A stretch of 64,000 bases of DNA from Perna viridis (GCA_037379345.1 CM074517.1:43752500-43816499), one strand, 5' to 3'. Shown: positions 1 to 64,000, numbered from the stretch's first letter. The notes: generated by a model from the letters alone, not told the origin. Made by a program: numbers and translations.

Positions 1-722
1 TACAATTCGTTACTCTATACAAGTTCTGATGAAATATAAAAGAATGAAACATCTATTTGTTGATTGTTAGTCTGTTCATTGATAATGGGTTAATGCCCTT
101 TATATCAATTTCCTCTAACACACACCTCATTAACCATAATACTACCTTAGATAGAAGTGTGAAAAATAAATATCCCACACACGACATGTATGATCCCTTC
201 GATCAAAATTAAAAGGTCGCTGATCTCAACAAGAATATCCTAGCAGGGTCGAGTCACATCTAGTGTACTGAACACAGCTTGCGTGTCACACTTGTCTCCC
301 TATTGATTTTACATAAATATGATCATAAAAAGATTTCCCTTGAGAATGAGAAAGCCAATATAGGATTATGAAGTCCCTTGTTTGCTAAGATGCCGCCAAG
401 GGTCTGGTAAGTTATTGTTGTGCAAAAAATATGATTTCTTCTACAAAATTTCTTATTTCTGATTCATTGGATTCTCACAAAATGTTTCATAGGGAATGAT
501 CTAAACCATAAAATTCAATTTTCTCACTAAAGAATCAATTTTAACATATTGTATTCGACTGAGTTCCCTGGATGGATGTAATGTTAGGCAATAATGGCTA
601 TGAGGTACTCAAGATTAAGTTTTTCTGAACTTTTACAGACTTGATCAATTTCTCTAACATATATTTCTTTGATTGGAGCTTTATCAAGTCATTAGCAACC
701 TCTCCATAAATATTTTGATGTT

Positions 723-1601
723 GCTCCAAATCATTAATGACTTTTCATAATATGTTACGTCATTTTCAGTGCAAAATGCATCCAAATCTAAGAAGACCTT
801 TGTAATTGTGAAACTTATTTATTTATTTTCTGAGTAATTCCAGGTGTTGTAAATTAACCATTTGCCTTGAATCACAGCACACACTGCCATCTCAAGGTAG
901 AAACCAGCCAAATATCAGGAAGAGTGTACTTCAGCAGAAAAGGCATTACTTAGGAGAATAGTGTCTAAAATATGACATAAGCTATTACAGGAGAAAACAA
1001 AGACTATTGGCGGTGGTGCATCAAGAATTCAGGTTAGAGGGGTATCAGCAGTGAGACAGAAAAATTTGGTAAAGAGTGGGTAAAATTTGTGAAAAAAATT
1101 CCAGACTTCATGTAAAAATAATAATAAAAAGAATGTTTCCACAATTTTTTATTTTTTTATTTTTATTTAATTATTTTTTTTTTTTATTTTTTTTTTTTTG
1201 GGGGGGAGGGTTGGAACCTGCCATGAATCTACACCCTGGTTTGTTGTAGAATGGCAGAATAAACAACAAGGATAAAACTACATACGCCGTAACTTTTTTG
1301 TTGGTGAGGACATTAAAATTTTGGACTGAAAATATGCCCTTTTATGCAAATGCATAAGTAAATGTTAGGCTCCAGTGTCTATTCATAGTTTGGTCCATTA
1401 ACTATTTAAGGAACCAAACAAAATGTTAACATTTTATAGTACACTCTAAACCCTTAAAATATTCTTCAGCTGCTCAAATTCACTAATGACTTTTCTAAAT
1501 AGATTACATCATGTTGAAGACAGACTGAATCTAAACCCCTGAGGACTTTGTAATAGTGAAACCATAACATCATTTTGACTGAAGAATTCCAGGTGTTACA
1601 A
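723..1601 (+). repeat. Old diverged direct duplication (~723-853 vs ~1471-1601)
   Basis: Shared TGCTC..AA..TAATGACTTTTC ... CTTTGTAAT.GTGAAAC ... AATTCCAGGTGTT. Confidence 0.65.
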
Positions 1602-2959
1602 CCAAAAGAAAGAATGAATCATCCTGAACTTTTCCCTCCAAACCAATTGTCTTTCTAATCATTCTGGAATTACCATTTTTCAAGGAATGGCATATTTGTT
1701 TTGATTATAATGATTCAGGCTTTTGCAAAAAATCATCTAAACATTGATTTAAAAATTTGAAATGTTTTTCCAAGAGCTCTGCCTAATCTACTGTTCATCA
1801 ATAGAATGCACATGGTAATTGTTGCCTGCATCAAGATGAAAAGGGACAGACATTGGTGGTTCACATTGACTTTGCCCAAGTTTTCCTACTGCCAGAGATA
1901 GATAAAACACAAGTTTACCACACAAAAATACTCAGCACTAAATTATGGAAGCAATTTTAAAAAAAAAAAAACAAAAAAAAAACAATGTCTTACTTGCTGT
2001 ATACTGGTAAATATAACATGCGAAATAACAGTAGGTTAGTAATTTTACGAAAGAACCGAAATTCAGTGCTTCAAATGTACATGTACTTGTATGTACAGGC
2101 CTAAAACTTAGGTACAAAGTCAAACAGGGTTATGATATAATGAAATTAAAATTGTCACAGTATTGGTGCTTTTTTTGTCATAAACTTTTGGCCAGACTTG
2201 TCAAATATCTTTTTAATATTCATGATGATTTAATGCATGCCCTCAATATACTCACCCCAAGAATCTACACAAAGTAAGTGGACTCTCACTTATTAAACAA
2301 AAGTATGCCCTCTAACATACAGTAACCAGTAAAAAAATTCTGTAAATTCAATAGAATTATTTTACCTTATTCTTTTACAAAGCTGCGTAGGCATTTCTCA
2401 AACAATATGTAGGAGACAATCTTTTAATCCTTTTATCCTTCAGTCAATATTTACATACATATTTTAAACATCCTTTGTTTAAAAGACAATAGATTTAGAA
2501 CAAAATAAACTTTTTTAAATGACACTTCTTTATATATATTAAGGTAATGAATCATATTTTGTTGAAGCAATTTCCTGACCATGTTAAAAAGTGATATAAT
2601 TATCACAATTTAGTGAGAAATTGGCAGCTCTCAACTTATTGAAAATTTATAATTTTCAGCGTAATGTACTAAACCACCCCAAATTATAGATTGGACATCA
2701 CTTTTTCTATAATTTCTCTTTCCGTAAACAAAACAAAAGTACATGTCATACAGGACATGTGTCTTGGTACGAACATGTACAAATACTTCCTAAGAGGGCA
2801 AACCAAAGTCTTGTGACTTTACAAACTTATCTATGACGGTTTAGAAAGAGGATAAATAAGCCCAACTTAAAGTACACTTGATTTGCTCCTTAAAAAACTA
2901 AACAACAATTATGAAGTTTACATTTAATAAAAAAAAAAAAATACACCAAATCAATATTG

Positions 2960-3150
2960 TACTGTGAAAGTACTTTAATTCATTGATACCAATATTCATG
3001 GAATAGGGAAGAAACACAAGTTTGTGGATTCTTGAATTTGTGGTTTTGGAGGTATTCAGTATGCACATCTAAGAAAATCTCCTTTTCGATGGAACCAAAT
3101 TTTGTGTTTAGCCTACTCACGAAAACCATGAAAATGGATACCCCACAAGC
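2960..3150 (+). mobile_element. TACTGT-ended short dispersed repeat (MITE-like); inverted copy at 55308-55493, remnant at ~35838-35985
   Basis: TACTGTGAAAGTACTTTAATTCATTGATACCAATATTCATGG...CACGAAAACCATGAAAATGGATACC aligns with the reverse complement of 55308-55493. Confidence 0.65.
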
Positions 3151-6100
3151 AATTTTAAAGTGAGAAAAGCTATGTTTTTGATATTTTTGAAGGTCAGTCA
3201 AAAAGCACTCTTTTATCATGTTGGTTGTAAGTACAATTTCTATCAAAATAAAGCTTAATTCAATAACTTCCTACTCCAAAAACAGACTTATGAAACCAGA
3301 AACTGTATCAGATAACGCTCTACTCCGTATCTCAAGCTTGTATAATGTAACAAAATATATTATCGAACAAGAGAACAAATTCAATTGAAAACTATATAGT
3401 CTGACAAATAAATGAATCCAAAATCTGTACAATTCAACACTGTATCAAAAATCTGTAAAATGTAAAAAATAACAGACAGTACCAAAATACTTTACCAGAA
3501 ACATGAATACTACAATGATTGAATCTATCAAACAATATTGGTTACTGGTCAATAATTTTAGAGTTACTGATTACACAAAGAAGGTACACCCTAAGTGTGA
3601 CAAATGGGCTGACAGACAGAGTCGAGCAGCTACTAGACCTGCTTCCATCATTGCATATTTCTCCAGATACATCTATACACCAACAAAAACTACAAAATCT
3701 TTATTCTTTAACACCACTCTGCACCCAGTAACCTGCACTTCAAAAACTTACTAGACCAGAAAGCTCTTCACTTCAACAAGACACAGTTCTAAATACCAGA
3801 GTGTCTTCTCTTAAAATAAACTGTACTAAAGCCTCTTTAATTCAACAATGTTCTGATTATAAACCTGAAGAGTAAACAGGATACCAGTTTTAACATAAAA
3901 CATAACATACCATACACTGTTTAAGTTTATTCCTGGTGTCAAAAACAAATTTTACCAAATATTCTTTTGGACTAAAAGACTCCATCATATAATAGAAATT
4001 ACAGATATCGTGCAAGTTTCAGCTGAAGTGGTCTTTCATGAACTATAACTGATCCAGACTATAACCTAAATGCTAGACCTAATGCATCACGTACAATCCC
4101 TTATGTTCAGTTTCAGACAATGCAAAGCCATTGGTTCAGTAACAGGAGTCAAAACTGATCATTCACTTCTCAAATTATACATTTGATACAAGTATATAAA
4201 AGGAAAATGTCCAACATAATATGATATAACTGTCTTAATGTGATTGTATAAGATACTTATTTGATATACAATCATATATACTTGGGAACTAGAAAGACAC
4301 AACAGTCTTGTATTACAGTGCATACAATGGTGATGTTCAGGGGATCAAGTTGGTTTTCCATTGATTAAAGGACGATCATCTGAGGAACTTCCTTAGGCAA
4401 ATGACTGGACAGTTATTAAAGAAAAAATTTGACTTCTAACAGATAATTCAATAGAATTTGAAAGAAAGTTGAAATCTCATTCTCAATTACTCAATCAATA
4501 AGTTAGGTAATCATGTAGTGATGATACAATTTCTATTCTCTGATCATTATCATTGTTTGAGCTGTAATACTTCTTAACATGGATCTGACAATACATTTCA
4601 TAAAAATCTGCAAGGGATGATAAATTTGAATATTTTTTGTTCTGAAGTAGGTCATATTTTAATACAACACTGCCATTTTGCATACTTAATCTTTCTAATC
4701 AGTGACTTTAAAAGTTTTTAAGTCAAATTTTTGCTTACATGGCAATTAACTTGTACAAGTACATGCACCACATGTCATTCAGTGCATATAACAAGGAACA
4801 TGACAATGATATGGTATATGATTATGAACATTAAATACATGGATAATATCTGGAATGTTTCCTGTTAAAAAGAGTTCTAGAAAGAGATAAAACATTGCAA
4901 ACCAGTACAACAATGGCATAAAGAAAGTCAGCTGGTCATTTAAAAAAAACCTAACCCCTACCAACAGCCACTGACCAACAAATGGTAATCAAACTGGATA
5001 AACTGGGATGAAAATTGGTGTGTGTACAACATATCAGGTTCAAACCAGAATAATCCTATGTTTCAGTGTCTTTACTGGTTAATGTTATCACCATCCATTC
5101 AATAAAATAAAACCAAATTTTGTTTTAAATACATGTACTATTTTGATTACACTCTTAAAGTTTTAGATTTATTTTATAAAAAAAAAATACTCTATAAAAA
5201 GTAAAATACCTGTAAATATTGCTGAAAGTCATAGTCCTGCCCTCTAGACACAAGAACAATGTGTATAACACATGGGAGTTTAGAGGATAGGTTTATGTAA
5301 TGTATATAATTCTTTCCTCATCAGTACCAGTCATAGATGTACAAAAACACAGTGCTTGCTGGAAAGTGTTCAGCTACTTCAAACAAAGTTATAATTGGTG
5401 TGAATTAATCATAATTGTTCTAGTACACCTACATATATTGAGCAACAGCTCTTAAAATGTCAAGAAGACCATTATACATATCTTTTCAGAAGCAGTTATG
5501 CCTCTGTGGCTGTACATTTTTTGGGGTAATGGGAGATAAATCTTCATTTGGAGGCAACTATTCGAATTCAGCACAACAATGAATGACAAATTGTTCTACA
5601 CTGGAGTAAAATGGTTCTTAGGATGTGAACATATTCTATCCTCAATTGTCCTCACTTCTCCATAAAAGATCAAATTTGTATATATTACAAAAGATCTTGG
5701 ATACTGAGACCTTATCACTATGAACAGCAGGTCCACACACATCATATAGGAAGTACCTAATAAATAGCTAAAATCAGGAGCATTTATTTTTTTTATAATT
5801 TGTATGCTATTGATAATCATTACAATTATCATATATTCTAATATGTGTTTCAATGCCCTTTAGACCACAGCCATGGTAAAAGCTATTTCTTGGGGTAAAA
5901 CACTGCAACATAAATGGTGTCCATTGTAAAACAATGATAAAATGTGAGTTCCTTGATTTATTTCTTAAATTACTTGCACTCCAGAGAATTAAGAATAAAA
6001 AGACTGCAACATAGACCATCTTTGTATTATTCTGCTTATAAAATAAAAAATCATAGTAGTTCCAAGTTCCCAAAGTTAAGGTATTGTCACCACTATATTA

Positions 6101-7907
6101 TAGTCGGACTCAGTCTACCACCACAAAACTTCTTCTGAAAATGGTAGCATTCTGATAGATGTTACTAAATGTGGTAGAGAAAGTAGAAAAAAATACACAG
6201 AACGTTCTAAATGCCTACAAATTATCACACAAAACTTAATGTCAAAACCACACTGTGTAATAACAGGAAGGAAGCTACATACATGTACATGCAAGATTAT
6301 GTAAAATGAAAAATGACTAAATACCATGTGGATTTATTTTCTGGAGCAGCAATGGCACAATCACTGACCCTGTTTATGGGATAAAAAGAAAATGATTACT
6401 TCAAACCTGGCAGTGCCAGGGAGTTTTAAAACCACCACATATTCAATAGCTTTCCTACTGGTTAGAAATTAAATGGTTTACTGAAATACTCTGAAGTAAA
6501 GTGGCAAAAGGAAAGATATAAAAGAGTGATTTCTATTGACTTTAGCATATACCATAACTAACATGAGATTATAAAGACATATAAAAAAACCAAGTCTCTT
6601 CATATTTACAGGATGTCATCACAATTCTTTTTTTTAAAGGCAACAATTGAAGATATTTGGGTGCTGCATTATTAAAACAAATCTTTTTCTAAATTATCAC
6701 TGAAAATTGACGGAATAAATTGGGCAAGAAAGACACTGCAGAGGAAAAAGAGAAAAAAAAGTTGCTATATTTTTTCTCTTTTTCATTTTGTGTCACCATC
6801 AGTTGACTGTTTAATAATTCAAATTTTGAACCAACACACAGAAGTGTCATTAAGTTGCAAGTATTGAATAATCAATCAAATTGATTAAAATAGCTTGACT
6901 GGGTTAAATGACCTTATACTTTTATCAGAACAAAACAAGTTCAACATGAATTTCAAAGTATTATCCCAAGTCTTTGTAAATCACCCTACACATAAAGATA
7001 TCTTTATAGGATGATACTCTTATATATATATATCCTAGCCTTAGAAATATCAAAACTCTATAAAACTGCTACAGACCTCATTGTAAATGATGGATTTATT
7101 CCCTCAAAATCACTTCAACAAAATGAACCTTTCAGTACAATACTGTTTTCACAACTACACTTTGGAAATACTCCAAATCATTTCAAGTGAAAATCCAAGA
7201 CACTTGCAGAAAATTAGCATACCATCCTAACCAAGCACATGTGGGATTTCAGAAAGAAAAGAATAAACAATTTTTTGGATGATTTATCATTTAGGGGATG
7301 CCTAATTATAACAGTATATATACAAATGTTTAGGGTTTACAGTTGTATACAAAGTTCACATCTGTTAGTTTTACTGCAGGCAACATTTTATTTTCTTACA
7401 TAAACCTTTAAGTCATATGAAGTACAGAAAGATGCCATTTTGTCATAAAATCTCACTTCAAAGACACTTTCATACAGATTTATCATGCATTTCAGTAAAT
7501 AGAAAAGATAAGTCTTCTACAACTGACAGAATAACACCACAATTCAAAGGTGACAAAAGCACCATACAGTAAGAAATCAGGTGCTTTTAAAGTTACAAAC
7601 CAAGAACTTAGTGGTACAACATAACCAAGCTATTACAAAATATCTGCAGTTACTTAAATGAACTAGAAATATTTTCAATAAACCTACATGTAAGACGCTC
7701 AGTAATACACACAACAAAATTCAAACATTTTAACAAGGAGCCAGTCATTACAAATGTAAACACCTAGTGAAACAATTATTTATTTACAGCAAGGAAAATG
7801 ATAAACATCATGGGATGGAGATGGAGATTGTCTTCCCTTGATTGAATGACCTATTATCTAATGAAATGGTTTCTGTAGCAATGATCATAATTAATGAGGC
7901 AATTTAA

Positions 7908-8119
7908 GGAGGTAGACCTAGGGTAAGGGACATAACTTATGAAGTCATTGATATGTTTGTATCATATTCAATTTCACCAAATGCTATCAAGCTTTCGTTT
8001 GACACAGAATGAAATTAATCTAAGTTACTTTGATGTTTATATGACATTGATGTAAAATGCTCAATACAAACGTTCCAATGATTTTTAAGAGTTGTGTCCC
8101 TTACACTAGGTATACATCC
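7908..8119. mobile_element. MITE with ~30-bp TIRs at a TTAA site (Kolobok/Crypton-like termini)
   Basis: ttaa-GGAGGTAGACCTAGGGTAAGGGACATAACT ... AGTTGTGTCCCTTACACTAGGTATACATCC-ttga; second copy at 56351. Confidence 0.75.
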
Positions 8120-8602
8120 TTGAACTTTCTAATCTTTCAGTGATTTTAAATATCTGTGAAATAGCTCATAGGTAAATATCCTTGTTAATTGTCCTGTTAA
8201 ATATGCAAGTCATATCAGTCAGTGAAGAGCCATGAGGTTTACTATTTTACTCGCTGTGACTCTAAAGTCAAGCACAGAAAACAAAACCAAACTTCATCCC
8301 AAATCACAACCCAAAAATAGATTATTTATTATAATAGTACTGTAGTTGTTTCTCCAGCCTATTGGATTAAAGAAATTCAACATTTATTGCAGGTAATTTT
8401 GTCATAGTTTTAGATTTCTGTGAAATTAAGAAAACCTCAAATCATTTGAATAAAGAATCTTAAAAAGGCATGAAATATATGTGATTACAAAGCCACAGAA
8501 TCTATAAAAAAATCTGTTAACAAACCCTTCCTATTTTTTCCAGTTGTAAAAACATTGAAATAAAATTCCAAATTTAGGAGGTCAAAAATTAAAAACACTT
8601 AC

Positions 8603-8713
8603 AGTCTTTGGTTGGATCCTTGTAAATCTTCTGAGACAGGATTCTGGCGGTTACGTTTCCGAGTCAACCTTCCAAGACTCATTGTTCTTTTCAAAGACCC
8701 AACAAATGTGCTT
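8603..8713 (-). CDS. RASAL2: Internal symmetric coding exon (111 nt, phase 2-2): STFVGSLKRTMSLGRLTRKRNRQNPVSEDLQGSNQR(L)
   Basis: Acceptor tatttctcactttttag, donor CT|gtaagt, GC-richer than flanks, open in the phase supplied by both the 17272 and 14962 donors. Confidence 0.85.
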
Positions 8714-11700
8714 CTAAAAAGTGAGAAATAACAAAACGGGTGTAAGACAAACGTGCATAACAAAAATTAACAACAACACCAAAGTAACAAAGCATGTGAA
8801 ATTAAAAAGTATGCTAACTATTTATCAAAGCACAATAGGTTAATAAAAGTACAAGGAGGCACAGTTAGGACAAACATGCATTCAAAATATAAACATGGAA
8901 AATAATAAACATCATTTAAGAGGTCCATATTTCAGTCTGAAGTGTCAGTTATTTTATGAGGTACTTTTGTAAATTACAACTTCCTAAAGAGACATAAAAA
9001 AACAAGTACATTTACAGAGGAGTGAGTACAGTTTGTCCCATAATGTGCCCCTTGTTTACTGCAGACCACTTAAAGCAGCAACATCAACCAGGAAAAGTAA
9101 GCTTGAACAGTCTCTATTGTGTCATGTCATTGACATTAGGCAACAACAGCAACTCCACCCTTACAAAAAAACACATGTCAGTGTAGCCTTCATGACTGGC
9201 GAGTTTTGATAAATATTTCACCTTTTTATTAAATTTCTAAATGTACTATATTTTTTTTTTACTTTCAGTACCCGTATTAACTTTGACTACTTGGCAATTG
9301 TTCTATCATTAGCCAGAAAAAAATACTCAACTTTAGTTGTTTAAGCTACCAAGATACATCCTTGTTTTCTTCAGAAGCCTGAGGAAATAGTGCTACTTTT
9401 TTCAAATTCCATTAAAGAAATAAAAATATGATTGTTTTTGTCCAAGATTCAAGTCACAGACAACTTTCAAATCACAAAACAAATATTAATGCGTAAACAA
9501 CCAAAAATTTATATTCATAAAACATATTGCATGCAACTTTTCCATTATCACATAAAAATATGGGTATCAGGATACAGAAGTTGCATGTTGAAGACAGTAA
9601 AATTAGCATAACCACCCCCACAGTCCATAAATCAATAACTTGGTTTCCATTCGAAGGTAGTACTGGAACTTTAAACATCAAAAACATTGATGCCCACTAC
9701 CCAATATGCTTATGTGTGATGTGATGCAATGAAAGACATTAATGAAGAGTTGCTTAAAATTTTTATTTGAATGGCCAAGTTTATTCAGACCATTTAAATT
9801 TTACAGATTTTCATCAGTAAAATGAGTTAAAGGGTATGTACTTTTCTCATTATATGTAAGGCCATCCTTAAACACTCATTGATTTCCTTTTTTCTTTTTT
9901 TTTTCTTTTACTTTGATTAAAACTTTGGATGTAGGTAGGAAAGGGACATTTGTTTTTTATGTTCATTCTTGTTTTTAGGGGCAAAAGATCCAACAAAAAG
10001 TAACAATAAAATTTCTTAAAAAGCATACCAGTAGGCACATTTTGTGAATTTATCAATAAACAACAAACCAAGAACATTTTAAGGATGGCCTAAATATGTC
10101 AATTCAATTTCAAGTCACCAATAGGAATTTGTGAAAAAAAACAGAAGTTTATCTATTACCATTATCTTCCACAGCCTTGATTATTTATCTATGTGATGCT
10201 CCTTGTTAACCAGAATAGATAGTCCTAACAATAACACATGTTAAGTTGCAATGAAGATAACACCTTACTCCAGCATCAGTAAGTCAAGCATACAAATCTA
10301 TGTGTTTTACTCTCAGTTTTTGTTAACCTGTAATTAACTGGTTCCTCCTATTGTTCCATAATGCATGCTTGTCAAAGTTTGGTTTCTCAAATCATTTTGT
10401 TACGTGACCAAAAATCATGCACCCTAGTACATGGATGACAGATGGCATTAATCATAGAGAGCTCAAAGATGAATATACCTTCAAGGGAACATATCATTTC
10501 TGACATTGATACCCATAAAATGAAAGAATTGTTAAATTGCAAATATTTCAAAATTTCATCCTCTGGCATTCATATTCCACACGTTTTATCAGCATAAAAA
10601 AATAACACATTTTCCCCTTAACAGAGACATGCTGAAAAAAAAAGTCTGTGAATGTCTGAGGACTATAAAACAGCATGATAAATGAACAAAGTAGATGTTG
10701 GAAGGATGGAACAAAAGGCAAACATGGAATTAAGGCCTAACAGCAAAATTCCAAGAAAATTTCCCAATATGAAACTAATATTTGTTCCTTGTAATCTAAT
10801 ATTTGTAATCTTTACTATTTTGCTTAGATTTTATAGAAATTTCAAAGCTAAACAAACGAAACATACCTTAATCTGCATCTTGGTTTTTGACTTAGACATA
10901 TTTCTGACTTGCAAAGCCTTAGTGACATTTCCTATCCTATGAAACTTGGACCAAAACAAAACGTTTGCCAAGATTATAACAGACAGTATACAGACTCTGA
11001 ATACAGGAAATGGGTACACATCTGTTTACAGATGACAGGAAGTCTAATTCACATCGGAAACCTGAATCAGTTTCCTATGTACATAACAACACTATATGAA
11101 GTCAACACAGACTAATTTTTTTTATTTATTTATTAGATTTTCTGTAGTTGTTACAACCCTTACATCTTAGACCAGATGAAGAAATTTTCGAAGAAATGCG
11201 GCTTTCCAGTATATTAATCTGTGATATTATCTGGTAGCCTTGGGCAAAATAGTAAAGCATAATATTAGTCATTCTATAATTTTTATTATCTTCCAAAGAT
11301 ACAATTGCTTTATCTAAGATTTGAGAACCTTGAAGAAACCAATTTCCTTCATCAGGTACCTACATTAGTTACTGACAAACGTGATTTTTTTTTTGTACAA
11401 GTTTGGATATATACTCACACCAAGATCAGCAGCAGTGGTGACAAATCATTAGCAATGTTAATCTTATTAAAATTATATACCTATCAACTGTTCTATTCAG
11501 TCACTACATGTAGGATCTAACAACACTCCAATCTACTTTCTGTTTGGATGAAATTTTTTATCAGCCAATCAGATTTCATCTGTCATGATTTTATACAAGC
11601 ATTATACAAAGGGAAAGACCCGAGGATTCTGAAAAGGTCATCTGAACAGAAAGTAGAATGGAATGTTGCAGTGACTGGATGGAACAATGGATAGGTCTAA

Positions 11701-12387
11701 TTTTCATCAGATTGAATCCCATAAAAACGAAGATAAATGGTCCTAGTTTCATACAATAATGAGAATTGACATTTTCTTTTTTAAAAAAAAAAACATCCTG
11801 TCAGTTAAGTCTTTTAAAGGACTAATTTAGTAAAAACTGATCTAAGAAAAAATTTTTGTAAAAACAATTATAACAGGCAAGAAATATATAAAGAAATTTA
11901 TTCAAAATAGAGCTAAGTAAACTCATACTGGTTTGGAGCAACCATCAATTATTTGGTGAATTCAGAGAAATAATGTCAGTAAACTGGGAATAATATGCAT
12001 TTTACATCAGAACAGATGTGCATGAGGGGAGATAGGCGATGTAATTATTTTCTGCCAAGTAGAATTGCTTGTTAAACATCTGTTGGAAGTATTTTTACCA
12101 GGCAGGAATCCATGACAAGGGAAGTAACTCTAAACATATACTGCTGACACTGCTGAGAAAATTTCTATTAGCAAACCATTCAAGTTTACATCAACAAATA
12201 TTTCATACTGACTTTGATTTTATACATCATGTGTAACTCCTTGTCTACAATACATGTAAGACAGTAAGAAAGATGCAACTTTAAAAAGTATAAAATATTA
12301 CTTCATGCCATAGAAACCATAAATTAGGAGAAAAATGTCACTTTTTTTTTACTGTTGAATATAAAAACTATAAACTATTAACTATAA

Positions 12388-12826
12388 AAATATGTCAACG
12401 AGACAGGATGACACAGATAATGAACTTACCCCAAAACCCATGTTCATATTTCAGGTATGGTGTTACTTTCAGGTAAATCACAGGTTAATTATCATGTACT
12501 GGCAAATATCATGTCACACACAACTAATTATCAATTAGTCAATCAGTGGCCAACAATATTTTCATCACTATCATGGATTTTAACCCCAGTCCCCTACTCT
12601 TGGTAGAATGGTATCTTCTATTCAAACTATTTGGGGTGTACTGGTTGTCCCAACTAAGATTATTAAGGATGACATAAAATTGGGTCAATTTGGAGATTTA
12701 AATGCATGTACTAGCAAAACTGAAACTATGAAATACCAATTTTCTCCCAACTGGCAATAATAAGTCCTAACAGAGGCAGATCCAGTCACTTTGAAAAGAA
12801 GGGGTACTAGTACATTATTTGCCATT
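12388..12826 (+). repeat. ~440-bp direct duplication, copy 1
   Basis: Near-identical to 14157-14591, with scattered substitutions and small indels. Confidence 0.95.
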
Positions 12827-13537
12827 TTTGTTTTCACTGTTGAATATAAAAACTTCTTAAAATTTGTAAAGGGAAAATTGATTGACACAAGTGGTATACA
12901 ATGTATATAAAGATATTTGAACTTCAATTTAAAAATCTACAGGTTTATTGTTCTCCTCTTATTTTCTGTTTTGTTCAATCCAAAACAAATCATGTCCTTA
13001 ACTATACAACAGAAGTAATCTTTTATTTGACCTAATTTCCAATACAGCTGCTAATGCATTCAACTGCACACTCCTGACACACTTCCATAACAAAGACAGA
13101 CAACATAATAGAAGATGTCATTCATTTTATAACAATAACATTTGTACAACTGATCCAATGATTTATTACCCTACACATCTGCTCGACATAAAAAATATTC
13201 ATAATTTCAAAAGGTTTATCTCCCTTGAATTACATATCTTTCTTTTGAAGTAGCCTAGCAACTATTCATTAACTACAATATAAACTTATGAAGAATTTAA
13301 GATAATACAGTTTTTCATAATTCCTAAGGGTATAAATGATGCAACAAAATGCTTCATAAATTTTTATCATTTCTTCTGCAGTACTATACTTCCATGGTAT
13401 ATCATTAATAGAACTTAAAGTTAAATTATCATCCCATCATTTAGACATGTATTTTATCAGATTTGTTTGATAGTACATTCCTTGTCTAGGCTTCAGCTAG
13501 GTTTAAAAAAAAATCTATCCTAAAGAAAAATAACCGA

Positions 13538-13845
13538 GCTGACAGAATAAAGTGCTATGATAAAAACTTGCAGTAATGGGTCAATGAATTCAGCAGATAT
13601 GGTTAGCAGCCTAGGCTGACAGTTGAAAGTGCTATGATTAACACTTGCAGTAATCAATAGGGTTTAAGGGTTTACTGAAGAAAAAAAAACAGTGCTTCAA
13701 CTTAAGGAGATCTGCAGTTACGGATAAAGCTTGCTGAAGACAGGGCTCTTACTCGTATAGAACTATGCAGTAACAGATATAATCGTAGAACTCACTGAAT
13801 AAAGGACTGTTTCACAAGTAATTCTACAGTAATTGATAGGTACTA
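13538..13845. repeat. Degenerate minisatellite (~5 units of roughly 55-80 bp)
   Basis: Recurring (G/A)CTGA...TGCAGT(A/T)A frame; the first two units share GCTGACAG..AAAGTGCTATGAT.AA.ACTTGCAGTAAT. Confidence 0.55.
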
Positions 13846-14156
13846 TAACTAAACATCTGTACAATGAATGTGTTTTGTTTTTAGTCGTTTTAATTGTGCG
13901 GACCATAGATTAATATAAAAATTTCAACCAACCCACCACTTATCAGTACACCCTCAATATAGGAGAATATTTCAAATCCCATTTATTTGAAATAAGAAAA
14001 TCTTTAAATCTTGCGAAAACAAATGAACAGAATATGAGTAAATTTTAGACAGTTGACGGTTTCATATCAAAAGTATGGTATTTACCATTTTGAAATATTC
14101 CAGCAAAAAATCCAATGTCATTGAATATACTAAGTTCTTCCTCCTTCTATCAGCAC

Positions 14157-14591
14157 AAATATGTCAACAAGACAGGATGACACAGATAATGAACTTACCC
14201 CAAAACCCATGTTCATATTTCAGGTATGGTGTTACTTTCAATATCACAGGTTAATTATCATGTACTGGCAAATATCATGTCACACACAACTAATTATCAA
14301 TTAGTGATCAGTGGCCAACAATATTTTCATCACTATCATGGATTTTAACCCCAGTCCCCTACTCTTGGTAGAATGGTATCTTCTATTTGAACTATCTGGG
14401 GTGTACTGGTTGTCCCAACTAAGATTATTAGGGGTGACATAAAATTGGGTCAATTTGGAGATTTAAATGCATGTACTAACAAAACTGAAACTATGAAATA
14501 CCAGTTTTCTCCCAACTGTCAATAATAAGACCTAACAGAGGCCGATGCAGTCACTTTGAAAAGAAGGGGTACTAGTACATTATTTGCCATT
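14157..14591 (+). repeat. ~435-bp direct duplication, copy 2
   Basis: Near-identical to 12388-12826. Confidence 0.95.
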
Positions 14592-14961
14592 ATTGTCAAT
14601 TGATAACATTTTCCAATAAAAGGGAAAGGTCCAAACCCCCTGCACCCTCCTGGGCCCTAGATCCACCAATGCCTAATCACTGAGACATCCATATTTGACA
14701 ATATTCTAGCAGTCTCATTATTTAATACAGCAAATAGCACAATGAATTCATAAAAAAAAAAAAAATGATGAATTCGAAAGGTTTTAAATAACATTGCTAC
14801 ATGTTCTGTTAACTTATATTTCCAGATATATATTTATATTTTTGTGTAAAATATACAAAACAACAGGTTTAATACATTTTAAAAAAATGTTAAAATGAAG
14901 TCAATTTTCAGAGGTTTCACTGTCTTAAAACTGCAATACATTTACTTAAGCATTGTATTAC

Positions 14962-15239
14962 CTTTGAGCCAGCCTATGCTGTGCAATGGTCCATGATATA
15001 TAAGACTGATTTTGTCTAAACTGAAACCAAGTGGTCCTCACATGAGTATGTTTTCTTGGGAGAGAATTCTTCCGTAAGTATACCACAGAGTTTCTCCTTT
15101 TCGGACTAGTTGGGCTAGCAGGAGTTACTGATAATCTCCTTTTAGAGTTTCTCCTGTTAAGAGGAGACTCCTCAAGCCTTTTAAAACTTTTAGCAGATCT
15201 GTTTCGTCCAAAGCAATAGGGAAATTTTTTTCTCACCAT
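14962..15239 (-). CDS. RASAL2: Alternative first coding exon (92 codons + 2 nt): MVRKKFPYCFGRNRSAKSFKRLEESPLNRRNSKRRLSVTPASPTSPKRRNS...HRLAQ(R)
   Basis: ATG in AAAATGG context, GC-richer open frame ending at AG|gtaata, phase 2 matching the 8713 acceptor (AG+A = Arg); basic/Ser-Pro-rich composition typical of regulatory N-termini. Confidence 0.75.
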
Positions 15240-15253
15240 TTTCCAACAATAGT

Positions 15254-15299
15254 TGATTAATTGATTGATTGTTTGGGTTTAACGTCCGAGCAGCAATAT
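15254..15299 (-). mobile_element. 46-bp 3' stub of a SINE/LINE with a perfect 10-bp target-site duplication
   Basis: Flanked by CAACAATAGT at 15244-15253 and 15300-15309; reverse complement ATATTGCTGCTCGGACGTTAAACCCAAAC(AATC)n matches 18053-18100. Confidence 0.85.
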
Positions 15300-17271
15300 C
15301 AACAATAGTATACAAGGCTAAATCTTTCCAAACACTACCGGTATTCTTTTAAATCCAACAATATAATAAAATTCACTTTTCTACATGGAAAATCAACTGA
15401 CACAAATACACACAACCAGAAAAATTTAGTTCTTACTGCGCAATCAATGTTAGTAAGTAAATAAGTTAAATAGATAGTTGAATCAGGATACAATTTTTAA
15501 TTTTTTTCTTATTTTTACACTAATCTCCCTGATCAGGATCCTGTTGTTTAATTTTACTTGCAAAATGTTTCATCTTCCTGTCCATATTAGAATTATATCA
15601 TATATATACGACTTCAGTCAATGGTATTAGTTTATATATGTATATACAACTGGACAAAAACAATACCTCAGAGAGACTTGGAGTCTACTGTGTGGTACAC
15701 TTGGTATTAGCCACTTGATGAAAAACAAGAAATAGTGGCACATGCCCATTTCTGATAACATATGACACAACAAATAAGTCACATTTAAATGCTTTTAGAA
15801 GAAAAAAATGCAACACCGAAAGAAAAACTACTGAATTCTATTCAATAAAACTTATACAAAACATGTGCAGATCCTGATATTTTAAAAAAGGGAGAGGGGG
15901 TTGCATGCTATTATTTACTCATTTATTGTCAAAATTTTTACAAATTTAGCATGGTAAATTTTCCAACAGAAAATTTACAACAGTAAATTTTCCAAAAGGA
16001 CAGATTCCAGCCCCTATAACTTGAACCCCCTGTACTTGCCACTGAATAGACGGAAGTGGCACAAAATAATAACCTGACTCAACCCTGTTTGTTGCATAGA
16101 AAAAGGTCAAGTAAGAGGTTCACCAACAATAATGAAAATTTCAGCCCAATTTTTACAGCAAATGACACTTTCCCTATATAAAAATTCCTTTCTCACAATT
16201 AACAACCAATATTGATGTACAGTATAAACCACAGTTTACATATAAGTATCCCATTGTTGTTGTTATATACAGAAACAATTGTCCAAAACCACAGGCGAAT
16301 GTTTATAGATAATAATTATTATAAATTACAGGAAAACAAGGTAACAAAAAATTTATTATAAGTGATTTGGCAAGACAGTTGATCGTGAGTTGTAAAGGTC
16401 ATGTTGAACAAATTATTCAGTAAACCAACACTGATACTAGTTTCCACCATTATTTTGCAGAGTCATACATAACAGTAGAAAGGATCTAAATATTAGTATG
16501 GATAAGTAGGTAATTTGATGCCGTTCTCAGCATCAGTACTTTTAAATGTCTTAAAAACATACCCTTCTTCATTTTAACACAAATGAGACACTTGATGATT
16601 TTAGAAAATAACCAGAGATTAACTGTGGTGTAATGGGGTTTTAGGACTTAGAGCTATTTGTAACCAAAGTAACTACTTAGTGATAATGCACCACTATGTT
16701 CTAGCAAGAATATTCAAGACTTTCTAGATCAACAACTCTACTCCTGCATTAAAATAAAGTTCAAAACAATCACTTGTACATTACGTACATCATTTCTGAC
16801 AGAGACGTTATGAACCATTCTTTCAGAGCCCTTACATCACTTATGCGCAATTCCTATGATATTCAATATCTATCTTTCACCCTCCTGCTTTAGTATGAAA
16901 TGGTTTAAGAAAAACACAGAATCACAATGTGTGTAACTTCATCTATCAAACATTCCTAAAACTTGTAGTATGTAAGTTCACATAAAGTAAGACAACTATT
17001 CCAGGAAATTCTAAGCTGTTATTCCCTGAAATTTCACCAATCTATCACACAGATAATAACTATTCTATGAATCCTGAGATCCTAAAGCTTAAAAAATCAA
17101 ACAACAGTTGCATCACCATTCATAAAAAAAAAAATTCCCCTGAAGCAAAATTATTGTGAGAGATCTGATCACATATTATGGTAGAAATATCAAGGTTCCA
17201 GTGATGACAATCCTGCGCTTTCCATACTCAATCTAAGACTTTCCAAACAAGACAACATAGATAATACTTAC

Positions 17272-17384
17272 GATTCATGGTCTGAGATATTGGAAGCTGC
17301 CCTCTTTCTGTCCACTTTCTCAAGTTTTGTAACACTTTTTGTCCGCTTTAAATTCCCTTTAAAGCCTTTCCGAATGAAGAAATT
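17272..17384 (-). CDS. RASAL2: Internal coding exon (113 nt, phase 0 in, phase 2 out): NFFIRKGFKGNLKRTKSVTKLEKVDRKRAASNISDHE(S); PH-region signature of nGAP/SynGAP/DAB2IP/raskol
   Basis: Acceptor ttactttgtttgcag, donor TC|gtaagt, open frame, diagnostic LKRTKSVTKLE motif. Confidence 0.93.
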
Positions 17385-18034
17385 CTGCAAACAAAGTAAA
17401 AAAATTCAGTTTTTTCTTTGTATTAAAATATTTTAAGGTTAAAAAATGCTGAACAAGGTACTTGAGTGATTAAATCTCAGTGTCAAGATGCTTTGTTTTA
17501 AGACTGACAAAACCTAGGTGTAAGAAAATGGGTCTTGGTATTTGCCAACAAAATACCTGTATGTAAAGCCTTTATCAAGTTCTTTGAAAGTTCAAATACA
17601 TACACATTGATTACAACAAGTTTTTCCGACCAGAATTTAGGACTTGGGTAAAAGGTACAAATCTTTGAAAGGGGGAGGTAATTTTGAAATTCCCTTTTAA
17701 ATGTACAAGAATGCATTGGTGAAAAACACAAATCAAGATGACTCAAAATAATGAAATTGTTATGCATCATTTAAACTATGTCAGCAGTACTTTCACACCA
17801 TGTAGAGTACAATACAACAAATTAACAAGACTGATCTGAAATCACCGTGCATGTCTGATTAAAGTAAATCTTCAATAAACCTGTGACTACTCTATTTCAA
17901 TGTAACCATTTGAGGATAAATAGCAATTCTTGTATATATATCTTGTGACAGACAGACAGACATATACACATCACAAAAGCCTCTCACCACCAATGGGTTG
18001 CAAAGCAATATCAAACCATGTTACCATGGAACCA

Positions 18035-18104
18035 TCGTCTGAATATAACTGAAATATTGCTGCTCGGACGTTAAACCCCAACAAACAAACAAACAAACCA
18101 AACA
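18035..18104 (+). mobile_element. 3' tail of the same retroposon family, ending in (CAAA)n
   Basis: AATATAACTGAAATATTGCTGCTCGGACGTTAAACCCCAACAAACAAAC; a more diverged copy lies at ~34620-34675. Confidence 0.7.
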
Positions 18105-21100
18105 GGACCTTATTCTACCAAGAGAGCTTAAAATGTCAAAAAAGACTTACAGAGACCTTGAAAAATTCACAATCCTTATCCTTTCGAAAACTATCCTCAA
18201 ATCTAAGTTTTTTGTAAATCAGTGTTAACAGCTGTTCCCTGCTTTACTTATGTTGCAATATAAATTCAATCAAATATGCGTGGGTTTATCTTTGCCTAGA
18301 CAAATTTTGTTATAAGGCAATCAATATATTGCTTTTACAAAAGTTTGCACAACTAATACCTCTGTTCTTTCAGAGAAGTTTCAATATCTGATTTGAAACT
18401 TCAAGTGTTGCAATGAAGTATTGCTTCCCTTATCATATTCTGAATATGTAAAAAGCTGATTAAAATGATTCAAGTACCAGTTGCTAATCACAGATACAAA
18501 GTAGACGTGGCCTGTAGGGAAAGGGATTCAGCTTAATTGCCATTTTACTTAATAGAAGAAAATCTACAAAAGCAAAGGACTGTTTTACTCATAAAATGAT
18601 GTTTCCTAAAAATCAGTGTGTATTGACATGTGAAAATTGTCTTTAGAATCCAAGGCATTTTAAACCTTGTATTTCACTTTTAAAATCCTCAGTATCTGAG
18701 AGACTTGAAAGAAGGGCTGATAATTAATACTGGTATCTGCGAATATCAATTTTAACATTTTTGTTCATTCAAATGTATTTAGTGATTAAATTTTGTTAAC
18801 TAATATAATGTATAGCAGTCTTTCCAAAGGTTTGGGTTTTTTGTTTTTGTTTTTTTAGGACATTCAGTCCTTTGATGACATAATTCTTTCCTAAAGGTTT
18901 ACATGACAGTGTTTCTTACTATAGACTGAAAACTTGATTACTCCTCAGTATTAAGCATTCATTGCATTATAAAGCATTAAGTGAAAAACATTTGTACTAC
19001 TTAAGATTGAACCTAAATTTGATAAAATTTCCTCTGAAGGGGAAATCAAGGGAACCAGGATTTAGCCAATAAAATAAAGTTGTAATAAAAAGGAACATAG
19101 TCTAAGGATAAAAACTAGACATTGAAAATTGTCAAACACATAAAAAAAACATGAAAAAAACAAATAACAAGTACAAAGAAACAAATGTAAATAAGCAACC
19201 CAGACTCCACTACAAACTGGGAGCATAGACCTGGTGCACTGGTAGGGTAAGTGTCCTCTGCTTTTCTAGAAACAACACTTCCCAGAACATTTACCACTAC
19301 TATCTTGTGAAAATTTCAAGACCAAATCATTTCAGAAAATGAATCTGAAAACAGCAACAAGAAATGATGAATACTAATTTAAGATTCCCTATGTAAGTTA
19401 AACTTGTCATGTTTTTGTGCTTGTTTTCTTTTGGATTTTTGGAACAATTGCTTATCTAACTATAATTGATCTGTCTACAATGATATGGATATATGGGTAT
19501 GTTGGCAAAAACCTCAAATAACTTTCAGTATTACAGTCATCTTGAATCATACCTTTCTTTATTATATTTAACAAAAGTCTTTATCTAAATATTGCATCTA
19601 AAAACCCACTAAATAGGACTAATATAGTTCTATATGTGAAAAAAAATGAAATAATATAGGTCAAACTGACTTTGTGGTTGATTTGTGACTTTTAATGACA
19701 ATAGACTCTGAGCCACCACATAAATATTAAAATTTCTAGTATAATAAGTATACCTTTTAACAGAAATATGATTCATACCATTTTAAAAAGGAATAAAAAC
19801 TGGAAAACCACAAACAAAAAATTGCGATCAACATTTAGGTCAATAATGTAGCTTGAATCATGCATTCTAAGCTATTAGTGTGCACTGCTCCATAAGATTC
19901 TAATTGATTAAATTGATATCTCATACTACTTTATTATAGAATTAGGTAATTGAAAAAGTAATTTATAACCAATTATTTTGTATATTCACATTAACAGATT
20001 TTAATGTCCTTCCTAATTCATTTATTTTCATAATCGGAGGTAACAAATTATAGAACTTCTAACAGTTAACAACCTTGAAGGAATTTCATGACCTTTCTTA
20101 ATAAAATATCTTTAATTTTATGAAGAAGTTAAATATTAAATGTATAGGTAAATATACAGACAAAAAAATTGACTCATATTTTTCTTTATTTTTTCAGGAA
20201 CAACCTGATACGAAACACCTGTATAAACAGCAGGACTATTAAAATATAAAATCTGAAATAAAATCAAACCTAAATTGATATTTGCTACCACAAAAATCAC
20301 TTAAAAACAAATATTGCTTTTTGAATGTCAATTAATGAGTTTCCTCATTCATAAAAATTCAATTTTAGGGTAACTTTAAACTTAATTCTAACATTTCAAA
20401 TTAGCTTGAATGGACTTGTTTGAGGTGGTGAAAATATGGAAGTACATTGATTATACAATCAATATCTTTATATATCATATTCTAAAAGACAAAAATAAAA
20501 ATTATTGGTGTTTTTTGATACAGCACTTAAACATTTTTATATAAAAGTAGGAATGCCAACCATTAGTTTAGGCATTTGAAAATCAACTGGTATGTAATTT
20601 TGAGAGGGTGAGAAATTCCACAGGGTATCAAGCAACAGTGGAAAAGAATTTAATTAGTGAAAGAATAGCACTAGAATAGCAATTTGCTACAACAGGACAT
20701 CTTTAGGTTACAGACCACTAATTCAACCAATGAGCATTTGGAACGTACGCAAAAATAGTCCTACGCAGAAATTACCCCTGTTCCTCATAGTGCTGTGGAA
20801 AAAGTTCTCATCTTATTTAAAAAAATTAAACGGTTTCTGAAAGGAAAAACATTTCTGTACATTTTATAGGTGCATTTTGCTTCTTGTGATGTGAAGCCTA
20901 ATCTCCATAATGATTTTTAAGTATACCCCTATCTTGTGAAAACACTGGGATTTCCCATGCTATTTATAGACCCTTCACTTCCAGTGACCAGTACTGCACT
21001 GCAAGTCTGCTAACCCCACATGCCATTCTGAGGATTGTGAGCTGACATATGTAGAATCATGCTGATATATAGTCCTCTGCAGGTTAAAGTTAAGGTAAAG

Positions 21101-22311
21101 TCCAGAGAAGCCATTGAATATTGTGAAATTAGCATAGAAGCCTATGGAAAGTGGAATTAGTGGTTTTTAGCCTATATAGCTCTGGGTTCTATAGCCCAAT
21201 GGAAAAGAAAATTTATGTTGGTTATGTTAAAAAAATATTGAACAAATGAGATATATTACACCAAGTTCTGAGGACATGAGGCATGTCAAAGTAATTAAAC
21301 ATCTTTGTTATTAATGTGGTGTACTGCATCTATTTTAGTGATTTGCACCCCAATTAAGCCATTTTATCATTTTACCCAGTTCAAATACTACAAAAAAATC
21401 AGGAAGAGGTAAGAACTGATTAAATTGAAGAGGAGTACTGACAGCAACCCCTCCTAAACAACATCATATAAAGCTACTTCCATTATTAACTACACATGAA
21501 TACAGGGTAGGAAATTCACTCAAATTCTACCCAGTCCTTAATACAATTTTACAATATATTTACTATATGGCTATATAGATTTTTGCTAAAATTAGCCAGC
21601 CTTGCTAAACAATAGCCAGTCTTGGGCTGGCGGGCTGGCTACTATTTCTAAATCTATGAATAACAAACCTTCATTTCAGGTATGTTCCTTCCAGTATTGG
21701 ACAATGAATTAAAATATGGCACATTAACATGTAGTAAAGAAATTGTGGTAAGGCATTGACTAAGAAGTTGGGATTCCCTATTTTGTGACCACAATTCAAA
21801 GGGTGGATGATTCAGTACAGTCAGCATAGGGAACTATTTTGACTATGCCAAAATCTGGAACATTGTCAAAGATAATTGATATTGTGACTGTTTCCTCAAG
21901 ACAACCAAACACCTGGCTAGGGGTAATGTGTACCTGAATTACTTCTGTTTAATTCAAAATGCCATGATGTCAAATAGTTAAAATCTAATCTTGAAATCTA
22001 AACAATTTGTCATTTCAACATTGATGATTTTTTAACCTAATGAGCAAGGGGAGATAATGCAAAAGTAAATATCAGTGCTAGTGAGTAGAGTTATCTTTCT
22101 TGTGAAAGAATTTAGAAATGAAGTCAGCTTTCCCGTCATTTATTAGATTCCTATATTGACGCATGCATCATGAATGGGACTTACAAACCAATTTAATCAT
22201 TGTTTTTGTAAGGAATATTTGTTTCCTTCTAAATTGCAGCAGTTCAAATTATAGAGATCTGTACAACAGAAATAAAGATACATTATGCCAGACCTTGCAT
22301 AAAAAATGACT

Positions 22312-22660
22312 TTCAGTCTGAATTCATTTAAGAGATGGTGTTACCTATTCATTGAACTGTTCAGTCTGAATTCATTTAAAAGATAGTGTTACCTAATCAC
22401 TGAACTGTTCAGTCTGAATTCCTTTAAGAGATAGTGTTACCTATTCATTGAACTGTTCAGTCTGATTTCATTTAAGATAGTGTTAACTATTCATTGAAAT
22501 GTTCAGTCTGAATTCCTTTAAGAGATAGTTTTACCTATTCATTGAACTGTTCAGTCTGAATTCCTTTAAGAGATAGTGTTAACTATTCATTGAATTGTTC
22601 AGTCTGAATTCATTTAATAGAGTGTCAGCTATTCACCCAATTGTTCAATCTGAATTCTTT
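22312..22660. repeat. 48-bp minisatellite, ~7.3 copies
   Basis: TTCAGTCTG starts at 22312, 22360, 22408, 22456, 22502, 22550 and 22598, with a variant at 22644. Confidence 0.95.
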
Positions 22661-22694
22661 GATAAAATTACATTAACTATAAAATTATACTTAC

Positions 22695-22807
22695 AGCAAT
22701 TCTGGACGGTGTGGAAGACGAAGTATCCATACTTTCTTGTTGGTTAATAGTTGGGACTAAAGGAACACTGCCTCTACGTTCATTGGGAATCTTCTCATAA
22801 GAGGCAT
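22695..22807 (-). CDS. RASAL2: Internal coding exon (113 nt, phase 1 in, phase 0 out): xASYEKIPNERRGSVPLVPTINQQESMDTSSSTPSRIA
   Basis: Acceptor tcttttcctctccag, donor GCT|gtaagt; joins in frame to 17384; SYEK/RRGS and SMDT..TP motifs resemble raskol/RASAL2. Confidence 0.92.
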
Positions 22808-22952
22808 CTGGAGAGGAAAAGATTATTTCTATTTAATATTCTGATGAAAAGTTAGGGAAAATATTACTGAAATTCAAGAAAGAATACTCATCAATAGGTC
22901 TCTTATATACCCATGCCAGTCAGTGACAGTCTAAGTTTAGTTCATATATCAG

Positions 22953-23747
22953 TACAGTCAAACCTCGATGTGTCAAACTCTGAAGTCGAAATCTTGCATA
23001 ACTCAAACTCATTTGGCAGTTCTGTAAAAACTCCCCATAATCCAATAATAACAATAATAATAATAAAATCTTTATTTCAAGAGGGTTACACAGTTAGTTT
23101 ACAAGCTAATCTTCCCTCAGGCCCTCACACACAAAAACTATATCTACTAGAAATTAAAAATAAACAACACCACACAAAAACAAAAGCTGATTTGACAATA
23201 CCAAATCACTTTAAGATAATACAATATAGAACATTTTAAAAAAAGTGTAAGCAGCAACAATTTTCTCTTTTAAGATACTCTATTCAAAAGTGTTAAGGTA
23301 CTTCTTTAGAATGATTTTGAATGAGTTGTCAGTGGCTTGATTACGTAAATGTTTGGGTAACTTATTCCACAAGACAGACCCAGAATGTATGAATGAATGT
23401 CTGAAAAGTTCAGTTTTAATATTTGGGATTATCAAATTTCCTTGTTCAGCATTTCTTAGTGAATAAGGTTTGTTTCTTGAAACATAGTTAAACTTTTCTG
23501 ATATGTAGCTTGGTGCTTCCCCATGCAGTGATTTATAGATTAATAGGTATTTGTGATATTTACTCCTTGTTTCTACCTTCATGATTCCTAATTTTTTTAA
23601 CAAGGGTTCTGATGGAGAAAAAAAATACAATTTTACCTGTGATGACTTGAATTCAGATGAATCGAAACCTCGGATAACTTGAGGTTTCCAACCAGTCCTC
23701 TCAATATGTCTTCAAAGTTAATTAACTTTGATGTATCAAAGTTGACT
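22953..23747. mobile_element. Tc1/mariner(pogo/Tigger)-like MITE split by the LINE insertion (arms ~22953-23043 and ~23631-23747)
   Basis: TA-CAGTCAAACCTCGAT terminus, internal AACCTCGGATAACTTGA-type repeats on both sides of the LINE, degenerate inverted end ...CAAAGTTGACT. Confidence 0.55.
23044..23620 (-). mobile_element. 5'-truncated non-LTR retrotransposon (L2/CR1/Crack-like): ORF2 C-terminus, 3' UTR and (TTA)n tail
   Basis: ORF 23280-23630 encodes YKSLHGEAPSYISEKF..YSLRN..LIIPNIKTELFRHSFIHSGSVLWNKLP..SFK..LK, the typical post-RT C-terminus of this clade; ends ...GTAACCCTCTTGAAATAAAGATTTTATTATTATT. Confidence 0.88.
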
Positions 23748-25317
23748 AATTAGTGATAAAACTGATTGCTTTGTTACAAACCATGACTAAAGTTTGTTTT
23801 TACAATGTTTAGCAGTTTGTTTTTACAAAGTTTAGCATGGCTTATGTAAACACTTGTTGACACCTCTATGACAATTGTGTATTAATACAAAATAGCTTGT
23901 GTAGTTAAAGGAACGAATTTGATCACACTTTGAAATTCACATCAACAGTGATATCAGTATTTTGATGATCATAAAAAAATATTGATACATTTTATTTGTT
24001 AAAATGAAATCTGAACATTGAACTACACGCCAAACAGACAATAGCAACTGAAGTAATTCAACGACTACATTCGTCTCTCAAGTGAGTCTGAAATTTTATG
24101 GAAGTAATGACAATTACAAAGCAACATGTTATGTGTTCTAAAACATTTCGGAAGGAAAAAAATAAATAAAGAAAAGAAAAGAAAAGAAAAAGAAAAAGAA
24201 AAAAAAAGAATTTTTCCTGCAGATGTCACTCAGTATTCAAAATCTAATTGATATACAGCACACCAAAATTTTTTCTGATACATTGCACAAAACATCATGA
24301 TCTGATCAAAGTATTCTGGTTAAGGGAAGTTAAATGCAAGACAACAAATTGTCAATAATTTCCAGGTTTATTTGACCTCTGATGACTCCAACCTCAGATA
24401 ACTCTAACATTTTTGCCTTAAAGAGGTTTGACTGGTAAAACTCCATGGTGATCACAAGTATATGACAGAAGCTATAGACCCTGAGAATGCAATATTGAGT
24501 ACTTTTAGATAGGGGACAGAGGGGAATCAGAGTTCTAGAAGAGAATCTTTGACAGGTAACAAATGATAATATACAAGTTGGGTACAAGGTATGAGGCAGG
24601 AGTAGACCTAACATTTGTAGTGGTGATTAATTGACTTGGTAGAAATTAGAAATGGTATCATAAAATGACAATTTATGCCAAAGTCTTTCTTAACGTTGGG
24701 ACCATTTTTTGGAAAAAGGACCCAAATACTACAAAAAACTCAAATATTGCACCCGCAAAAATAACCGGCCTTATGGCATGTCTAAAGGGACCATTTTCCA
24801 TCAGACCAACTTACTGTAAGAACCAAATTCAGGAAAAAGGCTCCAGGTACTACTGGTATGTCTAATGTCTATATGAATCATTTTTATCAGGTTCAAGATA
24901 CTATGTCTATAAAAACCATTTCCCATTAGCATTTGGGGCAGAGGTACCATATCTATAGGAATGGTTTTCCATCAGGAGCAAGGTTCCAGTATTTTGAATA
25001 TCAGGATCATTTTCCAACAAAAGGAAGGTCATAGACACTATGTCTAAATTCTTCTGTATTAAGAAGATATGACTTTCACCAAATATTTTGTCAGTCACCA
25101 ATGTAAAAATCCCAAAATAGTGGATAAGAATAGACTACATAAAAATCACTGCATCAACTGCAGTAAAATAGTTTACTTTAATCAATTTTAACTGTTTCTC
25201 AGTCTATCTTGTAGTTCCTGCTCAAAACACTGTAAGTCTAACTCCTGTACAGTTCTAAAGTCAGTAGTGGTTATATAAAAGTAAAGTTCGGAAGTAAGTG
25301 CAGTAGACTAGTAAAGT

Positions 25318-25467
25318 AATACATGTACATGCAGTAGGCCGGTAACTTGTGGTTTAGCAATGATTGCAAGTAATTCTGCTGTCAATATAACAAATACATG
25401 TACATGCAGTAGGTCGGTAACTTGTGGTTTTGCAATGATCGCAAGTATTTCTTCTGTCAATATAACA
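25318..25467. repeat. 75-bp tandem duplication (2 copies)
   Basis: AATACATGTACATGCAGTAGG.CGGTAACTTGTGGTTT...GTCAATATAACA at 25318 and 25393. Confidence 0.9.
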
Positions 25468-26256
25468 CACCTTTTATAGATCTTAGGTTCACAATAAAAT
25501 TATTGGTAGAACACACCCAAAAATTGAAAAAAAAAAAAAAAAATGCAAGGTGCTGCTGGTCTATGGTATACCTTCTAGGGTACACATATTAACAGATAAG
25601 TTCAAAATTATGAAAATATCAAATAGCTAATGCAGAAAATTCCACAATATTAGAATTCATCGCAGACAAATAAAGAAAGGACATATCTTTATTTAAAACA
25701 ATTTCTTCCAAATTTTCTTCATCGCAAATTGAGCAATGTATGGGACAACTTTAATAAGCTTTAATCTCTAGGAGCTCTCCTTTTCCCTTAGATAATGTTT
25801 TTTTTTCCCAAATTCTAAGTGGGTGATTGAAAATGCACATGACTTTTTAACCACCAAGTAATGATTAAATTTCTGTGAAAGTGTTCCCGCCATTTAACAT
25901 TTCCAAGTTTTCTAAAGATTTCATGGGACAAACAGATTTTCCTCAAATGCTCTTGGAGATTACAAGATTTCTCCACTCTCAATGCTTAAATTTTAGATTT
26001 AACCCACAAGCAAGTGGGTTTAAATAAAAAATTTAACTATCTCGGAGAAATTTTGAAATCCCCTCGAGATTGAAGGAGAATCTATATACAACTAAACCCA
26101 AGGCAGGAATAAATTAAAGAGAAATAACTCCTTCACCCCCCAAAAAAATCAACCAGGTATGAAAAAAAATATGTATTCAAAACCTGACAGAAAAAAGTTC
26201 TGAATGAGTTACATCTAACCAAGACAACATCCAACTGAAATGAAACAACATATTCC

Positions 26257-26351
26257 ATGGTATGTAAGAATGGCACAGTGGTTAAAATTGTCACTTCTAC
26301 TACATGGCATGTAAGACTGGCACAGTGGTTAAAATTGTCACTTCTACTACA
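26257..26351. repeat. 47-bp tandem duplication (2 copies)
   Basis: ATGG.ATGTAAGA.TGGCACAGTGGTTAAAATTGTCACTTCTACTAC twice. Confidence 0.9.
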
Positions 26352-26812
26352 GAATTCTTTAAAACATTTTTCAAATTCAAGCATTACATTTGTAAATATT
26401 CACCAAAGCTTCACAAAAATTGGTGGCAGCATTTTTGGTATACCATACTATGTCCAGTCTAGACATGCAGGCGTACAAAACGTGCTGTATATATTTTAGC
26501 TGCCCAACCAAAACCTAGGCCTTCAAATTGTCAAGCACTTTGAATGAAAATATTTAACAATTTTCACTCTGTAAAAAAAAAGTGTGACTGAAACATTCTA
26601 TTGGGGATTCCAAATTCAAAAATTTCAACGATCAGTTAATTTTTGAATTACCCCCCCCCCTCCCCCCTAGGTTTATCAACTGTACTTAGCCAATTACATG
26701 TATCAGCATTAATAAGAGAGAAACAAACCATATACATGTAGTGGTGAGAATATCCATTCCTTTGATTTCCATTTTTTGAGTTTATCTGTGAAGTACTCAT
26801 CCTGCCTCTCAC

Positions 26813-26894
26813 TTATTAAGTTCCTTTTAGAAAACCTCCTCTTAGACTTCCTCTGAAGACAAGAAGGGAGACAATTCCCTTTGAGACAGTTCAT
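26813..26894 (-). CDS. RASAL2: Candidate alternative first coding exon: MNCLKGNCLPSCLQRKSKRRFSKRNLI (phase 1, joins 22807)
   Basis: AAAATG start, 82 nt to donor ATAA|gtgaga, correct phase 1; Cys cluster plus polybasic stretch. Confidence 0.6.
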
Positions 26895-29004
26895 TTTAAT
26901 CCAGATTCTGGTAGGTAACTAATTTTTTATTTTCTTTAAACCCCAGTTAGCATTCTCCAAAATGTTTCCTTTTCCACACATATATGACAATTTGAAATAG
27001 TATTTAGGATTCAACAACTGAATAAAAAGTCACTCCATTTCTAATAATTGCCAGAATATTTTTATCTATATATATATGGTAGTTCCATGAGTGTTCTAAC
27101 TTTCATATGTCAAATTGAGACGAACATTGGGACCAAGCCTTTGAAGTTACCACACATGACAACTTTCTCCATTTATCTTTATCAGACACATCACACCTTT
27201 ATTTTTTTAAAGATTTGACCGCATTAAATCCATTAAACTGAAGTTCCGTTTTAAAATAGTGTTAAATTCATTTCATTTCAGATATGTACACAAAACAACA
27301 ACTTGTAATCTCCTAAGAAGATCTATTTTCAAATGCAAAGTTGTCTCTGTTCATTGACTATATCATCTCATTCAATTCTTTTTCTTTTTTAGTTTTCGGA
27401 TCGGTAATACCTATCATTTCCTCTTGAACTCAACATCACCACTGACATTTCCTGATTGATTTTCCTCATCTAATTAAATAATTCAGTCATTTTTAAAAAT
27501 TCTTTAAACAATAACCTGATGAAACTTCAAAGTTTATTTAACTTCCTTTAAAAGAAGATTATCTATTTCTAAATGTGTAAACACATTTATTACCTTAACG
27601 AGAACTAATTTACTCCTCAAAACTTGTCATAATTCTGTTTTGATTTATGACTTTTAAAGTCTAGCAGACTATCCCCAATTAAATGCAATTTGACAGGTCA
27701 TATAATGTATATCTAGTGCACCCTGCCTGCAAAGGCATGTTACGGGTAAATAAACAAATACACAAGCGTCAAATATAACATTGCACATTTCAGACACTGA
27801 TTTTTTTGTCCTACTATTGATCTAAAAAGACGGAATGATATCACTACAAAAATAACCTGTCTTCCTCTTTCAGGTCAAATCACCACACAATAAATGGACA
27901 GTAATAGCATTTAGAAATGCTCAAAACAAAACTGAAAATTAGTATTGAATTGATCATAACTGAGTTTATGCTGGTCTCCGTTTCTAATCAATGAAAAGTC
28001 CGCCAACAAGTTGTATAAATCTTCCCATAAGCATGTGTGAACTAAACAGAGAAACTACTTTAATATTAATGGCATTACTTTGTTTCAGATGAAATACAAC
28101 AGGGTGTCGATTTAGCAGTAAATAAAGATATTATTTCAGTAGCTAATGGCTATTCCTAGAATTAGGGCATCTATACATGAATTGGTTTCTTTTCCTTATT
28201 TTATGTGAACAAATATCATCAATAAATCATAATAGAAAAACAGAGATAAAACATGAATCTATGTGTCTACCATTATGTATGTCAGATGGGAAAAAATTTG
28301 GGAGGGGATTTGGGTTCATAATTCCTTTCCTTAGCATTTTAGTATCAGGGGACCATAAGTCCCTTCAAAATTGATCTTTCAGACTTCACTAAAATCTAAT
28401 AAAGGCCAATGAACTTTCTTTAATTGATCAGACGGATCAATTTTGAAGAAATTTCAATGTTTGCCGTTGTATTATAAGCAATACACACTATGGTCAGTCA
28501 TATTAACTGTACAGTTTGATGATGTACCTTTTAAGATAGAGTTAGTTTCATGGTTTTGATCATGCATCCTATGTGAGTTCCATGTATTTGACCTTCCTTG
28601 TTACTGACACCTTGACACCAACAGTCTAAATTTGACAAGAAGTAACAAATTTTGTTCAAAACAGGTTGCAATGATTGAAATAGAAGAAGTTAAGGTAATA
28701 AAGTATAAATCATTGGGGAATCTTTTTTGTGCTTTTAAAAAAGGCCCTTTGTTCTAACTTACACAGTTGAAAGTCCTAACTTTTTCCAAGTTTCAAATCA
28801 ACTAACCACAAGAAGAAAACCAAAAGTCCACAACAAAATGTCAAAGAGAGGAGGTTGAAGGTTCAGGATGGAAGTAAATGAAATTTCAAAGGTCCCATGT
28901 CAGAATTTGAAGGTCCAAGAATTTGGACCCACCATAATTTTAATCCCTGAGGCCTAGTGCACTTGTCATTGCCAGCTATAGTTCTACAAGTAATTGAAAC
29001 TTAC

Positions 29005-29047
29005 CTGCCGTCCCAAAGAGTCCTTTTAATAGTTTGACAATCCACAT
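29005..29047 (-). CDS. RASAL2: Candidate alternative first coding exon: MWIVKLLKGLFGTA(D) (phase 1, joins 22807)
   Basis: AAGATG start, consensus donor CAG|gtaagt, 43 nt = phase 1; G+AT gives D-ASYEK, matching the D-x-SYEK I recall in raskol. Confidence 0.7.
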
Positions 29048-30721
29048 CTTGGATAAAAGATAGAATTGTCAGGGTTACATTGACATATATATTGTTCTCA
29101 TTCAACAGTTATTTCTATATCACAGATAAATCCTAGCTAAGATTTTTTAAATAGAAACAGTTTTTTTTTTTTTTTCACAAATTTTAAGGCTAAAGTGCAT
29201 CTATTTAAAAGTCATCACTTTAAAACCTCAAAATTCTACTTTTCTCATCTCAAATATATTCTCAGTAGGAAAAAATAATGTTGATCTTTAGTATCTTTCT
29301 TTCCTACGTCTCAGCTCATGCTACGACTAGACAGGTCTATATATACAAGTCAGAGACCATGGCTAACTATAGTCTATCCCAACACTATCACTTATATATG
29401 TTGTTCTCATTCTCATGAATCAATGATCAAAGAAGTTGCAAGTACTTAAATCGATAAAAAAAAACATACATCCAAAAACAATGACCAATACCCTGAGGTC
29501 ACTGCACTTTCTTGGCTTTGGAATGATTCAGACTCCCCCCACAACAATGGAAACCAAGACACCACAAGTCAATCACAAATCCAAATGAAAACAATCAAAT
29601 CTGATCTGGTTGTTCATTAGGAAAATAGGAGAAGTAGAAACATTTGACGAGGTGTCAATAACAGGTTTAGAGTACCACCAATACATAAACATCTAATCTG
29701 GAGTCAGAGGTAAGCAATGGATAGATAACAAGCCATCAATCAGCTGAAATCTACATCATCTGGTGAAATCTATGATCCTGCTTGTTACTTCACTAAACAC
29801 TCACTGTTGTTCTTGGCTTATTGTAACATTGGTAAATTGATGTTTTTTCTTGTACAGGTGTCCTTCCTCACCTAAGATCACTTAACTTTATTGATGGGTT
29901 TTAAATGTTGCTTTTTTTTAGTTTTACACAATATATATTATTTCCAATCAATTTCCTTATCTGCTAATGTTGTAGCATGTTGACAGAATATAAACACTGT
30001 CTCTTTTTTCCCCTCTAGAAAAGAAATAAATCTTTTTTGTGTTTTGAATTCCCTGGTATCAAAAAGGCACTGCTTCAGATATTTCATAATTCTTATTTCA
30101 GTGTTAAGAATGCAAAAATTCAGAACTTAAATCAACACATTCAATCCTAGAAAATATGTCTGGAAATGCACATTTTGAGCTCTATATTTTCATTTCGAGC
30201 AGAAAAACAGAAGTTTTAATTATCACCTTACTGCCAAAAGCATTTCCATAACAGGTTCCACAAGTAGCTCTCGACTTCCTAACAAATCATCCCAACTGCA
30301 ATTATAACTCCATTAAGAAGACATAATGGAATTTCCATGCATAGAAACAAAAGCCAATGAATCGCCAATCACATTTGTATGCAAAACGTTTATTCCTTAT
30401 TAGTCAATTTAAACATTCATCAATTTTGTATCTGATTTCTTGCTTGGTAAGAGAATTTACTGCAAAAGCTTTAAGCTTGCCAGTGTCATTCTGGTTTATA
30501 TGTACTGGTATATTTCCCCTTTTTATATTATGAATTTGCATAAATTAGTCTTGTGTATCATTTTTCTTAGCAACTAATTGTTTGACATACTATCATTACA
30601 CAAATTATGGATGAATGAAATTGTGGCAATTTGCAGATGAGTAAAACTATAGTATCAGAAAATTCATCCACAGCAATACAAGTTTCATGTTCCATTTGCA
30701 CAATTTTTATTTAAACAAGCA

Positions 30722-30910
30722 AGGTGTCTTGTAAAAGGCAGGAACTGCTCACTCGCCTGGAGTACAGGTTCACCCCCAGGTTTAATGGTGTTCAAATTGT
30801 GTGTTACTGAGTTTACATCTAGTTTGTATTGTGTGACTTAATCTTTCTCTGTTGTCTTGTTGGTGTTCCTGACTTTGATTTGTCCAATAACTCCACTCAT
30901 TTGAACCTCT
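30722..30910 (+). mobile_element. Degenerate dispersed SINE-like bivalve repeat; related copy on the minus strand at ~19140-19270
   Basis: GCAGGAACTGCTCACTCGCCTGGAGTACAGGTTCACCCCCAGGTTT motif followed by a T-rich body; reverse-complement similarity to 19195-19270. Confidence 0.5.
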
Positions 30911-33659
30911 GATATCTCCAATTCTTCTATTACTCCATGTGTGTATTATTCAAACTGAAAATGAATTTTTACCTCAAACTGACCCCATCCTAGCCTCATT
31001 CAATATTTACTTACTGTGTTTCATCATCCAAATTTTTGTGTGTGAACATATGCTACGCCACAATAATTGTAGTAGTGGATCATTATTAGACAGGAGTAAG
31101 CCCTTGCTTCTATTCAAATAAGTCTTGGTCAGAGTAACTCAATAAAGTATGGCTACAAAGCTTTAATTACAGATGATAATAAAACGGATAGTTATCATAT
31201 ACAGACTAAAATGACATGAAAAGATATTGATGTTCTGGTATGCAACAGCTTCTTCTGTCTGAAGAGGGTGAATTATACAGTCCCTGAGCACCACATCAGT
31301 GTTTTAACAAGAGGGGATCTTAAAAATAGGACAGAGGTAATAATTGCCAACCCACTAAAATTATTGAATAAACCACATCTTTGCCTTTTACTAGGAATGA
31401 GTTAAAACCATCACTATTTTACAGAACTGAACATAAAGTTGCACACAGTCGTGCTTGGCCTACCTCCACTCCAAATGAAGTTCAAATGATATCAAACAGC
31501 ACCTTATCACTTACAACCTATGCCCTATTGCCATAAAGTCTATACCAAATTTGAAATAAATCCATCTTTTGGAAGCAAGATTTTTGTGTTGAAAATAATC
31601 TCTATCGTTCCATGTCGTAAATAATGACAAAAAAAAAAAAAAAACACAAAACAAAAAGTTAATATTGGACGGCACCCAAAATTACAATCTATGCCCCATC
31701 AATATAAAGCCACATACCAAATTTCATAATATTCCATCCATAGGGAGCAGAGATAATTGTGTGATGAAGTTTGGATGGATGGAAAAGATGATTCACTCAT
31801 TGAGTGGGGTATAATTTCATGAAGAAGACATTATCAGGTATTTGAAGCAAGACTATATGGTTGAAAACAAAATAATTTTGAAGGCAACTTTTCCAAAGAA
31901 ATGTTAAAGTAGAAAAACAAAACAACTGAAGTTTGTTGCTGTGAATTCTTTTGACATGCTCTCTGAACAAATTAGATCAGACAAAACATTTATGGCTGAA
32001 TTATCGTGTCTATTTCTCGGTTGCTAATCTGGAAGATCAAATTGCTGATACCAATGTACCAGATTGCATTTCCATGTCAGGAACATCATGTTCTTTGAGA
32101 AACAATTTACCAGAATTTTACAATCTTTCATCCCATACAATTTACACTAATAGTCTTACATAAAACCATTAGCAGGAGTATCACCAGCCCTGGAAACAAA
32201 AGTGATAAAATTTTACGGTTTAAACTGATCAATTTCAAACAGCGGAAAATGAGTGTTGTAACAGAAAAATCTGATCTAGACAGACTGAGACCTGGAAGGT
32301 GCAATTTTTATGTACATAAAATAATTTTTCCTCTAGCATTAAATTTAAAATCTAATTGTGTTGTACTTTTAACGATTCCTTTATGGTACACTGAAAATAC
32401 TAAGTTCATTCATGACTTTGCTTGATCACCATGAGATCTTCATTGTCCATAATACTCAGACTTAGAACCAAAAAGACCCAATGCATTTAGCACAATAAAA
32501 CATGGTTTAACCCACCATTTTCAGTGGAAAAACCTACAGAATTATTGTAGTTGTTTCCAACATTCAGTTTATTGCCTTGATATTGTCATTTGTTACATAA
32601 ACTTTCCTTCTTTTGACAATTCCTTTAGAATATTGCCAAGTTTTTGCCTATAAATATTGTCCTTTATTTCAACGTCTATACTATGAAAAGATTATAAAAA
32701 AGTAAATGTGATAGTGGCTTAAACTAATGCCTTTCAATACCTGGAATACATGTCTATGTTTCATGATGATGGAACTCCATGTTCATAGGAAAAAGGTTTC
32801 AATATTTACCAAAGCATGACTGATGACAGGACATTGATCCATACACTTTGTTGATGAGTTATATAATTGGATAGTGGGCCTTACAAGAGAGCTTGAAAAC
32901 CTCATCTGTCTTTTTATTTGAAAATATGATACAACAGAAAATGAATTTAACATTCAAAAGAAATATATGAGTTAAGCAACTTTCAAATCCATAATAATAA
33001 TGACTACCAATATAGCTTCAAATCATGAATTTGTTCTAAGGGCATGTACAGATACTGGACTAAACAAAAGTAATCTTCATCAAACAATATAATAACAAAA
33101 TATAAACTATTGCCCTCAAACTTTGGTCATGAAAGTTTTAGTGCCAGAGACCTGGAAGCAACATGAATATCTTCCAAACCTAACCAGTACAATACCCATA
33201 TGTGATCAATAACAGCAATTTTTTTCACAATATGTTTCTATTTATACTAATAGAACCATTAAGATATCCCTTTGGGGAGTTCTCAGTTTCTCCAATATAA
33301 TAGGGAATCAATCCTGTCAGAATCTCCATGACCTTTAACTTCAACAATGGGATAAAACAGGAGGTAATTAGATTATAGATTAATTAATGATATTAATTGG
33401 TTCATTATGATACTTATGAGTTTTGTTCCTTAACACCTGTGAAGGATGATCAATTAGTAAGAAATTGATGAAAATTGAAAAGGACTTGCATGTACATGTA
33501 TAACCTACTAAATCACAGCAGTAATAGCCTGTCACCACAGGCTGACACAATATTGTTTATTAAAAGTACAATGCTTGCAGTACAAGTATAATGATACTAC
33601 TTACAATTATAATGATGCTTCCTAATTTAACATCAAGATAGAAAAATATATCTTTTATT

Positions 33660-33790
33660 TTGACATGAACCTCCACGCATAGATACCCATTTCTTACTCA
33701 ATCTCTAGTGAGTACTTGAAGGAGAGACAGTGTTTATAATTTCAAAGTCTTTGCTATGACTTAGCTGGGGTTTGAACCCACAACCTGGAA
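33660..33790 (-). mobile_element. Degenerate tRNA-derived SINE (B box plus a core resembling the Meta domain)
   Basis: Minus strand GGTTCAAACC B box (33769-33778) followed by GTCATAGCAAAGACTTTGAAATT, resembling mollusc SINE cores as I recall them. Confidence 0.55.
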
Positions 33791-34800
33791 GCACTGTCTG
33801 TAATATCAGAGAGTCTTATATTTATGTTCCTGCATTACCTGAATAGAAAATGCCAATATGTAACTGTCCCATGAGAGTCAATGATTGATTTATGAAAGTA
33901 TAGTATTGTATGGAAGTGAACATGCTATGATGAGAACATTGTAACCATGTATAATTTATGACCCTTGCCCTTGCCCTAGCCCTACTACCTACTCTATATG
34001 GTGCCTCTAAAGTGCTAGGTCATTATTATAATCAGAGACAGGTTAAACAGCCTGGTCATTGATAACGACCATCAGCCCCCTTTGATTATAATGATTCTAC
34101 CCATTAACCCCCAACTGGGATTACCTATCTGAACAACTGATCTCACTAACAATTCATTATACACCTAAAATATATAGACAAGGTGTTGATTTAATTACAG
34201 ACATATCATTTCATTTGCCTGAATGTGCCAAACCATATCCTTAAGTCAGAAATGATTCACTATAGAAAACAGATCATCATACACCCATAGATACACCATA
34301 TCAATAAATTAAAGCAGGTCTGAGTTTCATAAGAATGGGCCCACAGCCATGCTAAGCTTGTCATAAAAGTTGAGTAAACAGCGCTCAGAACGCTGGCCCT
34401 GCCCACAAAGCAACTTGGTTGTGTGCCCCAGTTGGTTGAATGGGGTACATCAGGCATGCTAAAGAAAAGTGCTGTGATATTCAACAATAATAATAGCATT
34501 GGCTCAGCTACAGGAGGCTAAAGTGCCTCTCCCTATATCCAGTGGCACTTAGAATTCATCAACCCTACTATCCTAGTGTCCCATCTCATTTTTAATTGCA
34601 TCATCATTTCATGTTCACTGCCCAAATATAGCTGAAATATTGCAGCTTAAGCATTAAACAACAACCAATCAAAAATTTTTTTTCATTTCATCTCATTTTT
34701 TCATTTTATGTTAACTAAGAATTAGAGCAGAAGATTCTTTTTTAAAAGTGAAAATGTTAAAAATGTTGGTACATTATTAAAAAAAAATGGTAAATAAAAT

Positions 34801-35137
34801 AACAAGAGGCTCCCAGGAGTCTGAATCGCTCACCTGGTTAAAGTTTGTCTTTCAAGAGCAATAAATTTAACAAGGAGTTGTCCAACAATTTTTACTCAAC
34901 AAGACTTTAGTACGACTATCTTAAAGATCATTTCTGCGATTGAAAGTTTCTTTCTATCTATTGTAGTTTTCAAGATATTGGCTGAAAACTGTAAAAAGGA
35001 ATTCATTTTTCATCTTTCAAGGGCAGTAACTCTTACAAGGAGTTGCCTGACAATTTTGATCCCTGAAGACTTTTGAAGGCCTTATAATAAGGGTCATTTC
35101 AGCAATGGAAATAATTATGCTAAACCTAACGGTTTTG

Positions 35138-35185
<48 letters not shown>

Positions 35186-35740
35186 AAAATCACAGTCTGA
35201 CCCCTATGTTCTATTTTTAGTAATGGTTGACGTATTCTTCAATGGATCAAAAATCCCCACATCAGTTCTATGTAGGAAACTCCAAGGAACATTCACACCA
35301 AGTTTGATTCCAATTGGTCAAGTAGTGTAAGAGAAGAAAATTTTTGAACGAAATAACATTAGCAAAAAACGTCGAAAAAGGGCAATAACTCTAAAATGGC
35401 ATAACAGATTAAAATGGAAATTTGACCACACATAGTTCTTATCATGCTTAACAGTTTTACATGGTCAGAATTTGGCTAAACCTAACGGTTTTGGAGATAT
35501 ATGCGAAAAACTACTGTCTGACCCCTATGTTCTATTTTTAGTAACGACGGCCATGTTTTTCAACAGATCAAAAATTCCCACATCAGTTCTATGCAGGATA
35601 CCCCAAGGAAAATTCATACCAAGCTCAGTTCCAATTAGTCAAGTGGTGTCAGAGGAGAAGAGTTTTGAAAAAATTGTTAAGACGATGGACACAAAGTGAT
35701 AGCACGAGCTAAAATGGCCTTTGGCCAGGTGAGCTAAAAA
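34801..35740 (-). mobile_element. Helentron-associated non-autonomous element (HINE/DINE-1-like), apparently complete
   Basis: Subterminal inverted repeats GCTCACCTGG (34828) / CCAGGTGAGC (35724), terminal hairpin AGGCTCC-CA-GGAGTCT, A/T-run insertion site, internal repeated blocks (~35119-35345 and ~35474-35670), internal (TA)n. Confidence 0.8.
35139..35182. repeat. (AT)n microsatellite inside the HINE-like element
   Basis: About 22 AT units where the paralogous blocks have only GAGATATATGC. Confidence 0.95.
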
Positions 35741-37059
35741 TTAGTCCACACAGCAAATTATGAGAAAAACAATTAAAAAATAAGAAAAAAAAACACACAC
35801 GTACACATTTACTTATGAAAGTATGTTTATTTATAGGATACCAATTTTCCTGTTTCTTATTGTTTTGGCAAACAATGAAATTAATGCCTCAATAAAATGA
35901 AAATAACAGTTCAATTATATGAATTAAAGAAACTACAAACTTTCATTTTTTCCCTAAGCCATGAGAATTGGTACCCACACTTATAAGTTCTCCAACAGTT
36001 TTCATCTTGATAAAAAATTTCTTTCTTGAGTGTGTGAGGTATAATTCAGACAATGTAAGTGTACAAGGTCTGGCTCAAGATAAGATGGAAGTGATAATTG
36101 GCCAGGCCTCCAAGGAGATAATTGTTTTACTTCATATTGATTAACAAAACCAAAATCCCAAAAGGAGGAGGGGTGAAAAGGTTATGGAGGGTTCAAGGTT
36201 TGGGAATAATTAACTTCAAGAAATGGGTTGAAAGAAGGACACTGCAGAAATATATGTTTAGGTGTGGTTATTTAGACATTCATGCTTTGAATGCAATAGC
36301 TTAACAAAGTCGAAGATTTTTACACAATATTTCAAAAATTTAGAAAGGCAAAAGCTAATTGTACGAACTCAACACTATTGCACCTCATAACATTCTACAA
36401 TTAATTTGATAACCCCCCCCCCCCCCCCATTCCCCATTTGATAACAAATACCTTTCAACCTCCGAATTGAATTGGATCTAAATCTAAAATTCTATAAAAG
36501 TTTCATTAAATTCCAATAAGTTGTGTAGGAGGAAAAAGGAATAAGAGAATGGTGTAATGGAAGGAAGGATGGACACACCTATCACTATATGCCCCCTATC
36601 AAAGTAGAGGGTACAATAATCACTACTTGACATGCAAGAGTAAATGATACCAAGATTCTAAAACACATGTCCCATATAATATGAACTCTGCAATACCAGT
36701 ACGACTGTGTTTACTTAGAAAATCTAAACCTAAGTGGACTCTTATGGCAATCAGTAAGAACACAAACCCCAAACCACAATGTTTAAAATCAATGTATCTA
36801 AAATCTAAGCTATCTCTATGTAGTTACAAAAAAAAACAAAAACAAAAAAAACATGTAAAATCACCAAAAAATCTGTGCAATAATATTCATATAAAGCCTC
36901 AGCTTTACAAGCACTCGGTGCACACTGCATGAAATTTAAATACCAGTCAAAGGGAGATGATCCAATCAAATATTTGTGCATCAAAATTACTACCTTCAAC
37001 TAAATGTGCCTGAACTTCATATAAAAAAAACAGAAAAAAAAACACCACACACTACTTAC

Positions 37060-37080
37060 GTTTAGATCCTGGCCAAACAT
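37060..37080 (-). CDS. RASAL2: 21-nt symmetric microexon (phase 1-1): xVWPGSK(H)
   Basis: Branch-like ctaaa/ttaac, strong polypyrimidine tract cttttcttcctttctatctgaag, donor AAC|gtaagt, open in phase 1. Confidence 0.6.
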
Positions 37081-40000
37081 CTTCAGATAGAAAGGAAGAA
37101 AAGTTAAATTTAGCCAATAAATACCATAATTCACAAATATTGAAGTATTGAATTTTCCTGGATAAACATTTATCATCACTCAATACTCAATCAATATATT
37201 AAATATTTTTGTTTGTGGCAGCTTTCCAAATGTGATGTTATGACACTATTGTATGCAAATTATCTAGCAACATTTGCACAAGATTACGCTAGACTTAGAC
37301 TAGTCTTGTAAGGGAGTGTTTATAATAATATGATCATGAGACCAACCATGTGCCATCTGATCTAGTAATGCATCTTTTTACTCATTTTCACAACAATTAT
37401 AGCTACTTATTGAATTAATATCAGTCCTGACAAATGTCAAAGATGCAGAATCATTATTATCCATGTACTTTTTTCTCAATTAGCACTCAATAACACATGT
37501 TTCAATAATAAGTTCTCTGTTCAGTTGTTAAAAGTACATGTAGGAGTTCAAGTACAGTATTTGGGGATGGCTAACAATATGTTTGAGAAATTCCATTTCT
37601 AAATCGAAACTAAAGTTTTAAAAGCTTCCTGTCATTAGAATTATGTGTCTATTGACTACAATGCATGAGTAACTATATAGCTTCATATATGTGTCTGGTT
37701 TTGAACAATACCTAAATTACTAGCTTCCCAAAAATTCCTGTAAAATTACCACCTTGTAGACCTATAGCTAAGATTTAATTCAACAAATAACATGCAATTT
37801 TCAAGAAAATTGAATAAATCACCCCACACCTTGCTTAAGTCATCTGACCTGAGGGGCAGATATCGAGGTAAGAGTAGAACTGCTAAGACATCAATGTCAT
37901 ATGACACTCTCGCCATAATTAAATTTTCTCCATCTTTTCAACAGCTTAGATTATAAGATTGATTTTACATTAACAAATCTGTAATATCTTTTGATATTTG
38001 ACTATGTTTATCTCCTCTATAATTTCTATAATAGAAACTTGACACTTCTGATGATAATCTATGTTCAAGGGTTATATCAAAAATGGACAGTCATTTTCTA
38101 TACAATAACTTTGGTAGAGGGTACCAGAAAATGTCTTCTCATTTGTGATTTTAAATCTTTATTTATTCAATATGTTTCAATATCATGGTAACAGAGGTCA
38201 CTTTAAAGGTGGGATTAAGGGGGGTGGTAAATTTACCTTTCCCTGTGGGCCTTGCATTTTCATCAAAAGATGCTAAAAAGCCCTTTGACTTCAAGTTCAT
38301 TGAAATGCAATAACAGCCCACACAATGTTCTGAATGACCTTTCTTGATCTTGATTTAAGCCCATTCTATTTTCTACCTATGGAGTTCCTTGGATTACAAG
38401 TAACCAAATGATTAATTGTTTAGGTGCTCACAAATGTAAGTCCCATAACTCCAACAAATACTGTCAAATCAAATTAGCGGGGTGATGAAAGGAAGTAAAA
38501 ATTGAGCCAAATATTTCTACAGAGTATGCAAAGATAAGTAAGGTTCAATATCTATGCACACAAACTAATAAATGCAGCCCAATATCATGTCCAACTGATA
38601 CATTCTTGTGGAAGAATTTTTAGCTCCAAGACTTGCTTAGTCTCTCTTGAATAATTAAATCTTTAAATAAAGAAAACACCATATCATTACTGTCAATTAT
38701 TTTATTCTTCTCCTTTCATTTATTGATAAATTTTGAAACATATATTTCAACAACTCTCACATCACCATACAAATAATTTCCTGACTTCTGTACAAATCAC
38801 TCCTTATTGACTTTTGGGTTGACCTTGCAATGGTCAAGTACTACTGTCGCAATGGTCAAGTACCCTTAGTTCATGCACATGTGTTACATGAAGGCTTATG
38901 TTTTTCCTAGTACATGTAGCATTTAAATTCTGGCTAAGTAGCAAATGGGTACAAAACTGAAAATTTTTACATCTAAATAAATACAATAAATTGAGCAATA
39001 CATGTACAAACAACTTGTAGCCATATGTTCCCCGCTGCAAAAAAAAAAAGATGAAAGTGCAAAAATCATGTAACTCTTATAAAATTTGTCAAATCAAAAT
39101 GGTGACGCAATACGGTGACTAACAATCCTACAAAATTCAAAGAAGGTCCTTGAGCAGTATCTGAGGAGTTCCATATAGGGGCAGGGTTCAGTAACTTAGC
39201 AATTTAGCAATCTTAGCAATACATATTTATTTGCCTTTGTCTTCCTAGTTGAAGTTCGCATAGAAGACAATCATTCAGTAACTTTGAGGAAACTTACTTC
39301 ATTAATGCTATCTGCACCAATTTTACCATCAAATAATTCAATATTTAATACTTGCGTTGATACGAATAACTTTTTCTATTTATTCCATCATATCATGGAC
39401 ACAAAAATCCACCACTACATTGTTGCCCTGAATATTTGATTATTTTCCTAATAGGATTAAATGTAAGTATATTCAATAGTGGCTTAGTTTGTTCTATTCT
39501 GACCATATAACTGTCCAAATATAGTGCTATGAATTTTAAGATTTACCCTCAATGGAAGAAGAGGTTTTCCAGTTCTTTTTTACGTTAATTTTTATAGTAG
39601 TGTGCCACTTCATAATATACTATGATTCTTGAACCTCATCATTATTTAGACAAAAAGATTCATTTAAGGTGTATAAAAACAGGGACTTAATCTGCAGCAT
39701 GAAAAAACTTTCTTCACAATTACTGGAAATGATTATGTTAACAACACAAGCCTTATTCGATATGAAACTATTTAGCTGATAGCAAAAGCCTGTTGCATGC
39801 ATGATTTGAAATGGTAAGGCTACATCTGAAATTAGACAATAATTTCTACCCAATTTCATTCCTAACATTTTGTTCAATGTTGACTTTGAAGACAGGCATT
39901 CTTTGCCAATCAATTTCCAATCACCTGTTTTTACTAAGACACTGAAAGTGAAATACTTTTCAATCCTTTTTCATTTAATACAATGGGAGCAAATAAAGTT

Positions 40001-41676
40001 TTCTTTATTGTGAAATTCAACATGGTTAAACTGCACTGAAAGTGAATTTTCAAGAACAAAGGGCATGAACAATATTCTATTAAAACTATAAAGGTTTATT
40101 TATTAATGAGAATTCCAATGAATTCTATCAAATGCTGTAAATGTTGGCTTAAACCATAAAATTACTACTACCCAGGTAAGAATAAAAAGATTTTCCAAGG
40201 CTAAAGCATTGTAGTTTGTCTCGTTCACTTATAAATCACCCACAACAACATACCAATTTTTTAATTCTTTTTTCTATTTGCTTTGACAGCAGAAACTTGG
40301 AGAAACAAATCTAAACGAATTAAGACATGTGTGGTCTAACTTTTTTTCCCTCAGGTTATGGAAGCATAAAATTGGTTAAATTTGTTGTGATAAAATACAT
40401 TTATTTAAAGGAAAATAAAGTCTTAATCAATAAAATATGGAGCATATTAGAAAATAAGTAAAAATGTTTATACAATACTAAAAGAAGGTTAAAGTTTTTA
40501 GCATGTAATTGCGACTTATAAAGGCATTTCCCCTTCAAGTTAACTATGGACAGTTCGTGTATTGGGTCAATTCAATTGATTTGTTTTCATCAACTTTGAC
40601 CAAAGCAATTTAATGAACCAATTGTTACAATAAAATAAATTAATCACATTCTTCCATTAATGGATAAAGGTAGGGCAAAAATGCAGGACATTTTTTTTTA
40701 AATCTGTTATGCTCTTTTTTTTTTCTCGCACTTCATAAACCATAATCTCAATGACTGTTATTACCATTCATAGAAAAATTCAAAAGCAGAAAGAAAAAAA
40801 ATGCTCTGGGCAGCCATATGCGCCACCCACCCCACTAAAATATCAAATACACCACAAAGCAGTCCTATAATTTCCACAAAGTTTGTAAATTAATTTAAAT
40901 ATTTAACTACACTTAACATCTAAACCTACTAAATATGAAATAAAAATTCATACACGGAAAAAAAATATTGATGTTTACAAAACTTTAGATACAGACAGAC
41001 AAGTAAGTTGATGAGATAACCAAAATTATCTAGGTAAATGAACTGGTTGTAAAACCCATTTGTTTCATCATGACAACAATTACCATAACATACCTGGTTC
41101 TTACATATACCGGTACTTAACAAAGGAAAAGCCTATACCACAAACACCTGCAGAACCATATATATATTTAACTAATAACTGACCAAATTTAGATAATTGT
41201 TTAACACACCATAGTAGCTTGAGGGTTTATATAAAAAATTTTTGGTGGATGAGTCAAATGTACAAATGGAAAACATATCAGGTGTCAACTAGCACCTGCT
41301 ATAGCCCTCATTGTAGTTCAACATAGAATGGTCTTAAAAACTTTCTTCCCATATTGTCTATGTTCCTCCAACAAATCTGGTGTATAGACTTCATACAGTC
41401 CTTCTCAAGTTCACTCGGTCTTTAGTTTTAAATTAGAGTTCTGAACTTAGATATCTCTACTATATGCATACAATCAAAGGAAGTGAACTGTATTGTAACA
41501 TATAGAAAATCACCATCTTAACTATACTCACAGAGTATTCACACTCCTCCCCACCCCACAATTCATACAGAAGACCTTTACTGAGTAGTTGCAACTACAT
41601 TATGAACATGGCATTTTGTTCCTCATTGAGTTTCCTCACTCATCCCTTATTTGATAAATGACAATGTAATACTCAC

Positions 41677-41739
41677 TAAGTATTCTTTTGATGAGAACTT
41701 GTCCTCTGTGGTCTGAGTTTTGATGGAGCCGACTCAAGT
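41677..41739 (-). CDS. RASAL2: Internal symmetric exon (63 nt, phase 1-1): xLSRLHQNSDHRGQVLIKRIL
   Basis: Acceptor tattttgttttgtttcag, donor TTA|gtgagt, length divisible by 3, open in phase 1. Confidence 0.75.
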
Positions 41740-42002
41740 CTGAAACAAAACAAAATAATATCATTATAAGGGAAGGTGGTGGAGTTAGGAGTCTGAGAAC
41801 ACAATTGATATGAAGTTAAATCTTATCAATTATAATTGGCAACTTTAAATTTAATCATTATTATTTTTTTTTTTTAATCAATTCATGGTCAAGCATTTTT
41901 TTTCAATGCAGCCTATCATATCTTATATCAAGCTTATTTCATGAAAGAAAATGACACAGTGAGCCCAATGGGGCTAAGATGTGATGTTTGATTGTACCAT
42001 TA

Positions 42003-43770
42003 AACAAGGAGCTCACAGGAGCCTGAATTGTCCACCTGGTTGAATTTTACCTTTCAAAGGCAATAAATTTAACAAGAAGTTGTCCAACAATTTTGACTAA
42101 AGAAGTCTCAGAATTGTCAATTCAGGACATGGAGTTTCACAGGAAAATATATTGAATCTGCTCAGGTAAGCGTTTTATTTCTGTTTGTGACCATGTAGAT
42201 ATTTCTGTCATTGTATGGCGTGTCGTACAGGCCTTTAGTTAACTTCTCACGTGGCGGGTCAGTCTATGGTTTAAATTCCATTTTTGAGTGAACATTTAAT
42301 TATTTTGGGTTAATTTATTTGTTTCAGGGGTTTTTCCTATCCAGTTTTGTGCTCCATTTTGAAGGAAACAACGTATATATTGTCAAATGCTATCATCCTA
42401 GTTTTTGACACAGATATACCTAAATACCATACGTTAATGTTAGTTTTGTACGGTGTACGACGACCCATATTTCCGCAATTTAGCGGATGCTGTAATATTT
42501 ATAGTCAGCGATAGTTGGTGTTAATTTCGCTGGAATGTTGTATTAATATATCCTACAGTTCTATTTGTTACACAGTGATATTTGCTGAACTTAGTTTTCC
42601 GTCGGTGTATATGGTGAAATGTTGAAATATTGTGTGGAAGTTCAGCACAAGAATTGTGTTATTTACTTCTGAAATTTATATTGGCCTGAAGGTGTGTATT
42701 TGGTCAATTTGAATGACAAATTGTGTTGATTTATAAGAGAAATGAAAATTACAGTGTGCCATGAGAATCAGAAATGAATATATATTGAAATAGTGAAATT
42801 TAGTTTGAATTTATATAGAGAAAGTCTACAGAAATTGTTGCGTCCTAGACCCTGACCGTTGATTATGGTGTACCGTAGGAGCTATGGTGAGAGGTGATGA
42901 CTGAATGGATCTATTAGATTTTACTACACCAATTTTTAGTCTGTTTACTGTATGTGAACTGTGACTTCTGTTTGCTTACATACTTTCATTTGCATGCCCA
43001 TTTATTTATGTTCATTTGCATGTTGTATATATGTTTTGTTTTGTTTGATTTGTTCAGTTTATTTAGTTTTAGTATAATATTATTTTTACTTTTGTCTCTA
43101 TGAATGTTGGCCAACTGACAATCTGACTAGCCTACGTCTTTACAACTTATCATAAGATCTTTTCAACAATTGAAAGTTTCTTTTAATCTACCATAGTTTT
43201 CAAGATATTGACTGAAAACTGTTAAAGAAAAAAAAGTCATTTTTCCCCTTTCAAGTGCAATAACTCTCACAAGGAGTCATCTGCCAACTTTTATCCCTGA
43301 AGACTTTTGTAGTCCTAATAACATGGACCATTGCAGCTATTGAAAGAATTTGGCTAAACCTAATGGTTTTGGAGATATATGCGAAAAACTACTGTCTGAC
43401 CATTATGTTCTATTTTTAGTAATGGCTGCCATGTTGTTTTTTTTTGACGGATCAAAAATCCCCATAACAGTTGTATGCAGGATACCCCAAGGAACATTCA
43501 TACCTAATTTGGTTTCAACTGGTCAAGTAGTGTCAGAGGAGAAGATTTTTGAAAGAAATAACATTAAAAATAGCAAAAATCATTGAAAAAGGGAAATAAC
43601 TCCAACATTGCTTAATGAATTAAAACCAAAATTTGACCAGAGATAGATCTCATCATGCTAAACGCTTTTATTTTGTCAGAATTTGGCTAAACCTAACGGT
43701 GTAGGAGATATATGTGAAAAACTACTGTCTGGCCCCCCCATGTTCTATTTTTAGTAACGGTGGCCATGTT
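42003..43770 (-). mobile_element. Second, truncated copy of the same HINE-like family, interrupted by a ~1-kb nested insertion
   Basis: 42003-42108 and ~43135-43770 are collinear with 34801-35560, sharing AACAAG..CACCTGG and GGCTAAACCTAACGGTTTTGGAGATATATGCGAAAAACTACTGTCTGACC-type blocks. Confidence 0.8.
42109..43125. mobile_element. ~1.0-kb non-autonomous DNA-transposon-like insertion nested in the HINE copy
   Basis: Absent from the paralogous copy at 34801; imperfect TIRs CAGAATTGTCAATT / AACTGACAATCTG; reversed A/T skew and more CpG than the flanks. Confidence 0.65.
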
Positions 43771-44347
43771 TATATATGAATATTTTGAACTAAATTACTT
43801 CTTCATGAAGTACATTTAAATGCAAGTAAAAACTATCTCTGTGATAGAAAAGAATTATACTACAGATTTTAAATAATGAAGAGTTAAGTACAGATCCATG
43901 TAAGAATCAAGCAGGACCAATAATAACAGTTGCCTTTTATTTTAAAATGTTTTTAATTTCCTGTATTTTTTAGCAAAATTGATCAATAATGTTGATTCAA
44001 CATTGGTCTGGAACATCCCATCCCCTTTAGAAATGGGTGGAACTCTCTTCAGCACTCCTGAAGCACAAATTGTATTTCATGTGAGTCAAACATATATTAG
44101 TTATCAAAAATCAATATTAATTCAACATTTGTTGAAATATTGAATTGCACTGTATAACATTATAAATTTCAAGTTATCATTTCAAAGATTGAATTCCTCA
44201 ATTTTTTTTACATAAATGTGGACAATTTTTACATGGTACATATTTTTTTTGTCCATAGATTTATTTTCAAATAACATTAGAATGGAGGTTAATATATTAT
44301 ATTTGAAGATTTGTTGTCTTCAATGTACTCTATTGCTCAATCTGCCA

Positions 44348-44517
44348 CTACCAAATCCATGGCTGATAACTCCAAACCTCCCTACCAAATCCATGGCTGA
44401 TGACTGCAAACCTCCCTACCAAATCCATGGCTGATGTTTCCAAACCTCCCTACCAAACCCATGGCAGATGACTCCAAACCTCCCTACCAAATCCATGGCT
44501 GATGACTCCAAACCTCC
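44348..44517. repeat. 34-bp minisatellite, 5 copies
   Basis: CTACCAAATCCATGGCTGATGACTCCAAACCTCC at 44348, 44382, 44416, 44450, 44484. Confidence 0.95.
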
Positions 44518-45454
44518 ATAATGCATTACCTTTATCTCCTAAGTATGCTGTCAAAAATTCCACAGTATCAAACACCACTTGCCTGGATCTTATAGACACT
44601 AATAGTCAAGTTGAGAACAAAGTCCAGATCAAAGATTGATATTGAAAGAGACCGGTGTTGAGCATTGTACCATGCAACAGGAGTCACAGATTGATTTTGT
44701 GTTTTATGGAAGACTTCCTTCTTCCTCATACTGCCCACATTAGACTGGTAGTTGTACAGTAACAAAAACTTTCATTCACAAACATTATATACTGAAGTGA
44801 AGAAATGTAAATCCAGCAAACTAGACAACTATTTCCATGTATAATCTACAAGACCTGAACACATGGATCCACATTTTCAGATTAACCAAAGATAATCATT
44901 GAAATACATATACAGAATATGGTTCCTGTATGCAACCTTACTCTAAAATACATCCAAATATTGCCTATTATGAAATTACAAAATTACAACCATGAAAATC
45001 TTCATTTGCATTATCACCCTTTGCAAGAGCAGATATATCATGTTTCAAGCACATCTACATCTAATGCCTTACCTTCCTAGAAGTTTCATTAAAATCCATT
45101 GAATGATTTTGGACATATACAAGGATGGACAAACAGACCTAAGTGAATCATACACATCCTTGAACTTTGTTTTAAGGGGTACAAGAAAACAGAAAGCACA
45201 ATAATACAGCACAGTAGTACAAATCAATTTATGTCAGAACACCAAACGGACATATCTTAGAGCTGATATATAATCATACTCTAAGAACACAGTGATTATA
45301 CCATGAATGTAGTTTATGGAGATGAGATTTCCCTTGCTATACTAATCAATAGAAAATCATACAAAGATCAGACAAATGCATAATGTCATAATTATATAAT
45401 CTGTCAAAATTCCGTGGAAAACCATAATGTGACTCAGAAGAACAAAGGATGCAG

Positions 45455-45530
45455 AAATGTGCATCTGATGGTGCATCTGTCAATAAGGAAAGAAAACAGA
45501 CTGATGAAAGATGAACGACCCCAGATGGAA
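45455..45530 (+). pseudogene. Tiny degenerate hAT (ZNF862-like) transposase fragment
   Basis: Frame reads KCASDGASVNKERK, then after a frameshift LMKDERP; resembles the conserved (S/T)DGASVN..G....L....P block of hAT transposases. Confidence 0.45.
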
Positions 45531-47167
45531 AGAAAAGTGCTACTGAAGATACAAAAAAGTTGCATTTAGTCATGACAATTTAGTGACAAGTTTACAAGTC
45601 AGACATGATTATAGTCAATTATCCATTTTCGGTCATTTTTACAACTACTGGTAACAAATGTAAAAACTTATCCACATTTCTCCACACATAGTGGTCCTTA
45701 TATATGTATCATAAAAAGAGACTTGAGACAGATAAAATAAGTGAAATCTAATAATTCACCTACATTGTGCTTGTAATAAGAAATTATGGCAGAAATATAC
45801 ATAATACGTCAAAGGATTCTTTAATTATGTTTTATACTATATTCAAAACTTCCAAAGGGCAAAGAAAGTCTAGACAAATAATTTGATCTCCCCCCTATTT
45901 TAAACTTTTTTTTTACTCTTAACAGTCACAACAAATCACCTACCTTGGGGCAACCTTAATCCTCAGTTCAAATAATGGTAAACAGCTGATTCACTGAACA
46001 CACACAAAATGGGACCATTTCCTGTTTAACTTTCAAGCTATTGAGATATTTGTAGGGATACCCACTTGTGGATGTCTCCTTCAATGGATATCCACTTTTA
46101 AAATTTCCGAAATTGGACTTCCTGTTCTAATTCATATAATTTGTTGATTTTTCCACCTTTATAACCTGGTAATAACAACAAAAGGCTCTCACCATCTGTC
46201 TTCTGTTACTATTAAATTCCAATTTAAGATTAAAAGGGAAACAAGACACTAAATGGAGATATTTTAAGTGTTATCCAGCACACAATGACCACTACATAAC
46301 TGGCCACTTTAATCAATATAAAACACCTAATTTGAACTTTTAACTCCTAGCATTGGTCACTACACATTGTGGTTATAGAGACTTAGGAACAGCACATGCC
46401 TTCCAGGTTAAAGATTTATGTTAATCATTGTAATAAGATATACCTTAAAAATCGTAATGTGACATAATTTTACAATTTAATCGCTAGTTGCAGGTAAGCT
46501 CAGGTAATCTGACTACTGAAACGTGGGACAAATATTTTGTATCCAAAAATCAACAAACATGACTTTATCTTGTAATCTATAATCTTGATTATTAGTTAAG
46601 CTAATATTTTCTTCCATAAAAAAGGATAACCAGTTTGTTGTGGGAAAGGATATTGTTGAGGAAAATTAATAGCTTCTAACAAAACAAGGCTTTTAATATC
46701 CTGTTAAAACTTCAATATACTTTGAACTGATTTTCATGTAAAGTAAAGATTGACTTCTAGGGGTCTATCAAAATAAAGAAGATAAAATTAAGATTTTCTG
46801 GTCATATTTGAGGATTTAAAAGTAATATTTCCATACCAACTACTGTTACACCAAAGACATTCTTTAATTTTCTAACTGTTAACTTAAAACTTAAAATGAA
46901 GAAAACAGAAAATAATTCTTAAAATATTGTATGATAGGCGATAGCATGAACCATCTTACTATAACAACAAAAGAAAAAATAATTAAATATTGCATTAACC
47001 CAAAACATGCCTTCCCTTTTACTATAACTGTGGGAAGCTATCAATTTTCAAATTATGAAAAATCAAAATTTACTTCTAACATCAAGCCACCTCACTGAAT
47101 AATAGTTTACAGCTTTCATTTCAATCCAATAGATAACTCAAAAGATACAAGGAATAAAAATCTGTCT

Positions 47168-47195
47168 GACAGACAGACAGACAGACAGACAGACA
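47168..47195. repeat. (GACA)7 microsatellite
   Basis: Direct reading. Confidence 0.9.
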
Positions 47196-49865
47196 TGAAA
47201 AAGTAGCAGTTTAAATAGTTGAAAATGTACTTATATCAAACCATTAACCATTTGACTGCATGACCTTGCAAAACAAGACCACTTTAATCAGTTCCATGTA
47301 AAATACAAGACATTTATCATTAAGTGTCAGAATTGAACTTATCGAAGATATGAATAAATAATTCATATTTGTTTTAATATAAAAATTAATCAATCAAATT
47401 TTTAATTAATCATATTTGTACTAGGCATAGTGCATCAAGAGTTCATACATTTTAATGTCAAAACACTAATGTTATTAAAATGCACCTAAATTTTAAGGCT
47501 AAAAACTTCACCACAAAACAACCAAGAATATGAATTATGTATCCCTCCCCAACTTATGATTATAATTTTAGTAATTTTCTTATTACCTTTATTCACTATA
47601 TTTCCAGTTAATGTATTTCCATGTTATGACATAAATATGCAAATTAGGTTATTAATGCTTGAATGATTATTGCAGAACATACTTTAAACTGGCACTAGAT
47701 GTTGGCAATGCATCAACAGAGTAAACAAAAACAAAAACAAAACAAAGTTCAAAAGATTATCCTCCTAACAAGTCATAGGTAAATCTTAAACCCAAAGTTC
47801 AAGCACCAGGTGTCAACCAATGACAAATAAAATACAACCAAAACAGTTTTTATTGAATGATTTCTTCAAAAGGAGTTTGGACTTAATTGAAATAAAGAAC
47901 TCCCATATAAAGTTTGAATGTGTGAATTTCCTAAAGTCATAATGTCTACCTATCTTAGGTCAAAATTGGTCTAATAAACACACCATTGAGGGATTTCATT
48001 GTTAATCACATTCAAATATCTCCAACATGGTGGTCTATAACAGATTATTTTTCTGCTAACACCACTTAATCTAGTTCAACACTGATTGAAAAGTTTACAA
48101 ATAAAGTATCTGATTGTGTAGTGATAGATAATAAGATCTGAAATTATTTGAATGGAACAGACACATTACAAGGGCTGATCAAACTTTTATGACTAGAGAC
48201 AAAAAAATGTCAAGTATGTATATTGTGTGATTAAAGAAATATTGAACCTTGAATATTGTTTTCAGAGATGTGTATTCTGTTTGAACTTGTCATTGTGTAT
48301 TGCATACTTGTTTCTTTGATGTCAGCAGTTTTGTTTGAACTTGCCCTCTTCAGTTGTACAACACATTGGTTAAGATTTTTGCCATCATAAATGACCATAT
48401 TTTTCTCTTAATCATTAATATATGTAATATCCAAAATTATGATATTTTCAGTAGTATCAAAGTGTATTTATATATACCAAACATTATTTTTAGCAAAGCA
48501 GTTATAGTTACTATTATTTTCAAATCTAAGAATAAAGGTTACTTGTTCCATTATTTATCATTACATTAGATGTAAACATAAGCCAAGACAGTACCAAAGA
48601 TATGTAGAAAATGATGTCTCTACAGTGATTTTGTTACCCTTTCATTGCTGAATATCAGCTGTTTCCTCTTGAGACTTTTCATGAAATTTTGAAAAATATT
48701 TTTCCCTAAGGGAGGAAAATTCCTAATTGTCAAGCATAATTTTTTGAAAACCAGGTAAAGAAGCCAGTGAAATGTTCCTTGAGATGTGATTTCTCTGCCT
48801 GGTGCTTTGTTCACTTCTTTTTTTTTTTTTGGCAAGTCATAACCTTATGAATATTGGGAGTATATATTTGTTAGTTCGATATCGGTTTTCAGTTCCAGAT
48901 CGGCATATGACATGTTTCTTTCCCCCATAAAGTATTTTCCCAATGTGTTGAAAATACAGCAAAAATTTACCACAAATTAAAGGGATGAGGCTTCTTTTAA
49001 AACAAGGAACAAAATCACTGCTCCACCAAAACAGTATTTTACACTACAAGGACTATTTTTTAACTTCCTGATCAAAGAGAGATAACTTGATTTTCAATCT
49101 AGCCAAATGACAAATCATTCATTTCATCCTATCACTATATTTCCTCTTTATTTCAGAGTAATGAAAATGATGAAAGACAAAGATATTCACAGACAATGAA
49201 CTAAGACCAGAGAACAATGAATTTCAGCCCATGATCAAGCTTATGATTTGTGTTGGTATAATATTTCAACAGGCCTTGACAGACAATCTGATTATTATCA
49301 AAGTTTAAATGGGGTCATGTTTAATTCTATTGGCTAGTTCAAACATGTATTGTTTAAAACTAAGTTCAAAAATAGACAAACAGTCTCAGGCCTAATTCAC
49401 ACAGTAGGTAATTTTTAATTTTTTTTTACCGAACATATTTACTGCTGAGGGCTTTGTTTTTTTCTTTTGTTCTGGCATCTACTATTTTATTACAAGTACT
49501 GACTAGGTATTCAAACAAAACCAAAATTTCTTGAATCTTCGAATTTGATTAGTCATGTAAAAAAAAAAAAATGTGAAAATAATAAAATTTTAAGTCGAGG
49601 CCTTAAAAATGACATTATAACATTAGATAATAATTATCACATTTTCAATTGTTGCTAAAGTCACCTGAAACTTAAAGAACAACACAAGATTGAGACAGAA
49701 ATTGTCACAAGTATTCCTAGTGATCATGTGATACCAGTGATACTTTGAAACCATATCATGCACTAAGTATACTGGAAACATTACATTTTTTTTTAAGTTT
49801 GTAGATTTTTTTGTAATCACCAAAACCAGAATTTTTTTAAAGGATGGCAAAAGACAGGTTCATAC

Positions 49866-49925
49866 CTGGCAAGCTTTCATTGCAGTTGTCGAGGAGCCTG
49901 GACCTGTACATCCTCTCTGGTGTCA
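49866..49925 (-). CDS. RASAL2: Internal symmetric exon (60 nt, phase 1-1): xTPERMYRSRLLDNCNESLP
   Basis: Acceptor aatttttttttcag, donor CAG|gtatga, GC-rich island in AT-rich DNA, open in phase 1. Confidence 0.78.
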
Positions 49926-50989
49926 CTGAAAAAAAATTTAAAAAAACATCTAAGAAATCATTTCCAAATAAACACAAATAATAATGAAAAAAGTTATGAA
50001 TTATGAGTCCTATGATACATGGTAATTGCAACCAGTGTTATTTATCTTGTAAACAAATATTACAAGTAATTGTACCATTTTTCAGTTGTTTTTTTTTTTT
50101 TATTTTAGGTCAAACCAAGAATGGAATTTCCAAACAACATGCAAATTATTTATTGAAAATATATAAAATATAAACAAATTCAAATCCTTAACAACTTTTG
50201 CATAAATTTATACTATAAAGAACATTTAAAAAAAAAGAATTTAGACTATACATGTACCTGTAGCAGAACGAGAAAAATATTTCCGTCTTAGAGAATTGTG
50301 AAAATCCATAATTTTTTAACTAAAAAAAAAAGAAATCCACTCAAATGTGCTAAAGACATAAAGTGCCATGCAGAAGTTCAAGAGAAATGAAATCAACAAG
50401 CGAAATTTAAGCTCTCTAGGAGCTACCCATGGTTCAGTAATCTCCCTTTGTTTTACTCTCTTTTGTGTACACTTTTTGCCTATCTAAAGTCAGGGTTCTC
50501 AATTTACATAAGAACTCTCAATTTCACTAGCTTTCTGACTTACAGTACTTAAAAGCAGGTCATTCTATTTGCATTTGCATTTCTATTTAAATTGTTTGTT
50601 GAATCTATTTACACATACTTGAAAAATTTACTTAATTTAAAGTTTGAATGATCTTATACACTGTATCTACCAGAGTAAATGTTGAAACAAGACATACAAA
50701 AAAAGGGATATCTTTGAATGATGTAACTTCTAAATGATATTATTAAAACCAACTAGTAACACAAGAGACTGACAATCAAATCAACTTGTTTGCAGTTTCA
50801 TAAAGAAATATCAAACTCTATACATAAAATGATTACTTCATATCAACGATAATGGCCATTATTTTTTAGTACCAGCCCACATAAGATTCAGACACTGCCT
50901 ATGGCAAAGGAAAAACCCACCAAACAAACAATGCTTTTTCAGTCTATACCTTCACATAAAGACAATAATTTCTGCAATCAGATCTGCAT

Positions 50990-51247
50990 TTTTTAGAAAA
51001 TCATACATTCATCTCACACTAAAATCAACCAACTGAAACCAAATCAAGAACCACAACTCTTGCAAAGTGTCAATTTCATGTACAATCTATATAATATTTA
51101 TCTAAAAAGTGCAACACCCACATGAAAAAACTAAAGACTAGTTATGTAATCAGTAAATGTTTCTGAACAAGAAATAAAAAAAACTAAAATTGGTGGGTTT
51201 TTGACATGCATGAATCACTTTCTGTCTGATTTTTAGAAAGACTGCTA
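50990..51247 (+). repeat. Dispersed repeat, copy 1 (copy 2 at ~61863-62092)
   Basis: TTTAGAAAATCATACATTCATCTC.CACT ... AACTCTTGCAAAGT ... CATGAATCAC.TT.TGTCTGATTTTTA.AAAGACTG shared. Confidence 0.8.
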
Positions 51248-51586
51248 CTAAAATAATAAAAACAATATGATTGCCAAAAACTAGAAAAACAGTGAGCTTA
51301 CCTCACTAAAGATACTCCTACACCCTACCCAGGGACCATATGGTAAGAATATAAATAAAGTCCTCAAAGAGGAAGTTTATGTCACTGCAGTCTGAAATCA
51401 AATCCTGGGATATGACATGGATTTTGTACCTATATTAAGTTCCTGTCAAAGTATCAAATGGCTGTTATAAAGTAGTAGCAGAGAAAACTGTAATGATATT
51501 AGGTTGTAGACAGAAGAACAGTCAAATGAACAGACAGACGGACACTACTGCAGGGGTATAATAAATATGTTTCTATCATATTAGGT

Positions 51587-51660
51587 AAGATAAGCTTATA
51601 AACTAACTATGTAACCCTCTCAAAATAAAGGTTTTATTATTATTATTATTATTATTATTA
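51587..51660 (+). mobile_element. Extreme 3' stub (~70 bp) of the same LINE family as 23044-23620
   Basis: AAGATAAGCTTATAAACTAACTATGTAACCCTCTCAAAATAAAGGTTT(TAT)n closely matches the reverse complement of 23044-23113. Confidence 0.8.
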
Positions 51661-54600
51661 ATATATAAATTTGAGTAATATCTATGATATAATAGAAACA
51701 ATATATTTCTTTTTTTTTTTTTGGAAAGGAGACATGAAGCCAGTCATAAGATGTTCATCGATAAAATCTTATTTGGCATATAAATCAGATAAAAACATTT
51801 TGCAGCAAATAGCCAATTAAAACATTGAAAAAGTAACTGATAAAGTGAAACAGGGAGGTAACTCTAAATTCCTTGGCAAACTTCCTGATTTGCCTTTATG
51901 CTCCAATGCAACAACCAAAAATCATTATGTAAATGATCCCCTTTAAGTGTAAAATAACATTTTACAAACCATTAAACCTCCGTGTAATAATATGTTATAC
52001 AATCCAGGACCTAAAGATCACTGAACTATTGTGAGATTCTTTAAAATCTTTTAACATCTAAGCCTCTTTCTGTTTGACCTATCACATTAGACAATATATC
52101 AATATTCAACCAAAAAAAAACAGATTATAAATCCATGAAATTTCTACCCTTAAACATAATATTTAGTCAAAACAAGTGAAATATGAGGCAAAGTTTTTAA
52201 TGACATACAACATGTAGGCAGATCCATGTGACAGCCCTGAGGAACCTGGATCCCTTTATGAAATAGAATGATTTTTCCATTTTTTATTTTGGCAAAACAT
52301 TGAAAAAAATACTCAGAAAGAAATACAGTTAAAAAATAATCATGCAATTTCATTTTTAGTATTGAATTATTACCACTAGTGAATATAATTAATATTTTTT
52401 CTAATTTTTCTTAAGGAAAAAAATTTTGGCCTCTGATTTGGGCCCCCATTTTGCAGGCCTCTGGGCCTCCCACTACACGAGATATCATTATGTAGAAAGT
52501 GTTTGAAAGGACACTAATGCCAACGACATACTTTTTAGACAAAACAAAAATATGAATCAAGTTCAAAGTATTATGTTTATGACTAATAAATGGTAAGATG
52601 GGGCTTCATCCATCAGAGAACAAAACCTACCATTAAAATTATAATCCATGCGTGACAACCTAACAAACTGAGGAAGAGACCATAGACCCCAAATTTAAAA
52701 GAAAGCCCCCACTAACAATTCATTTTACTTACAAATGAAAAAGGCTCTAACACTGCAATCCTTCACATGTACAAATGAGAAATATTTCAGTATTTTCTAT
52801 TTTCTTATTGAACTTTGATCCACCTCCAACACCCAAGTAGGATGAGCATTGATAGAATTAAGCAAAAATGTATTCACAGTTGATAGTTTATCAGATGGTC
52901 TCTTTCACAACAAATTAATATCCAAATTCCTTTCAACAAGACTGACCAGAGGAAAATGAGCACTATACTGGCAATGATTCAGGTAAGTGAAGAGTCACTG
53001 ATATACTCAGACAGGCATGTAATTTTTGTACTGTAAGCTCAAAATATATTATAAGTTTTAATAGAAAGCCATGTGAGCTTTGCTAGAAGCTTTGCTAGAA
53101 ATAGAAGAAAGCACAGCTCAAATTCAAAGCCTTGGACAGGAGAGATGTGGTCCTGAGCTGAAAGTCTCACAAACAGTACAATTTATCATGGTGGTTCTAA
53201 ACCTTATCGGTATATCAGTTTTATGTCAAGTCAGTTCACTGTTGCTTTCTATATTTTGAATATGTACAGAAAAGGCTTAGAACCGCAGGAAATTGTGATG
53301 CTGTGCTAAGTATTTTCACTGTTTCAAGCCCAATTTGTACATCAAAGTTTTTGTCAAGTCAGTGCACTGTTATTGACTTTATACCACAACAAAAATTTAA
53401 AACGAAAAATGACATTTAAAGCAATAAAAACAACATTTTTCATTCGAAGGTGACAACACACTGGCAATAACAAAATGTCACAACCGAAAGTTTTATTCAG
53501 TCAGTGACCGTATATCAATTGTTATGATACGGTCAAGGCATTTTGACAGCTCAAATACATATAAAATGCATAAATGTATGGATTTAAAGTTGATGAACTG
53601 CTGAGCAGCCGTGTCTACATACTTAGCCTCAATTCAAATCTACATATGAGATGCGAAAAGAAAAGACGCTTTTTTGCCTTGCACTAAAGGTTGATTTGGC
53701 ATCAAATTTAGAAACTACATCAAGAAGGAAGTTGTCAATGTTTGATACTCAGCACATGTGTACGCCTTCCTGTTTGGTTGGATAAAATAGCTGTAACAGG
53801 CAGGATTGATATAAAGCAGAGTACTGGATTCTACCTTCTATAGATAACAAAAAACATGATATCATCTATAATACAAATACCAGTAGCTCTTTAAAAAAAA
53901 TCACTAAGACTTTAAAAATGGACATGACATTTTCAAAGACTCTCAAAAAGTCATGAAAGTTGGCATCTGTTTTCATCTGATCTAGATAAGTATGGCATAG
54001 CAATAAGTAACAATCCAAATTATTCAATTTTACAAACAAAATTTGAGAACTTAATTTTTTGAGATACAGCTGTTAGAAAACTTGTTAGCTTAGATTTGGC
54101 TCATCAGTAACTTAAAATAAACAAAGCCCAGCACTAAGGAATCATAAAGACCAATTATCAGCACATGTTATCTTTCATTCTTAAAATTTAAATCATTAAT
54201 CATAAAATTATAAATATGAATCATTAATCAATTTTTGATTGCTAACAGCTCACACTACAAAATGAGGTTTATAAATTTCAGGAATAGCAGTATTGAAGCA
54301 AGCTGGTAATAGATGGCTACCATTTGATAAAGTAAGAACAAATCAAAGGGATCATTCACTTCACTGCAATCAATTTATTAAAGACCTATTATTTACATAC
54401 TTTTATTTTATGCCGATTCTGCAGATTTAAAGAAATCAAGAAAAAATCTCCATTTCCAGTGGTGTATATAACAGTAGGTATGAAACTATAGGAGTTAACT
54501 TGAAAGTCATATCAAGGAGACTATGATTAGAATGAGGAACAGGAAACTCACAACCAGGAGACAAAGACTTAACCAAGAACATACCTTAAATAACACATTA

Positions 54601-54917
54601 AATACAGAAATACACACAAAAATTAAAGAACAAATGTCACAGCAACTAGAAATTCCCTAAAAACTGGGAGTATGAACCTGATACACCTTGCTTCATAGAA
54701 ACAATATTTCAGTTTCAGTCTTTTTTGAAAGACATGATTCATAATAAGCCAATTTTGAAAACAATGTCTTGATCACAGTTTTAAATTTGTTTTGATAAAA
54801 GGAGCTTTTGCATAACCTGACATCTCTTAAGCCTGACTCATGTGTACAACCCCAGTACCCACAGGGATATCATGACATCACTTAATTAACCTACAGTTGA
54901 TTACCTGACACCAAGGC

Positions 54918-55102
54918 CAGGCGCGGATATAAGGACTGGCGTCTCAGGCGTACGCCCCCTCCCCCCCACTTATTACATAAGAAAAAAATTTTCACCATAA
55001 ATTTCACCCCATAATATTGCTTTGCCTTGCTTTGCACAGCATTTGATTCAATTAACGCCCCCCCCTCCCCCCCCCAAAACTTAAATCCTGGATCCGCCCC
55101 TG
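54918..55102. mobile_element. GC-rich MITE with CAGGGGCGGAT-type TIRs (PIF/Harbinger-like)
   Basis: CAGGCGCGGAT ... ATCCGCCCCTG inverted ends; internal repeated ACGCCCCC; degenerate relatives at ~1012-1238 and ~15863-16044. Confidence 0.65.
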
Positions 55103-55307
55103 CCCCTAGCCTGACACTGTGTATAACAGTAACGACTGTGGGGATTTTTTAAACATCACTCAAGCCTGACACTTATGAATTTCTCAAGTTCCAGCAGGAA
55201 TAATCTAGCATCACCGAACCTTAACACATCTGAACTTTCCAGTACCTACAGGCATTTTTTAACATCATACCTCTTTCACGTGTGAACTTCACAAGAGCTT
55301 GTTTGTC

Positions 55308-55493
55308 AGGTACCAATTTTTGTGGTTTTCATGTGAGCGGTAAACCACAAAATTCAGTTCCCAGCAAAAAAAAAATAATCCATTCATTTGTATGATGGAG
55401 TTGTCAAATCCACCATTTCAAGGATCTACAAACTGATGATATTTCCCTGAACCACGAAAATTGGTACCCACAAATAAAAGTATTTTAACAGTA
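55308..55493 (-). mobile_element. Copy of the TACTGT-ended repeat inserted in the 55-bp minisatellite
   Basis: GGTACCAATTTTTGTGGTTTTC ... AACCACGAAAATTGGTACC internal inverted repeat, ends ACAGTA. Confidence 0.65.
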
Positions 55494-55972
55494 CCTGTAG
55501 GAATAATCTAAAATCACCCAAGCCTGACACATATGTACAACTTCAGTACTTTCTGAAATTATCTAACATCATCTAAGACTGACATATGTGAACATCTCAA
55601 GAACCTGCAGGGATAATCTAACATCACTCAAGCCTGACACATGTGAACAACCCCAGAACTTACAGGAATTATCTAACATCATCCAAACCTGACATATGTG
55701 AACTTTACAAGTATCTGTAGGGATAATCTAACATCACCAGAGCCTGACACAAGAGTACAACCCAGAACTTCCAGGAATTATCTTTCATCATCCAAGCCTG
55801 ACATATGTGAACTTTCTGAGTACCTGAAGGGATAATCGAACATCACCCAAGCCTGACACATGTGAACCTCCCAAGTACCTGAAGGGATAATCTAACATCA
55901 CCCAAGCCTGACATATGTAAACTTCCCAAGTACCTGAAGGGATAATCTAACATCACCCAAGCCTGACACATA
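55491..55972. repeat. 55-bp minisatellite (~9 copies) with a 110-bp dimeric higher-order structure; decayed units extend back to ~54810
   Basis: ACATCACCCAAGCCTGAC at 55840, 55895, 55950; earlier units alternate between two variants. Confidence 0.92.
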
Positions 55973-56350
55973 CAGATAATGATGAGAGGTAACGTGCAAA
56001 CAACCTGAGTTTTTTCTGCAGTCAATGATTACCGACAGATATGTAATCTTAATGGATGTACCATCTTTGTCTTAGTCTCTAGAATGAAACAGACGGATCA
56101 GTGTAAGATCTTGACGTCTCGTATCCTGATACCTGTTAGATCTCAGTGGGTTTTAGTATCTGTAACTTTAAAGTGAATTTTTTATAAAGTTCAAGGTAGA
56201 AGGGCATAACTTTGTCAAATACCATAGATAATATTTGTAACCAAAAGCAAGAAAATGGAAAAGATCAAAAGACATATAGACTACTTTTAATTAAAGACCA
56301 ATTAAAGGTCTTACAAAGAAAGCCACTCAAAATTCTCTAACATATATTAA

Positions 56351-56548
56351 GGAGGCAGACCTAGGCTAAGGCGCATACCTCTTACAAATCATTGGAACGT
56401 ATGTGTTAAGCATTTCACTTCAATCTTGTGTAAGCATCACAATAACTTGGATTGATTTCATTCTGTATCAAATGAAAGCTTCACAGGCTATGGTAAAATT
56501 GAATATGGTACAAACATATCACTGATTTCAAGAGTTATGTCTACCTCT
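56351..56548. mobile_element. Second copy of the TTAA MITE family, with a deletion in the right TIR
   Basis: ttaa-GGAGGCAGACCTAGGCTAAGGCGCATA ... AAGAGTTATGTCTACCTCT-ttaa; similar length and internal similarity to 7908-8119. Confidence 0.65.
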
Positions 56549-56756
56549 TTAAGTACCCTTAAAACTTTGATTACTAAAGGTTCATTGAAGTCATATATAA
56601 CTAATGGTAGTTTGAATATAACATTCTATGTTAAGTATGTAATAAAAAGTTTTAGAACAATAATAATTTTTTTCAATATCTATATGCAAAATTATGAAAA
56701 TGTAATTGTCAAACACTAGTAGAAATGTGTCCTGTAGGACACTGTTTATCAGCCCT

Positions 56757-56862
56757 AAATTTCAGATTTTTAGTTAACAGGAAGTCAATGTGAAACCATG
56801 GTAACAGGAAATTTCAGATTTTTAGTTAACAGGAAGTCAATGTGAAACCATGGTAACAGGAA
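56757..56862. repeat. Perfect 52-bp tandem duplication within a degenerate dispersed repeat
   Basis: AAATTTCAGATTTTTAGTTAACAGGAAGTCAATGTGAAACCATGGTAACAGG at 56757 and 56809. Confidence 0.92.
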
Positions 56863-57195
56863 CAAAAATGACAGTTTGTGATGTTTATACTGCACATTAA
56901 ATCATTTCTATGTTTTCAACTTTTAGCAAATGAAAATCAACCGTCCCATGGATCAGAGATATCATCCAAGGTACGGTACTGTAAATTAGTAAAACAATGT
57001 CACAGTGTTCCAGGATTCCACTTTCCCGTCACCCAAGGCAAGTGAAGTTCTGGCATGGGAAAGTTTATAATTATGCCACACTTTCCCTTCGACAAGTAGA
57101 AAGCTTGAATTTTTAAAGATTTGTTAAGATTGGAGAGCAAACTACAGTGTGGGAAAGTTAATCTTCATTTAGAGTTTTCCTGTGGAAACCTAATC

Positions 57196-57458
57196 CTATA
57201 GGGGCAAATATTTTTCACGTGAAATTCATGTTAATTGAGCTTCACATGAAATTCATGTGAAATTCACATGAAATAAACATGATTTTCATGTGAAATTCAC
57301 TAACACAAATTTCATGTGAACATTTCATGTGAATTTCATGTGAAGGCTCCATTCACCCGAATTTCACATGAACTCTGTCACTTAGTTTATTTGCTCAATT
57401 CAAGTGAAATCATGTGTAATTCGTGTGAAAATCATGTGAAATAATTTTGCCTGTATAG
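57196..57458. mobile_element. Foldback-like MITE: ~26-bp TIRs enclosing an array of TTCACATGAA/TTCATGTGAA decamers
   Basis: CTATAGGGGCAAATATTTTTCACGTG vs reverse complement of the right end CTATACAGGCAAAATTATTTCACATG; more than a dozen internal decamers in both orientations. Confidence 0.7.
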
Positions 57459-60400
57459 AATATTGAAATGATGATGCTGTTGCATTTATACAGCATGATA
57501 TACATATTTCATAGATTTTTAAGAGGTAATAACCAACTGGCTACTATTAATTCTAATTAATACTATTAATTAATCAACAGAAATAATGATTTCAAGATTT
57601 GTGCCAGTTTATTTTTTTAATCAGACATCAAAAACCAACATTGGCTGGGAATACTGATAACCATGAGAAATGTTGATATGATACACATTTTATTACAGTA
57701 AGTGTTTCATTATGACTTTAATCAAGGATGAGTTCATGTCTGTATGTGACAAGATAAACTACCCTGGTATCAAAATCTTGATGTTATAGGTGTAATACCA
57801 CTATTTCAGAAACCAGTCACCTGCACATACAATAAAGTAGTTCGTAATGACATGAAGCAGTCCCAAAGTTGCACCCTATCACTCTCCTTTTTCAGTAGAG
57901 GTATACAAATTTGGTGTCATCTGAAAGCTAAATGAATCAACAATACTCTAAAAACTTCATTTTCTTTATTCAGCCTAGGGTAAAACAATGGGAACTCAAT
58001 GTCTTATCCAGAAATTGATGAAAAAGGGGGAGGAGGTTTCCAGGCAAAAATGTACCGATTTTTGCCCTCCCTTGATCCATCAATGAATGGCATACTCTGA
58101 TGAGGGTTTTAATTTGGAATATTATGGTTAATTAGATTAAAGTATAAATATTACTCTGTGTGTTCTTCACAAAAATATTATCTACTGACATGTAACAGCT
58201 TTATTATTTAATATAATAGATAAATAAGAATGCCCTGTTTATACACAACATACAATCGAAACTAAATACTAGTATCACCTGGATTTAAAGCCATAAATGT
58301 TGGAGCTACTTATAAAATGTCTTTTTTGTTTCTTACAATTTCTACAGATATTATGTTAAAATTAGGGTGAAATATCTTACGATTTGATCTAAATTTGGTT
58401 TAAAACACACAAAAAACAGACAAAAGCACTGTAAAACTATGTAAATGACATGTTTACACCAGATTTCAAGAACAAGATAACATCAAAATATTTAAAAATT
58501 AACAATCTTTTATGGAGATCTCCCTGGATAAAAATACACCAAATCAATGTCTCATTCAAATAAGGACTGACCTTTTTTTTTGTAACTTTTTAGGCCACTG
58601 GTACATTAACATAACACATAATTTCAAAACTATGAGCTGTTCTTTTAGTTTCTACCAAATTATATTGACTAACAGAAAAAAAATGTTTTAGACTGTGGCT
58701 TAAACTGCTTCTCTAACAATAACAGGTTCTATATTACAATACAAAATAACTTCATAGAGAAAGTAGACAAAATTTAGAGAAAACTTTGTTTATCTGGCAC
58801 AAAAGTTTGTGACAAGAAGAGACTTATGCCTGAAACACATTTTTGATACTTCCCATGGTAAGGCAAAATTTATAACCCTTAAAGATAACTTTTCTATATA
58901 TATACGTTTTCAAGGGGACAAAATAAGTTCAGCTTTAGAACAAGGCCTTAATGTAGAATTAGCCCTTTGTACCCACAAGAAGCATACTTGTCCAGAATAA
59001 CATTAAGTAATGACATATTTAAGCTCTTTAAAAAAGGATCAAGAACTATAAGTTCTGATGGAATGTGAAATAAATCCAACAGTTTTAACATTTCAAATTA
59101 ACATATACTAGATCACTGAAAAGTACTAAAGTTTTCAACCACAAAAAATATGTACACATCATGACAAGGCAATAAAGTTTCTAATGTGAAAGATGCAAAT
59201 TTTCAAACTTTAAATAGCTTTAAAAGTGTAAGCATACCTTCAGGAATGCTAGCTAAATGGTCCATGCTCCTACTTTTCCTTTTATCATGCTTTTTCACAG
59301 AACTAGTCTTGCTTCTCAAGCAGTGCATCTTTGAGAAAATATTTCCACAAAAATTTTCACATAAGAAGATCTATGTTAAAGACGCCATTAAGATAAATCT
59401 GGCAAGGTAACCTATATTTAAAGATTTTTAAGTTCGCTGGAGTATTTTATGGTATAGTGATCAACAATGGTCGCTACTTGTACTTGCATAAACGTTTGTG
59501 ATGTTTAATATTTAAATTTCATACAGGTACCTGCATACCATGTACTTGTCAATTAAACTGACATTATAATGTCAAAAGTTTTGGTTACAGAGAACTTTGA
59601 AATTCAAAACATAATTTACTTCAATTGAAAACAAACATGGTATGTTTAATGTTATATGCAGAGGATGCAAGTTGTGCAGTTTACATTTTTGCAAAAATGT
59701 TACAGGATCATCTTTAGAAATGCTAATACATTTTGCACTACACTTGAAGTCCATTTGTATTTTTTTTGCATTTATGAAAAAATGCCAAAGAAATTCTATA
59801 AATAAAATTTGATCTTATATAGCTGAAGTCATAAGTACCAATATTTTCTACATATTCTTGGTAATGAAAACTACAACAATACAGAAAAAGTAAAAAATCC
59901 CTTAACCATTTGCTGAAATTTATTAATAGATATAATAGAAAAACAAAATAATGAAAGTGCCACAGTGACAATTTCTAAGGTGATTAAGCTTTTACATCAG
60001 TTGCGGTAATGCAATGAATCTGGAAAAAAATGATCAGTTTTTTTGCCATTTAAACACTTGGCATGAACATTATAAATCCTCTACTCCAGAGGGAAGTTAC
60101 AATTCAATAATAAACCTGAACACAACAAAATCTGACAGAAATTGACTTTAAATGACTGTAAATGACAAGGTTTGATATTTAAATTTTAAAGATTGAAATA
60201 CACTTTGCCACCCACTTCCATTAAAAGTTCATAATTGCTACCAACAACGTGGGAACCTGTAACATTGAGTTTCAGCTGGCCAAACAAACCAACTTCTTTA
60301 TTCTTTCATTTTGTCCCTGTAAGACCACCTGATCCATGAAAGGAACACTTATTTATTTTTCCATAATTTCTATGTAATAGCTATAATAGCAACACATAGT

Positions 60401-61862
60401 AAATCTAACTAATGACAAAAGTGTAAAGCCTGGACATGACATGTTTATCCTAATATAAGACTACAAGATTCTGAGAAGAATCAATGATTTAATCATAAAT
60501 ATAACTTAACATACAAAACCACCGGGGTCTGATGTTAGAGGTTGCCCTACTGCTTTGGATAAGTAGAAGTTAAATCACACTTATCCAAAGGACAACCTAA
60601 TTTAATGATGCATTTTTCAACATGCAATTACTTAACAACAGTTGTTTTCAATTAGGACCAGTTAAACCTTCATCTACTTGCCCATCAGCATAAGATTCAC
60701 AAAATATTTATTTCCAAAAACTGCAAGCCCCCCGCCCCCCTCCTACACACAACCCCTCAGAACCGAATGGTCGTCCCTTTAGATATATGTTGGTTTTATT
60801 ATTAATCTTTGGAAGTAAAGTAACAGCCACCCTAAAGCACATGGTAGGCATGTCTCATTTTTCAGCCTTTAATTTTAATGTCTAATAACATTGATATGGA
60901 AAAATAAAAAAAACAACCAAAATTAAAGGGAGTTACCTCCCATTCAGACAAAACATTGTACTAAAATTAATCAAAATTCTTTAAACATTTTTTTCTTTTT
61001 AGTAATATATGATAAGTGAACTGACAGATGCACGGACAAACATTGGTACACTATATCGTTCAGTAGGTAATTTTCACAAGGTGCTACCGTAATTTTTGTG
61101 TATTTATGCCATCTGTCTAAAAATGTGCAAAAATTTTACGCTGGGTTTAAGTACTCAATGCAACACTTAGCATCCACCAATATAAAAAATGCCAAAAATT
61201 TTTGTACACCTTTTTACTTCAAAATCCCAATTTTACACCCAACATACAGTAATACATCTGTCATTAACAGGCAAATAAAAATACAGGTTCAGTTATAATA
61301 GCAATACTTTTATTACTGCAAGAAAGATGCAAAAAGCCTGTCATTGTAATGAAAATATCCATATCACAATACTTTCTTAATTTACAGAAGTGGCAACAAT
61401 TTATTATTGGCTGAAGGGAAGGAAGGAAGGAAAGAATAGCCCTATTCGATAGCCTGAGTGTCCTGAAAGGAAGATGATATGATACAGCTAAACATTCATT
61501 TTACTACCATGTTATTAATACTCTTAGGGAAGAATGCATATTAGACAAATTTTATTTGGGATGACCCCCTAAAACATATTTAGAAAAAAAAAAAAACAAA
61601 TACAGTAACATTCATCTAGAGAAGACAATTCATATAAATTTCATTGGGGAAGACAACCCCTAAAAATGACACAGCTTAGAAGAAAAAACTAAATTAATTT
61701 CTATCACAAATGCAATTAGAACTCTTTCATATAAATTCAGATACTGCAAATGGTAGAAGGGATTAACATGAAGAGAAGATACTACCAAACTGTTTTTTTT
61801 CCTACATATGCTATATTTTGATGTAACAATAGTACTTTTAGTAGTTAGATCTTTATTTTTTT

Positions 61863-62092
61863 TTTTTTTAGAAAATCATACATTCATCTCCCACTTAGTC
61901 AATCTAATCAAGAACAATAACTCTTGCAAAGTACTAATTTCATACACAATTTATGTAATTTCTAACTCAAAAGTACAAAAACCAAATAATGAATTGAAGA
62001 CTGTTACTGTTTCTAAATAAGAATAAAAGTAAATGTGATTGGATTTTAACTAACATGAATCACCTTTTGTCTGATTTTTATAAAGACTGATG
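61863..62092 (+). repeat. Dispersed repeat, copy 2
   Basis: Collinear with 50990-51247. Confidence 0.8.
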
Positions 62093-62310
62093 ACTGATAC
62101 TTAAATGTTTCAATTATCATTGCTGTCATGATCTCTCTCTATTCTTGTAGGTGATAATTCTAAAATTTGGAATTCCCTAAACCTCAGAGACATCTTTAAA
62201 TATCTGAAACAGTCAGCAACTAAAAATGGTATTACACAGATTTAAATTTATCTTACCCAGTACACCAGGAACTTTTAATAATTCAAAATGATAAAAATTA
62301 AGGATCTTAC

Positions 62311-62344
62311 CTAAACTATATTTCTTTGATTTGTGAAAAAACAT
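62311..62344 (-). CDS. RASAL2: Candidate distal alternative first coding exon: MFFHKSKKYSL (phase 1); a second in-frame donor at 62257 extends it by 18 aa
   Basis: AAAATG start, donor TAG|gtaaga at 62310 and TGG|gtaaga at 62256, both phase 1; CpG-containing non-repetitive sequence upstream (62345-62710). Confidence 0.5.
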
Positions 62345-64000
62345 TTTAGAAAATTCCACAGAAATCAAAACTCCATGTATTAAGTTTCCATTTCAATTGT
62401 ACAACTGAACAAACATTTCTGACCGTAATGTTGTAATCCTTTCCATAGTATTTGCTTTCTTCAATTAACACTTTGTTCAAATACCCGCGGAAAATATCGT
62501 CCTCAATGAACAAATTAAACAGGTTATATGCCTGAATACTTCCTCCTTTTTCAAACTATTATACTGTCGATAAGAATAACCTGATTGAGTTACATCCCAA
62601 AACTGAATGAAGTTACACACAATAATCTGTTGAATAAGTCGTGCAATACTCAACAGTCAACAGAACAGAAAGATATTCATAGTCAATTTTATTTAATAAG
62701 CCGACGATAAATGTATTTATGCACTACATGTACATTTAAGTAAATACTTGGGAGTGATTTCACATAAGCAATTTGTCAGCGGTTAGGGATATGAAAAGAT
62801 ACTGCTCCAGAATAAAATCAGTTTCAGTTAATTTCCCATCTATCACCAATATTGAAAATTGGTAATCCTTAAAGCTATTTAAATAGATAAAATGAAAGCT
62901 GACTGCTACAAAGCCCTATTGTGAAATTATTTCCTTGCTCCTTAGTCTATCTCAACCTTCCTACTATCTGCACTGAAAATTGGCAGCTTGTGAAAAAAAA
63001 CTGTTTACAACTTGAAAATGAAACTACCAGCACACCATTATCCTAACATATTACCAATAAACAAATTTCAATTATACTGTGAAAAAGTTCGGGTTTTTTT
63101 TTCATACAATAGGATCGTTTTAAGATAAACTCTGTTAATCTAATCATAAGCCGGCAAAGTAATTATTTTCTGCTGTGATGCAAGGGAACCTATCTTGTCT
63201 TCCATGAGAAAGAAAATCTGATTAATTGCCTCAGTATCGAAGCATCATGATGAAACATATAGTTAATGGTAACTTCTTCCAATATATACGATGAAAGATG
63301 AAAACCTTGACTGAAAGTAATGATGAAGATGCTAAAGTTGAAATAGAAAAACAAAACAAAAAACACCTTTTGTATGCTGTCTTTTTTTCATTTTTCATTT
63401 TATAAATAAATCAATATATATTTATTTTGCAAAATAAACTCTTTACAGGTTATGCCAATAAACAGTACATGCAATATAATGGAGACAAATTACAATGACA
63501 CTTAAGAAAATAGATTACAAACATGTATGCTTTTGACCTACATGGAAATTATTTTTACAAGTCAAAAGATTGCTTTATACAATCAACAATAATGGACTAT
63601 ACATCCATAACTGAATTTAAAATATGATTTAGTTTATTGGGAGAGTCAAGCTGTTTAAAATCTGAGCATTTATCAGATATCAGTTCTTAAATCATCAATA
63701 GTTTGGCAACTGAAAAAGAAATGTCAATGTTGAAAAGTACATTTAAGGGAAGAAAATATGATTGAAAATGTTTTCCTGAAGTCTGATGTTTTGCGAAATA
63801 CTACTAAAAGTGAAATATAAAATATTGGCTTATGCACTTTTAAAATGGGAACAATTACTATATCCGTATTTCCCAAGTCAAAATTTGTTGATTTCCTCAC
63901 TAACTTTATTTCAGAGGCAATTCCCTTGGGTATTGTTCTCAATTCTACACCAGCAGACAAGCAGTATTAGAATATTTACTATACCACATTAATTTGTTTT

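Follow-up and report, generated by a model that had tools for sequence, protein, structure and literature searches.

A single RasGAP gene of this mussel has several alternative first coding exons, and we consider it highly probable (about 0.85) that they reflect nested promoters, each with its own ATG-containing first exon spliced into a few common entry exons of one SynGAP/DAB2IP/RASAL2-type gene. The window, that is, the whole stretch of DNA analysed (64,000 nt), covers the 5' two-thirds of this minus-strand gene, which is longer than 116 kb. An RNA junction (26729>22807) and N-terminal peptides (here called heads) that match Mytilus show 5' exons that exclude one another, carry an ATG each and are spliced to a common exon. 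Four heads are orthologous to annotated or assembled transcripts of other bivalves; at least five are supported, with up to seven in the window and more beyond it. The sequence-only reading had proposed at least four alternative first exons on one RasGAP gene. Several do exist, supported by orthology for head 1, the RNA junction for head 3 and Mytilus matches for the heads at 59328 and 10928, but the list was incomplete, missing the latter two heads and the long-isoform start above the window.

Gene identity and entry exons

Domain searches and comparison with orthologues showed that the gene is a SynGAP/DAB2IP/RASAL2-type RasGAP, the invertebrate counterpart of SYNGAP1/DAB2IP/RASAL2, whose domain set comprises a partial PH domain, a C2 domain, a RasGAP catalytic domain and a DAB2P_C coiled coil. 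On the gene's own exons, Pfam reported PF25321 (PH_RASGAP) on the PH exon at 6.6e-30, PF00616 (RasGAP) on two exons at 7.7e-07 (29.6 bits; cut-off 28.3 bits) and 1.5e-05, and PF12004 (DAB2P_C) at 2.6e-17. The catalytic motifs MRGNS and FLRFLCPAIMSP were found in open stretches, which contain ...TMRGNSIGTKAMEAYMKLVGEK and ...ISASIFLRFLCPAIMSPSLFNL, the arginine finger and FLR motifs of a RasGAP domain, and the RasGAP exons run colinear with the RasGAP domain of orthologues. The C2 exons were located by tblastn with orthologues whose own C2 passes Pfam; searched singly, the gene's own C2 exons, each too short, fail Pfam. The C-terminus ...EFKTSSC is the same as in orthologues, and exon-by-exon identity to the DAB2IP-like protein of Mytilus californianus is 78-92%. 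The exons that give the RasGAP identity lie beyond the window.

The acceptors 49925, 22807 and 8713 are genuine exon starts of the RasGAP gene, and the chain 62311>49925>41739>22807 was derived from orthologous transcripts and models. The entry exons and their neighbouring exons are as follows.

49866..49925, minus strand: e2, (V)TPERMYRSRLLDNCNESLP; first entry point, taking head 1, the 59328 head and, in other bivalves, long-isoform exons
41677..41739, minus strand: e3, DLSRLHQNSDHRGQVLIKRIL; skipped in (absent from) some scallop and oyster isoforms
22695..22807, minus strand: e4, the SYEK exon, (N/D)ASYEKIPNERRGSVPLVPTINQQESMDTSSSTPSRIA; common exon, second entry point
17272..17384, minus strand: e5, NFFIRKGFKGNLKRTKSVTKLEKVDRKRAASNISDHE + TC; common exon
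8603..8713, minus strand: e6, (S/R)STFVGSLKRTMSLGRLTRKRNRQNPVSEDLQGSNQR; 111 nt, third entry point, skipped in transcript P0172
6325..6369, minus strand: 45-nt exon of cassette type, (L)VSDCAIAAPENKST + TG; downstream of e6 and upstream of the PH exon

Oyster, scallop, Mya and ark-shell-like isoforms have a 'C.C..TP.N..TW' cassette to which the 6325..6369 exon is similar; spliced to the PH exon of this genome, the 6325..6369 exon would give the split codon TGA. The long-isoform exons lie upstream of the window at about 78161, 71223 and 69841; in scallops, such exons enter e2. Pfam makes no PH call on them; by analogy with the vertebrate proteins, they may be the first half of a split PH domain.

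The following first exons were placed upstream of these entry points (a slash marks the splice site).

62311..62497, minus strand: first exon 1; 5' UTR of about 153 nt, ATG 62344, MFFHKSKKYSL + G, donor G/gtaaga, phase 1, joining 49925
59238..59328, minus strand: alternative first coding exon; MHCLRSKTSSVKKHDKRKSRSMDHLASIPE + G, donor G/gtatgc, phase 1, suiting acceptor 49925
29005..29047, minus strand: candidate first exon 2; MWIVKLLKGLFGTA + G, donor CAG/gtaagt, phase 1, suiting acceptor 22807
26729..27664, minus strand: first exon 3 as transcribed; leader from at least 27664, ATG 26894, 55-aa head MNCLKGNCLPSCLQRKSKRRFSKRNLISERQDEYFTDKLKKWKSKEWIFSPLHVY + G, donor 26729/gtttgt, joining 22807
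14962..15239, minus strand: candidate first exon 4; 92-codon basic Ser/Pro-rich ORF + AG, donor AG/gtaata, phase 2, suiting acceptor 8713
10867..10928, minus strand: alternative first coding exon; MSLRLCKSEICLSQKPRCRL + AG, donor AG/gtatgt, phase 2, suiting acceptor 8713

In the proposed mechanism, transcription would start at several nested promoters, each bringing its own first exon and ATG, so that each head would have its own promoter. Exon e2 (49925) would receive, besides the long-isoform exons, the first exons that encode MFFHKSKKYSL (62344) and MHCLRSK (59328); e4 (22807) would receive those of the Cys-cluster/polybasic head (ATG 26894, donor 26729) and probably of MWIVKLLKGLFGTA (29047); e6 (8713) would receive those of MSLRLCK (10928) and possibly of the 93-aa head (15239); and the PH exon would receive further heads downstream of the window.

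First exons supported by orthology or RNA

Orthology and a transcript 5' end argue solidly that head 1 is real. Its peptide is the N-terminus of Mytilus edulis X5/X8, M. californianus X7, M. trossulus X7 and the Logan transcript P0172, and near-identical peptides were found in scallops, Mactra, Sinanodonta and oyster. In a transcript of a related mussel (L009), the 5' UTR is colinear with 62497-62345 upstream of the ATG, and the 5' end is a block of about 45 nt nearly identical to the genome.

The head at 59328 matches the N-terminus of M. californianus isoform X6, MHCFRSKTSSVKKNNRRSRSMDHLDCI/VTPERMF, by tblastn, and its exon has a GC content of 0.41 against 0.29 in the flanks. The head that feeds the 8713-type exon in Mytilus is the MSLRQSK exon, and its counterpart lies here at 10928, which scores 44.5 against the head of M. 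edulis X20 and M. galloprovincialis VDI55048.1 (MSLRQSKSEAFLCRQSKCILRN/TFVGSLKR); the runner-up among 65359 windows scores 24.5. Three further Mytilus heads that were scanned (MLKASVRESVFRGINSSAEMR, MDSNGNGSNFLAVLPGINVINFW and the M. trossulus X6 head) gave no convincing counterpart on the gene strand.

Head 3 is solidly established by a spliced RNA junction in contigs from two studies. RNA contig mapping covered one 6-kb stretch with exons 2 and 3 in four RNA-like runs, and over this stretch 26729>22807 is the only junction seen in RNA of this species. Contigs X1 record 6 and X2 record 16, from the two studies, span 26729-27212 and 26729-27457 with zero mismatches and then continue into exon 22807, matching the reverse complement of its start exactly; contigs X3 and X9 likewise span 26.8-27.6 kb. 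The proposed ATG, open frame and GT at 26813 are present, but the donor used in RNA is 26729, so the junction is not 26813>22807 and the head has 55 aa. Donor 26813/gtgaga was ruled out as the main donor because every contig reads through it.

The Cys cluster and polybasic character ascribed earlier to head 3 were confirmed: MNCLKGNCLPSCLQRKSKRRFSKR has 3 Cys in its first 12 residues and 9 K/R in its first 35, and MHCLRSKTSSVKKHDKRKSR is of the same kind, with Cys near the N-terminus beside hydrophobic or basic residues, the sequence pattern of S-acylated anchors. The exon is homologous to the M. trossulus X8 head, and its C-terminal half is conserved in a Mytilus coding model; the Cys-rich start is missing from the single Mytilus (M. 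trossulus) model found for the exon, P0193. Exons 3 and 4 are each single-copy in their own genome and are therefore not repeat ORFs. Neither the 61-aa frame of exon 3 nor the 92-aa frame of exon 4 gave candidates in a 5.8-billion-protein set among proteins of 0.55-1.75x the query length, the only ones visible; because of this limit, full-length relatives of either could not appear.

Candidate first exons 2 and 4

Exon 2 probably is a real first exon, as judged from scallops (MLLLKYIRGLWD/SSYEK; Argopecten X13, Ylistrum X4) and Mya X1-X5 (MMLINFFKRLFFN/TSYEK), whose heads at this splice position are similar. Against these scallop and Mya heads, the peptide ranks 1/2949 among Met-started 12-mers and 2/126951 among all 12-mers of 144 kb. 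The ATG, open frame, GT and phase 1 proposed at 29047 are present, but the junction 29005>22807 lacks contig depth, which is zero over 28901-29300 in all four RNA-like runs. The amphipathic-helix pattern that had been seen in this head (MWIVKLLKGLFG) found no support: its hydrophobic moment is not above that of shuffled composition (0.40 vs a shuffle mean of 0.26, sd 0.13; 15% of shuffles as high). For the similar scallop and Mya heads, the moment was matched by 10% and 24% of shuffles.

Exon 4, encoding the 93-aa head, possibly enters e6 as a first exon, as its composition suggests. At 15239 the ATG, the open frame, the basic Ser/Pro-rich make-up (K+R 26%, S+P+T 25%, hydrophobic 27%, where other intronic ORFs have about 50%) and the phase-2 GT all stood as proposed, but no homologue was found: local blastp against 238 fetched N-termini returned noise only, and Pfam returned nothing. 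Its GC content is 0.40 vs 0.31 in the flanks. By codon usage it has the highest coding score of 67 ORFs, a score that is not decisive because it is barely frame-specific. A genome-wide repeat adjoins the ATG at 15248-15300.

Weighing of alternative explanations

All four ATG frames that had been put forward, with their GT and phases (62344-62311, 29047-29005 and 26894-26813 in phase 1; 15239-14962 in phase 2), are present, but an ATG-to-donor design by itself is at chance level: counts of ATG-open-frame-GTRAG units in the window are 31 for the minus and 30 for the plus strand, and the next 21 kb hold 25 loose mini-ORFs of this type. Exon 2 and especially exon 4 may thus be chance ATG...GT frames in AT-rich intron, the real heads being only those with Mytilus counterparts or RNA, and we put this just short of even odds. 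The phase-2 GT after exon 4 is AGG followed by the stop TAA; such a GT arises whenever the final codon of an ORF ends with G and the stop begins with T, and as the pattern occurs in 5/19 minus-strand ORFs of at least 60 aa, it is a cheap coincidence. The missing homologue and weak frame specificity of exon 4 point the same way, as does the MSLRQSK counterpart at 10928, and for exon 2 the zero RNA depth and the close runner-up 12-mers (15.5 and 14.0 vs 16.5). However, with the proven exon 3 and a transposon ORF set aside, no other long intronic ORF combines an exon-like GC content with a make-up as basic, rich in Ser/Pro and non-hydrophobic as that of exon 4; exon 4 leads the coding scores, and Mya X6 and Dreissena X5 have long basic heads; exon 2, chosen blind to the scallop and Mya heads, ranks first among Met-started 12-mers and has the correct intron, phase and consensus CAG/gtaagt donor. 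For exon 3, it is unlikely that the transcript is mainly regulatory or non-productive, an RNA with a long leader from an intronic promoter or a transposon, whose upstream ATGs block 26894. The leader is at least 770 nt long with 23 upstream ATGs, no fewer than the roughly 14 estimated from composition, its GC content (0.29) is intron-like, and the same RNA runs are rich in transposon-like pieces from near exon 3; because of these ATGs, translation from 26894 may be weak. Against this, the exon joins exon 22807 precisely and in the coding frame (phase 1), its ORF begins at the first ATG behind a stop and stays open, and a Mytilus coding model shares its C-terminal half. The contigs end at 27457-27664 with no upstream splice, and shorter leaders may exist because contig ends do not mark the start site.

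A further question is whether the peptides themselves carry information. From their sequences, we infer that the heads could route the RasGAP to different membranes or tissues: those in which Cys3 or a Cys cluster sits beside Lys/Arg runs would be S-acylated membrane anchors, which could compensate for the conserved N-terminal region unique to the long isoform, and promoter choice would be tissue-specific, by analogy with SYNGAP1 and C. elegans gap-2. The heads may instead be by-products of promoter choice, with selection acting on the place and time of enzyme production and the peptides holding no address information, which we rate somewhat below an even chance. Most heads are short, fast-evolving and different between lineages, the M. 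trossulus model of exon 3 lacks the Cys cluster, headless isoforms start at an internal Met (MSLGRL... in Mytilus X11, Argopecten X18 and Magallana X18), the amphipathic moment of head 2 is not significant, and the difference documented for gap-2 is one of cell-specific expression. Such a view fits poorly with MFFH[KR]SKKYSL being almost unchanged across distant bivalve orders, or with the way Cys-cluster/polybasic heads (Cys clusters with K/R runs in oysters, Mizuhopecten, Littorina and P0016) and MG...S heads (Biomphalaria, Logan transcript P0175, Lineus) recur at one and the same splice position among bivalves, among gastropods and in a nemertean; mammalian SynGAP has an N-terminus that modulates its synaptic effect (PMC3621422). 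At the other extreme, and rather doubtful, the heads of lophotrochozoan SynGAP/DAB2IP orthologues would form an old conserved address code that places a PH-incomplete RasGAP on different membranes, with the 93-aa arm as a young addition of the mussel lineage. Its three recurring parts would be the near-invariant MFFH[KR]SKKYSL, a putatively S-acylated Cys-cluster/polybasic head and a 12-residue hydrophobic-Lys head (M-hhh-K-hh-K/R-G/R-L-F/W), each preserved over hundreds of millions of years at one and the same entry point in different bivalve orders and, in part, in gastropods.

Comparison with known systems

The same gene and entry exons are found in Mytilus edulis, M. californianus, M. trossulus and M. 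galloprovincialis, where it is named 'ras GTPase-activating protein nGAP-like' or 'disabled homolog 2-interacting protein-like'. Mytilus and this mussel share the heads MFFHKSKKYSL, MHC[FL]RSKTSSVKK... and MSLR.(S/C)KSE..., and exon 3 and the 5' extension of the PH exon are shared as well; the 15 of 89 Mytilus cluster members listed contained neither the Cys-rich start of exon 3 nor the MWIVKLLKGLFGTA or 93-aa head. RefSeq isoform numbers reach X20 in Mytilus edulis, X14 in Mya, and X18 in both Argopecten and Magallana. The idea that this gene has an expanded promoter set of its own was therefore abandoned, the same heads being already in RefSeq for Mytilus (up to 20 isoforms) and many isoforms being listed for scallops, oysters and Mya. 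Since annotations of Mytilus and further bivalves already contain the same layout, and mammals and worms are known to have it, the finding is sound but fairly ordinary, and the layout of the mussel RasGAP gene brings no new principle.

Of the human genes in this subfamily, SYNGAP1 is linked to intellectual disability, and DAB2IP and RASAL2 are tumour suppressors. PSD-95 (MDCLCIV...) and GAP-43 (MLCCMRR...) carry N-terminal S-palmitoylated anchors, and MNCLKGNCLPSCLQRKSKRR and MHCLRSK... are like them in having Cys3 or a Cys cluster in the first dozen residues with hydrophobic or basic neighbours, a resemblance in sequence alone, without homology. The heads offer simple peptides for membrane-targeting tests.

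SYNGAP1 belongs to the same RasGAP subfamily, and McMahon et al. (2012; PMC3621422) describe starts more than 10 kb apart and unique N-terminal peptides on a common core. As stated there, SynGAP A, B and C arise from separate promoters, the N-terminus modulates function, and C, the shortest form, is without a complete PH domain, in agreement with the earlier statement that alternative promoters of SYNGAP1 give N-terminal isoforms with differing function. Unlike SYNGAP1, the mussel gene has more heads, which cannot be aligned with the mammalian ones, and several of them have Cys/polybasic motifs, unmentioned for SynGAP N-termini in the cited part of PMC3621422. The SynGAP-family gene gap-2 of C. 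elegans is likewise one gene with many isoforms and isoform-specific first exons (PMC11168454), although its heads are unrelated in sequence, and cell-specific use has been shown in the worm: the g/j-specific first exon is expressed only in the ADE neurons (one pair), and variants there alter behaviour (PMC11168454). N-terminal isoforms alter function in mouse and worm, and this picture is broadened by the mussel gene, for which at least five heads have support. Because some mussel heads are conserved across bivalves and have lipid-anchor-like motifs, our results suggest that multi-promoter N-terminal diversification is an ancient trait of this RasGAP family. For annotation, the analysis yielded corrected exon coordinates and two heads missed by sequence reading alone.

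Extent and identity of the gene

The analysis covered the window and its surroundings, 60 kb on the lower side and 20 kb on the upper side (negative positions lie below the window); no N stretches were met. The exon chain was obtained by tblastn with the Mytilus californianus isoform X6 and with P0172, a Logan transcript protein of a related mussel. In the window it runs on the minus strand through 62344-62311, 49925-49866 (e2), 41739-41677, 22807-22695 (e4, the SYEK exon), 17384-17272 and 8713-8603 (e6; 111 nt, skipped in P0172), and then to a PH exon. The acceptors at 49925, 22807 and 8713 are each preceded by a polypyrimidine tract and AG. None of the catalytic exons lies inside the window.

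Exons of the gene outside the window
About 78161-78126 (L008 about 4126-4161), minus: long-isoform exon
About 71223-71095 (L007 7095-7223), minus: long-isoform exon
About 69841-69662 (L007 5662-5841), minus: long-isoform exon
About -21400, minus: PH exon
Below the window, minus: C2 exons
Below the window, minus: RasGAP exons with MRGNS and FLRFLCPAIMSP
Below the window, minus: Ser-rich exon, 1.4 kb
Below the window, minus: coiled-coil exons, end ...EFKTSSC

The exons were used as queries singly. When the gene's own exons were searched with Pfam, one matched PH_RASGAP (6.6e-30), two matched RasGAP and one matched DAB2P_C (2.6e-17). The PH exon, used in a profile-free search, retrieved full-length relatives; a word search started from one such relative identified them as nGAP-like, DAB2IP-like and SynGAP-like proteins of many molluscs. 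The closest relatives are Mytilus proteins, with 78-92% identity exon by exon; the comparison of Mytilus isoforms covers 15 of 89 cluster members.

The long-isoform exons (peptides MNCLYQGWLQTW..., ...PVIPWEPWFIILRQDLKTLTCHKTE and ...VRLDDGKTEFDRRWGYETLAIIQENAEHQEVDYPRVTC) carry the conserved motifs GWL..W, FCVL..DLKTLT.H and EFDKRWGYETL, and in scallops they are spliced into an e2-type exon. Their position above the window means that the start of the gene is not included in the window and that its total length exceeds 116 kb; the exon at 62344, which had been read as the first, is an internal alternative start. As in the vertebrate proteins, we take the GWL...FCVL... region to be the start of the split PH domain; Pfam made no PH call on this region.

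First exons at 62344 and 26894

The sequence-only reading had proposed four first exons, and their open frames, peptides and following GT are all present on the minus strand in the phases claimed.

Proposed first exons
62344-62311, minus: MFFHKSKKYSL, phase 1
29047-29005, minus: MWIVKLLKGLFGTA, phase 1
26894-26813, minus: start MNCLKGNCLPSC, phase 1
15239-14962, minus: 93 aa, phase 2

An ATG-to-donor design is, on its own, no evidence for a first exon: units of at least 30 nt with an ATG, an open frame and GTRAG occur 31 times on the minus strand of the window and 30 times on the plus strand, and a further 25 units in phase 2, counted with loose donors, lie in the next 21 kb. The candidate start codons of the window, six in all, have A at -3 throughout (AAAATG, AAGATG, AAGATG, AAAATG, AAAATG and GAAATG), mildly above the expectation from composition.

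The exon at 62344 is a real first exon. Its peptide is identical in M. edulis X5 and X8, M. californianus X7, M. trossulus X7 and P0172, and near-identical heads (the short N-terminal peptides of alternative first exons) were found in scallops (MFFHRSKKYSL), Mactra (MFFHKHRKYSL), Sinanodonta (MFLHRSKKYSF) and an oyster model (MFFTRSKKYKL); in every one of those proteins, e2-type sequence follows. The 183-nt 5' UTR of the P0172 transcript (L009) is colinear with the genome upstream of the ATG to about 62497. A block of some 45 nt at its 5' end (...TTTTCCGCGGGTATTTGAACAAAGTGTTAATT..., window 62450-62497, minus) is nearly identical in the Perna genome and the related-mussel transcript and is a candidate core-promoter or leader element; the remaining 5' UTR has diverged between the two. 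This is a single first exon with a conserved start region.

The exon at 26894 is also a real first exon, with a donor other than the one proposed. RNA contigs from four RNA-like runs (X1, X2, X3 and X9; same organism, four studies) were compared over 23301-29300. Two of them, X1 record 6 (26729-27212) and X2 record 16 (26729-27457, in a 1095-nt contig), match with zero mismatches and then run into GTTCATTGGGAATCTTCTCATAAGAGGCAT, which corresponds exactly, in reverse complement, to the opening 30 nt of exon 22807. The splice, 26729/gtttgt to 22807, is GT-AG, and this spliced junction shows that the runs hold cDNA. The claimed joining of the 26894 exon to 22807 was thus borne out, but its donor at 26813 was read through by all contigs, and 26729 was used instead. 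This gives a head of 55 aa (MNCLKGNCLPSCLQRKSKRRFSKRNLISERQDEYFTDKLKKWKSKEWIFSPLHVY, followed by D-ASYEK), homologous in its second half to the M. trossulus X8 head (...SKRLKLDEVHDIYLPDIYLKRKAASWTFSPLYIHT, then DASYEK); the Mytilus model of this exon begins downstream of the Cys-rich part. Runs X3 and X9 also cover 26.8-27.6 kb and X1 extends to 27664; the leader is at least 770 nt long with 23 ATGs, and the ends of the contigs need not coincide with the start of transcription.

The frames at 29047 and 15239

The 29047 frame is a probable head. The scallop isoforms Argopecten X13 and Ylistrum X4 begin with MLLLKYIRGLWD followed by SSYEK, and Mya X1-X5 with MMLINFFKRLFFN followed by TSYEK; these short heads have the same pattern and the same splice target, the SYEK exon, which lies 3.2 kb downstream of the head in the Mya locus and 6.2 kb downstream of it here. 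Scored against the scallop and Mya heads, MWIVKLLKGLFG ranked 2 among 126951 12-mers in 144 kb and 1 among 2949 Met-started ones, with a score of 16.5 and close runners-up at 15.5 and 14.0. The donor is the consensus CAG/gtaagt. The four runs gave no RNA contigs over 28901-29300, and such contigs show presence, not absence. The amphipathic-helix reading of the peptide was not supported, as 15% of shuffles attained its hydrophobic moment.

We regard the 93-aa frame at 15239 as a possible head, with the odds somewhat against it. The frame is single copy, with a GC content of 0.40 vs 0.31 in the flanks, and its composition (K+R 26%, S+P+T 25%, hydrophobic 27%) differs from that of other intronic ORFs, which are about 50% hydrophobic. 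Its coding score was the top of 67 ORFs, and its frame specificity is weak. The phase-2 GT after the frame consists of AGG and then the stop TAA, an ending shared by 5 of 19 minus-strand ORFs of at least 60 aa. No homologue was found among the fragments or the 238 fetched N-termini, and there was no Pfam match. The roughly 50 nt adjoining the ATG upstream (15248-15300) recur elsewhere in the genome, with at least 42 further copies at 87-98% identity, and look like the end of a dispersed genome-wide repeat. The Mytilus head that feeds the 8713-type acceptor is another exon, with its counterpart here at 10928.

Additional heads and a probable further start

The list of four heads proved incomplete, as two further exons match heads of Mytilus isoforms.

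Additional heads
59328-59238, minus: MHCLRSKTSSVKKHDKRKSRSMDHLASIPE, donor G/gtatgc, phase 1; matches the M. californianus X6 head, which joins an e2-type exon
10928-10867, minus: MSLRLCKSEICLSQKPRCRL, donor AG/gtatgt, phase 2; matches M. edulis X20 and M. galloprovincialis VDI55048.1, whose head joins the FVGSLKR exon

In the Mytilus head scan, the 10928 head scored 44.5, and the runner-up 24.5. The open stretch MVSGFHRLLSLPAGFHERIEDWFEIVTFPFR (L003:8549-8662, minus; window -21338..-21451), immediately before the PH exon acceptor, shows strong conservation with three sequences (M. edulis X14, Tegillarca KUTeg_001168 and an oyster fragment), and this conserved 5' extension points to a further alternative start.

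Proposed arrangement and precedents

Nested promoters probably supply three entry exons, which receive the heads, in the window (e2, e4 and e6), plus the PH exon below it. A later entry exon means a larger loss of the conserved N-terminal region, and the GWL...FCVL... region is present in the long isoform only. Judged by their peptides, several heads look like lipid or membrane anchors and may act as the address labels suggested earlier. Heads with Cys3 or a Cys cluster beside K/R runs were seen here and in oysters, Mizuhopecten, Littorina and P0016, and heads with an MG...S start in Biomphalaria, Lineus and a gastropod-like Logan transcript.

This alternative-first-exon architecture is the known one of the SynGAP/DAB2IP subfamily. 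For SynGAP A/B/C, regulation that depends on the promoter is documented, as is modulation by the N-terminus (PMC3621422), and use of a gap-2 first exon is restricted to certain cells (PMC11168454). The architecture is already listed in RefSeq for bivalve relatives (Mytilus isoforms up to X20, Argopecten and Magallana X18, Mya X14, plus others) and is not new. Modestly new are the exon coordinates, corrected for this genome, the demonstration in RNA of the junction at 26729, and the recurrence of three head types at fixed entry points across bivalve orders.

Other elements in the locus

A cassette-like exon of 45 nt with good splice sites was found.
6325-6369, minus: (L)VSDCAIAAPENKST+TG

Isoforms of oyster, scallop and Mya, and ark-shell-like ones, have a similar cassette ('C.C..TP.N..TW'), but none of the Mytilus isoforms examined (15 of 89 cluster members) carries it. 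The PH exon of this genome begins with A, and a junction with it would create the split codon TGA; in mussels the cassette may be a dead or poison exon.

The stretch 23280-23900 holds a transposon-like ORF (116 aa, ...LFRHSFIHSGSVLWNKLP...). Each of the four RNA-like runs has numerous short contigs, of high depth and with slight divergence, over the ORF and its surroundings, which marks an expressed repeat family within the intron. Two similar plus-strand ORFs (MAKPNGFGDICEKLLSD.YVLFLV...), at 35472-35699 and 43350-43586, lie 8 kb apart, opposite to the gene, and probably derive from a single repeat. Between e6 and the PH exon, the intron contains a long tandem repeat (L001, -2293..-2921, minus) with a 187-aa open frame of LALPLSxVLFSVxESCFLRAVLLV units.
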